Numbered from the stretch's first letter, positions 1 through 64,000 are shown. The stretch: 64,000 nt of DNA from Lepidodermella squamata (GCA_047495785.1 JBLDXI010000074.1:992001-1056000), one strand, 5' to 3'. The notes: generated by a model from the letters alone, not told the origin. Numbers and translations are program-made.

Positions 1-595
1 ATGCAAGTTTTTTCATCGATCACCTCAAAATAGGCGTAATTCATAACAAATGGTGATTTTTTGTGCAAAAGAACGCGAGTATTATAGTGCGTGATGGCTT
101 TTTTCTACAGAATTTACCACACCGAGAAAAATAATGACCAGGTGCCAACGAAAACATTTTTTATTCAGCGATCATCGATTACTAGTAACAACTTCGCCGT
201 TATTATTATTATTATTGTATTGCTATCATTTTATATACTTGAGTAAATAAAACGTGCAGTATATATGTATGCTACAACAACATTGTGCGCGATCGAGCGC
301 ATCGAGTGTGATGACGCACCCAGCCACGCGCGTCGATTATTTTTTTCTGGTCTGGTCTCGCTTGTGAGCGCGATTTTTTCTCGATATTATCATCACATTC
401 GCGCGCATGTGTATACATTTTTCCGCACTACGGGTAATGTAATTAAAATATTCATAGAAATTATATACGCTTGTCATAGTCGGTGCAAAACACAATCTGA
501 CCGAAAAATCGTCACGCTCTGATAGATTTGTTAATTTTTACCAGAATTTGTTTGAAGAAGCAAGATTAACCTTGCGAAATAATACCAACAGTGTA

Positions 596-2731
596 ATGAT
601 AAGGTGAGGTACAATTTTATACTAAAATAGCTGAAAATCCTATCAATTTATTTTGTAGTGCCAGTTATTATCTGGTATCGAAAAAACACGGTCAAGCCAA
701 ATCATTGGTGTGGATACCCTGTCAAAATGGCGACATTCCAGCTGGTGCCGTTGAAGTTGGCCGGTATGAAAAAAGCAGAAACTTCTAAATTAAAAAATAT
801 TTATTATTGTCATCAAAAATTCGTGGAATTACCCTGATAAAATTAAAGAAATTAAAATGGATCTGAGTACCCTAAAAGTAGGGTTCAAGGCTTGAATTTG
901 AGGCTCCAGCCCCAATTTTCCATTTCCCAACCAAAATATAGTTTGTCGTGTTTGTAATATCCTCTTTGGAATCTTAATTTGTCATTATCACGCCAATTTT
1001 TTTCCATCAAGATGAGATTCTTCGCGATTAATTATTATACATTATTATAAATTTTTGGACTATATTTATTCTTTTTTGTTTATTTTTAGATTTGGTGGCC
1101 GAGGTGGAGAATTTATGTATATAGGCCGTGTTGCGTTACCGACGAATGACGTGATACCGGGCACGGTGATACCAAGCCTGAACGCGTGTTTCGCGGCCTG
1201 GGAAGGCAAAGAATACGTCGCCAAATCTTACGAGGTGCTTGTCAATTCGCAGCCAGAAGTGACCCATTTACACTGGGTAATACCGAGCTATGAAGGCCAC
1301 ATTCCAAGCGATGCAGTGAAGGTTAGCAATTGCTGTATATACCATATACCAATCGCGAATTTTCATTTCAGAAATTAATTAGATTAGGTATTTAGCCTAG
1401 TTAATTTCTTGTGGATATTTTGGGACATAGAACAAAGTTACCTTTGAGCGTGTCATTTTATTTGGGAACAATTAGCGTGATGCCCATGTTATTCTTATAA
1501 ATTGATTAGGCTTTTTCGAGCATATTTATGCAGATTTTCACAGGTCAACGTCGATTGCACAAACACCGAGCGTCGATTAGCGTTACCTACGACGATTTCC
1601 TTCTTAAAATAACATTATCCCCATTATTTTATAATAATTTTGCCCGTAAAAAAAGATTTTTATAGTTGTGCCTAAATCGATGGCACTGCGCAATGGGTTA
1701 AGAGTTGATTTTTCGGGAATTTCTGAATATAAAACGGAGCCTCAAAAGCGCCGATTGTTCGCAAATCGAATTTCCCAATTTTCAGAAATAACGAAAAAAT
1801 CAAATTCATTCTGAACTTCGTTGATGGCTAATACCATCGGTTGTTTGACCGTGAGATTTTCAGATAACCAAAGAAGCCATTTCGAGACCACCACGGTAGT
1901 TTATTATAAAATTCTTAATAAAGCCGACGTTTAGGTGCACCTGTCTAATTAGCTGGTTGAAAAGCTAACTGTATCATCTATTTTATTTGCATATACGGAG
2001 CTCATCTCGATTTTGGCAACGTGGAATGGGATCTATAACTAATAAATTGATTTAAAATATCAGTGATTTTCTGATATCGGCCTTGCTTCGGTATTTATCA
2101 ATTCGGCATCCGATATTCCCGCACATTGGCACGATTTTCGAATTATATTCTCACAAATTTAGAAAGTATTTGGTTCGCGCGAGAAACCCATATCCAATCG
2201 ATAGAGAATTTTCGGGCCTTTATTTTAGTTTAAAAACCGCGACATCAGCGCGCGGCCCTGAAATCTACGAAATTATCGACTTTAGCCCAAAATTCTTTTT
2301 TTACCCTGTGATCGCGCAAATGATGTTGGGGCCTGCGCGAAACTAAGGGGTCCGAAACTGAGCTTGTTATTTGCCAACTTGACAGTATTTGAAAAGTTGA
2401 AAACGTTTCCTAGTTCTACATGCGCGCCATCATATGCAATGACTTCAATATACATGGATGAAATTTCAAGAATACATTTCTTAACTCTGTAAATCTAACA
2501 TTTTAGGCCGGATTCGACGCGTATAACGAACAGCCGATTTTCATCGGACGAGCACGGCCGCCGGGCATGTTGGGTACGCATTGCGGCGGAATTAAAAACG
2601 CCGAGCGGGCGGTTCGCATCGCGTTCGACGGCGCCGAACATCTTGTTGAAGACTACAAAATCCTGTGCAAGAAAATCAACGTCGAACACAACGCAACGCT
2701 GAACATCAACGGCGTGACGCTACCTTCTTAA
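596..2731 (+). CDS. DM9-repeat (DUF3421) protein; approx. exons 596-603, 659-773, 1090-1321, 2507-2731
   Basis: Spliced translation LVWIPCQNGDIPAGAVEVGR...YIGRV...IPGTVIPS...YEVLV...WV...GHIPSDAVKAG...IFIGRA...YKILC gives two DM9 repeats; GT-AG junction phases are consistent; true start uncertain. Confidence 0.8.
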
Positions 2732-3630
2732 TGTTTATAGAATTTGTGTTGTTTTCTGTTCATCAATTTTTACACCCTCTGTCCGTTTTAAGGATGATGT
2801 TTCGTTGTCTAATCATGACCGATGATCGAAGTGGGAACGTGATATTTGCATTATTCGTCTCGGAAATTCTTGAAGTTAAGCGCGAATTCGGATCACATTT
2901 CTAAATCTCAAGGCTTGCCGCTTCATCGGTCATGATTATCTGCCTCTACTTGAATCTACGCAAAATCGTGTCATATGATAATTTTTATGTTTTCTAACGA
3001 CATTTTTGAAGCAGATTAAACAATTTTAAATGTACTCAAGATCATTTTTCCCATATAAAAAATCGATGGGTCATCGAGTCAAAAAGGGGCCATTTGTGCC
3101 CAAAATGTGCAAAGCAAAACTGTTTTAATTGTCAATTTTCCTAGACGCAGTGAGGGATTTTTTGAAATCTTTAGAAAACGGCATCAGCTAGCATAAATTC
3201 CGCCATGGGTCGGCTTGCTATCATGAGCGCAAGAAGGCGCGATTGCGCGATGGATGAGCCCAGGCAATGAATGAAATCGAACACCAAAGGTGAGCGTGCA
3301 AAGCCGATGTAAATATACTCACCAGTCAGAAACAGGACACTTATAATATGAATGCCTTTGAAATACTTTATTTGAATAAGTCCACCATTTAGAGCTCACG
3401 AAACTCATGAAAGCACTATACTAGGTTCACACAACAGCAAACAATACAATAACCCATACAAAATACCACAGAACGGCTCCACATGTGAATGCTTCACAGC
3501 CAAGTATAAATCGGCTCCACACAGGAAGTGATTCATATTAACATAGCCAGAGATAACAGTAAAATATAACTAGGTAACTTGTTTTCCAGTGGCCAGTTAT
3601 TCGGTTGGTATTCGCATCACACCTTGCTTC

Positions 3631-5398
3631 CTATTCGTCGTCAGCCTCGCGACTTTTGGGCTTGTCCTTCTTGTTGCCCTTGTGGCCCTTCTTGTGGCCC
3701 TTCTTCTTGTCTTCACGAGCTACCTCTTCTTCGTAGGCAGCCTCGCGACTTTTGGGCTTGTCCTTCTTGTTGCCCTTGTGGCCCTTCTTGTGGCCCTTCT
3801 TCTTGTCTTCACGAGCTACCTCTTCTTCGTAGGCAGCCTCGCGACTTTTGGGCTTGTCCTTCTTGTTGCCCTTGTGGCCCTTCTTGTGGCCCTTCTTCTT
3901 GTCTTCACGAGCTACCTCTTCTTCGTAGGCAGCCTCGCGCACAGAAAGCTTTTGATTCGTGTTGGGCTTGTTGACACCGTGGACAGTTTTGGGCTTCTTT
4001 GGGATCGAGTTGACGCCCTTGGGAAGCTTGGCGGCATTGTGGGCAAGTAGTTTAGCCTTGTCTGCAGCACTGATAAGAGGCTTCTTGCCCGTCTTAGGCT
4101 TGCCGTCCTTCTTCTTGTCTTCACGAGCTACCTCTTCTTCGTAGGCAGCCTCGCGACTTTTGGGCTTGTCCTTCTTGTTGCCCTTGTGGCCCTTCTTGTG
4201 GCCCTTCTTCTTGTCTTCACGAGCTACCTCTTCTTCGTAGGCAGCCTCGCGACTTTTGGGCTTGTCCTTCTTGTTGCCCTTGTGGCCCTTCTTGTGGCCC
4301 TTCTTCTTGTCTTCACGAGCTACCTCTTCTTCGTAGGCAGCCTCGCGCACAGAAAGCTTTTGATTCGTGTTGGGCTTGTTGACACCGTGGACAGTTTTGG
4401 GCTTCTTTGGGATCGAGTTGACGCCCTTGGGAAGCTTGGCGGCATTGTGGGCAAGTAGTTTAGCCTTGTCTGCAGCACTGATAAGAGGCTTCTTGCCCGT
4501 CTTAGGCTTGCCGTCCTTCTTCTTGTCTTCACGAGCTACCTCTTCTTCGTAGGCAGCCTCGCGACTTTTGGGCTTGTCCTTCTTGTTGCCCTTGTGGCCC
4601 TTCTTGTGGCCCTTCTTCTTGTCTTCACGAGCTACCTCTTCTTCGTAGGCAGCCTCGCGACTTTTGGGCTTGTCCTTCTTGTTGCCCTTGTGGCCCTTCT
4701 TGTGGCCCTTCTTCTTGTCTTCACGAGCTACCTCTTCTTCGTAGGCAGCCTCGCGCACAGAAAGCTTTTGATTCGTGTTGGGCTTGTTGACACCGTGGAC
4801 AGTTTTGGGCTTCTTTGGGATCGAGTTGACGACCTTGGGAAGCTTGGCGGCATTGTGGGCAAGTAGTTTAGCCTTGTCTGCAGCACTGATAAGAGGCTTC
4901 TTGCCCGTCTTAGGCTTGCCGTCCTTCTTCTTGTCTTCACGAGCTACCTCTTCTTCGTAGGCAGCCTCGCGACTTTTGGGCTTGTCCTTCTTGTTGCCCT
5001 TGTGGCCCTTCTTGTGGCCCTTCTTTTTATCTTCGCGAGCTACCTCTTCTTCGTAGGCAGCCTCGCGAAAAGCGAGCTGGTGAGTCAACGCGGGCTTGGC
5101 GCCAATGTGGACGGTGCTGGGCTTCTTTGCGACCTTGTTGGCGCCATTGGCAATCTTGACGGCATTGTGCGCGAGCGCGTTAGCAACGCTGACCTTGCCA
5201 GCTACACCGGTAGGCTTCTTGGACTTGCTAACATCATGGATCTTGCTTGCTACACCGGAAGGCGATTTCGGCTTTTTGTCTTCTGCCGATACAGCCAACA
5301 CAGCAGCAAAAGCCTGTGAAATGAAATCGTATCATGGCAAGATATAACGCAGACGTGAAACTCACCACTACAAGAGTCAGAAAGATGATCTTGTTCAT
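3631..5398 (-). CDS. Secreted Lys/His-rich polyprotein precursor A (571 aa; exons 5398-5366, 5313-3631)
   Basis: Signal peptide MNKIIFLTLVV|AFAAVLAVSA split by a 52-nt GT-AG intron; 11 copies of spacer REAAYEEEVAR separate cationic modules; TATA-like element near 5459-5466. Confidence 0.9.
3640..5070. repeat. Coding higher-order tandem repeat: 96-bp and 216-bp units arranged in a 408-bp period
   Basis: Near-identical shadow ORFs recur at 3912, 4320 and 4728 (408-bp offsets); 8 short and 3 long modules. Confidence 0.9.
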
Positions 5399-7039
5399 GA
5401 TAGGACGAAAGTTAAAAACGAAAAGAGGATAGTGAAATTTTACTGATCAGCCTTGCGCTTTTATAGGCATTCTTAGGGAAAGTTTCGCCAACTGTTCAAA
5501 TTCGAGCTCACGTGTATAACGGGGCGCATTCACATGTTTCGGGTATAACAATGCACTTGATGAATGATAGCACTAAGGTGGAGGCGAGCTGGCAGCGGTT
5601 CAGTTGTTAAAAAGCACATGAACATCGCTAAAATATTGTAAAATATTTAGCGGCTTGTTTGCATTAGAAGCTAACGAAATAAAAAATTTGACGCTGGCTA
5701 GCAAACAAATTAAATATGTAGTAGTTTCATTTTTAATTATGAATTATCTATTGGCAGATGTTGAGAATAATGAATTAAAGAAAAAGAAGTTGAAAAAGGA
5801 AAATTGACCTCATCCGTGCGGGCGCGTATATTTCTTCTTCGAAAAGCAATCGGCATAATAATTTTGCGATGATGATGTTACTCATTTGTCATTCTGCTAT
5901 GTCAAACGGTACCCTCTGCTTTCCTCTAACTATTCCAGAGTGAGCCGAAGAAATGAGTGCCGAAAGATGAGTAAACCGCATTTATTTGTGTTTCCAAGAT
6001 CGAAGACAGGTCAACCTGAATTTCTGTGCAAAATAATGTCATTCATATGTTGATGGTACATAATCTCAATCGGAAAATGTTTAAAACATCGCCACAATTA
6101 TATTAAGTCTAACATGTCAGAACTATGTCAGATCGAGAAAGATGAAAATCATTAAAAAGCAGAGATAAAACTCGGCACTGTTCGCGATTTTTACAGTCAA
6201 CATTCAATTGGTTTATATGTATGGTGTTCTCTGAGAAGTTGCATCCTTTGAGTTATATTCATTCTTTTATTTATTCGTCTGAAGACTAGACTTGAGTGAA
6301 TGTAATGTGATTCGATTAAGCTATAGCTGTTTTTCGCCATGTGCGTGTGATGAACGGTTCCACCCCTCACTCCTATTGCTTTAGGGAAGAGTAGGCGCAG
6401 AAAAACCTAAGCGACTAGCCGTGGAACGAATAAAAATTCAGCTTATCTGCTAACAGTGGTGGTCCCCGAAGATGGTGAGAGTTGAAAATCGGAGCGAGAG
6501 CTTGAACGATTCATCACATAAATTCATCGAACAGATGGCACAACAACTTCATGGCGTATTGCTTTCAGTTTAACCGTTATATTTTATACGTAGTATTAAA
6601 ATCATGCGCATTAGTATGAAGTTGACTTTGTTCGAAAAATTGGTTAAATTGACATGTATGTAGCAACTTCAATTGTGGCTTTCGGGTTCCAGCTACCGCT
6701 TTTTATCTTCATTTCTAAGTTATAGTTGATTAGGGCTGCTGATGCAATTATTTATTTCTCGGCGTTCTTTTTTCAATTGAGCTTCGCCATTTTTATTCAT
6801 GCATTTCGCAATTTATTTTACGATGAGCACCTAGTACTGACATTAAATTACAAGCGCATACTACCAATAATTCATCAGTGCATTGTATGTATTTGTTTGC
6901 TTGAATGACAGCTGGTTTGATCTAAGTTTTCGGCTTCTTCGGGGAAGACAAAGAATGGCTATTAGCCTACTCCTACTTAATCTGCCACGGACCAAGCCGG
7001 TTCTGCAAGCTATTCCTTGAGCTTTTATGGGGCGCATCA

Positions 7040-8790
7040 CCAGCCGAATTTCCTGAACTATTCAAACCCGCGTCGATGAGCACAAGATCATTGATTCGAA
7101 GTGAAGGCCGACTGCTAGTCTTTGTGCGTGGCACGCAGTCTTGCTGTACAAGCTCAGCCAATTGCGCCTCCTGCGTAAGATCGTCAGCGTAAGATCAGTG
7201 CTTGTCGACACTCGATGTCTGGGTGGTAAATGATGGTGCCCGTTAGATGCTCAGTGGATCTGTCACCATCGGCGATCGGCTGGAGAGTGATCACTTCAGC
7301 AATTCTACACGCGTTAAGATACCGCTGCTTGGCGTCAAACGCGTCCTGCCCAGTCCTGGACCCGCCCCTCGGTTCGATATCTCTCGGGCCGATCGTAAGG
7401 GTTACCAGCGTACACTGTGGGACCTTCTCGGTGCGATCCGGGTCCCTCAGCTTGGCGAACCGCTCCTTCGCTTGACCGAGTTCCGCCGCGCCATCAACGC
7501 TGCCCTCGTCGAAGCCCGCCGCCTTCACGTTCCTCTTTGTGACCGTAGCGAGCTGAAGAAAATATCGATGACTCCTGAGATGCGTGCTCTTATTCAGCAG
7601 AAACGCGTTCTTGAGCGGGCCATTGGCAATCACGTTGAGCCAGTTGTCGCAGCCGAAATCAAGCGGCTCGATGCAGCATTTCGTGACGCTAAGCAACAGC
7701 ACGAGTTCCGCCACGATGTCGCCAACCTGCGGCAAGTTGTTGCCCTCTCTGAAGCCTGGGTGCGTCTGCGACAGCTCGACCGGTCCGATGAACCTACCCG
7801 TTCCACTCTCTTTCATCGGCAATGTCTTTTATAAGTGGGGTGGTGTGCCTCTACAGACTCACCTTCGTCTTCTCTACAACATGTGCCTCGGCAGCCAATA
7901 CACCCTGCCGGATTGGAAGGAGGCAGTTGCCGTTGCCGTGCCCAAGTCGGGCAAGCCGCGTGCCGCCGTGTCGTCGCAGCGTCCCATATCGCTGTTGCCG
8001 TGCTGTTGACATTCCAGCTCGTATCGCCCACCGAGTGCATCAGGCCCGCGTGGCCAAACGCAATATGATAGTTGACTCGATGTGAAGGCTGCATACGATT
8101 CAGTTTGGCACTCTGGCTTGGTCCATAAGCTTGGCCAACTGCCCCTGCGCGCAATCTCATTGGGTGGCTCGCGGCTCGCGGATTACTTACGCGATCGGAA
8201 GCTCCAAGCTCGTGTGGCCGGTTTCCTCTGCCGGCAGGTCGTGTTACAGTGCGGTGTTCCGCAAGGGTCCCCGCTTTCTCCGCTCCTCTACATCATCTAC
8301 ACCAGCGACCTCCTCCGCTCCCCGAGTGCGCCTGGGACCTCCCTGGACGCTTATGCCGACGACCTCACCCTCGCCAGCAAGGGCGCTACCTTTGCCGAAG
8401 CTCAGACGCTGGCCCAGACCGAGGTTGATCGAATTGCCGCCAGGGCCTGCCTTAGGCGCCAGCAATTTAATGCATCTAAAAGCGAAGTCATCGCTTTCTC
8501 TCGCCAGCCCCCAGTCCTTCGAGTCGAACTATGCGGCGCCGCCGTTCCACAGGTGACAGCGTTGCGCATACTCGGGCTCATTTTCGATGAAAAGCTCACT
8601 TGAAAGCCTCACATAGACCACGTCCTCCAACGGTGCGGGCGTAATTTGTCCTGGTTTCACACGGTCTTGCATCGTCCGGGCCTGTCTCTGAGATGGCGCC
8701 GCGCTACTTACCTTTCACTCGTCCGCTCCATTGCGACCTTCCGGGCTGTTGCTTTCTCCTCCGCCGCCAAGACGCAGCTTCGCCGTCTGG
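7040..8790 (+). mobile_element. Degenerate non-LTR retrotransposon (LINE) fragment: end of APE endonuclease plus reverse transcriptase
   Basis: ESDH (APE C-terminus), QRPISLL, KAAYDSVWH, GVPQGSPLSPLLY, YADD and LRILGLIFD motifs spread over several frames, with stops and frameshifts. Confidence 0.9.
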
Positions 8791-8809
8791 ATGTACTACG
8801 CCTCAAACG

Positions 8810-8945
8810 CCTCAACGGGGAGAAATTATGTATATAGGCCGCGTTGACATGACACCAGTTACGGTGATAACAAGCCTAAAAGCGTGTTTCGGCCTGGGAA
8901 AGCAAAGAATACGCTGAAAGGTCTTACTAGGTGCGTATGAATCTG
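8810..8945 (+). pseudogene. DM9 gene exon fragment
   Basis: GEIMYIGRVDMTPVTVITSLKACF matches GEFMYIGRVALPTNDVIPGTVIPSLNACF at 1105-1195; frameshifted; abuts the LINE. Confidence 0.75.
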
Positions 8946-9190
8946 CTGAACGCAAGCCCTGTCAAGTTAGTAACCAAAGAAGGGGAACGTTCAGCTGTTC
9001 CTAGATATGCTGTTCCTAGATATATTCGAGTTAGCGAATAAGCCGCGCTAGATACTTGCGTTACATACACCTGGATTTGCCGGCTAGCTCTTTAACCTTG
9101 AAGTCGATACACAGTATTTCATGAATTAGTGTAAAACGATAGTATACTGCCCAAACTCTTAAAGCATGAGAATATTTTGTATACTATTCT

Positions 9191-9521
9191 TTCTTTTAAG
9201 CAGTGCTAGGTTGTCATACAAGTTTAACACATCATGATATCAAACATCATGATATGTTAACATCATTAACACATCATGATAGCCTTCACACAATATGAAA
9301 TCAAAGCATGAGAATTGAGAATAGTTTTCGTATTACTGTAGAGACTCCAATTTCCGGAGATTCTGAGTTCGAATCCGAGTCCGGACACATTATTTTATGC
9401 GCTTTCCACATAGACTCTACAGTAATATGAAACTATTCTCAATTCTCATGCTTTGATTTCATGATGTGTGAAGGCTATGTGTTAAACTTGTATGACAACT
9501 TAGCACTGCGCTTGAAAAGAA
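9191..9521. mobile_element. Foldback/MITE-like inverted repeat with a B-box-like sequence in the loop
   Basis: Arm gcagtgctaggttgtcatacaagtttaacac...tactgtagag is inverted at about 9412-9521; loop contains GAGTTCGAATCC. Confidence 0.7.
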
Positions 9522-10271
9522 TTTCTCGGCTGGGAAACCACCGTCGCCTAGTGAGTGGCCAATGGCTTGCTGGTGAAATCAGAAATCAGGAGCAATTACC
9601 AAGGATTTCCAAACACAAAACATATTTCTACACTCAATTCAACAGTCCAGCATTTTTACCCGACCGTGCTACAGGCTTTGTAGAAGGTAGATCCTGACTT
9701 CGGCCATCCCAGCTCGGCCAGGCCAGACAACAAAATGAGAGTTTATTGCACTGGGTGAGAGGTTGTAGAGCGTGTTTTAGTGGGAAATCTTCGTAATTTT
9801 CTCGCTTCGCTCGCTTTTTAGTCAAAATGACCAGTCACAGCAAATACAGCAAATAAAATTTCAATTTGCTATTGGAAAGGATTACCATATCCTTATATGA
9901 TACTATATGGACTGATACTATATTCATCAGTCAGAAACAAGCTATGTGCTGATGGAGTAATTTATTATTATAATTCCACCATATCTGGAGCTCATCAAAT
10001 TCAAGAACGCACTAGACTACGGCCACACAACAGCAAACAATACATTACCCCGCAAAAAACTAAGAACGGCTAAGAAGCATGTAAATGCTTCAAAGCCAAA
10101 TCTAAATCGGCTCGACACAAGAAGTGTTTCATAGCCAAATCACTCAGCTATAGCTATGCAGGAAACATATCAAGCAAACATTACATTACAAACGTAACAA
10201 ACTGAACATTTGTCACAGACCGGTTATACTTCAGGTACCCTAAGTCAACGTCGCGCTACTTCTAATCATAT

Positions 10272-10950
10272 TTAACGGCCTTCAACCTTCGGCTCGGCCT
10301 TGCTGTTCAAGCGGAAGGTGTTGGGCTTCTTCTGGCCATTCTTGTTGTGCTGGCTGAGATTGTTGCCCTTCTTTCCGTCCTTGTGGCCGCTCTTCTTAGA
10401 ACCATGGGGCTTCTTCTTATCTTCACGAGCTACCTCTTCTTCGTAGGCAGCCTCACGTAAAGCATACTTTACAGTCGGTGCGGGCTTGCTGCCAATGTGT
10501 ACGGTGTTGGGCTTCTTCTGGCCGTTCTTGTTGTGCTGGGTAAGATTGTTGCCCTTCTTTCCGCCCTTTTTGGAACTTTTCTCCTTATTCTTCTTATCTT
10601 CACGAGCTACCTCTTCTTCGTAGGCAGCCTCACGTTTACCGATCTCAACCTTCGGCTCGGCCTTGCTGTTCAAGCGGAAGGTGTTAGGCTTCTTCTGGCC
10701 GTTCTTGATAAGATTGCCTGCCAGCACGGCGCCATGGCCAAGCTTGCTGCCCTTGTGGTTGCTCCTTTGGCCGTTTATGTTAGCACCATGGGCCTTGACT
10801 GCTGAACCGCTAGGCTTCGGCGTTTTTTTCTCCTCTGCCGATACAGCCAACACAGCAGCGAAAGCCTTTAAAATGAAAACATATCATTGCAAGATATCCA
10901 GGAGGCGTGAAACCTACCGCCACAAGAGTGAGAAGGATGATCCTGTTCAT
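10272..10950 (-). CDS. Secreted cationic polyprotein precursor B (208 aa; exons 10950-10918, 10865-10272)
   Basis: Same signal exon and intron position as A; two REAAYEEEVAR spacers; ends in KVEGR-stop. Confidence 0.88.
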
Positions 10951-13227
10951 GTCGGAGCGAAAATTGAAACGAAAAGATATTTGTGAAATTTTCTGATCAG
11001 CTTTACGCTTTATAGGCATTCAAGAAGCCAACTGTTCAAGCATGACTCCAAGTGTTTGTCGAAGCGCATTCACGTGCTTCGAGCATACCAAAACGCACTT
11101 AGTGAATGATAATACAGCGACGGAGGCAACGTGACATTAGTGTAATTGTCGAAGATGCACATGAACATCGTTCAAACATTTTGAATAATTTAGCGGCTTG
11201 TATGCACAAGAAGCCAGTGAAATAACAAAATAATGAATGCAAAAAATGAAATAGGGAGTAGTTTTATTCTTAATTATAAATTCGCTATTATCTGCCGAAA
11301 ATTCGAGGAAACTCAGGAAAGAAAATGGACGCAATCATATATGTTGAATATAGGTTTTTGTTTTTCAGTTGCTATATGTTGAAACTCAAGGATTGGCGAC
11401 TTGGCGTTAATGATGGTCAAAATGGTTAACATAAAATAAAAAAAAGATATCAATTTCAATCGAAAAAAAAATATGTCACATGTGTCAAAACTGTCAGAGG
11501 GGAGCTGAGGTGGGAGCTGCCAGAACTGAAGAGATAAAAAAGACTTGTTCGCGATTTGCGCAGTCATAATTCCAACTTCTCGATGTAGATTGGTTTTCCA
11601 CAGCGGATGTTTTATTGTTCATAAATTTATTCTTCCCAGGATCAGTGCTGCAAAAACCTATCGTAGTTAACTGAAGTTTCGGCGAAATTTGGAAGAAAAT
11701 TGGAAAAATTTATAAAAATCGACTGAGTTTTTTTCTGAAATTTGCGGAAATTATCCAATTATGATATCCGGAGGTTTGAAATTAATTCTCAGTGCTCAGG
11801 ATAATGGAACCTATGTGAATATTCGTTACAGCCCTCGCTCTCACTCACTCGGAACTGAAAGCGCAGTCAGGTGATTAGATGCCTATAAATTTACTGTTAA
11901 TGGTTTAACGAGACGTAAAAACCAGTTCAATAAGACGCCTCTGCAAGCCTCGAGAAGAGCGAGAGCTTGAACATTGAACAATTCATTAAATATAGTTTCA
12001 TCCAACATAATACATTTCAGCTTGTACATTGCTCTCAGAAAAATTCTTGACCGTTTCTCAAAGCCTGTGTGCAGTGGTATGCAATTGACATATCGCTCGG
12101 AAATAACCATATCGTTTGCTTCACTGATTTGTATGTAAACAATTCACTTTGCGGCTTTCTGCCTTCAGCTACTGCTTCCTGTTAGATGTTAAATTCATGG
12201 CCGAATGCCCTGGCCTTTGACGATTGGGGCTGCTGATGCCGTGATTTATTTCTTGCTCTTTTTCATTTTAGTCTCTTTCATTTCCTCCATTTCACTTAAC
12301 TGACTCACTCGGAGATATTTTCCTACGAGTAGCACTTAGTAATGGCGTCCATTACAAGCGATAATACATCAGTGGCTCGAAGCCTCGTGTTTGTTTGCTT
12401 GAATGGCAGCTGGATTCATGGAAGCTGGCTGCTTGTTGGAAAAGCTATTAGCCTACTCCTACTCATAGCTTGCCACGGACCGCGGCGGTTAAGCGATGAG
12501 CTTTTCACCCAAGCGTCTGTTTTTATGTAAGTCTTATTGCTTACATTGCCGATAACGTTCAAGTAATTGATGTTCCGCGATCTTATCAATCTTTAGGCTT
12601 AACATATAAATGCTTTATTGACGTTGGCAAATAAATACTCTCAATTATTGCTTTATTGCTCAATTATTATAGAAAATCTAGCTCACTAGATGTTTCTTCT
12701 TTTTCTGCGGGTTCCCTTCCAGGCCTCGCTGTACTTCTTGTTCTTATTTTGACTGCATTGTGATTCCGCCGCTGCCTGCCCAGTTAGTTTTCAAACCGAT
12801 TCTTGTTACTTGGCCATTCCTGTTGTGTGGCTTGAATCGCCTGGCAATTAGCAGCTGTAGAATAGAAACTTGAAACAAAACTGCTTCAAGCTTCAAGCCA
12901 CATTTATCAATTCTTTATTAAGCGCCGTTTCAGTGAGACAAGCACCCTGCACATCCGGCATCCTAACGCCATGGCGAACCTACAAATTCCGCAAAAGATA
13001 CTCATAACCTTCGCCTTTCGCAGATGGCGCCCAACTTCGCAGCTATAGTTTGCACCGTGATGCTTCTGTCCTGAATACGTGAGCCCACGTGAGATATCTA
13101 ACATGTCGCAGTCCATGTCAACAAGTCGTGAACTCAATGTGACAGCTTGTGTAGCTAAAAATTTGTAAAAGGTGAGCATCAGTGAACAGCGTTGAAGCGT
13201 AGTCGAATCATTCAGCGTCATTTCAAC

Positions 13228-14466
13228 ATGAAATTTGGCTTCTTTTTGTTATTGCTTCTTGCTGCATCGGCGGCTGAAAATGTGGGCCAAGATTTGACTG
13301 CGTTAGAAGAGCATCAAGCCAACGAAGATGTCACGGTAACGGAGCAACCTGCCGGCGAGGAAGATGCCCAAGCTGACGAAGAACTGGCCGATGCCACCAT
13401 GTCAGAAAATTCTCTAGCCGCGGAAGAAGACGCTGAAGAAGGCGACGAGTCTGATGTCGATGAGGGCTATTCAGACGGAGAAGATTCGACCGACGAAGAA
13501 GCAGATTACGACTCGTACTTCGACGAAGTATTTGAAGACAGTGAAGATGGCTTCATTCCAGACTACGATTCAACCGAGGCTGAAAGGTCAGACACGGATT
13601 TGAAGCGAGAAATTGAAAATCAGCTGAATCAAGACCTCGGCGAGAATCGCCACGCCGTAACAAGGATTATTCAACGACGGCTCGCTGAGCGACGCGGTAA
13701 CCTGAAAAATCCTGCGTCTGACGATGTGCGGATTACATGGGAGCGCGAGAACGCGTTCAACGGTGAGATGTTCATGGTTCGCAACTCTGAAAGAGCTGGC
13801 CTGAGGCACATTTACGAAGGCAAACGATCTAATTGGGCGCAGAAAGGCGTCAATACTCCTGAGGAAATGCTGGCGGTGATGCAGAAAATCTGTACAAGTG
13901 CCAACAAGCTTATCGATCTATTCGGAAACGATAACAACGCCTTCGTTACATGGTAAGGTTTTCTCAATTATCTCTGAATCTTCGTGTATATTTTTATTCT
14001 TTATAGGTACTTCGTACCCACTGGTAGCGAGTATGTGATCAACGACAAGGGGAAGAATAAGTACGCGTTCAAGGTTGTCAGTTCGATCAACAGCGATTTG
14101 GAGGCGAAGGAAGGTATCGTTGCGCGATCGGTCATTACAGCGTTCTGGCAAGAACACAGACGGTTCAAGCGTGACGTAGCCGAAAATCCACCGTGCGACG
14201 ACGGAGGGGCGAGAAAAGCTGTATGCAAGTTACCAACCCGGCCTAAAACAACTCGAAGACCTGGCAAAACTACACGCAGTCCGGGGAAAACGACGCGAAG
14301 ATCTGGCAAAACGACTCGTAGGCCGAATCCTGGCGGGAAAACGACGCGGAAGCCGGTACCGGGCAAGAAAACAAATCGTTCCAGCCGAGCCACTACTCGA
14401 AAGCCGAAGAAGGGAATATTGAATATTCAGCAGTATTCAATCTGCAACGAAGAATATAATTTTTGA
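13228..14466 (+). CDS. Secreted protein: signal, acidic propeptide, putative toxin-like nuclease domain, RRFKR site, cationic KTTR-repeat tail (exons 13228-13952, 14007-14466)
   Basis: Signal MKFGFFLLLLLAASAA; a 54-nt GT-AG intron joins TW|YFVP in frame; motifs AGLRHIY...WAQKGV and VITAF. Confidence 0.85.
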
Positions 14467-15261
14467 TCTGCTATTTGTCCTTGGTCCATCGAAACGTTTT
14501 TACACTCTTGTGCACATTAATTCGGCAGCTTTTCGTTTCCGATATTACTGCTATTGAAAAATGCGGATGAAAAATGGCGTCATTTTACACGCCTGACCTC
14601 GCCGCCGGCAGTTTTGCATTGAATAATATCGGCCAATTTTCGACGCAGCCCCAGACCGGCAATGTTAGCGATATTAAATGCATGCGAGAAAAATATTTCA
14701 GTGTAATGAAATAATAAATAAATAACACAACAAAATGCACAGCGCCACGTTTTAGTCCTATTAACTTTCATGTTTTCGAGTTCGATTTTTCATCATATAT
14801 CGCTATCGCCACCATCGAAATTAGGATCGGCGCGAAAAAAATACCGGCCATGTCTGCCATCGCATTGACCTATCCCGGGGCGTTTTGTTTACTTGATATT
14901 ATAATTGTTATTAGGATGACTGAGTGTGAATATTTGCGAACATTATTTTTCCCACCAGAGCTTGCATCAAATACTCCGCCACATACAAGAAGTTTTTTCC
15001 TTAGCAGACCTTATTGTACCACTCATTTTCCATGACTTGGTGCGAATTATCCTATATGCAGCAGTAACAATATTTGAGGCGTTGCTTTTTCGGTTAACGC
15101 TCTTCTTTTCTCGAGTTTAAATCTCGAATCTCTGTGGACGAATAAGTATTAGAATAATATTAGCATAGCAAGTGATCAGCATAAGATACTAAATTCTTTA
15201 AAAAAACACCGAACATTTACATTTTACATTATACAATTTTTGCTCTTTTTTTAGCTCAACG

Positions 15262-15657
15262 ATGAAATTTCAGCCATCCTTATGTACTTTATTCCCGCTT
15301 GTGAGTCTTATTGTGACCATCTACGCTGACGTAGTAACTAAAAATGCGCCGAAAGCCCAGAGCAAAGATAACCTGGTTCTACCTACCCCGTCAATTAGAA
15401 GTCGCGTGACTACAATGAGCCACCGAGAAATCGACCGTCGCCTGCCGTTATTACCAGAACAACAACAAGATGCGTATTTACCACGCGGAAAAAAATCAGC
15501 CTCTCTCCGAAAACCTAAAATGCCTATTTCGACGTCGTCAAACGGCGTGCTACCTCAAACTTTATTGTCATCGTCAAGAGATACGAAGGAAAAGCTATTG
15601 CCTGAGCCGCTTCCACTGGTTGCGCCGCCGATTTTGGAGAAGCAGGAGCAAAGATAG
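15262..15657 (+). CDS. Hypothetical secreted low-complexity protein
   Basis: ATG ORF with hydrophobic N-terminus (LFPLVSLIVTIYA); no recognisable domain. Confidence 0.4.
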   Translation: MKFQPSLCTLFPLVSLIVTIYADVVTKNAPKAQSKDNLVLPTPSIRSRVTTMSHREIDRRLPLLPEQQQDAYLPRGKKSASLRKPKMPISTSSNGVLPQTLLSSSRDTKEKLLPEPLPLVAPPILEKQEQR

Positions 15658-16014
15658 GCCTGTGCATCGAAAAGCGTCTTTAGTTACGGCATTGCTAAGA
15701 ACGCTCAAATTAAACCACTCGACTTCATCAACGTGTGGGAATTCCAATGAGCTTGAGTTATTGAGTTAAAAAGCATGGATTGAATAATATAGCAAAGAAT
15801 AAAACATGGAATGAATTCAGTTGAGAGTTGAGGTTGAGACTTTCTTTTCTCACATCGATAGGTAATCATAGATTGAAATCGGTTCCTTTTCGGAGCCTGA
15901 ATAATAGCAAGAAGCAGCTCATTGGTATCAACTGTGTTTATTTTTCAAATAAAATTGGAATTGGAAATGATTTGTACTGCAAAATGAAAAAGGCAGCAAA
16001 GTCGTGACGCCATT

Positions 16015-16590
16015 TTAGTCAGATAATTCACTTTCCACATCAGCTTCAGCGAGAGCAGCAGCGGTTTCGGGGCTGAACTTGACTAGAATTCCCTCATCTG
16101 TTTTCTTGATTTCGAACTCTGGCTTGCGACAAATGTTTCCACCGCCTACTTTCCTCGGGCAGCACACGAGCCTATTTGCCGAACAGTCACTGTGCTTCTC
16201 ACAGCCCCTAGAAAATGGCTTCTTCGTCGTAATCTGACCCGGAGTTGTGAAGATGGACGTACCGTCTTCGTCTGACAACTCTTCACCTTCGAATTCTTCG
16301 CCTTCAATATCAGCGTTGATGTCCTCATCAGCATTTGGAGTTGGCTGTGTGGTACTGGTTCTAGACGTCGGTCGAGAAGATTGACTTGACAAACCGCAAA
16401 CCTTTCCGCCAAATTGGATCTCACTGCTTTGCTTAGCCTGAGCCAATATCGCCGGTTTGATCATTCTGTTCCACAGCAACCTTTCAAAGACCAGATTGCC
16501 GTTGGCGTCCAGCTCAGCCTTGCCACCAGAGAGCCAAGCCGCCTCGCCTAAAGCGAGACCGATCAGTGAGAAGAAGAAGTAAACCTGCAT
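16015..16590 (-). CDS. Cys-rich secreted family member 1
   Basis: Signal MQVYFFFSLIGLALG; QFGGKVC; CEKHSDCSANRLVCC...CRKP. Confidence 0.85.
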   Translation of the reverse strand: MQVYFFFSLIGLALGEAAWLSGGKAELDANGNLVFERLLWNRMIKPAILAQAKQSSEIQFGGKVCGLSSQSSRPTSRTSTTQPTPNADEDINADIEGEEFEGEELSDEDGTSIFTTPGQITTKKPFSRGCEKHSDCSANRLVCCPRKVGGGNICRKPEFEIKKTDEGILVKFSPETAAALAEADVESELSD

Positions 16591-16877
16591 GGCGTTAAAA
16601 TTTATCAAGGAAGGAAAGAATATTAACAAAGGAAATCGCTCCAAGGTGAGTTGTAAGGTTAAAGCATGAAAGAAAGGATGTTAGCACTGTCAGCAGAAGA
16701 GTTGTATCAGTTGTGGGTGGAAAGCTGTTACCTGTTACCTTTGTTTGCTGAGGCCAGATTTTCATCTAGCTCGCGTGGTTAGTTTTCTAAAATGATGCGA
16801 ATTTTACCATTCTGGGCATCGACGTCTCAGTTTCATCTTCTGTATTCATTTATTCAATTCATCGACTAAATTTTAAG

Positions 16878-17357
16878 ATGAAGTTGATAGCACTTTTGCT
16901 AGTTATATGCTCAGTTGCTGGTAAAACCTCGGGCTGTTGGAACCTGTTTAAAGAAGGCGGCGAGGAGGGCGAGCACCAAGAAATTATGTCGATCGCAGCC
17001 GAAGAACTTATGGTCGATCTCGAGCGCTTGATGGCTGAGAAGTCAGTTGATAACAAGGAAAATTTCAACATGGTGAGCGGGCCGTTGTGTGAGAAAGGCA
17101 GCAAGTATGTGACTCCGCCGGAGCTGGATATCGAAGCTGATCTTGACGAGGATTCAGCTTCAGCAATTGATGAAGTTGAGGCCGCAACTCAAGGTCCACT
17201 AACTGACGTTACGATTTGCAAGAGTCATCTAGACTGTGCGCAGGAGGGCGGTGTATGCTGCAAGGCATTGAAGGGAAGTCACTTCGAATGCCGCCGGCCT
17301 CGGCTCGAGTTCAAAGCCGCCGATGAAGGTCTGCACATTAGATTGGCTCGGCAGTGA
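16878..17357 (+). CDS. Cys-rich secreted family member 2
   Basis: Signal peptide; NMVSGPLC; CKSHLDCAQEGGVCC...CRRP. Confidence 0.87.
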   Translation: MKLIALLLVICSVAGKTSGCWNLFKEGGEEGEHQEIMSIAAEELMVDLERLMAEKSVDNKENFNMVSGPLCEKGSKYVTPPELDIEADLDEDSASAIDEVEAATQGPLTDVTICKSHLDCAQEGGVCCKALKGSHFECRRPRLEFKAADEGLHIRLARQ

Positions 17358-18612
17358 AAACCGGATCCTACAAAAATTGTCTCTGAACAAGTTGAGAATC
17401 GCGATAAAGGACCGACTTTTTGTCGAATAAAAAATAAATGAGAAATGCGTCCAACCGCTTTTATGACATGTTCAACTCAAAAATACAGGTCATCATAAAC
17501 ATAACGGACATAACTGGTAGTTAACAAATGCCAATTTGCACTTTGCTACCTTTTCAATACAACTTGTTCGAGTAATTTTTCCTGGGGAATAAATGGAAGA
17601 CGAAATCGGAGCATACAAGCGGCTTCTCAACTTCGGGAGCTAAAATCAATTTATTTTGACACCCAATTCATAGAACATAATTCATAATTTATTCTATGCA
17701 TGGGCGTGTGGATGCTCATAAAATAATGCAATTTAAATATTAATTTGTCCCTGAGAGTAAAAGCTACAACTTGGTAGAAACATACTTGCGAAAAAATTAT
17801 TTATAACGATTTTTTTCGGATAAGTGCGTTTACAAATAAGACTTCAACGTACATTTCGAACAAAGCGCAACATCACACGCAATAGCTCGGTAAAGACAAG
17901 CTATAATTAAAATGCTAACAAGATAAGCACGCACGGCTGACATGTCTTTTTTCGGTGTTGAACATTCAATTATGTTCAACTATGTGATGTTTACAAGAAG
18001 ATAGACGTCATTTTGTTGTCTTTTTTCGGCATTACATTTTTTGAATATTAGCCCATCAGGGGTGCACCAACACCCCTGTTATTTTACTCCAGCTTCTTAA
18101 ATATTATTTCGTTGATAAAGTTGTCTCTCTTCGCCTGCAAGAATCGGCATCTTTCTGGATAAATGTCAGTCGGTTTTGTAATTCTCACCCTGCTTGTGAC
18201 GATCTCCGCCGGATGCCAACCCTCGCCCACATTGACAGAACCGTCAGGCACAATGTCATCAACCTTGTCCACTGGAACCACCTGCGATGATAAAACTTCC
18301 ATGTCGTTGCAATCGTGCATAGTTCAGTACGAAATATTATTTAACTGAATAGATAATTCATTATGTCCAATTCATGACAACTTTATTTTCATTATTATAA
18401 ATGCCCTTAATCGATTACTGAAATAAATGCTTAGCTCTCTCCTGAAATTGCATTGTCATGATGGGTAATGAATAGAACAAAGCTTAAAAATAGTCTTCAA
18501 CCGACTTATCCAACGTATGCTTTTATTTCTTATATCGAAATAGCAAAAAAATTGAGAAGAAAGTGTAACAGGTGGGTTCCTACAACCATCCTCACTTTTC
18601 GTTAATAGCAAA

Positions 18613-19089
18613 TCACTCGGTGGGCAGGGTAACATGCCAGCCGTTCTCCGTTGGTTCGACCTCGATACGCGGTCGGCGGCACACATAGCCACGGCCCATT
18701 TTCGACTTGCAGCACACACGCCATGATTTCTCACAGTCGGCATGGCGACGGCAACGCCTGACAGTGTAACGGCTTTCGGTTGCTCTTCGCTCGCGATCTG
18801 CTTCATCAGCGTCCTCCAGAGGCGTGTACTCGCTACCTTCTTCACACACTGGTCCACCTACCATTTCGCTGTAGTCAAGATCTGCGTCCGAGCCCGAGTC
18901 CTTCACAACTTTTCCTAAGATAACGGAGAGAGCAACTTGGCCGAGGATGCCCCAGAAGCGTTCTGAAGATTCGACTTCTGCTTGCAGATCAGCATCGGCC
19001 GAGCGAGTGTCGTCGATTTCTTCATCAATCACTACCGCCCAGGTGATGGAAATTAGCAACCCCAGAACCGCCAGCGAAGTTAGTCTCAT
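18613..19089 (-). CDS. Cys-rich secreted family member 3 with an FWG-initiated amphipathic segment
   Basis: Signal peptide; ESSER|FWGILGQVALSVILGKVVK; EMVGGPVC; CRRHADCEKSWRVCC...CRRP. Confidence 0.87.
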   Translation of the reverse strand: MRLTSLAVLGLLISITWAVVIDEEIDDTRSADADLQAEVESSERFWGILGQVALSVILGKVVKDSGSDADLDYSEMVGGPVCEEGSEYTPLEDADEADRERRATESRYTVRRCRRHADCEKSWRVCCKSKMGRGYVCRRPRIEVEPTENGWHVTLPTE

Positions 19090-20339
19090 GCTTTATGAAA
19101 ATGATATTCACGTTGTAGCTTGGCTGAACATTTAAATGCACTGCTAGGCTCTTCATGTTGACTTAATCTGGCATTTCAAGCTGACTGTTGCAGCTGATGC
19201 CTTTAAGATATCTATCAACCTATCACTCTGAGTAAACGAGTGTTTGACAAGGTGCCTATGCAAAAGCGACATTCGAATGTTTGCGTTCGGGCATCCGCTA
19301 CCCAGCTGTATAATTTGACAACACAAAAAATTCGATACCTCTTATTCTCAAATTAATTCTTCAATTTTTTGAAAGCATTAAAATGAATTGATGCGCTATT
19401 CGCTGATAGCATTTGCGCCATTATGTCGTATCGTATAAGGCAATTTCTCCCAATGGCCGATTGAGATATCCCAATGAGCAATCCGAATTGTTCCCAACGT
19501 CATTTTCAGTTCTTTTAATCAGTTTTTTTAATTTGGAAACCAAGCAAGATTGCAGAATATCCCTTCGCCTATCTAGCTGTCAGGGAAACATCAAGACTTG
19601 GCCAAGCACTACTCCATACTTCATTGTGAATGAATAGAACATTGATCGTTGGATTTCAAGGCCTTAAATATTAGCGATACAAATCTAAGTCGAAAACGCG
19701 ATCACTTCCTAATTAGCTATCACATGCGAATCACAATATTGAACATTGTTCTTAATCATTGCGTAGATGCCAGCCGCCACCCGGCACATCGTTACACTAG
19801 CAGAGCCCATTTTCCCTAATAACTTGTTCCGTGACTGCGTGTTTTATGAGTTTTTAAAAAGCTCGCGTATTTTCACTGTAACTGTCTTCTGGCCTTCTAG
19901 GTCCATAAACTCTTTATTAATCTATTAGCAGACCAATCGATAGGGCTCTTTAATGTGTGTATAGATTATAGTTCAATAACCTGAAGGCTGATGAAAACAA
20001 CAGGCAAAAAGCAGCTTTCGGATTGCTCATTGAGATATCTCTAAATCGACAATTGGGGGGATTGCCTTATACGATACGACAGATACATTACGGGGAGGAT
20101 AGAGCGGATGCAAAGTCAACCTCTTGACTGCTGAATGTTGAGATAACTCGACGCGTGTAACTAAATCTTCATCAGACGAGGACGGCTTGCTGGGTAAGAA
20201 AGAGAGGCGTAAGAAGTCACCGGCCAGTGTTCCAAGTTTCAAATGTTGAGAATCAAACCGATGTCACACTCTCCCTTCTTTGAAAAAAAAACATTTCTCA
20301 CGCAGCTTCTAAATGCGGTCTTAATCAAGCATGGCCACG

Positions 20340-21411
20340 TCATTTAGCTGGTTGTAAAATAAGGCTGTAAAGCCTGTAAAATGAAATCGTTTCATCGTAG
20401 GATGTAACGCAGACGTGAAACCAAGGTTGGCAGTGTAAAAACAGACGTGTAAAAACATGCGTGTATAAACATGTAAAAACATGTAAAAATAACTCGAGTT
20501 TTTCCACGTGTAAAAACTATGAGAACCCAATATTCAATCGATAGAGAATTGAATGAATTCTATTTTGGTATTAAAACCGCTAAATTAATCGAATCTAACC
20601 CATTGATATAAATGCGCGCGGTTATATTATCAATTGAATTTTCTACACGCATTATAAAATGTGAGAATTGAATTTAAGATTACGGTGAAGTGATAAAATT
20701 TATCCCGCCCGCGCGGCGATGTTATAAAATGGTCATAATCAACACCACGGCATTCATTAATATTTGCCATTCATTATTTAGGCTACTGTGCTAATTTGCT
20801 AGTTGAAATGAAAAAAGGAGGTGTACCTAGATAAAATAACTTGATTTTCAATCGCGCTGCTCATTAGTCTCCAGTCTCTAATTCAAGCACGCGCGCCTAG
20901 ATGCGAGAGGTGGTGGAACTTGCGCTGCGAAGGAGGCGGACCGCACACTGCGAGGCGGTGGAACTGGCGCTGAGAGGTGGCGGACTACCCATGGCGCGCG
21001 TTACGAAGGGCGGCGGGCCACATGCAGAGACAAGTGGGCCGACGTTGCTTGCCTTCTACCGCTGAGTAGTAGTTAATTGAAAAATTCAATGTTCAGATAA
21101 TCACCACCGTGATTAGTTGACTTAAGACACTGAGTAGTTAAATTTATGAGATTTTACACAAAAAATTATTTAATCATCTGCTGTAAATGTGGCCCCTCAA
21201 TGAAATCGATGAATGGTGACGAGTAAATCAAATAAAATGAATAAATCGAGTTTTTACACGTCTGCTGTAAAAAAACCTTGAGCAATTTTCCGTTTTTACT
21301 GTAAAAACTAGTTTTTGTGTAAAAACATGTAAAAAAAACTAGTTTTTCCAGAACTGTACATCCCTGCGTGAAACTCACCACTACAAGAGTCAGAAAGATG
21401 ATCCTGTTCAT
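20340..21411 (-). pseudogene. Disrupted fourth copy (D) of the cationic polyprotein gene
   Basis: Exon 1 MNRIIFLTLVV at 21411-21379; rest of the intron at about 20374-20421; exon 2 stops after 9 codons; the intron is split by a transposon. Confidence 0.75.
20422..21366. mobile_element. Non-autonomous hAT-type DNA element with 8-bp TSD
   Basis: Direct repeat CGTGAAAC at 20414-20421 and 21367-21374 (single copy in paralog A); imperfect termini CAAGGTTGGCAGT / CAGGGATGTACAGT; subterminal gtaaaaac repeats. Confidence 0.8.
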
Positions 21412-22655
21412 GTTAGGACAAAAGTTTGAAACGAAAAGTTATGATGATAGTAACATTTTTCTTCTCAGTGTTGCGTTTTTATAGGCTTCTCAGGTTAAAT
21501 TCCGCCAACCGCCAACCGTTCAAACTCGCGCATTCGCGTGTTTTTGCGTTAATGTGACTAATAAATTGAGACAGAAAAGATGAAAAGGTGAAATAAAATG
21601 CCTGCTTGCAAAAATTGCAAAAATGCCTCATTAGTTCGACATCACCAACCATTCTATATCACCAACTCCTGCGCCAGGTTCGAATGGCAGCCAAACGAAA
21701 TCGCGGACGAATACCACCTCTGGATGGCGGAAAAATTTGAATGGGCAAAGTGTTTTTAGCCGGCTTTTAGAATGGAAGATACTCCTGAGCCCTGCGTCTG
21801 GATATTGGGTGGACGACATCCTGAAGAAGCTTGTCCAGATCCTAACCGATATCGAACTATATGAACGAGTGCAAGGCCACCGAATGGTCCACCTTTCATA
21901 GGGTATCAGTGGACCCTCGAAAGAAAATTGATAAGGAATTTACCTACTTGCGCTTTGGATGCGGGAGAATAACCGGAGCCAGAGCCGCGTATGCAAGGAA
22001 AACCCGGAGCAGCCACTGCAACTATCTTGGGATTGATTTTAGGCAGCGGCCTGTATTGGGAAGAAGCTCGGCAATGTTAGAGCAATGTTAGAGGCGTTTC
22101 TGTGAAGCATTGTCAGCTAAACTCTCGAGACTTGAATGCTCAGCCGAATGGGGAAGGTATACCAATGAACAATGATGAGAAATTGCATTGTTATTGTAAA
22201 AACTTGTTAAATGTTCTACGGTTGCGAATGTTCGCTCTTTGTATGAGATGTTTAAAGCTGAGACTATAAGGACATAGCATTGATCATAGCAATTCTTGCT
22301 GCTCGTTTCATCGTTTCCAAGTGGCAAATTGATAGCAGAAAAAGCGTTGCCGTAATCTCTCAAGAAATGAATACTCAGTCGAATGGGAAAGGCTTACCAT
22401 TAAACAATTATAGGAAGAATTATTTCGTATTACAAGTTTCTTTGAATAATAAACGTTTTATAAACAAGACGAATTATTTTTTTGTAATATCTTTCATGTT
22501 CTGCAGCTAGGTCTGTCTTTTCTTGCTTCGCTTTTTGTATAGAATGTTAAACGCTGCATTTTTGAGACTCAAGGTACTACAACAGAACTTTACTAGTTTG
22601 AGCAATTTACAAAAGCTTAGTTTCCAAAAATGCAGTAACACAATATTCAACAAAG

Positions 22656-25479
22656 CTAAGAATCAGTTGAAATCTCAGTATCCGTGCTTTCAGTGTCCAT
22701 CTGGTTCTCTTCAGCCGCTTCATCTTCGCTGGAACACATCGGAATGTCAGCGCATGTTTCCCACTTGGACGGGTCCGACGCTAGGTAACATCCAGGAGCA
22801 GTGTGGTCTCCAGGCATACGACAGGCCCCACCCGTTCGAATGCCGCCTGGGAAGTTGTCGGAGTGAGGAGCTTCCGGCAATTGATTCCAATCGGCGCATG
22901 ATTCGCCGGAGACAGTTTGCGATTGCGTGCCGTTGTAGTCGTAGCCAGACGGCGTAATTTTACAGTCGGAGTCGAAACCCCCAGCACTCGTACGCCCTCT
23001 CCCTCCTCTTGCGTGGATACCAAGCTTGAAACCTGTTTTGCCGCGATCCGCGAATCCATAAGACTGAAAAATTACTATGGCAAAGTTGTGATTGCTGACA
23101 GCAGCTCGGCCGCTTGACGGGCCGCATTCGCAAAATCTAGACAGAGATATCAATTGCTTTACTTGAGTGCTGTTTCACTTTATTACTTACTTCGGCCCGC
23201 TAATCGTGGCGTCACGTTCAGTTTTGATTTCGACGTAATCATCACACACACCTGCAAAGTTGTGAAAAGGCGATTGATTGATCATTCTATTGGCCTCAAG
23301 ATAGCTTACCGCGAAATCCTCTCGAGCAACCGAGCTTCGGTGTGCCATCAAACCCGAACTGGAGGCCAGAACCGGCTCTCTAATCCAACGAAAAGTTAAC
23401 AACTTTAGTTTTAAGTTTAGGAATAAAGCGAAATAATTATGACCACTACATATCATGAAAGTTGATAAAGATTTCACAAAGTCCTGTCATCAAATCCACT
23501 TGAGCTGGTAACTATTAGCTTACCGTTTTAATCCACCAAACGCATCGGGTGTTTTGCGGATATGCACGTGGGTAGTTGGGCGATGTAATGTACGAAGTCG
23601 CACCAGGTTTGACTTCGACAACGCCGCCACATCTTGCTGAGCCACGCGACGGTTCGATACTTGAGCATGTTTGACCGCCGTAGCCGTCGGGGCATAGACA
23701 GCCTCTGCAGTTGTTCGGGTTCTGATATCCACCATTCGCGCACTTCGGAGCTGCTTGTCCTTTCGAGCCACAACTGCGTCCTTTTTTATATTAGGAGAAA
23801 TGATCGTTGCAATTAAGGCAAAAATATAAGCAAGTTACGACTGTTTTAAATAGAGCGAGAGATTTTACTTACGCATGCAATCGTAGTGCAAGTTGATACG
23901 CTTCGCATCGTTGAAACTGATGACATTATGCTGGCCCATTGTCGCGACATATCGCATGTCGGTGGGCACCATTGTCCGCGATTTGCCATCCCTCGAGAAT
24001 GAAATCGCCGCATACTGCATCACTGATGAATAGTCATACGGCGTGCCGTAGTTCTGATCGTCGGCCTTCTTCACCGGCTTGAAGTTGTGCTCTTGGTTCC
24101 TGAAACACATTTTGATAACAAGCTGAGCTGCAAAAGAACATGTTGGATTCATTTCAGCAACTACTCTGAAGAAAATTCGTAAATATTTTTCGCTATCGAA
24201 TCGTATCTGCTCGTGGTTCTAGGAAACAAATCGAGATTGATCTATAGAAGATAGAAAAATCCAGGACTTTACCAAGCCAAGGGCATGGCCTAATTCGTGG
24301 GCGGCAATTGAAGGCTGTTACATTCAAAACAACACTTTCTTCAAGCCCATTCATGCTCAAAACTCACTAGGTCACAACCCTGTGCCATTGAAATCGGTTG
24401 AAATTCAGCTTTAGAAAGCATGCCAACATAGGAGCTGCAACTGTTTTAAGAAGAAAACAGTGAACGTATGTCTTTGTTACTAGGGAATAAAGAACGAACC
24501 CGGCTTTGCTGTTGAACATCAGGCCATGTGAGTTTGTGGGACGAGTGACTTCTTGGAAGCGCACGCAAGTCAATCGCTCCCACATTTTAGCGCCTTGGCG
24601 GATTATTCCGCGATAATTGTTAGCTATTTATCAAACGAGACGTATTTGTTAGGGTGAATCGAGAAAAATATAACCTTCGAAATTTTAGCAATCTTAACAG
24701 GTCTTTGAATTTTCTCATAAAAAGATTATTGAATTAGTTTAACCCCAATGACCAAATTGGTCTTACAAATCGTGTTATCGAAAGCGTATCGGATTGGGAA
24801 GGACCATTTGCCTGCATAGGCTAGAAGCCCACGAGCTGCCTCGTCGTATTCCAAGCCCATCTCAGCTCGCAGGTCGTTGAGCATTGCTCTTGCTTGTTCG
24901 ACCGTTCGCCTAACTTCACATCGTGGTCGTATAATTTCGCTTTCATCGGACGTCCATCGACTGGTGTCAACGGATGAGTCAATTTGAGAGTCCTCATCAT
25001 TGCTCTTCTCTGCGTCCTGGAATAAATAAATAAAGTTGGAACGGAATTTGAATTATATTCGAATTTCAAGCTAATTCGAAAATTCTTAACATTATTTGAG
25101 ATGTGAATTTGAATTTAAAGGGAGATTAACAAAAATCATGGCTTTGCTTACGATCTGAGAGCGTTTTTCGTTTTGCTGCCTCATCAACGACGCTATCTCT
25201 TCGTAAATCGCTCGAAGTTCCTGCTCTTCCTGCTCTTCGTCCTTTCCGTCATCCTCAGCCTCAGGCAATTTATAATCATCTTCGCTCGGCTCGACTGAGT
25301 CTGCTGGGTCTTCAGAGTCAATCAACAGATCCAGCTCTTCGTTGCCGGTTGTAGTGACCTGAAGAACAAAGCAGTGAGCTCATAACAAAGAAAGCGTTAG
25401 ATAAAAACACCTCGACAGGAGCGGTATCGTAAATCGCGAAAAGCGAGACAAAAATGATTCCTAATAGTAATGGATTCAT
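22656..25479 (-). CDS. Astacin metalloprotease (multi-exon): signal, acidic pro-region, astacin, EGF-like, CUB, kringle
   Basis: HELGHALGL|NHEQIR zinc motif, YDYSSVMQY Met-turn, CENGGYQNPNNC EGF-like segment, kringle CKITPSGYDYNG...CRMPGDHTAPGCY; internal exon borders approximate. Confidence 0.88.
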
Positions 25480-26047
25480 CTTTGCTGACAAATCCTAAAC
25501 TATAATAACGATCAAAAGCTTATTGAAGGAGTGAGGTCAGAGGCATCGATGAACCGGAGCTCGAGTATTTGTGAAACAAATTGGTACATTTGGTACATTT
25601 ACACGGCCACATGTTGATCGCGTGCAGAGGCACACCTGAGTTGATGCACTAGGTCAACACATTTTTCAAGTTAGCATCTTGTAGTTAGCATCATTAGTTC
25701 GTAAAGACGTCCGGCGACAGCTGCTCATGCGTTAAACATGTTATGAGATTTTAAAGCTTTCCGTTTTTAACATTGAATTTTTCGGATTGGCCTTTTTCCT
25801 ACAGTTGAATAATGTTTCAAAACATCCAAATGATGACCAGATGAAAGTTATATTAACATCCTCCAGTTACATAACAAATATTTCAACAAAATTTTATACC
25901 CTTGCGGGTTTGGGGACGGCGACGGACGATAAGCTCGAGTCCGAGAATCAGTTGCAAACAGCCAGCTTTTTCCCAGAAATTCATAATTCATTATAGTAAG
26001 GCATAGAGACTGGCACTTCTTCCGGTTTCTGGCGGCAATCTCTGCTC

Positions 26048-26083
26048 CAGATCAGATCAGATCAGATCAGATCAGATCAGATC
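26048..26083. repeat. (CAGAT)7 microsatellite
   Basis: Read directly from the sequence. Confidence 0.95.
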
Positions 26084-26588
26084 TCAAAACATCGTTGTGG
26101 CTTATCGAATTCACTTATCTGATAACAGTACATCAGAATTCAGAGTTGAATAAGAGTTGAATCTTCTTCTCTCAATTATTTCCAAGTTAGCTCGAACCAT
26201 CGAAAAACTCGATTTTACGGACAAATATATGAAGGGCAGGGCTACCCGAATGTTAAATTGGCCCTGAACGCCATCTGTCAATCAAAGCATATTCATTGCG
26301 CATTGAGTTTTTAGTTTGCACTCTTAACTTTCTGAATATATGAATGTATATTGCAATACCTAGCATAAATGTTGCAAGAGTTCCGACGTACAACATTTCC
26401 GCAGCATGTGAACATGAATATCAGCTCCATAACTATTAGGATCCGCAACCTGCAACTCAGACTCCATTTATTATTAATGTTGACAAAGAGAAGGTTGAGA
26501 AATACAGATAAGTCATTTGAATTTTTATTTACTTGAATCTTGAATTATGAAAACAGAGAGGCGAGGAAGTCCTTGAATAGTACTACTA

Positions 26589-29500
26589 TTACGCGGTTTC
26601 GTCGAACGAATCACGAATGAAATCGCTCTCGACATCTTCGTTTTCACTTTTGTTGCCGTCATCGAATTCGGGCTCAGTATTACGGGGCAATACGCGGCCT
26701 TTTACTTCGCAGAGTACAGGTAATTTTTCATTGCTAACGACTGCAGTGTAGCTACCATCATCCTCGAGCGAAGCACCTGACAAAAACAACAGCGTATGAG
26801 AAACTACGTACTCGTTGCTGAGCGGCAAAAGGCCTACATGTTTCGGCATTTCCAGCAGTAGGTGCAAGGTCGCTGGGCACTTGAGTCCCATCGAGCCACC
26901 ACCATTCGTTGCTAGCTGGATATCGGGCTCCAATCCAGGCACCCTTGCTTGCGACTTCAGCGAAATTAGCAATAAGAGCAGATATTTTGATGAGATCGGA
27001 GGTCGAAGTTGCTACAGCGAGAGAGCCACCCTTTTCGCGACAGAAAAGCGCTGCCTCGCTCCATGTCATCTCTTCATCGAAGAAGTCGAAACCTTTTATC
27101 TAAAATAATTCGATTGATTGAAAATCCAATCAGAATTTCGACAAAAGAAGCCTAAGAAGTAGAGGAGAATGCAATCTTACCGCTCGAACAAACTGGCAAA
27201 CAACAGGCTTCTTGGAGTCACACTCTGCCCCAACAAAGCCATGCGAACCTTCGCCATCATGTTTGTAACTCAAACATTCTTGACCCTCGGAAGGCTGTTC
27301 ATTAAGCCACGATTCCTTGGAAAAGGTCCTTCCATCTAACCAGAAAGCTTGACCAGCCGCCAACAGCCGCATTCCGATAAGAGCACGAGATCCTTCTAGG
27401 ACCGCAGCAGCTTCTTTCGCCTCGTCTTCCGATTTGAAGATCGCAGGGTAGCCTCCTTCGTCCAGACATTTGATCTCCGCACGTTTGCAGGTCGCTTTAC
27501 CTGCAACGATGTAGGACTTCCCTGTGTGTTCGCTGCCTTCGTCTTCGTTATCAGCCGATCTTCGCTGTTGGGCGCACATCGGAATCTTTGTACAATAACC
27601 CATTTGTTTCGGGTTCAATTTCAAGTAGCACCAGGGTGATTTCGCCTCAGTTGGCATGCGACATGCGTTGCCGCTTCGAATGCCATTCGGAAAGTTGTCC
27701 GGGTGTAATGAGCCTTCTGGTTTGAACTTGTCCCAATCTTGGCATTCCCCAGCGTCAGAACGCGACCGCGGGCCATTGTAGTCGTATCCGCTAGGCGTGA
27801 GGCGGCAATCACTCTTCACGACATCTTTAGCTTTCTGACCGGGCAGCGTTGCGTACACTGCCAGTTTGAAGCCAATTTTACGCCACTCGGGTTCGATGTG
27901 AGATTCGAAGATGACAATGCCGAAATTGCGATCTGTGTTAGCTACCCGACCACTGCTAACTCCACACTCACAGAATCTAAATTTAATAGAATAAAATCAA
28001 AATGTTATCTGAAAAGAGCTAACTGATAAAAATGTAGGATAAACTATTTTTGAAATTTTTGTGATATAACAAGAGAATTTTCCGAATTAACTAAGCAGCA
28101 GCAGCAAGCAGCAAGATGATCAATTCTTTCCTCTACGAACCTGTTAAATAAAATAATCCTAAACCTTAAAACACATATCCAAAGAAATTCTAGTTACTCC
28201 AGTGTCGTTATGGCAACTGTTATTTATAAATAACAGCGGGCTTTTGTTGTTTATAACAATAAAATATATATAAAAATTAAAATTAAAAAATAAACTATTA
28301 GAAAAATACCTTGGTCCGCCCTTTGAAGGATCGGCATGGGTTTTGATTTGGACGTAGTCGTCGCAAACGTCTGAAAGCAAGATTCTAGTTAAAAGAGCTG
28401 AGCATATGTCAAAATACCTTGAAGGGCCTTGGAACAGCCCAACTTCGGCTTGCCGTCAAATCCAAAGACCAATCCACTTCCACTAGGCTAAAATTCACAA
28501 ATATATATGCTTACGTAAGTAGCAAAGCTGCATGAATAAAACGAACCGCGTTTATCCACCAAATGCAACGAGCGTTTCTTGGATATCGCCTTGGATAAAA
28601 TGGCGAGGTGATGTAAGCAGTCTCGCCAGCTTTGACTTTGACGCGACCGCCGCATTTGACGACCCAATCGCGAGAGGGTTCAATATCGGCGCAAAAATCA
28701 CCGCCGTAGCCATCCGGGCACAAACATGACGAGCAGTTGTTCGGATTCTGGTAGCCACCGTTCTGACAAGGCTGCGACAACGGCTTCGATTCGCAATTTT
28801 TTCCTAAATATAATAAATGCGAATGCTTAACCAGTGAGCAGCTCTGAAAAGGCTGCGCTCGTCAAATATAATATTTAATTTTAATCATAGATTGGAGAAT
28901 CTGCAATATTTTAGTATCCTCATATTTCAGGGCCCAATCGAACACCCGAGAGTTATGCGATATCGCAGCCTATCTTCTACGGTTGAAAATCCCGAACAAA
29001 AAAAAGTTTATCAAATGTGACTTTTCTCGTGTTTTTTTACGTGATTTCTAAGTAGGGTTTTTTGGGATTTAATTTGAAATTAGCGTAATATGTCGAGAAT
29101 ATACAAATAGCTAGAAATATCGTAATATGATTCAAATAATTGATTAGTTAATTAATTAAAAATGTACCTCTGCGGTGGGGGTTGAACCATCGACCATTGA
29201 TACACCAGCCCAATGCCTCACCCACTACGCCACCAGCGATCACATTAATGTTGTTGTTTTTATTGGTTTATAAATAACTTGCACTTTGGACTTTGTTGTT
29301 TTTGCGACGCCAAGTCCACATTTGATTTTCGAGATTTCTTGACTTTACAAAAAGGCCCGACATTTTTACGCTAATTTCAAATTAAATCCTAAAGAACCCC
29401 AAAACAGCAATTAAAATCACCGGGTCGATATCAGTCGAAAAAATACCACTCTATAAATAGCAGAAAAAGTCTTATTTTTTTCGTGATAGCACTGCGCAAT

Positions 29501-31230
29501 TTTTTCATGATAATCAACGTCGAAAAAAACTGGCACGCGCCGTCTACTTTTTTGGGCATTTCTCGCACTATGACAGAAATACTCCAATAATAGCAATAAA
29601 ACCTCCAAATGACTGGATGAATCATCGTTGGTGACGAAAAAAATAGCCACAAAACCCGTAAAAAATTATGCGAACCGAAAAAACTCGTAAACAGTGTGCA
29701 CTTTTTTGTTCGGGAATGTATCACTTACGTATGCATTTGTAGTGGAAATTGATACGCTTGATGTCGCTGAAACTCATGTAGTGCCGTTGCCCCATCGACG
29801 TAATGTAGCGAAGATCATTTGGTACAATGGTCCGAGATTTGCCTGTTTTCGAGTAAACAGTAGCGGCATACTGCATAACAGACGCGTAATCGTATGCCGT
29901 ATCATAATTGTTCTGGCTGGCTGAACACGTCAATTTGAACTTAGACACCAATTTCCTAATAAAGTTGTAAGGGATAAATTAAAAAATAAATGAAAAAAGC
30001 TTTTCGGAGACCTGCGAATTCTAAAAAAACGGATCAAATACTTACGGCTCAACTTCTCCAAGATTCAACCGTATGTAGCGACTTTTGTCTTCGCGGCAAT
30101 GCTCATGTTGCTAAGAAATTGCGAGGGAAACATATATGGGAAGATTTCATGAAATCGGATATGAAACAAACCAGACCGAGAGCGTGTCCAACTTGGTGGA
30201 TAATTGATCCAAGCTGGGATAAGTCAAAGTTCCGAATCAAAAGAGATAAAAAGAAAAATGTCCTCACTGTTTCACATCCAACCCCGATCGATAAGTTTTG
30301 AAAGCGAGCCTCTTTGATCATTCCCACGGCTGACGAGCATCTGTAACAAGTTATCAAGTTACACAAAGCTTATAGGCCTAAAGACGCGTTACCCTTGCAG
30401 ACTTCGAAAAATGATGCCATTGGAGTGCCGCGGGCGATTGACCTTTTGGAAACGAATGCAAGTTGCGTTCTCCCACATTTCAAGGCCATAGCGAATAAGC
30501 TCGCGCGTTTCGGCCTCTAAATATGGCCAAATCTAAAAATTAACCCTATTTCTTCAAATGAAACTCACTCAAAGATTGATCGAAAGCGTATCGAATGGGC
30601 AGCTTCCACTTTTGAACCGTCAAATCAACACCGCGCTGATCGTCTCCGTCTTCCATAAGCATTTCAGAGTGCAAGTCGTGAATCATTCGCTTAGCCTCGC
30701 TAGCAGAACACTTGACGTCGCATTCTGGCTCGAAGGAAGGAATTCGGTCAGCTTCAAAATCTAGATCGCTATCACTCTCAAACAGAACAGCCGGCGGCTC
30801 TTGGCCTCGGTCTTCTCCTAAATCGTTCACATTCTCTGACTGTGTAAAACCAAGTAGATAGGGAAAATTATGAACATGATGAAAAACTCACCTCAGGAAT
30901 GCCTGCTAGTTTGAGCATCAGTGATGACAGCCTTTGCAGCATCATGTCCACATCTTCATCGCCGTCTTGATTTTGAACATCGGCATCATTTTCTTCTTCT
31001 GCGTCATTCTGTGTATCAACGTCATCGGCTGGTTCAATAACATTGGCTTCACTTTCAGCCGAAAGCTCGTCATCCGCGCTGCGAGCGAATCGATTCAGCT
31101 GAAAAATAGCAGTCAATTCAAGTTATAAAAATACTAGACAAAGCACAACCTCATCGGTTTCGATGTCAACTTGACTGTTCGCGCAAACGCCGGCGAAGAG
31201 CAAAGCGAGGAAAAGCAACTCAGGTCTCAT
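26589..31230 (-). CDS. Astacin-like pseudoprotease (HQxxH): signal, pro-region, astacin, EGF-like, CUB, kringle, two C-type-lectin-like domains
   Basis: HQVGHALGL|QHEHCR, YDYASVMQY, CQNGGYQNPNNC, ITSPFYPRRYP (CUB), kringle, WIG/WLDG CTLD motifs; the last intron 26837-26777 restores ETC|ASL...PVLCE. Confidence 0.85.
29166..29238 (-). other. tRNA-derived (SINE-head-like) sequence inside an inverted repeat in an astacin intron
   Basis: A box TGGCGTAGTGG and B box GGTTCAACCCC; acceptor stem not paired; arms at 29055-29095 and 29358-29400. Confidence 0.6.
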
Positions 31231-32016
31231 GACCACAAAACAAAAATGTTGAAGAATAACTTTAATTGTGTCAATAGTTTTGAATTCTGAGACGAGGTGC
31301 GCACCGTATGTGAAACAAATACAGCACGAGTTCAACAAATAAACATGGTGCGTCCTGAGTTCAGGTTAGAAATTTAAAATTCACATACAAATTAGAACTG
31401 CGGTTAAGTGGCAGTGAGCAGAATTATAGAAACCGTCTTAAAATTTAAAATAAATCCTGAAAAATCCAAATTCAAACATAAATTGGCTCGAAAACTAAAT
31501 CTATGGCAAAGATCGATTCTTAGAATTTGTTCACTTTAGTCCAATAGTTTTTTCTGTTTAATTTTCGAGGTTTCTAGGAGACCTCGAGTCTCGAGTTGAA
31601 GTGTTTTCAATGTATGATTTTCAAAAATGAATGAATTGGATGAGTCACAGGAATTTCTGTGCCGTGGAATGATCGTATGGAAGTTAATAATAGACAATAA
31701 TCTATTTAAATAATAACTCAGCCGTAAATAATAACGACCCAATACGTTCAGATCGATGTAGAATTTACTGTTAAGTGTCCGTGTATTCAGTTATGTACTT
31801 TGAAATTGCGGCAACGGCGAAAATCTTTTAACTGGCCGGAATTCACCGCAGACGTTAGCCATTTGTGTTTCTGTCCCAGTTGAGCCAGTGTTCTTAATCA
31901 GGTCATTCGATAAAATCACTGATACTGTGTTAAGAGGTCATTTTATTATCAAGGACATGCACGCAACAACGAAAGTGAAAGAGCTTCAACAAAGTGAACG
32001 TTTTGTCAACAAATCA

Positions 32017-33257
32017 TTAGCCAGTAGCAATTGCGGTTATGGGAGTCACGCACATGTAATCAAATCGAACTGGGTTCATGCAGCAGACACGACCTTGTTT
32101 GTAGCATTGGCCATGGCTGTAGCAGGTAAGCGATTTAGGCCTAGGCGTCGTCGTGCGGCGACCCTTCTTCGTCGTCCTCGGCGATTTCGTCGTTTTATTG
32201 GGCTTCTTTGTCGTCTTTGGTTTCGCCGTTGTTTTCGGACGTCTCTTTGTTGTCTTCGGTCTGCTGGTTACCTTCGGCTTCACGGTTACCTTCGGCGGTC
32301 TTGGCTTCTGGGGCCTGGGACGGATGCCCTTCTTATCATCCGTTGAGTCTTCCTCGTTGAGATCATCGCCTTCCTCCGCGTTGAAGACAGCCCTTTCGCC
32401 ATCATCACCATCGGCGAATTCACCGTTCTCGTTGTAAGCCGTTTCGCCGTCTTCGCCTTCAGCTGAAAATACGAAATGTTGATCGCTTGAAATAACTGAA
32501 AAGGGACTGCGCGATTTCAGACTTTAGCGAACATGAGCGTTTAGTTTAACGGTTCTAAAGATAATTCTCGCTAAACATGAGAAATTCCAAAACGACCTCT
32601 GATAATGTGCATAAAGGTTGGTCTAGTCAACGTGGTCAAGGTGTTTTGCTTTCAATTTTGTGTTAAAAGACAAGACACGAGAGATTTGGGCGAAATAGAT
32701 TATTAACAAATTTCCAACTTCACGTCTCAACTCAAATTCAAACAAATTTTGGCTAAGGAATGATTAAGCATTTAGAAATCGAGATGAATATCAAGTTAAA
32801 CAATTTTTACTTCAAACCAACTCTAGTCCTGTTTGAAATCTCCCTGGCTTTCTGAGTCCGGCTCTAGATTTAAAAGGAACACACCATTTTCATCATCGTC
32901 TGATGATTCTTCCGCGCCATCTTCTCCGCCATCTGACGGTGAATCGGTGACTTCTGGGGCAACTGGGGCCGGAGTCGTAGTAGTCGTGAGGAGAGTCAGC
33001 ACACTGCCTGGTTCGCACAATGGTCCGCCAGCCATCGTTAAATCGGTCGGGCTCAAATTAAGCCGTTCTTGCAGATACTCAGCCGCATCTTTCTCCGAGC
33101 CGTGCCAAACGCTTTCGCCGTCGAAGTTCAGCTCAGCATCGTCAGCTTCACCATCGCTATCGCCATAGCCCTCTGCGTCCTCAGCTCCGTCGACCAGTTC
33201 CGAGTTGGCCTGATAAGCAATCAACAGCAACAATAAAAAAGGCAAAGTCGATCTCAT
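32017..33257 (-). CDS. Cys-rich secreted family member 4 (272 aa; exons 33257-32885, 32462-32017)
   Basis: Signal peptide; TMAGGPLC; long acidic then K/T-rich linker; CYSHGQCYKQGRVCC...C; phase-1 intron keeps frame. Confidence 0.8.
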
Positions 33258-33670
33258 GTTTTAAGAAGCATGTGATAAATTTACAATGAATAATTGAAAT
33301 TCCAAACTCACGCCAAGTAAAAGGTGTTGGCGTCACACGTTCTCAGTGAAACAGCTTTTCCAGTGAGCACGCGACGACTGCCATGAAAGGTTCGTTTCAG
33401 GTTTAAAACTACTGCCACGGCTCCATCTGTGGCAAATACGTGACAAACACGCACAAGTCCCGGAATATCTTTTGAGTTCAAAATGTTTTGAAGGAACAAA
33501 AATGGAAGTATAAACGAAATACAATGAAATTCATTTTCGAAGTAGAGCATTTTAATTAAATGATAACGCCATATTATCATGATAATTACACAATTAAATG
33601 CTTACATTTCTTCAGGATTTTTTATTTTTATATGTTTTCGGGACTACAGTTGATGAAATGAAAGGGTTCG

Positions 33671-33712
33671 CTGCATGTAACGTCACTGCATGTAACGTCA
33701 CTGCATGTAACG
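33671..33712. repeat. 15-bp tandem repeat (ctgcatgtaacgtca), about 3 copies
   Basis: Read directly from the sequence. Confidence 0.9.
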
Positions 33713-34227
33713 CTTAAATCGTGTCCCAATCTAAAAGCTGGCGAGGCGGTCAATGTTATCTGCATCAATGTTGCCGTTTCATTCTACAGCAAGAGTTCTC
33801 ATCGATCCCAGCGTGATCAGTGTATCGATTGATATCGAAACAAGAAGTGCTTAGATAGCATTGCATGGCGTAGATAAGCGATAAGCAGCTAACATTTATC
33901 CAGATGACTACATTGGTCACTCCAGTGAAACGATCATATCTCACTTCAACGCTATCGCAACCCCATGTCACAAGCTCACTGGCAATGAAGCATCGTTAGA
34001 ATAAACAAGGTTGCAATCAGCTCTGTTATCTCTGTCCGCATAGATCAGCCATCTAGATCATTGAATTTGCGCGAATTTTTCTGGATAGCAGTGTATTTCG
34101 AAGATAAGGGTTTAATCAAGTACACCAGATAAGAGATATGATGACAATCTATAAAATACCAAGCTTGGCTGCTCAGTCACATTCACCCCAAGTCAGCGAA
34201 TTTCAGATAGCTAAAACTTCACTATAA

Positions 34228-34475
34228 ATGGGTATGTATTTTGTTAATCTTGTGGTGAAGGTATGAATCATTGCCCGTTTTCATATACAACAGCTTCAAC
34301 AATTGTGACGATCGCTGTTATCTGTTTCTTGTTGGTCGTTCTCCTCATCGAGCCGAGCGTAGCTGGGCCGCGTTGGATGGGCCAAGCCGCAGTCAATAGG
34401 CAGCAATCTGTGCAAAATACACAGCACGCCTCAGTCGCCGACTATGACATCGGATTTTTCGGCTGGATGAAATAA
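34228..34475 (+). CDS. Small secreted peptide (61 aa; exons 34228-34231, 34294-34475)
   Basis: ATGG|gtatgt...cag|CT gives MASTIVTIAVICFLLVVLLIEPSVA-GPRW...FGWMK; TATA near 34149; AATAAA downstream. Confidence 0.75.
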
Positions 34476-35035
34476 ATTATCTGATGACACGGACTAAGGC
34501 TCTTAGCACTGATTGCCTCTCATTCTGATGATTTCAAATCATTTGCGTTCAATAAAACAATCTCAATTTAGTGAAACTTACAAGAGTATTACTGGTACCA
34601 TTATTTGCATATGATTAGATGCTATAAGCATCAGGCAATCGGCTATGCGAAAAGACCTATCCCGCAGTTTCAAAATTTCGAAATATTCTAGTTTGAAATT
34701 TGATGGTTCGAATATTTGTGTTATTTGATACTTATTCCTGCCGCAAAACACGAAAAAGCGAGTAGCGAGACAAATCATGGACCTAGTTGTAGCTGTAGCA
34801 CAACCAGATGCTGTGTTGAATCGGTATTGAGTGATTGGAAGAAGTAATAAACTGTCTCTGTGGAAAGGCTCAGCATGTTGCCATCCTAACGAGCCACGTT
34901 GTATTACGAAAATTGCTCCAGCAGTCTTATGTATACAAACCTGCATCTGCTGCATGCTATCGCTAACGTCCGCAGAGTTTCACATTTCCCATTTAGTTTC
35001 ACTATTTCAAAACAGATTTTGATATTTTCAAAATA

Positions 35036-36133
35036 ATGTCTGCGTTCATAAGTGAGTTACGATTTTTTTCGACGTTTTGGTATACCTTTCTATCTTCCCA
35101 ATAGGATTAGTTTTGCTGAGTTGTTTTACTGTCGCTTCATTCGGCTTCTACCTAAAGGCGACCGATGTCTTGCCCGAAGTTCATCTGCAATCCCCGAGGC
35201 AGTCCTATTTCGAGCCATTAGCTGACCCCGAAATCGATGAAACCGGCGATTTCAAACGCCGCAGTATCGACTACGACCACTTCATCGAACGCCGCCATGT
35301 AAACCCCCAAGTTCAGAGGGCAAAAGCTCACGTTGCCGTAGCAGCGGCTATGGACCACGCTCACCATCATCACGGCTACCCGCACCACGTTGGTCACTAC
35401 CCTGTTAACCCGCATCGAGGCCGGCGTGACGTTGGAACAAATCCGGCAGCAACTGGCAACGCGTGGCATCAGGATAATCATGCGAGTCGCCATGAATCAG
35501 CAGCGGCTGTGTTTGCCCATCACCAGCACGATAAGCAAGATGGAGGCCGCAGGCGTCGCAGCTTTGGCAACTCGCTCGAAGGTAAGCTCTTGAATTATTC
35601 TGGCAATTTATGCGAGGATGAAGGCATCATATTCTCGAAAATGTGAAATCGAATTGGAAGGAGAATGCTCTTCTCAAAAATTTATTGTATATTTTATACA
35701 TGATGTAATATTTTGATTGCCGATTGTTCACTATTCTATGATAGATTATGGAACCGAATACTCTTCGCCTGTCTTTCGTTATGAAAACGTGGAGAATCCT
35801 ACGGCAGGGTTGGACAACATCTACGGCTACAACAACAACTTCTACCCAACGTTTTTGACCCCGAATTTCGAAACGCAAGCTGCTTCAGAAGATGAAGATG
35901 CTGATGATGATCAAGCTGTCGAATCATTTACTGGTAGCAAGGAAGCGGAAGATGCCGAACTCGAGGCTGATCTGATCGATGTCATGCCGGACGAGGAAGA
36001 AGCTGATTCGGATTACGCTGGTCAGTTTCAAGCAGCTGGCCACGGCTCTGAACTGCCCGATTCAGCTAGATCTGATCCGAATTTCGCTCCGAGCAAAGCT
36101 CCATGGGGTTTCGATGGAACTGGCTTCAACTGA
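35036..36133 (+). CDS. Secreted His-rich multi-peptide precursor (293 aa; exons 35036-35051, 35105-35581, 35745-36133)
   Basis: Signal MSAFIRLVLLSCFTVASFG; KRR, ERR, GRR and GGRRRR sites flank His-rich peptides; acidic C-terminal exon; intron phases consistent. Confidence 0.8.
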
Positions 36134-36254
36134 ACTCATATAATTCTAACAGTAAATGTGTTCTTTTGTAATTTTCGTTTGCCGGATTTCATTGTTATCA
36201 GAAAAATAAAATTCAGATATTGCTAAGTACATGGCGGATTGTTTTTAATAAAAA

Positions 36255-36551
36255 ATCTGCGGCGATAACAGCAAGCTGACGTCTCTGTTGACTGGCGAAG
36301 ATGCTGACGGGGATGGAGAAGGCGACGCTGAAGTTGATGGTGAGGACTCACGCAGGAAGAGGCCGAATCTCGGGCTGGAGACCTGCAAGCGTCACGGCGA
36401 CTGCGCCTCGAGGAAGCAAGCCTGCTGCAAGGCTAAGCGTGGCAGCAAGTACCAATGCCGCCGCCCAGCCTATGTCGTTGAACAGACTGAAGACGGCGCT
36501 GTTGTTCGCTTTGAATGCTTGTGCAAAGGATTTCGCCCCTGCTGGGGCTGA
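36255..36551 (+). pseudogene. 5'-truncated Cys-rich family member 5
   Basis: Begins abruptly at ICGDNSKLTSLLTGED; closely similar to the 46509, 51722 and 53918 genes; no signal exon seen. Confidence 0.75.
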
Positions 36552-36921
36552 ACACATTTACCTTTCCAATAAAATCAAGCAATAAAAACACTTACTGGGT
36601 TTCCAAAATTTCTTTTGAATTAAAGTTTTTCGCGTTCTGAGCGTGAGTTTCATAAGTTGATAAGTTTTAGTAGCAGAATTACTGCACAGCTTCATTCAGG
36701 ATTCAGTAATAGCAAATCTTCTCGAGCAAAATGTTGAGATTTGAAGTATTATTCAGGATTGCGGTTATTGGATAAACCTTGATCATGAATATCGAAAGAA
36801 ACTTCAGTGATAGACTCAGCTGAACAGTCTGAAATTCTGAACAATCTCCTTGTCGCCATACCTAATAAACTCATTAACTGAACCACTATCCCAGAGAGCG
36901 AAGTAGGACATCAGAACTGGT

Positions 36922-37030
36922 AGGGATCACAAAAATCGACATAAGGGTCCCCCCTTTGGTCTTTGGCTGGGTTCACTTTGCGGATCGATGGAACTGGTAG
37001 GGATGATCCCTAGTGGTACTTTGCTCTCTG
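36922..37030. repeat. Dispersed repeat of about 110 bp (second copy at about 44336-44450)
   Basis: ggatca..aaaatcgaca...gatggaact.gtagggatgatcccta..ggtactt.gctctct is shared between both sites. Confidence 0.7.
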
Positions 37031-37569
37031 CAGTATCCTGAAAAACGTTAATCCTGGCTGTTTGGGAGAGTACGGAATGGCTCGCGAGACTCGCGATGAG
37101 AGAGCGAATCAGCAGGAATGAAGTTATACCCATAAACATTGAAAATACTGAAGCGGTGGTGACCATACCCAACAATATTTCACAAAAGTCATCATTTTTG
37201 GCATAACTTTTGGCTATTACATACTTGAGAAATATCATCGCACCAAATTAGTGTGGCTGTTTCATTGCGTCCTTCTCTATCTAGATTCTAGATTGTCCTT
37301 TACATGGTAAAAAAACGCATACATGTTACGGGTTGTTAGGTGGATTTTGACGGGGATGAAAAAATGAACGCTCCAGTTACATATTCAACTCGCCCGCCGA
37401 TAATGGCTACATGCAACCAAACAGTATCCTTTACGTGCATATTTTAATTGCTGATTATATTCAGTACTCAAAATAACTGGGTTAGCAAAGGTCAAAGTCA
37501 CCGTCTCTTATTGCCTCAAAGAGCTGAAGGGACAAACGGTCCAGCTATATAAAACTCAACTGCATTGAC

Positions 37570-40500
37570 ATGATTAAATTTATACTCCTTGCATTAAGCT
37601 GTCTAGCACTCCCGCTTTATGCTTACCCAGAATATAGGGACTCAATTCCCAACGGGAAAAATGTGGCGAATCCTTGCGATCGAAATATAAAGTGGGCTGT
37701 TTGAAATTGGCGGTCGACCTTGACCGAACCACTTGGAAGTTGATTGTACCGCCAAATGGCGAATGATGATTGGTCGAATCGTTGTATTTAAACCTTCTGT
37801 AAATATTATATGGGGAGGGAAGATTTGAAGAAATAAACTAGAGATCGTGATTAACGTGTTTTATTGTTGCCAGTAGAACTACTAGCCTTGGTCTTCTCGC
37901 CACACTGGTGTCAGAAGTGACCGGAAGAAGAAGTTTCTGTTTCGAACTACAGTGTGTTTAGCGCCTTGAAGGCGTTGGGGGCTCGGGTTGTACCGACGCC
38001 CGGCGTAATATGGTAACAGTTGCCTTGGTTGACATCCTGGCGCAATGGCTCGATTCAGCAGTTGAGGGTTTTGGCCAATGGAATCTGTGCGGAAGGCAAG
38101 CGATCGAAGATAACGAAATCGGCGAAATGGCTGCAACGACAGCGACAGTATGCTGTGAGCCGCGGCCTGGCATGGCGATGGTACGAACGCAACTGGGTGA
38201 GAAGAATGCTCCGATGTTTCCGGTGAAGCTACGGCGAATGAAAAAGGTGAAGCTATCAGCTTTTCGCAAGATTGACTGGCCTGCGAAGGCGCGACGGATG
38301 GCAATGAAGCCGAGCCAAGTGAAGATGCCGCCAGTGAGGAAACCGTTGCTATTTTTCGTCGTCAGTCGACCTCGTCGGAAAAAGAAACGCCGTAATGGTT
38401 CGTCGTGTGTCGAGTGCGGTAGCAGTATGGTATCGAAACGGTTCGAAACGATCGCAAGGTTCACGACTGTGTCTAGCGGCTGATTGGGCCGATCAACCCG
38501 TTGAACTCAAGCGGCAACGTCCTATGTCAGGTAATACATAAAGACTTGCGCTCTGTCCGAATGTGTGCCACCGGCCAAGTGTGATTGAGTAAATTGTTAA
38601 GATTGAAACGTTCATTAATGATTTTCTAACAAGAGGAGGTTTTTTTTTCGATGAATGGCTGAGGAATTGCTTGGCGTAAAAAAAATACGCAATGATTTTT
38701 TATAGACTGGGACGCGTGTGTGAGCATCTAATTTTCTAATTGATGAATGAATGTATAGATAGTCACATCAAGTGAAGTGTTGGTTCTTAAATTATAAATT
38801 GTAATTGTTTATCTCGTTCCGCAAAATTTTCTTTAAAATGGCCGTAACTTCTTCTGTTTGTATCAATATGATGTGTAATTAGCGAATAGCTCTCATTACA
38901 ATTGTAAATAGTCGAGCGAATCGTTCTTTCTCTTGTATATTGTTGTTAAATGAATGAAGCAAATCTGCTCTGCACTATATATCTGCCCATCTCTTCCAAG
39001 CCTTTCAACTGTGAATTTGCCTTGGTGACGCTTTTTTCTGCACTTGCCTCGATATTATAACATTTTCTTTGTGAAATAATGTACCCACGAAAGTACCTGA
39101 AATATGCTCTTCTCAAATCAATGGTCTATTATTCGCTGGAAGTCATACGAAGTAGCGTTATCATTTACGTTAAACAATATTTTTTTTATTTGCCCGCTCG
39201 TTAATATTTACGATTTCAGAATGTCGGTTGGGCGATGAGCCAGGCGGCCCGGTCCGGCTTCGATGGATGTCGCCGAGCCGAGGAAGCTTGGGGGTCGTCT
39301 CTTCTCGACCAGCGGGAACACGAGAAGTTTTTGAAGCCCTTAGCGGCGAATATTACCAATGAATAAACGTTTGCATTTCAGATCATCGAGATCGCTATTT
39401 TTTTGTCTTGACTAGTCTCATCCTAATATTATTTTTCTGAACCCCTCTGTCTTGGTCTTGTCTTACGCTTTCTTTCCTTGTCTTGTCTTGTCTTGTCCTA
39501 TCGAGTGAACCTGAACTGTATATATTGTATGCTGTTTTTTTGGATTTCTTATATCTATATTGTAAACCGAAAGGTGGGAGGAGTGTGGCGAAGCCACCTG
39601 TTTGAAATTGGCGGTCGACCTTGACCGAACCACTTGGAAGTTGATTGTACCGCCAAATGGCGAATGATGATTGGTCGAATCGTTGTATTTAAACCTTCTG
39701 TAAATATTATATGGGGAGGGAAGATTTGAAGAAATAAACTAGAGATCGTGATTAACGTGTTTTATTGTTGCCAGTAGAACTACTAGCCTTGGTCTTCTCG
39801 CCACAATGGTATAGGGTTCATTCAGAAGTTCTGAGTTTGCATGAAATGTTTATCTAATTGCCAGGGGTGGGCCATGAATTAGCCGGAGGGCAAGGCCCTT
39901 TAAACAAATTTGGCCGTGACTTCGTGAAAGCCCGTAAAACCTGGACAGAATGGCTGTGCACACACGACAGTGACGGAGATGGTCGATCAAACGGCGAAGA
40001 ATTAGGTGACGAAAATTGCAGCTGGCAACCAGGCCAGGCGGACCCGGTATCGACCAACCAGATTATCACCCACCCTGGAATCTGCGAACCTGTTGAATCT
40101 GAGAAATGCAAGGCTCTGAACGGCGAATTCATCAAACATGTACCAGGCTGCTCTTTTTCAAACGAGCCATGGTGCCCGGCGATTAACGACTCGAGCCTCA
40201 ACGTCCAGTCAAGAACATTGGTCTTAAATAACTACTCTATACCAGCACAACAGACAACCTATACCTGTCAACAATTCTTGCTACCAGCTGATGTTGATTA
40301 TTCATTAATAGCGGTAAGAAACCCACCATAATGCACCTGTATTTTTGACTTTACTTCTATATTTCAGTATGAAGCTATCATTGATAACCAAGAAATCACC
40401 CATCATATCCTTCTGCATTCCTGCAATTCTGAAGCCGAAGAAGCGAATCTAGGGGATCAGTATCAGGGCCCGGTTGAGTGTGATATGACACCAGCGTGTT

Positions 40501-41915
40501 GGAGCTTGGCAATCGGCTGGGGATTCGGATCCACCCGAGGCCGATGTTACAGCAGTAACGTAGCTGTTGCCATGGGCAAAAGCATGTTTCGCAAAGTTGT
40601 CCTGCAAATCCATTACAACAACCCGCGACTAAAATCAAATCATCGGGATTCATCCGGCTTTCGGCTGTACTTCGCGCCGGCTTCGCTTGTTAAGCGTCCT
40701 GATAGCGCTTCTCGATGTGGGGTTTCGGCCAGGACGAAATTCACCTGCCACCTGGGATGCCCGGAGTCAGCATTCACTCATGGGCGTTTCTCAATAGCTC
40801 ACGATGCAGCATTGAAAGGCTGAAACCGCATTCAAAATATTACATAAGTTACATAAATTTCCACATGCATTTGATGGGATATCACGCCAGACTGGCGATT
40901 CGCAAGGCTAAGACTAAAGCGATGATAACCTTAATTGATGAGGACGTTACTTACGACAGGCCGAAAGCGGTCGAATATTTTGATAAAAACCAATCTCCCG
41001 TGGTAGAACCTGGGGATGATCTTTTCTTAGGTCTGCTCAAATGATTTTTGGTTAACTCAAGGCTCATCTGTAATTTTCAGAGTGTACCTACCGGACGACA
41101 GAATTTAAATCTCATACCTTTATGGGGCCGCATACGAGTGATGACATGTGCATCGCTTTCATCGAGGTCTATCCAAGACCTCAGGAGCTAAACTACTTTC
41201 CCTTGTACAACTATGCCGACGTGAGTCAAAAATACGTGCGAAACTTTGTTTCCTTTTTCCATGATGACACCGCGAAGAATCAAAATTTACCAAAGAAATC
41301 CTAAAAAATTGTTTTCGGTTACAGGAATTTTCTATACCCGCTTAGATTTCACTCGGTGGATCATGATTTTAATTTCCCGTGAATTTTATTGCCGGTTTTC
41401 TTGAATTATGTTTTCTGTTTCCAATAGGTTAGTCCCATTTGCATGGATAACGATGCCTACTCGTGCAATTTGACTTCATTCGCACCAGCTATTGAGCGAG
41501 TCATTGATAATGCAACTGCGTTTGCTTCATTCAACGCCAGTTGTTTCTCGCAGCAAATCAAATCTTCGTGCCGCCCGAATGCGAAAGGTTCGTGATAAAT
41601 TTCACTTTGAGGGTAATGAATTGTATTTCTCCTCATGGCAGTGAGTTGGACAAGCTTGGTTTGAAAAACCATCCATGTATGCTACAACCAGTCTTTCGAT
41701 ACTATGCTCAAAAAATGACGTCGCATCAATCAGAGGCTTACAAGCTGCATTGGGGTGTAGCCCCATGCTTGAAAATCGAACCCACGTCTTCGTATTCGAT
41801 AATTGATTCCAGGTATGTCAAGCCGAAGAGCCGAAAGACTGCTAAAACGAACCAGGGCGTTGCCGTTGGAATCAGTGCATCGCTTATCATCACTTTGATA
41901 TTCATTTCGATATGA
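37570..41915 (+). pseudogene. Temptin-domain / DBH-like copper monooxygenase gene interrupted by an LTR element, with two apparent 1-nt frameshifts
   Basis: YPEYRDSIPNG..V.NPC...GVGH...DSDGDGRSNGEELGD (temptin); THHIL, QIHYNN, FHMH and DDMC copper ligands; frame breaks near 40713 and 41576. Confidence 0.8.
37697..39805 (+). mobile_element. Non-autonomous LTR retroelement
   Basis: LTR 39584-39805 (TGTGGCGA...TCGCCACA); 37697-37904 matches its last 208 bp; PBS TGGTGTCAGAAGTG at 37906 (tRNA-Leu type); polypurine tract at about 39569-39583; no gag/pol motifs seen. Confidence 0.9.
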
Positions 41916-42259
41916 TATTCGTTTTGAGGCTTGGATAATATTGGGCAAGCTCATCCATATAAATATTATAAAATCCAAATAGCAAAAATAAAAACTTTGA
42001 TGGCGGCCAGGTGAAGCCGCAACGGCCCTGTTTGGTGATTTGAAGGTGTACGAGCTTCGGGCTGATAACACAATATAACAATCAGGCAAGTCAGGCTCAG
42101 GAGACGGATCGCATCTCCTGCTTACTAGATGAGGTTGAATGAGGTCCAGAGATGAGGTTGAATGAACACAAACGGCTCAGAAGTTTCTATTTATTTACAA
42201 GTTTGCAACAATTCAACGAAATAATCGAAAGAAAATGTATTATTTAAAGCGGTTAGAGT

Positions 42260-43528
42260 TTAGAGTGATCGCGGGAATCCGTTCGCTTTCATTTTCCGAT
42301 CCCAAGTGAACCAGCCAAAATGCTTCTCAAATGTTTTGCCCATCGAGTTGTCATCGTGACGCCGGTCGTGGAAGGCGAACCAGAACGCTGGCTTGCCTCT
42401 AGTTGCCCCGCCCGTGACCCAGCGCGCCACGGCTTCGTAGTACTGCTTCGCCGTAGCCAGACTAGCCTGAACCCCGCCGTTATGACCCGCGCCGCCTGCA
42501 GTCGGAAAACCGGTTTCGGTGAGCACGATCTTCGACTTATCATAGCGCTGCATCATCTGATTCCACTGGTCTTGGAGGGGCGCGGCTGGGTGTTGGTGGT
42601 TGTAGCGTCCAAAATACGGGTAGATGTTGACTCCGATGATGTCACAGGCAGCAGCTAGACGCTTCGTCTCGCCAGAAATTCTGTTGTCCACCCACTCCGT
42701 TATGCGCTGAACAGTTCCAACTGGAACTCTTCGACCTGAAACAACTCGAAGACATCAAGAAAATGAGCGAAAATTGAAAAGTCTAAACTTCTATCATCGT
42801 GTAATTTCTGCCATTTTTTAAGACATTCAAGCCATACCTGTCCCGCGTTTTACAGCATCTCGAATGCCGTTGATTCGGTTGATTATGTCGTTTGCCGTGA
42901 ACGGTCCATTTGGTTTCAGATTTTCGTTACCGACTAGAATCGCTACAACTGTATTCGGGTACCTCTTAACAGCATCAACAGCCGCCTGAACTTGAGCACC
43001 GTACCAGTTCTCATTCGTCATGAAAACGCCAAGGTATAACTTGACCCCGTATTTCGCCGCAGCTTGGGCAACAGGTACGCCGTGAAAGGCCGAGTAAAAC
43101 GTTCTAACGTACTTGACGTAGCGCGACATCTGCCGAAAATCTTCGTCAATCGCACCGGCTAGATTGCCGAGTTTCCCACCATTCAAAGGATACTCCTTGT
43201 TATGCATTGCGTCGTAATTAGCGCCGAGCAGTTGTACCACTCCTCTGCGTTCGACATTATCGATAATTCCACAGATCGCCTCCGAGTCATCCGATGTTTC
43301 AATCTCCGGAGCCTCGCCTGATTTGAGAGTACAAATGCCATCCGACCATTTGAAATGGGTGCAATCTTCGGTGCTTTCACATTCGTCTGCGCATTCTTCG
43401 CTTGGCAGTTCAGCACTTATTAGATCTTGCTCATCGTCGGAGAACGTGCAGCCTTCGTCGGTTTTTACTTCAATATCCGCAGCAAAAACTGCCAGAAAAA
43501 AGATGGCGATACACACGATTAGTCTCAT
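42260..43528 (-). CDS. Secreted PAN/apple-domain + GH17-like beta-1,3-glucanase (exons 43528-42838, 42735-42260)
   Basis: Signal peptide; EECADECESTEDCTHFKWSDGICTLK (PAN); YVRTFY, LVGNEN (acid/base), VPVGTVQR, GVNIYPYF, LTETGFPT (nucleophile), EKHFG. Confidence 0.88.
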
Positions 43529-44062
43529 TGAAAATTGATGGGTTGAATATTTTGCTTATTAAGCTGAGATGTAGGTTGCTAGCCGTACCAAATGGCGTAA
43601 TACGCATACAGTACCATCTTGATAAAGCTGGGAAACTTTAATCATGAAAGTTTGCGAGAGCTTGCGAGGCTTTTACGATGAGAGGACGAATCAGTATGAA
43701 TGCGCCCATTTTATTGAGTACTTCTCTATCCGGATTGTCCTAAGACTAAAAATGCACACTGGTGCGAAATTTTACGGGACTGAAAAAATGAGCACTCCAG
43801 TATTTCCAACTCGCTCGCTGAAAATGGCTACGAACGTGCGACCAAACCGGATCTTACACATGCATAATTCATTTTCTTATAATCAGTACTTGAAGTTACT
43901 GGGTTACCAATATAAACCTACCTCCAGTTTCAGTCTTTGATCAGTAATACGCCATGCATTGGCTTGCTCGCCGTCTGAACCATGTCTGCTCAGCGCAAAT
44001 AACAAAATAACAAAAAACACTGGGGCCTGTCCGGGAACGGAACCTGGGACCATTCTCTACAG

Positions 44063-44156
44063 GACGCGTTGGCCGAGTTGGCCGGTTAAGGAGATGGATT
44101 GCTAATCTTTGGGTTAGAATTCCTTGCCCGCGAGGGTTCGTATGCCTTCTGCGTCT
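44063..44156 (+). pseudogene. Degenerate tRNA-Ser(GCT)
   Basis: GACGCGTTGGCCGAG..GGTTAAGGAGATGGATTGCTAATC...GGTTCG follows the Ser-GCT layout, but the stems are broken. Confidence 0.55.
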
Positions 44157-44254
44157 TAACAACTTTTGCCTCGGTTAAAGCTGACGCTAGTGTTTTGCGT
44201 TTTCCAATAAGCTTTTGGTAAAAATGGTAAAAACATGTTTTAAAAAAGAAAATG

Positions 44255-44326
44255 CTCCTTGGCAGGGAATCGAACCCTGGTCTCCCGCGTGACAGGCAGA
44301 GATACTAACCAATATACTACCAAGGA
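44255..44326 (-). tRNA. tRNA-Asp(GTC)
   Basis: 72 nt; acceptor stem TCCTTGG/CCAAGGA, anticodon loop CTGTCAC, T-arm CAGGG-TTCGATT-CCCTG; T-run terminator downstream. Confidence 0.9.
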
Positions 44327-45052
44327 TTGCAAATTGGATCAAAAAATCGACACAAAGGTTCCCCTTGGGTCTTTGAATGAGCTCACCGGACGGACCGATG
44401 GAACTTGTAGGGATGATCCCTACCATCCCTAGCGGTACTTCGCTCTCTTCAACTCGTTGACCTTGCGATAAATTTGCCACAAATCCGGTATCCGGTTTCC
44501 TTTTGGCATCCATTATTTGGGCTAACTCTCGAAAACGAGGAGGAAAGGTCACATGTCAAAGCGGATGGAATGATTATTAATATCAATATCGCAAACTAAT
44601 TCCTCACTTATGATTATGTATAAGTTTTAACTATTAGGGAATTAGCGACACCAGATAATATATGGCCGGCCCCACTGATGAAAACAAATTTCCGTATTCT
44701 ATCCTTCATGCAGTTTCTTGAATTCTCTACAACAGATAAAGAATTAATAGTTGAAACTAACACTATTACCTAATTAAATTGCTTGCATCACGTTTTTTCA
44801 CCGGCTTCTTGTGCATACAAGCCGCTAATTTCTTCATAACATTTGAGCGATGTTCGCGTGCGGTTTTTGAAAATTACATCGATGATGCCACGTCGCTTCG
44901 GTCTTTATGTTATCATTCGCCAAGTGCATCGGCATAAAGGACGTGAATGCGCTTCGACAGTTGGCGGAGTTTGACGCTTGAATGCCTATAAAAGCACAAA
45001 CCTGAGCAGCAAATTTCACATAATTCTTTTCGTTTTAAATTTTCGTTCCAAC

Positions 45053-45586
45053 ATGAACAGGATCATCCTTCTCACTCTTGTAGTGGTGAGTTTATCACGC
45101 CTCCATAATATCTTGTCACGATATGTTTTCATTATACAGGCGTTCGCTGCTGTGTTAGCTGTATCGGCAGAGGACAAGAAAACTCCGAAGCCTAGCGGTT
45201 CAGTAGTCAAGGCCCATGGTGCTAACATAAGTGGCCAAAAGAGCAACAACAAGGGCAGCAAGCTTGGCCATGGCGCCGTGCTGGCAGCCAATATTATCAA
45301 TAACAGCAAGAAGAAGCCGAACACCGTCCACATTGGCAGCAAGCCCGCGCCGACTGTGAAGTTCGCTCTACGCGAGGCTGCCTACGAAGAAGAGGCAGCT
45401 CGCGAAGATAAGAAGAAGGACAAAAAGAAGGACAAAAAGGCCGGAAAGAAGGGCGACCATCTCAGCCAGCACAACAAGAAGCCCAACACCATCCACGTTG
45501 GCAGCAAGCCCGCGCCGACTGTAAAGATGGCTCTTCGTGAGTCTGACTCCGAAGAAGCGGCAGCTCGTAGAATAGGCTTAGTATGA
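45053..45586 (+). CDS. Secreted cationic polyprotein precursor C (exons 45053-45085, 45140-45586)
   Basis: Same signal and intron as A and B; spacers REAAYEEEAAR and RESDSEEAAAR. Confidence 0.88.
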   Translation: MNRIILLTLVVVSLSRLHNILSRYVFIIQAFAAVLAVSAEDKKTPKPSGSVVKAHGANISGQKSNNKGSKLGHGAVLAANIINNSKKKPNTVHIGSKPAPTVKFALREAAYEEEAAREDKKKDKKKDKKAGKKGDHLSQHNKKPNTIHVGSKPAPTVKMALRESDSEEAAARRIGLV

Positions 45587-46508
45587 AATGGATACCAAAA
45601 GAATACCGGGCCATTGGAAAGCAAATCAACAATCAACTAGTAGTGTTTTGACGTAGTCTATTTAGCCAGTGAGTTTGGTATGAATCACTTCCTGCGCATT
45701 CTGCAGATTTATATTTGGCTGTGAAGCATTCATTTGCAAAGCCGTTCTTTGGCTTTTGCGGGATATTGTATATTGTGTATTGTTTGCTGTTGTGTGACCG
45801 TAGAATAGTGCTTTCATGAATTTGAAGAGCACCCATATATGGTGGAATTACTCAAATAAATTATTCGGTCGCTTATCTTCGAAAATTTGCCAAATTTCTG
45901 AACGTGAGTAATCTTGAAACCGAATCGGATTATGAGGATGAAGACGGAATAATCGCAGAGCTAAATTGAACTGAATTAGCACGGTCGCCCTTTGCCCTCT
46001 ATCAAACAATTCAGGCTTCGAATTGTTTTGTTATTTATTTACAAGTTTCTGAGCGGCTTCACCTTCCTCAGAAAATATCAAACCAACTACCGCCCTGCTC
46101 ACAGTTACAAGGAAAATACAGAGCAATCGAACAATTCAGCAGGGAAAGTATTTTTCATTAGGAGCGATGAACCCGGCTATATTTTTTATATTATGAGAAC
46201 CTTTCGTAAACTGAGTGCTAAAATGTTTGACATCTGGAGTCTAAAGCCTCAAAGCTAGTCAACATCTCGTCCACTATTTTAAAACTAGCTCTGTGGGCTG
46301 ACCTATTCTTAGCTTTGTCCAAAATCCCGCCATGAACCTATTAACCTTGTGATCGCGTGTCAGATACAGCACGTGTGACCCACAACAATCTGGTGTGACA
46401 GCGTGATTCAACTGTTTTTCGGCTTTAAAACCAACGTTTCTTCGAGGTCCCAATCATCATCCATTTTTCAAACATCTCATACTACAAACATTTTTATACT
46501 TAATCACC

Positions 46509-47036
46509 ATGGATGCTAGATTACTTTGCCTTCTCGTGCTATGCCTTGGTGTCGTGAATTGCCGGCCTAACAAACGAGCTGTTGATGCTGAAGAAGATGC
46601 CGACGAACGCCAAGCCGCCGCCGATGCTGAAAATGCCCTTTTCGACCAGCTGTGGGACTTCGTCGCCGCGCCATCGATGGAGGGTGAAGCTAAGGAGAAC
46701 GACGGCGATTTCAACGACATGGTCGGTGGCAAGGTCTGCGGCGACAACAGCAAGCTGACGTCTCTGTTGACTGGCGAAGATGCTGAAGGTGATGGTGAAG
46801 GCGACGCTGAGGGCGATGCTGATGCCGATGGGGAAGACTCGCGCAAGAAGAGGCCGACTACCAAGCCGAGGCCGAAGTCTTGCAAGCGTCACGGCGACTG
46901 CGCATCCAGGAAGCAAGCTTGCTGCAAGGTGAAGCGCGGCAACAAGTACCAATGCCGCCGGCCTGCCTACGACGTCGAACAGACCGACGACGGCGCTGTT
47001 GTTCGCAAGTTCTGCTTAGGCATCTGCTGGGGCTGA
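46509..47036 (+). CDS. Cys-rich secreted family member 6
   Basis: Signal peptide; KR-acidic-ER pro-segment; LWDF; MVGGKVC; CKRHGDCASRKQACC...CRRP; C-terminal FCLGICW. Confidence 0.9.
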   Translation: MDARLLCLLVLCLGVVNCRPNKRAVDAEEDADERQAAADAENALFDQLWDFVAAPSMEGEAKENDGDFNDMVGGKVCGDNSKLTSLLTGEDAEGDGEGDAEGDADADGEDSRKKRPTTKPRPKSCKRHGDCASRKQACCKVKRGNKYQCRRPAYDVEQTDDGAVVRKFCLGICWG

Positions 47037-48185
47037 AGACACTTTCTTGTTACATTTTCACAATGTTTGTCGAAGCAATAATAAACCGCTGCTGATTTTG
47101 TAACTTTTGTTTTGAATTGAGGGTTTTGACTAACAGTTCATAAGTTCAAACGTTTTTCCATCATAACTTATTGCTGGTTCGAAGTCCATATTTAAAGCTA
47201 TATCATAAGGTTCCTCAAGTCATATGTCGAGACAGATGCCGCGGCATCTTTCTGCGGAAAAAGAGGAAACAATAGCCCAGCATCCAAAATCAGAAAGATT
47301 CCAAGTTTTGAAAACAGTTAATGCACCTGGTTCTTTTGGCACATTATTATTTGATAATTTTTGGACAAATTTTCGAAGTTGCAAGTTGTTCTGTCGAGCG
47401 ATTCCAGAAATCGACCTTATTTCTTTTTATAATTAGCTACCTCATTAACCAGAGAGAACCTTTTCAAAAATGTTAATGTTTATTTTGAAATCACACAAAC
47501 AGGGTGAGAATTTTTCATCCGACGCTATAACATACGAAACCCAAAATATGAGAGAGATAAACATTTATTAAAAATGTGGACTGCCTAATTTAACAATCAG
47601 GTTGCCTGTTGCCTTATGACACAGTGCTTATAAAATATTATTTTTGTTTTTTATGATTGAAATATATATGGATAGAGTCCTTTAAGATCGATTTTGTTAT
47701 ATCGGTCAGCAGCTGCTTGGTTAATTGCCATTCTTTACATAGTTTTGTAGTTTGTTTCGTAATGGTTCCTCGGCTCCTAGACTAAAATGACTAGACATGA
47801 ATTAATCTCGTAGCCAATTTTGCTTCATGACTGGTATAAGAGTAGGTTGTGAAGCAGCTTCCATAACATCCTCTATAATATATCCTCTAGTTACATAGCC
47901 ATTTCATCAGCCAGGCTATGAGTTTATAAATGGGGGTTTTGTTAAATTCTGTAACAATAAATAGATCCCGAGCATAGGACAATAATAAGTGGCTTTTAAT
48001 TACGGCAGCACGATGTTTGAAAAATCATCAAATATTTGATCTGATTAGTTCCAGGTAAAAGTCGATGTTGAAGATGAAGACAGAAACGCCGATTTGCTTC
48101 GCGCATCAAGAAGTGGAGTATAAACTTTACTACGGTGTGCTCAGTTCATAGACGAATGATGACTGAATTACAGCAAGATGATTTA

Positions 48186-50462
48186 TCAGATAGGTGCAGT
48201 TTGGACGAGCTGTTTTCTAATCGGAAACAGCAAAGCCATGGAAACAAGGAGGGACAGTATGATAGCTATGAAACTTATTGAAGACTGCTGATTGATGGGA
48301 TCACTGCTCAGGAGTAACACGATTAGCAGCCCAGCTGGCAGCAGAGTCGCAGTGATGATTGCTGAAAAACAATTAGCCAGATATTCGGCCCGATGTTCTG
48401 CAAAACTGCGCATTTGCTTCAATTTATAGGCCAAGAGAATACTCAACAAGAGTAGAATCATTTGAATAGCGCCGAAAGCAGCTAACAGAGCAAAGGAAAC
48501 AAAACTCAAAGAGCATTTCAAGATCCGAGTTTCTACGATTGTGTCAGAGATTTCGTTGTAAGTTGGTTGCGTAGCTAGAAAATTCCCACATTCGGGCTGA
48601 GATGTCACTCCCCAAGCAATTAGAAGAATCAGTGAAGGAATTGTGATTCCTAAATTCGTTGCCATAACTCTCTGGTCAAAATTAGGTGGTATTTGACGTC
48701 GAATGATGGATGGTACAGCAATATTTGGACTTGAGAAGCGAGTAGACGATGACTTCCTCATTTTGTCTTTTCTTCCTCTTTTGACATGTTGTAGCTGTTT
48801 CTCAAACAAGCTCGAATTCCAAATGAAAAAACGAGCCGTTGTGCCGCCGCAAATTATTGCCAAGGAAATTCCAAGCAGGAGCCAACTTATGATTGTACTT
48901 ATACGTGACGAAGCGAGAGCGAAGACCATTGCTGAGATGTTCAGCGTTAGACACCCTGCCAACATGAGGAGTTTCGACTTGAAATTATTGAACTTACTAG
49001 GCCCATTAATAAGAATGCGTGCTACGCAGTAGATGAGCGCAAATACCATTGGGGAAGCTAAAATCCATAGTGGTATAGAAACCCACAGGGGAATAATGAA
49101 GAGCCGCCTCAGAACAAGCGGCTGATCGCTTGGAGGCAACCCCATGATCCATTCCATTTCGGCACCTTGTTGGATGCCATATTCCTCTGCATCCCACTCG
49201 GAACTGTAATTGTTCTTCAGCTGTATGAAGTTAGCTACCTGCGTTCCGTTTACAGGCGTCCATTGAGTTGTGACCCGAAAATCGCCCGAGATTCCACCTG
49301 ATTTAGAATAGCGTGATCGGCCAACACGAAGCCCCAAGTAGTCCTTAGTCAACACCGCTTCTTTTGCGATACGAGCCACCATCTCTGGCATATCGTGATA
49401 ATTTCTAAGCGACATGTTTCGATCAGCTCTCAGACGCCGGTCCGTCTCTTCCAGAGCTATAGCGATGCTTGATAAGGTGTCATGAAGTAGGTAGAACGTG
49501 AAGTACTCTCCTGGCTGTATGGAAGTTGACGTTGACAAAAACGAATCGAATTGTTCGACAGTATCGCCAAGATCGCTGATCATGCCGTAGTACCTGGGTG
49601 ATGCTGAATTTCCGAAATAAAACGTCTGCCTTGCTTGCTGCATCAAAATTGCTACTGAGCATCCGGCTGGCGGTTCGAGCGAAAAAGAAAGCGAGAAGGT
49701 CAAAAAGACGTAGCGAGGCCCAAACATTCCTGCATTGTATGCCTCGCAAAGAAACCGCGTAAAAAGCAGCGGGATAGTCGTTGATACCAGAACTATGCGG
49801 ACTTTGTTCAACTTGAGATTTGTTACAAACTCTGACGTACTATCGCCCATGATGTCAAAGAATAGAACGCTCATTCCAGATGCAATGGCTCGATCGTTAA
49901 GAAATAAGGATATTGTAAATTCGACGTTGACAGAGGTTGCGGCAATGCCAATTTGCTTCCAGCGCCCGACTTTTTCTACAAAAGCTAGCATTGCCATAGC
50001 TGTGGTTTTCGCACTCGTAAGACTCAGAAACAAATTCGGGTATCGAGGGTTGTTGTAGAGGCTTGGAGCAACGCAAAGTGGAGAGATTGCAACAGCGTCC
50101 AATCGATGTAAAATTGGGCCTATGGCGTTGCAGCCGACAGAATAGATTGGACCAGCCATTATCGGTGACTTTAGGCCTGCGTTCTCACTGTGGAATTCGA
50201 CCAACCGTTGTGCGGCCTGCAGGCCAGCAAGGTCGTCGCGAGTGTCGAATTCGATTGAATAATCGCGTAAAATATCATTGCGTTGGTTTATTCTGTCGGC
50301 TACATATTGACATGTCTTCATCCATGCGCCTAGCAAACGTGGGTCATTCCCTTTTATTTGCGTGAATACCAACACCTTCAATTTTGTAGAGTTTTCACCG
50401 TGGGATAATCCCACCAGGAGCAATGATGAGAACACGAAGATGAGTTGCTGGCAGAATGCCAT
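48186..50462 (-). CDS. Intronless class C GPCR (Venus flytrap + 7TM, GABA-B-receptor-like, divergent)
   Basis: Signal MAFCQQLIFVFSSLLLVGLSHG; DRINQRNDILRDY, GPIYS, RYPNLF, CEAYNAGMFGPRYVF; seven hydrophobic segments; no Cys-rich domain. Confidence 0.85.
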   Translation of the reverse strand: MAFCQQLIFVFSSLLLVGLSHGENSTKLKVLVFTQIKGNDPRLLGAWMKTCQYVADRINQRNDILRDYSIEFDTRDDLAGLQAAQRLVEFHSENAGLKSPIMAGPIYSVGCNAIGPILHRLDAVAISPLCVAPSLYNNPRYPNLFLSLTSAKTTAMAMLAFVEKVGRWKQIGIAATSVNVEFTISLFLNDRAIASGMSVLFFDIMGDSTSEFVTNLKLNKVRIVLVSTTIPLLFTRFLCEAYNAGMFGPRYVFLTFSLSFSLEPPAGCSVAILMQQARQTFYFGNSASPRYYGMISDLGDTVEQFDSFLSTSTSIQPGEYFTFYLLHDTLSSIAIALEETDRRLRADRNMSLRNYHDMPEMVARIAKEAVLTKDYLGLRVGRSRYSKSGGISGDFRVTTQWTPVNGTQVANFIQLKNNYSSEWDAEEYGIQQGAEMEWIMGLPPSDQPLVLRRLFIIPLWVSIPLWILASPMVFALIYCVARILINGPSKFNNFKSKLLMLAGCLTLNISAMVFALASSRISTIISWLLLGISLAIICGGTTARFFIWNSSLFEKQLQHVKRGRKDKMRKSSSTRFSSPNIAVPSIIRRQIPPNFDQRVMATNLGITIPSLILLIAWGVTSQPECGNFLATQPTYNEISDTIVETRILKCSLSFVSFALLAAFGAIQMILLLLSILLAYKLKQMRSFAEHRAEYLANCFSAIITATLLPAGLLIVLLLSSDPINQQSSISFIAIILSLLVSMALLFPIRKQLVQTAPI

Positions 50463-51721
50463 TTTTCTAATTTGGGTGCTCGACAACATGCGAAATAACA
50501 TACTTTGATTTTGAAATTAACAGGATGTGACTTTGACTCGTTTCACAAGGGATAGAGGTCTGCCACGACCACGCATTCTTCAAGTTTGCTTCATTAGGGA
50601 AAAATATGCGGAAAGCCAAAAGGAATGTCCCGTACCAAGCTAATATATTGCGCATGTTTCACGATTTGCCTGAGCAACAGCACTGTCACGTCAGATATAT
50701 TACGAAATAGGCTCTAAGAACTGCGAGATGACATACTATTTTTTAATTTGCCAAAGAGCAGAACGTGACTTTGACTAGTTTTATAATTTGTCATTGTAAT
50801 TATTAACTATTTTCGGCATGGGTGTCGTCTTACCTTTACTATCTCTCTCTCTCTCTCTTTCTCCCTCTTTTAAGTGCAAAGAGCTAGAAGTAAGTATCAC
50901 TGTTGCTGCGAAATTTGCGCATGGTATAACATGCACCGCAAGTTGCCATTGGTCAATAGGGCAAAACCTGCTGGTGTTGTGTTTAGGAGCAGATATTTTT
51001 TAACCACTGTCGTAACAGGAATATTACTTTTTTCAATTCGTCGTTAACACGGTAACATCGCTTACCCTGGCCAAGTTCTATGTTTCAGCCCAAATGACTT
51101 CTTGAGCAAATAAAGACTTCTCAATTTTCAAATTATCGTAATTGAGTGCTTTAATTTCAGACGTCCGAAATTAGAGCCCCCTCCATCCCTCGCTGTCCGA
51201 TATTGTAGCATCCATGTTCGCTTGAGACGAAAAGTCCAACGGAGATTACTCAAAAAGTGAATCCTTCAATTTTTAGGCGCAATGTTTGACGGTGAATCAA
51301 GATCACTATTTTAATTGTCAATCATAAAAACGAATAAGCCAGCCGCCAACTCCTAAATTTTTCGGTTTTATGTTACCTTTTATTAGGGGTCCACTATACC
51401 TAGACCATCATTTTCAAAACAAATTGATTTTTTTTATTTCATCATTTAACCGCCATCAATAACAGAAAGCAACTGACTCCATGGCGCACTATGCTCGAAC
51501 CACCTTGCCGCGTGCCGCCAAGCCAGTCACAATCCCGTGGATTGTTTGAAGAAGATCGCGCGCCAAAATTCAACACGTGTGACTGCTTGAAATATGGCCA
51601 TGTGTTATCATTCATTTTCTCAGCTATAAAACCTGCGATTTCGATACGTTTCATTCACCATTCATTTTTCATACATTAAACACCAACAAACATAATATTT
51701 TATACACTTAATCGTGCCACC

Positions 51722-52249
51722 ATGGACTCAAGACTGCTGTGCCTTCTCGTGCTCTGCCTTGGTGCCGTAACCTGCTGGGCAATCAAGCGTGCCGTTGACG
51801 CCGAAGAAGAGGCCGGCGAACGCGCCGTCGATTCCGACGCTGCGCTGTTCGACCAGCTGTGGGACTTCGTCGCCGCGCCATCGATGGAGGGTGAAGCTAA
51901 GGAGAACGACGGCGATTTCAATGAAATGGTCGGTGGCAAGGTCTGCGGTGACAAAAGCAAGCTGACGTCTCTGTTGACTGGCGAAGATGCTGAAGGTGAT
52001 GGTGAAGGCGATGCTGACGGCGATGCTGATGCTGATGCCGATGGCGAGCGTGCTCGCAGGAGGACCACCACCCCGAGGCCATCGAAAGGCAAGACCTGCA
52101 AGCGTCACGGCGACTGCGCCTCGAGGAAGCAAGCTTGCTGCAAGGTGAAGCGTAGCAACAGGTACCAGTGCCGTACGCCAGCCTACGACGTCGAACAGAC
52201 TGAAGACGGCGCTGTTGTTCGCAAGTTCTGCCTTGGCGTCTGCTGGTAG
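51722..52249 (+). CDS. Cys-rich secreted family member 7
   Basis: Close paralog of the 46509 gene with the same Cys framework. Confidence 0.9.
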   Translation: MDSRLLCLLVLCLGAVTCWAIKRAVDAEEEAGERAVDSDAALFDQLWDFVAAPSMEGEAKENDGDFNEMVGGKVCGDKSKLTSLLTGEDAEGDGEGDADGDADADADGERARRRTTTPRPSKGKTCKRHGDCASRKQACCKVKRSNRYQCRTPAYDVEQTEDGAVVRKFCLGVCW

Positions 52250-53917
52250 TTTTACTTATGATGTGTTGTTACTTTTGCACAAGTTTCGATATCAATAAAC
52301 AGTTCATCGATTTGTAAACCTTGTTTTTTGTTCACGAACCAAACAGTTCCCGTAAATGCGTCGTAGTCACGAGACTTAGCAACCTATAAATATGCATGTA
52401 TTACAAATTTTTGGAAATTCTCATAACCATTTTTTATAACAACTACTACCTAGCAGTCATTTTCAAACGAAATCTCGCCAGAGACAGCAATATTAGCCAT
52501 CCGAAGTTAAATCAATGAGACTTGGGAAGAATTAGCGGTTTCCGCTTGAAAATTTCGAAAGTTTTTGCTTGTGTCTCGAATTTTTTCCTCGCTACTAAAG
52601 AATCTCAGATGAAGTTTAATTCCTTACAAGGGTTCAACTTCCAATGTCCCGCGATGTCGAATATGAGATTATATTCTGATTCCTCGCGGTCTTAGCTCTT
52701 AGCTACATGATGTAATCTTTCGGAAATTTCCCAGAAAAATGAGTGTTATCAATCAAAATTGTGGGTTTAATTCTATAATTTGGGCATAAAAGAACCATCT
52801 CAGGATCTGCAATTGCTTACAAATGCCTCTTATACTTGCCTTCATGCCATTTATTTTCGCAAAAAATTTCACACCGGTGTGTCTCCAGGCAGAAAAAGTG
52901 GAAAACCCGACGACGACAAACAAATTAACCGAAGACTTCTAAACCAGGCTTATTTTTCCATTTTTCTACAAAGTCGGACCGAGGGTAACTACTTTATATA
53001 TCCATTCCGGCAGTCTATGTGCCATATTTAGCAAAACTATGCTATAATCTTGTTTTTTACGCGTGAAAAAAAAGAAAAACAATCCAAAATCAAGAAAATT
53101 CGAAAGTCCCCGAGCGATGGGATTTAAAATTGAAGCTTGTTTGCTAATGTTCATGGGCTAAAAAAGAAAGCGTAAAAAATGAGGGGTAAAAACGTACATT
53201 TTCAGGATTTTCTCAAATTTGATTTTTCAGGAAAATCGATGAAAAACTGAAAGGTGGCGTGCGTATTTTTATGACTTATGAAATTTTTCTTCACAAAATA
53301 ACAGCATTTCATTTTGTTCTAGTTTTTATCCAAATAAACCCACCAATTGGATGTGAAAAAATCCGTTCTATATACGTGGAAAATGTTTAGCTTACCGATA
53401 TTGGCGAAAATTGATTTTTCCTTCATTTACGGTTATCCCTCGTTCTTTTTTCAAATCTCGCGCTAAGCTAAGAATCTTGAGCCTATATATAGAAAGTTCA
53501 CAGTTCAAATCAAATAAATATGGAAAAATTTTAAAATCTTGATTCTCTTCAAATTCGTTATATTTTTCGTGCCTGAAAACCGGAAAATGGCCGAGCCAGA
53601 TCAGTTTGATGATATAGCATGGCTTCTTCCATGAACATTTTATGAGCTAGCGAATGAACTAAACTATGAAAACACGGCTCACACCTGTGGCTATTTCCGG
53701 GATGACCCAATAAAAAGCAGGCTGCTTCAAGCCGATGCGCAACAATGAAAGCGCGACCTGGTCGTGTGTCAAGACGCAGCACGTGTCACCCTACAGGCAA
53801 GCTCGTGGCGCCTAGATTTCCGCTTTAAAAACTTGCGATTTTGCGAGGTCTCATTCAGCATTCACTTTTAAGACATCTAACCACTACAAACATAATTTTA
53901 TACTAAATCTCAACAAC

Positions 53918-54451
53918 ATGGACTCAAGACTGCTGTGCCTTCTCGTGCTCTGCCTCGGTGCCGTAACCTGCTGGGCGGTCAAGCGTGCCGTTGACGCCGA
54001 AGAAGAGGCCGGTGAACGCGCTGTCGAAGCCGATGCCGACGCTGTGCTTTACGATAAGCTGTGGGACTTCGTCGCTGCTCCGGCGATCGAGAACCAGGCG
54101 AAGGACGAGGGCGACGGCGACTTCCAAGACATGGTCGGCGGCAAGATTTGCGGCGACAACAGCAAGCTGACTTCTCTGTTGACTGGCGAGGACGCTGAGG
54201 GCGATGGTGAAGGCGACGCTGAAGCTGATGTTGAAGCCGATGGCGAGCGGAAGGTGAAGAGGACCACCACCCCGAGGCCGTCGAAGAGCAAGACTTGCAA
54301 GCGTCACGGCGACTGCGCCTCGAGGAAGCAAGCCTGCTGCAAGGTGAAGCGTAGTAACCGGTACAAGTGTCGCCGGCCGGCTTTCAAGGTCGAGCAGACT
54401 GACGATGGCGCTGTCATCCGCGGATTCTGCTTCCCGCTTTGCTGGGATTGA
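53918..54451 (+). CDS. Cys-rich secreted family member 8
   Basis: Close paralog; MVGGKIC; C-terminal FCFPLCW. Confidence 0.9.
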   Translation: MDSRLLCLLVLCLGAVTCWAVKRAVDAEEEAGERAVEADADAVLYDKLWDFVAAPAIENQAKDEGDGDFQDMVGGKICGDNSKLTSLLTGEDAEGDGEGDAEADVEADGERKVKRTTTPRPSKSKTCKRHGDCASRKQACCKVKRSNRYKCRRPAFKVEQTDDGAVIRGFCFPLCWD

Positions 54452-54543
54452 AAAACAGCTCGTTTTGCTAAAACACTTTGATTGTTAACAATAATTTGTA
54501 CTGAAATAAAAGCAATGTTTTGTAAATGCGGTTTGTTTTCACT

Positions 54544-55251
54544 CATAGACATAATATCAGAATAGACTGTCTATTCACGCGAAAAGGGGTGTAACGCCAT
54601 GGGCACGAGATGGTCTGCTGATTCATCAGTTCCTTGGAGGCCAAAAAGCGCAAATATTAGATTCTTTTCTTAGTTCTAGGGCCATTTTGTTTTTTGTTTT
54701 TTTAATAAGTTGATGGTTCCAAATTACGGTAAACACAACGTGAACACGACTGATATTTTTTGGTATTTTTCACAGCTAAGTAACGTACTATTTCTTGAAA
54801 AAAGATTTCGGGGATTTAAATAAACGCAATTAATTCCATTAATTAGGTTGAAATTGAACCAGTTTTTACATGGTCCAAATAGGTTAAATTCAGATCTACA
54901 TTCTGATACTTGGAGCGATCTTGGACGATTTTATCTGATTTTCTAGGATTTTTTAAGAAATCATGGTTTATTTCCAAATGCAAAAACTAATATTTTCCTA
55001 ATTTTTGATAAGTTCCTCCATTATTAAAATTAAGGAAAAAATCTCACAGTGTTCCTCTTGAAGAGATCTATCTGATGACATTTGGTTCTGTGCATTCTGA
55101 CCATTTATCGCCAAGAAATCGATGGTTGAAATTTTGAATTTTTCGATTTTTGGTCTCCCAAGAAATTGATGAATCAGCAGACCATCTGGTGCCCATGGCG
55201 TTACACCCCTTTTGTCGTGAGTAGACAGTCTATACTGATATTATGTCAATG
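54544..55251. mobile_element. hAT-type MITE, TIRs of about 85 bp, 8-bp TSD
   Basis: CATAGACATAATATCAG... inverted at the right end; TTTTCACT duplicated at 54536-54543 and 55252-55259. Confidence 0.88.
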
Positions 55252-55470
55252 TTTTCACTTGAATTAAATATATCTGCTCAGGTTTCATGATGATCGATCT
55301 AATTATTAAAAAGTAGTAGGCTTTCATATAGCTGTCTCGACTGGCAGAAATTTTGATTCCCAGGCAGAAAGTTACTTGGCAATAGGATTAAAAAATCCGG
55401 AGAAATTTTCCCATCGGGGAATAATACCGAAAATTTCCAAGCCGAGTTTTCCCCGATACATTTTTAATTA

Positions 55471-55649
55471 CAGTGAAACCTGTTATCTCGAAGGGCTACG
55501 GTTCCGAAAAAGCAGTCGACATACAGAGAGTTTCGAGATAGAGAGAGAAATTTGGCTTATGTGAACTATAGGTTTCGATGGTTCTACGAAAAGTGTTCGA
55601 CATGACAGATTTTCGACCTTCACAGAGTTCGAGATAACAGGTTTTACTG
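55471..55649. mobile_element. Tc1/mariner-pogo-type MITE with TA TSD
   Basis: TA|CAGTGAAACCTGTTATCTCGAA ... TTCGAGATAACAGGTTTTACTG|TA. Confidence 0.85.
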
Positions 55650-56732
55650 TATATTAAATTCGTGAATGAAGGGTGGAATATTCTTCCAGTGGGCTTGATT
55701 TCAAAAAAATAGTGAAATTTGTACAAAAAGGGCTGATTCATCAATTTCTCAGAGAGGCCAGAATATTCGATCATATTCATCCTGGTTCATGGGCCCTATT
55801 GATTTTTTGATAATGGTCCCGAGTCCTGAGTAGCTAAAATTACGGTGAACGCAACTGCTATTTGTTGAATTTTTCACTGCTAGTTACTGTAATCTAGAAA
55901 AAATGAAAGCAATCAATTCCAATATCTGGGTCAAATTGAAACAATTTCTGCATAATCCAAAGGTGAAACTTAGATCTATATTCTGATACTTGTAGCGAAC
56001 TTGAATGATTTTTTTCTAATTTTCCGGAAATTTAAAAGAAATTCGCCCAGAAAAAAATGCGAAAATAATTGAGGATTCAATCATGAACCTTTGGGTAAAG
56101 CATATGTAAATCATGTGCTGAAAAAATACACTTTACCTATATTGTATAAAAATACCGAATTTTCGAACGTGTAGAAAATTATTGCATTTTTTTTAGGTGT
56201 ACGTGCTAAATTTTGAACGACAATACCCAAAATCATATAGATGACCAGAAATAAGTGAAAAGTAAGTGAGGTTTGGCGTAATTTCTGTATTTTCCAGCAA
56301 ATGGAAAAACGTGTGATGACTTCAAGACCGACGATTCTTGGATTCCCAGATTTCTTTACTCAGTTTTTCATTAGGATTTTGAATTTTAAAATTACAGACC
56401 TCTAACATGCTCCCATCCGCCTCGCAGCACGGAAAACCCCAGAGATGCCCCAGATACACTAGCTTGATCCCAGCAAAATGTTTGTTGCGAGATTCTTCAC
56501 CTCAGATCACACTTCCTGTAATGTCGACAACGCATAAAAAAAGTAAAGCAAATAAAAAACACCAGCATTTTTTTCGTTTAATGAAAACTGAATATTTGTA
56601 AGCGCGCATTTTTCGAAATTGGAAACTGTCAATCCTAAACTATGAAGCCCATTTTCTGTGCAACCCTGATAAATATCAACCTATTTTTCATATCAATCGA
56701 CTTCTCTTTTAATGATCTTGAAAGCGGGGCCG

Positions 56733-57993
56733 TAGATGTTTCTATCGGAACAATGTCTCTATTATACGCGGAACAAAATATCTTCTACCGTCGGAATCTA
56801 TCGGAATAATAAAAATATCTCTTTTCATGCGAAATTACTTATTTTCCACTCTCAATATCTTTTTCCTCGAATAATGTCTTTTCGATGACGGAACAATGAA
56901 CCACGCCTCTTGCGAACAGGGGCACAGCTTTCACTGCCTAATCTTCAGCTTCGATAACTGGAAACTAAGCTTCGGGTCACACGACCAATAGGAACAATAG
57001 GACCTCTGCCGCGATTTCGACACCGCCCGCGCTTCGCATGCTTGTATTACTTGTAACCCACAACTGCCTCCTCGAATAGAGCTGCCTTTTTCGCCGAACT
57101 CAGGTTACTCAACAGGTCCAGTTGTCCCTGCCTGTTCGATGTCTCATACTCCAAAGCTCCAGCCAGTCGTCGGCGACGACCGGGTTAGGGGCATCGTTAT
57201 AACCGCTGGAGTAACAGAATGATGCCGCTGATCGAGCTCGTGGGACAAAGCCAACGCATGGCAACAGGGCTTTTTCTTCGCTCCGTAGGAAAATGTCTTT
57301 ATAATGGCGGAATGGGTCACCTCAACCTTCCACGTCGCCAGCTGCACAACCTCAAGCAAAGTCGCGAACTTTCCATCAAAGCTGCTGAATATCCTCTGAA
57401 AATGTCTTTTAAGCGACGGAAAATGACAAAATTGAAACCAAGATCCCACATTCACCCTTACCCCTTATACCCACATTTGACGCGTAAAAGGCGATAAATT
57501 AATAAACACGAACCACCATCATCAGATAATTTGATGTTTGAAAGTGCTCTATCGATGACTAGCAAACAGGTTGACAGCTCAAGAAAATGTTGTCAGAAAA
57601 CTTGTGAGCACATGAAGATTTAAAGCTCGGGTCGTAAGCGACTAATCAGCCATGTGGTATCCAAAATAAGGGCGATTTTAATATCAAAAGGTTCCCCGTG
57701 TTCTAATATAATAGGTAGTTCCCCAAGTTTCATCAAATTAAATTAAATTGAATACTGTGGAATTTCAAAAATCTGAAAATTTGATTACTACGGCTAAATT
57801 AAACAGGCTTGACTAGGCTGGCTGTAGCCATTGCTGTAGCGTGATCGCCATCTTTTTATTGCTTCATTGTTCCGACGGAAAAAAGATACTTTCCGATAAA
57901 TTCGACAATTTTCCGCATTAAACTGTCTTTCGGATAATTGTAGATATTTTGTTCCGTGAAAGAGAGACATTATTCCGATAGAAAGATATTACC
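56733..57993. mobile_element. Non-autonomous TIR element
   Basis: tttctatcggaacaatgtctct...cggaacaaaatatct is inverted at about 57940-57990; TSD not resolved. Confidence 0.6.
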
Positions 57994-57996
57994 TCG

Positions 57997-59103
57997 AAAG
58001 CCGCTAGGCCTAGGCTAGGCTCGTAGGCCTAGGCTAGGCCTATTCGCACCTGCCCATTTGAGGTCTAGGCCCAGGCTAGGCCTGGTAAAAATGGCTCGAG
58101 ATTGTTAGGCCTGTGATAGGCCTACTTATTTTTCTGTAGGCCTAGGTTAGGCCTACTTATTTTTCTGTAGGCCTAGGTTAGGCCTACTTATTTTTCTGTA
58201 GGCCTAGGTTAGGCCTAGGTTAGGCCTAGGCATTGCATGAAGTCGATTGGTGTATTTATGACTTGTGTATATGAAATTATGAGATCTGAGCGTAGGATAT
58301 GTTTGAATTTCAATCATTTGTGAATCAATTTCAGCGTAGAGCTTCATCCATCTTACCATATATACCATATAAAATTAACAACATTACAGATTATGTCCCT
58401 TTCTGGGTATTCTACTGGTCAGGCTTCATTTATCCACATCGTAATGACCATGTGTCCTACGTGGAAACTGATTTAACCATTCGATTCCTCATGAAAAACT
58501 GGAAGAGGAAGAATAATTAAAATAAAAAAATAAAAAAAATAAAAATAAAATAAGTTATACACAAAAATGACCAATAATGGGAATTAGACACCCTCTGTGG
58601 GTACCATGGGTGACCCTGGGTGACCCTGGACCTCCGACCAACTGCGCTATGAGCAAACTGACCTTCTCGGTGAATCTCTATCCCCTTTGTGCACGTGCCA
58701 AGAAATTCCGAAAAAAACCGACTTGAAACTTATAAACCCCTATTAACCCCTACTGTATAAGCGTGACCAGCTGGTCTAGTGGTAGCGCGTCCACCTCTTT
58801 GGCAAGGCGACCCGGGTTCGACTCCAACCGACGACACAAGTCAACATCGAGCGATTTGTCTTTCGATTCTTTCAAACAATGTTACGAGTCGATCTGCCAT
58901 GGTTACCGGCACCTGAGAGCTCAGGGAGAAGGGGTAGCCCGTCATAATTATTGTTGCGGGTATACCTCTTAGGTCTAGGCCTAGGTTGGGCCTAGCCTAG
59001 CCTAGTCTAGGCCTAGAAAAAGGGACAAACGTAGGCCTGCCATAGGCCTAAAGCGGGAAAATGCCCTCTAGGCCTACCACAGGCCTAGCGGCTTTTGACT
59101 GGG
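57997..59103. mobile_element. TIR element with ctaggcctag subterminal repeats enclosing a tRNA-like sequence
   Basis: aaagccgctaggcct / aggcctagcggcttt termini; tandem repeats of about 31 bp at 58118-58230; A box TGGTCTAGTGG and B box GGTTCGACTCC at about 58772-58825. Confidence 0.65.
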
Positions 59104-59962
59104 TACCTCGAAAGCGGCATCAAAATCTCATGATTTTCGCCAAACCCCAGTTTTCTCTTATATTCGGCCAGATAATAGTCGCACGCTTACCATAGTGTCA
59201 AAAGTGTAGGATGCAAAGGTCGCTCGTGTGCAAAGCCACATTTTTGTGCTTTTTATTTGAACCATGTGCGCATAGCTGAATGCATGTCAAATCGGCCCAT
59301 TTTCAAATTGATTTTTTGAAAAAAACGTCACTCTTCTTATTTTTTTGGCAATTTTATTCTTTTGCGCTCTTTCCGCAATGAGACCACGCTCGTCTTCCCA
59401 GGACCTTTACCAGGTCGCCTAGATATTTGCTAAGTAGCTCACAAAATCACCAAGATAGAATTTTGTCGATTTCGTCGGGCTGGATAAATTGTTGCAAAAT
59501 GGTCGGAAATTGTCAGAAAATATATTTTCATTACCATGTTGGTCTAAGCTATCGAAATGTAAAACTTGTATCAACGTCCGATTTTCTGGGTATTTTCTAG
59601 GTAGTAATTAATATGACCCGTATACAAACGGTTAAATTCGATTTACCATAAAGACTGCTTCGAAAATAACCTGTTTACGACTGCTTTTTTTATTACTGGG
59701 AATCGTAGTTTAACAATAGTGGCCTGTGTAACCGCGTGGCAGTGGAATTATTTCGAATTCAAGGCACTTCAGAAAAAGAAAGCCCCACGCACCTCTCGCT
59801 CGACTTTCGACTTTTACCGATATGGTGAAAGGAAACTGTGGGAATGCAAGAATAAATGAACAAAATTATAGCGGAGGAAAGTTTGTTTTTCAGCTGGTAC
59901 GCGATCATTCGTACTAATCGTGGTCGGCTGTCGGCGACACGTTCGGAATCTTAGGTCTCTGG

Positions 59963-61934
59963 CTAATTTCTGAATTTGGGGCGAGTGACGGCCGTCAGTG
60001 CTGAGTTGCAGTCGGGCTTAGGGCAGTGATCACATAATTTCTCGTGTAGGCACGCGTAGTGAAACAAGTGGTTGCATGGCGTTTGACACATTCCCAACAC
60101 GTCGATTTCCTTGTCGCAAATAGAGCATTCTACTCCAGTGCCAACGCTGTAGCCAGCATCCAACAGACGTGGTAACATCTCGTTGATACATTTTTCCTTT
60201 TCTTTAACGCCAAGCAATTTCAGTATTTCCCAGAGGAGGAATCTTAAGTAATATAATAGATCAGGATAGTCATGACTTGCGGCACGGGTGATCGAATTGG
60301 ATTCGTCAATCTTTTTTTTCAGTTGATTGAGACAGTCTTGCCGAATCGGCCTGTGTATAAAGCGTATTAAGATTTCGATGCAAAATTCGCTCAATTCCAG
60401 GCCCATATTAGTTTCGCAATAGTTAGCGTCGGTTGCGCAATCGCGTGGTAAAAGTGGACTTAGTACGAACACTAGATCGAAAATCTGCACATAAATTTGG
60501 CCGCGCTTGCTTATGTCGATTTTTGAGGCGTTTTATTTCAAAATAGAATTCGGAATGTGAAGTGCGGAGTGGATATTCTTATTACCTGAATAAGTATAGG
60601 CAGTTCTTGAAATTGGTAATTGAACGGCTTTACGGTTACGTAATGATATTCGAATTTCTTTACGCTTTACGAGAATAGCCAGCATTTTAAAATTGATATT
60701 TTTGACATTTTTAAGTTGACAACGCCAAGTTATCTCAGCCTCTATGCAAAATATATGATCCTTGCTGAGTTTTAAATTCTGGAGATTGTCGTAAAAAATG
60801 TGAATACATTACGTAACGTAAAGCCGTTCAAGTACGAATATAAAAAACGCCACACAGGCCATGCTTAAAACAAATCGTAAGCAGCATTCACATCGAGGCC
60901 AAGAATTTTCATCTTCCGCCTTCCGATGGCCGCGCTGGGCGTTAGACAATCGTGTAAATTCTAAATTGGAACCCCAAAACCCAAAAGCCTCCTGATATTC
61001 GATAAAGTATTTAATACCGCGCGCGAAGATGTTAGAGGCCAAAGGCTTATCCCAAAAATGAATTCAGACTATTCTCTACATCGATGTATCGATTGAATAT
61101 GGGTTTCTCGAGCGAAATTATCAAAATAAAAAGGTTTCATGCGTGCCCTAAATTATCCTCCAATCACACACTCCGTTTTTTTACCGTCCTTCCTTATCCT
61201 GCTTGACGTTTTTCACGCGTTCTCATTTCTCATATCCGCCTTGCCGTACGTAAGGATGGACCGACGGAACGCGCCCCACGAAAAAGAGGAGTTTCCCCGT
61301 CATCGCGCAACCGACGCTTGGGGCGGGACGAAACCGATTGGGGCCTGGATTTGAAACAAATCACTTACCGGTTGTCCTCCTCGTCGCGACCGAGTGAATT
61401 ATCGGTGAATATTACACGGCGATTGATTTTCTCGAGAAACGAATGCAAAGGTCCTTCTGTCCCAGCCCACTCTGTTAGTTTCGCGTCTAGATCTGTCATC
61501 CCATCGTCACAGTGAGTGACCACCAACACACAACGATCAGCCCACGTGCTGTCAAAAATGAGCGGCAAGATGTCAAAATTCATTACCTCCTTGTCGGTGA
61601 GCCGGCCATACTTGACGACAAACAAGATGCAGTGCACGCCCAGATCGGCTATTCGAAGCATCCTTTTCAGCTCCAAAGTGACCTCCTCGTTCGTCTTCTC
61701 GGGGTCGCCTAGGCCCACAGTATCGGCGAACAGGTAGCCGCCTTTAGTCTCAAAGATCCATCGGCATTTGCTGGTGACAGCGTTTGCTGTATTGCCAGTT
61801 GCACAAGGTCCCTTGCAAGCAGTAGCGGAGTAGTCATTGTTGTACAGCATGTTAACAATCGTTGACTTTCCGCTACCCGAACTCCCGATGGTGTAGATGA
61901 TTTTGTTGATGGGAACATCCTTTACCTCTTCCAT
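59963..61934 (-). CDS. AIG1/GIMAP-like GTPase fused to a C-terminal RING-H2 (317 aa; exons 61934-61369, 60350-59963)
   Basis: GSSGSGKS, AVT, DTVG, GVHCILFVVKYGR, THCD; CSIC...CNHLFHYAC...CPKPDC; phase-2 intron joins NR|PIRQDCL. Confidence 0.85.
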
Positions 61935-62873
61935 GAGAGCTCTTTAATAATCGTATTCTATTGAAGACTGTGAGCACAAAGGGGTTGATAGTGTATACGC
62001 AATGAAAACTGAGCATTCATTCACCAATATGTCTGAGCACTTTGGGATCGACCTTAAACCTTGGGAGTATGAGCAAGCCGGCAAGGTAAGAATACCGCAT
62101 CTTCTGGAAATTTTTCAATCTGTTGCTAATGGCACTGAGCTCTGAGCTCTCATGCAAAGACCAAAGTCGGTTCCCCAACCTAGGGGCATCTTGGGGGTAA
62201 TTTTCAAATAAAATGGCCCCCCTGCGGTTTTATCCGGCTTTCCCGCTAGACCTTTTCAGACGGCAGGTAATGCTCCACTTCTCTATTATAGTATACTTCG
62301 TCTAGGCATGAAGGAGAAGCAAAGCGGTTCTGTAATAATTGAAAGAATCGAATTAGCAATTTCGCAAAATACGTCTTAATAGGCTGGTCTTAAGAACGGA
62401 TTGCAAGCTAGCGGAATTACCAACATCTTTTACAAAATGGTCACACCTTACTAGTATCTTGCTAAAAAGAAACTAGCCATTTCAACTAGCTAGAACTAGT
62501 CTTCAAACGTAGTAATCTGAAACGTCTCTTCCTAATCACCAGCTGATAGCTGGTAAAAGCACTTAATGGCACTCGGCTGCGATAAATGTGGATGCTTTAA
62601 TTTCAAGATAGTGTGGTTATGAGCTGAATAGTTATTGAAACAAGATACCAGTACCAAGTTCAAAGCGCCAAAAGCATTTTCACATTTCACCTCGTCAACA
62701 ACATATAGTACTCGAATTTTAGTCCCTAAAACTCTTTTGTAAATTCAATCCTATCGTCTCCTTCTGTAAGCTGCTGTATTGAGTACCTTATATATGTTTG
62801 TTGTGTCATTAGAAGTAAACTTTGTTGAATTCTATGCGAAAGCGGAGTTTGGGCATAAAAAGTTGCACTGATT

Positions 62874-63928
62874 ATGTCCCTACAAACGATCGCCATCGGC
62901 GATTCAGTAATCACTGACAAGGAAGTTGCAATCCAGCGTATCATCTTGGTTGTTGGAACTACAGGCACAGGTAAATCGACCATTATCAACATGCTGCACA
63001 ATCAGGACGTCAGTGTGGAAGCATGCAAGACGCCATGCAAAGTTGACTCGACCGGAAATTCAGTGACCAAAGAGCCACAATGGATTTTAATTGCGAACAT
63101 GAACACGCTTGTTGCCGATACAGTTGGCTTCGGGGATTCGGGGATAGCAAATTATGAACTAAAATCAAATTTGTCATCGTTTATAAGAAATGCAAAACTC
63201 GGCTTGCATGGCATTGTCATAGTGATGAAATTTGGCCGCGTTACAGCTGGAGCACGAGCGAATTTGAATATCATCTCAAGCATGTTCGAACCTCAATTGG
63301 CCTCCAACTGTTTAGTTGTTGCTACGCATTACGATGGGAAAATGGATGAAGAGTCTCAAAAGCAATCTATAGCCGATTGGCTTGAAGGTAATAATATCAA
63401 GCTTTCCAATCCATCACTTTATAGAATCATGTAAGGGTAGGAGATCCCGTAATGTTGCAGTTCTTTGAAAAAGTTAGCAATCGAGTGATCCTCACCGACA
63501 ATGCATTGGGCAGATTTGCTCAGAAGAATGAACCTATTCGTAGAAATTGCCTCAACCAGCTGAACACGTTCATCAACAACTGTCAAACCATGTTTTTTCC
63601 CGTGCCAATAGGTCTTGCCGAAATGTTGAAGGACATCATGCTTCATCATTTCCAAATGATGAGCGCTTCATCGCTAGGCGTAAGAGTGAGAGTGGCTGAG
63701 GCCTTCGAGTTCTTTAGTAAAGAAGCTGGCGTATCAATAGGCGATTGCGACATATGTAAAAAAGACATCCGCGTTGAAGACTGGGGACTGGCAACATGTC
63801 ACCATTCGTTTCATTACTCCTGCATTTCGGAATACATGAGGCACGGAAACCCCATCTGCCCGGTTTGCTCGCAGTCGATAAGGATTGTCTTCCGGCCTAG
63901 GATGCCAGCCGATCTAGTTGGAACTTGA
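62874..63928 (+). CDS. AIG1/GIMAP-like GTPase-RING-H2 paralog (333 aa; exons 62874-63387, 63441-63928)
   Basis: GTTGTGKS, SVT, DTVG, THYD; CDIC...CHHSFHYSC...CPVC; 53-nt intron. Confidence 0.87.
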
Positions 63929-64000
63929 AACTTTAAATTACAGCTTTCATAAATCAGTGCTCTCGAGCGAACGTGATATCATGCAATAGGTTTGAAAGAA

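Follow-up and report, generated by a model that had tools for sequence, protein, structure and literature searches.

A chromosomal island of duplicated, lineage-restricted secretory-pathway genes in Lepidodermella squamata, with putative precursors of Lys-rich peptides

The 64,000-nucleotide stretch of Lepidodermella squamata DNA analysed here (the window) is part of a ∼270 kb chromosomal island of lineage-restricted secretory-pathway genes, mostly built by tandem duplication of two orphan families, P and B. Of the 16 loci of family B, this contig carries 15, between 874 and 1141 kb (a span of ∼270 kb), and further P loci occur at 956-959 kb of the contig, besides those inside the window. The two families dominate the window, P with three putative precursors of Lys-rich peptides and one orphan first exon, and B with seven acidic-helix/Cys-domain proteins and one fragment (Table 1). 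Interspersed with them are astacin-EGF-CUB-kringle(-C-lectin), PAN-GH17, candidate RNase, and DBH/PHM-like monooxygenase genes, and DM9 and AIG1-RING genes flank the island. As a whole, the data are best explained by a duplication-built island in which P and B products would be processed as proposed below, E-x-R motifs elsewhere are compositional, and the role lies in defence or at the surface, an account we hold to be fairly probable. The products would serve secreted defence or surface chemistry, as antimicrobial or polyanion-binding molecules, and not so much venom.

A previous annotation made from the sequence alone (the sequence-only reading) had described ∼17 signal-peptide genes from at least six families in 51 kb. 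This was borne out: between 3.6 and 54.5 kb of the window there are ∼17 genes with signal-peptide-like N-termini, called by eye, from at least nine families. The by-eye list contains P1, P2, P3, 13228, 15262, B1-B7, the two astacins, PAN-GH17, and the class C GPCR, and the 35077 and Temptin/Cu-monooxygenase genes probably also start with a signal peptide. The density of secretory genes in the window exceeds chance, even with one count per family. The DM9 gene is located at 603-2728, outside the interval 3631-54451.

Table 1. Features annotated in the window (positions counted from its first nucleotide).
Feature	Position	Strand	Remarks
P1 polyprotein, 571 aa	3631..5398	-	exon 1 5366-5398, intron 5314-5365, exon 2 3631-5313
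P2 precursor, 208 aa	10272..10950	-	intron 10866-10917; three cationic units, two linkers
Gene 13228, 394 aa	13228..14466	+	intron 13952-14005, backed by spliced RNA contigs; transcribed
Gene 15262, small secreted protein, 131 aa, without acidic pro-segment	15262..15657	+	transcribed
B1 (FER ahead of Leu-Trp helix)	16015..16590	-	transcribed
B2	16878..17357	+	transcribed
B3 (ESSER, then hydrophobic helix; RERR ahead of Cys domain)	18613..19089	-	transcribed
Orphan P-type signal-peptide exon	21379..21411	-	GTGAGT donor
Astacin-1 gene	22656..25479	-	signal peptide, pro-region of ∼150 aa, DEAAR-G junction, EGF, CUB, kringle
Astacin-2 gene	26589..31230	-	signal peptide, acidic pro-region, DDQR-G junction, EGF, CUB, kringle, C-type lectin
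B4, two exons, predicted intron 32463-32884	32017..33257	-	long acidic then basic Pro/Thr/Lys-rich linker
35077 gene: His-rich ORFs with KRR, RGRR, RRRR sites (candidate gene model)	35077..36133	+	
C-terminal half of B gene, without signal peptide and helix region	36252..36551	+	
Temptin_C domain, then copper type II ascorbate-dependent monooxygenase-like core (DBH/PHM family)	39858..41304	+	
PAN/apple + GH17 beta-1,3-glucanase-like gene, predicted intron ∼42736-42837	42260..43528	-	
P3 precursor, 159 aa	45053..45586	+	intron 45086-45139; two units, one REAAYEEEAAR linker
B5 (DADER; RKKR ahead of Cys domain)	46509..47036	+	
Class C (ANF-receptor + 7TM) GPCR	48186..50501	-	membrane receptor, not secreted effector
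B6 (EAGER; RARRR)	51722..52249	+	
B7 (EAGER; RKVKR)	53918..54451	+	

P1 consists of a 21-aa signal peptide followed by 12 Lys-rich units (one of 72, eight of 21, and three of 61 aa), between which R-EAAYEEEVA-R stands 11 times. P1-P3 together have 14 linkers, and each reads R-EAAYEEE(V/A)A-R (11 aa, 4 Glu). P1 contains 141 Lys versus 23 Arg, every one of these Arg lies at a linker edge, and the segregation of Lys and Arg is perfect across the three different unit types. The predicted signal-peptidase product begins EDKK, identical to the units after each linker. Two units of P2 have Gly before a basic residue (Gly-Lys-Arg and a terminal Gly-Arg), a possible amidation signal, while P3 ends in an acidic tail following Arg, and single-peptide P genes also end in Arg and an acidic tail. 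From this layout we infer that each P gene encodes a precursor of polycationic linear peptides. Once the signal peptide is removed, the chain would most likely be cut behind the single Arg on either side of the acidic 9-residue spacer, which is invariant, and subsequent trimming of the exposed Arg would yield between 1 and 12 Lys-rich peptides from each precursor. Units have net charges of +7 to +12; those of 61 and 72 aa contain amphipathic stretches (hydrophobic moment ∼0.5), and the 21-aa unit, unlike typical lytic antimicrobial peptides, has no hydrophobic residue. Because the linker DNA is identical among paralogues (dS is 0.21, and ∼1-2 silent linker changes are expected), linker invariance may stem from recent duplication or gene conversion. 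P2 and P3 differ with a dN/dS of 0.94. The orphan P-type exon has no matching second exon downstream and is therefore a remnant. Family P found no protein match among 5.8 billion sequences, and the linker string was not found in published papers.

In the complex precursors of spiders, the iPQM/PQM linker has Arg at both ends; its positions 2-4 include one or more Glu (iPQM), as do the three residues preceding the last linker Arg (PQM) (PMC7889660, PMC6832493). The P linkers fit this definition, with Glu beside the first Arg and another Glu at -3 from the last Arg, and the P precursors have the corresponding layout of short anionic linkers between several cationic linear peptides after a signal peptide. 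The proposed likeness to spider PQM precursors stands for the P polyproteins; in the astacins, GH17, and gene 13228, the motif is uninformative. As read from the genes, the P architecture is the same as that of spider venom complex precursors such as those of cupiennins and latarcins, without being homologous: both have a signal peptide (∼21 aa in P), several cationic linear peptides per chain, anionic linkers (8-13 residues) with Arg at both ends and Glu close to each Arg, a linker sequence that characterizes the precursor family, some units ending in Gly, and a terminal linker-like acidic tail. Unlike the spider precursors, P has no anionic propeptide between signal peptide and first unit, EDKK following directly after the predicted signal cleavage. 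P units are far richer in Lys, one type being devoid of hydrophobic residues, and there is one invariant linker compared with dozens in spiders; the host is not an arthropod, in line with searches that returned no let-7 or cuticle-protein families, and processing is predicted from the genes. Common descent with the spider precursors finds no support, as P lacks sequence similarity to them and any match in the 5.8 billion sequences. It seems unlikely that an animal outside the arthropods has independently evolved spider-venom-style manufacture as a whole, with Arg-bounded acidic linkers, Glu-Arg pro-sites, and precursors, two orphan effector families, and secretory enzymes gathered in a ∼270 kb island for one secretory cell type. 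Apidaecin-type precursors of insects release Pro-rich peptides by way of dibasic sites and dipeptidyl trimming, whereas P has single-Arg sites and Lys-rich peptides. What these pre-pro-polyproteins (PMC11549390) share with P is the tandem arrangement of antimicrobial-type peptides in a single secreted precursor.

Family B proteins would be organized as signal peptide, acidic stretch, conserved Glu-Arg, Leu-Trp helix, one Cys, acidic linker, and five-Cys domain, often with a furin-like or single-Arg site ahead of the latter. Glu-Arg is enriched in the N-terminal regions (9 of 19 Arg, 2.26 expected, 0 of 5000 shuffles), whereas a single Asp-Arg occurs despite Asp being equally frequent; because paralogues share ancestry, this enrichment rests on ∼8 lineages and not on 19 independent sites. 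The dipeptide is kept upstream of the conserved Leu-Trp helix across paralogues only 26-45% identical, and may be a monobasic cleavage site. It could also be structural, because its position shifts among subfamilies and the site lies within a low-confidence predicted helix. Six Cys are invariant, and the conservation of the sixth points to a lasting disulfide link between the N- and C-terminal parts. Selection among the paralogues is purifying in every region (dN/dS 0.11-0.25). The Cys-domain spacing, C-x4-D-C-x6-CC-x9-C-x2-P, presumably recalls the cores of small disulfide-rich secreted domains (WAP, colipase/Dickkopf/prokineticin), but the B domain has only five Cys, plus one upstream. It has no Pfam match, no PDB sequence match at E up to 10, and no Foldseek match, and the database search with family B returned one metagenomic relative, by profile, and nothing else. 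The B piece at 36252-36551 either belongs to the 35077 gene as a 3′ exon or is a gene fragment.

The sequence-only reading had further proposed that unrelated families share an acidic-propeptide/E-x-R maturation code. The motifs it quoted all occur where it placed them: EEVAR in P1 and P2, TEAER in 13228, ESSER in B3, DADER and EAGER in B5-B7, and, at the astacin junctions, DEAAR and DDQR, each followed by Gly. DNVER likewise precedes the GH17 barrel, with a second Arg after it. Nothing points to the PAN domain as a propeptide. When all Arg were counted in 20 proteins and compared with 20-residue block shuffles, Arg with Glu at -1 to -3 showed no excess in any of the 20 (P 0.09-0.96). A code common to unrelated families finds no support, because the motif is no more frequent than composition predicts, an outcome named beforehand as refuting it. 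The non-random exceptions to this compositional rate are the P linkers and the Glu-Arg dipeptide of family B; in the other families the E-x-R resemblance is no more than acidic composition would yield. Classical furin/dibasic sites are present in B3, B5-B7, 13228, and 35077.

Activation after a single Arg is common among astacins. Astacin-1 is a member of M12A with an intact zinc motif (HELGHALGL-HEQ), the Met-turn SVMQY, and a Pfam Astacin match (E-value 1.4e-21), while astacin-2 reads HQVGH, with Gln in place of the catalytic Glu that HExxH has in active enzymes. The genes resemble M12A zymogens in Pfam match, zinc motif, Met-turn, and a single Arg before the mature start, placed by homology ∼8 residues ahead of Trp...IRY; they differ in their very long acidic pro-regions (∼150 aa), C-terminal kringle and C-lectin domains, and the HQxxH of astacin-2. 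The motif does not single out the astacin-1 junction, since 7 of the 12 pro-region Arg fit it, and the astacin-2 junction contains no Glu. The kringle ORF at 22656-23153 and the kringle and C-lectin ORFs at 26589-27858 were rejected as separate genes; they extend the CUB domains, the first that of astacin-1 and the others that of astacin-2, and are therefore 3′ exons. In gene 13228, a signal peptide and ∼112 acidic residues without Lys/Arg up to TEAER precede a candidate BECR-type RNase domain, which is followed by an RRFKR site and a basic tail rich in Pro and Thr. The GH17 gene belongs to its family by homologues named as such (1e-62 to 1e-45), of which two contain a PAN domain; in Pfam, one exon matched with a score under the cut-off (22.9 vs 28.2 bits).

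Five adjacent genes between 13.2 and 19.1 kb (13228, 15262, B1, B2, B3) are all transcribed in a single run, X1, which is cDNA by its spliced contig without the 54-nt intron, its cDNA-adapter loose ends, and its uncovered intergenic gaps. The B2 transcript is present in X1 and X3, runs that otherwise contain different subsets of window genes, and X1 covers only 15% of the words from 42.2-47.1 kb. No upstream 8-mer is common to more families than in random segments.

That one such code, one Arg-specific protease, and one gland cell type unite all families in a venom or defensive-secretion locus is improbable. The motifs at every quoted site, the non-random P linkers and B dipeptide, the neighbouring genes found together in one cDNA library, and a cluster containing a candidate toxin-type RNase, astacins, and lectin domains all speak for it; they are opposed by the compositional motif rate, the many motif-like Arg in the astacin-1 pro-region, DDQR in astacin-2, ERR in the GH17 domain linker, the furin/dibasic sites, the lack of a shared upstream motif beyond the null, the differing gene subsets of X1 and X3, and selection on family B that is purifying and not diversifying. 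We also doubt the reading without any functional link, in which fast-evolving orphan genes duplicated in tandem in a permissive region and all motif likeness, including that of P and B, is compositional or by descent. Perfect Lys/Arg segregation in three P1 unit types argues against it, as do enrichment of Glu-Arg and not Asp-Arg in family B, purifying selection there, and the co-location of secretory-pathway genes from at least nine unrelated families, even if the shuffle test, identical linker DNA, the P2/P3 dN/dS, and the turnover shown by the orphan exon and the gene fragment are what it predicts.

Two narrower proposals concern P processing. Many astacins prefer an acidic P1′ residue, set by GQR/K after the Met-turn (PMC3186203), both proposed P junctions read Arg-Glu, and the two astacin genes are situated between P2 and P3; still, it is very unlikely that the cluster's own astacin cuts the linkers, as the catalytically intact astacin-1 has GQH, astacin-2 has GQR but not the catalytic Glu, and no acidic residue follows the family B sites. 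P and 35077 might instead be signalling (neuropeptide-like) precursors, processed in secretory granules with the neighbouring DBH/PHM-type monooxygenase. Units of 21-72 aa that are so highly charged and variable among paralogues are unlike short conserved neuropeptides, only two end in Gly, and the monooxygenase is only DBH/PHM-like, its PHM type being an assumption; we thus think this highly improbable despite the repetition of units bordered by basic residues, Gly-Lys-Arg and terminal Gly-Arg in P2, several dibasic sites in 35077, and a Cu monooxygenase-like gene within the cluster.

Without a composition control, an E-x-R or PQM-type motif in an acidic region cannot be taken for a cleavage site. 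If P linkers are cut as proposed, the iPQM/PQM polyprotein design, known so far from the venom glands of spiders, would have been reinvented convergently, and new, very Lys-rich peptides would become available for antimicrobial or polyanion-binding assays. Family B, an orphan family that is transcribed and well conserved, has a small Cys domain that is new, and the island offers a compact, testable case of whether the products of secretory cells are clustered in the genome.

The secretory island and both of its orphan gene families, the Lys-rich peptide precursors (family P) and a set of secreted proteins combining an acidic stretch, a helix and a Cys domain (family B), are real, expressed and conserved. 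The window spans 992001-1056000 of contig C74 in an assembly of 121 Mb and 151 contigs, and GC content is even along it, at ∼0.38–0.48. Genes are compact, with introns mostly of 48–54 nt, and two sequencing runs contain spliced contigs that confirm one intron (13952-14005, in gene 13228, named by its start coordinate). Animal-type domain architectures are present: astacin-EGF-CUB-kringle-C-lectin, class C GPCR, AIG1-RING and DM9. let-7 was found neither with its model nor as the mature pattern with ≤2 mismatches, which is weak evidence for a non-bilaterian or, more broadly, a non-arthropod animal. The mir-10 search scored below the model cut-off. The arthropod and nematode cuticle families Chitin_bind_4 and Col_cuticle_N were not found, a weak negative because the controls were silent too.

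A sequence-only reading of this DNA had counted about 17 signal-peptide genes. The count holds, the composition does not: the kringle and kringle/C-lectin ORFs start in the last part of a CUB domain and are therefore 3' exons of the two astacin genes. Families P and B together account for 10–11 of the ∼17. In family P genes an 11-codon first exon is joined to a single large exon across an intron of 52–54 nt, whose donor is GTGAGT and whose acceptor is pyrimidine-rich; outside the window, further P-type genes are found 33–35 kb upstream. Of the 16 family B loci in the genome, 15 lie at 874–1141 kb on the same contig (C74) and one on another (C13). Pfam gave no match for 13228, 15262 or 35077.

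Genes and gene parts of the secretory island, in window coordinates
Feature	Coordinates	Strand	Assignment
P1	3631-5398	-	family P
P2	10272-10950	-	family P
13228	13228-14466	+	single gene
15262	15262-15657		single gene
B1	16015-16590	-	family B
B2	16878-17357	+	family B
B3	18613-19089	-	family B
Fourth family P first exon	21379-21411		without partner exon
Astacin-1	22656-23153, extending to 25479		kringle ORF is 3' exon
Astacin-2	26589-27858, extending to 31230		kringle/C-lectin ORFs are 3' exons
B4	32017-33257	-	family B, two exons
35077	35077-36133		His-rich ORFs, single
Family B C-terminal half	36252-36548		family B
Temptin_C and copper-monooxygenase-like gene	39858-41304	+	
PAN and GH17 gene	42260-43528		
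P3	45053-45586	+	family P
B5	46509-47036	+	family B
Class C GPCR	48186-50501		
B6	51722-52249	+	family B
B7	53918-54451	+	family B

An intact DM9 gene of several exons occupies 603-2728. At 7184-8914 a retroelement contributes reverse-transcriptase ORFs, with a short DM9-like fragment behind them (8645-8914), and a second DM9 copy may have been disrupted by this insertion. Just past the cluster, at 59963-63928, Pfam identifies two AIG1/GIMAP-type GTPase ORFs, head to head and each beside a RING-finger ORF.

Run X1 is cDNA: a contig passes from 13951 directly to 14006, skipping a GT..AG intron, the intergenic stretches 14768-15161 and 17526-17919 are left uncovered, and the loose contig ends carry a sequence recognisable as the SMART cDNA oligo. 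Run X2 is DNA and covers everything at ∼85x. All five genes at 13.2–19.1 kb are represented in X1, and two of them in a third run, X3. Only 15% of the words sampled from 42.2–47.1 kb are present in X1, so the cluster genes are not all equally represented. Contigs from these runs allow neither expression ranking nor tissue assignment. Within the 300 nt upstream of seven families, no 8-mer was common to more than three, which equals the random-segment null. X2 also yielded alternative contigs at half depth for 13237-13340 and 18007-18113, whose differences are clustered and include a single 1-nt insertion; they represent the two haplotypes of a heterozygous diploid within or close to 13228 and B3.

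The same reading had proposed that acidic pro-segments of unrelated families end in one Glu-x-Arg maturation code, akin to the processing quadruplet motif (PQM) of spider venom precursors. Using protein models of 15 window genes and five family B genes outside it, we scored Glu in the three residues before each Arg after the signal peptide, which is the published PQM definition (PMC7889660, PMC6832493), against shuffles inside 20-residue blocks that preserve local composition. None of the 20 proteins exceeded expectation (P 0.09–0.96). The motif is thus no more frequent than composition predicts, the outcome that the reading itself had named as counting against it, and a single code across unrelated families is not supported. 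Nor did any test lend support to a single protease, one gland cell type or use as venom. Raw PQM rates are 24–42% in cluster proteins, at 6–16% Glu, and 15% in non-secreted control ORFs of the window, at 3–7% Glu; the raw excess tracks Glu content. Of the 12 Arg in the astacin-1 pro-region, 7 fit the motif, so DEAAR/G at the junction is not distinctive, and the paralogous junction in astacin-2 is DDQR/G. Gene 13228 has no Lys or Arg in the first 112 residues after its signal peptide, and its first Arg was therefore bound to follow acidic residues. The GH17 string is ERR, within the linker that joins the PAN domain and the barrel.

In language-model features, residues 125–241 of 13228 (13600-13951, +) come closest to bacterial PBECR1 clusters of barnase/EndoU/colicin-E5-type RNases (score 0.91), a lead towards a PBECR1-like RNase. 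The gene at 39858-41304 encodes Temptin_C (E 5.7e-25), then an N-domain piece of copper type II ascorbate-dependent monooxygenase and an HMHLMG motif, which together place a DBH/PHM-family enzyme gene within the cluster. For GH17, the nearest named relatives are one rotifer and oomycetes. The zinc site of astacin-1 is intact; that of astacin-2 (30169-30198, -) reads HQVGH, with Gln for the catalytic Glu and the third His and Met-turn retained, and the protein is probably an inactive pseudo-astacin with CUB, kringle and C-lectin domains.

Family B proteins run from signal peptide through an acidic stretch, a helix in which Leu-Trp is nearly invariant, GG-x-x-C and an acidic linker to the Cys domain, C-x2-H-x-D-C-x6-CC-x9-C-x2-P. 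Across eight lineages, Glu directly precedes 9 of the 19 Arg in the N-terminal regions (2.26 expected; 0 of 5000 shuffles), and Asp, as common as Glu, does so once. One subfamily has (D/E)-R in a single alignment column ∼18 residues ahead of the helix; elsewhere Glu-Arg directly abuts the helix, as in B3, where a hydrophobic stretch follows it. Arg is also frequent at the end of the second acidic linker, where it is commonly lengthened to RKKR, RARRR, RKVKR or RERR, all classical furin-type sites. Purifying selection acts on every segment among paralogues (dN/dS 0.11–0.25). Five domain Cys and one invariant upstream Cys make an inter-segment disulfide likely, in which case cleavage would give a two-chain product and not a discarded propeptide.

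No match to family B was found in Pfam or in a profile search of the PDB, nor to B5 in a word-indexed protein search. AlphaFold modelled B5 at pLDDT 53 and the Cys domain alone at 74; Foldseek matched the domain model to nothing in the PDB at E ≤ 0.001, and the domain is accordingly not assigned to WAP, colipase or ICK. Among 1.84 billion representatives the Cys-domain profile matched two, one being a true relative and the only one outside the family: P0014 (L010:8724-9506), on a 10.6-kb contig of a metagenomic eukaryote where other acidic or Thr-rich secreted ORFs adjoin, with EAR 13 residues ahead of a Trp-rich helix. Just beyond the window end lies a family B gene (L001:316-939; C74:1058 kb) with a near-identical copy on C13 (L002:275-880; 4364 kb; dN 0.03, dS 0.29), both with an extra Cys-rich, Gly/Lys-rich tail. 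Basic Pro/Thr/Lys/Arg-rich repeats of PKTT(K/R)RP type are common to the unrelated 13228 (13984-14466) and B4 (32017-32283) and fainter in B5–B7, directly before or after Cys-containing parts.

In family P, P1 carries one unit of 72 residues, eight copies of 21 and three of 61, separated by eleven copies of the linker R-EAAYEEEVA-R. It has 141 Lys and 23 Arg, every Arg standing at a linker edge or the start of the acidic C-terminal tail. EDKK opens both the predicted signal-peptidase product and every unit after a linker, and unit C-termini are conserved as well (KKPNTVHIGSKPAPTVK-aromatic-AL). The units of P2 and P3 differ from those of P1, and the linker is the same except for one Val to Ala change. 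Two single-peptide genes (L011:1004-1222 and L011:3227-3451; C74:956.5–959 kb) each have a signal exon and encode one cationic peptide, with Arg and then an acidic tail behind it (REVDSEEASARR..., REAAYEEEIAR...); they resemble the simple form whose iteration gave the polyproteins. As controls for the amphipathicity of the units, melittin and magainin are a rough yardstick only. Linker DNA is identical among paralogues, which was set aside as proof of selection since too few silent changes are expected at dS 0.21; P2 against P3 gives dN/dS 0.94.

Both proposed cut sites in family P read Arg/Glu. Astacins often favour an acidic P1', determined by a GQR/K motif (PMC3186203). That position is GQH in astacin-1, which weakens its candidacy as the Arg/Glu processing enzyme, and GQR in astacin-2; with these residues, maturation of the polyproteins by the cluster's astacin is a weak proposal.

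The comparison with spider precursors holds for the polyproteins. Linkers of spider complex precursors have Arg at both ends, as inverted PQM (iPQM) and PQM, and are 8–13 residues long, anionic and family-specific; they are cut after Arg, and the exposed Arg is removed later (PMC7889660, PMC6832493). In sequence, the family P linker fits this definition point for point. P2 had no relative in a word-indexed search of 5.8 billion proteins and the linker string occurred in no paper searched, so the resemblance is one of design, not descent. The proposed maturation code keeps a defensible core in this linker design and in the Glu-Arg of family B.
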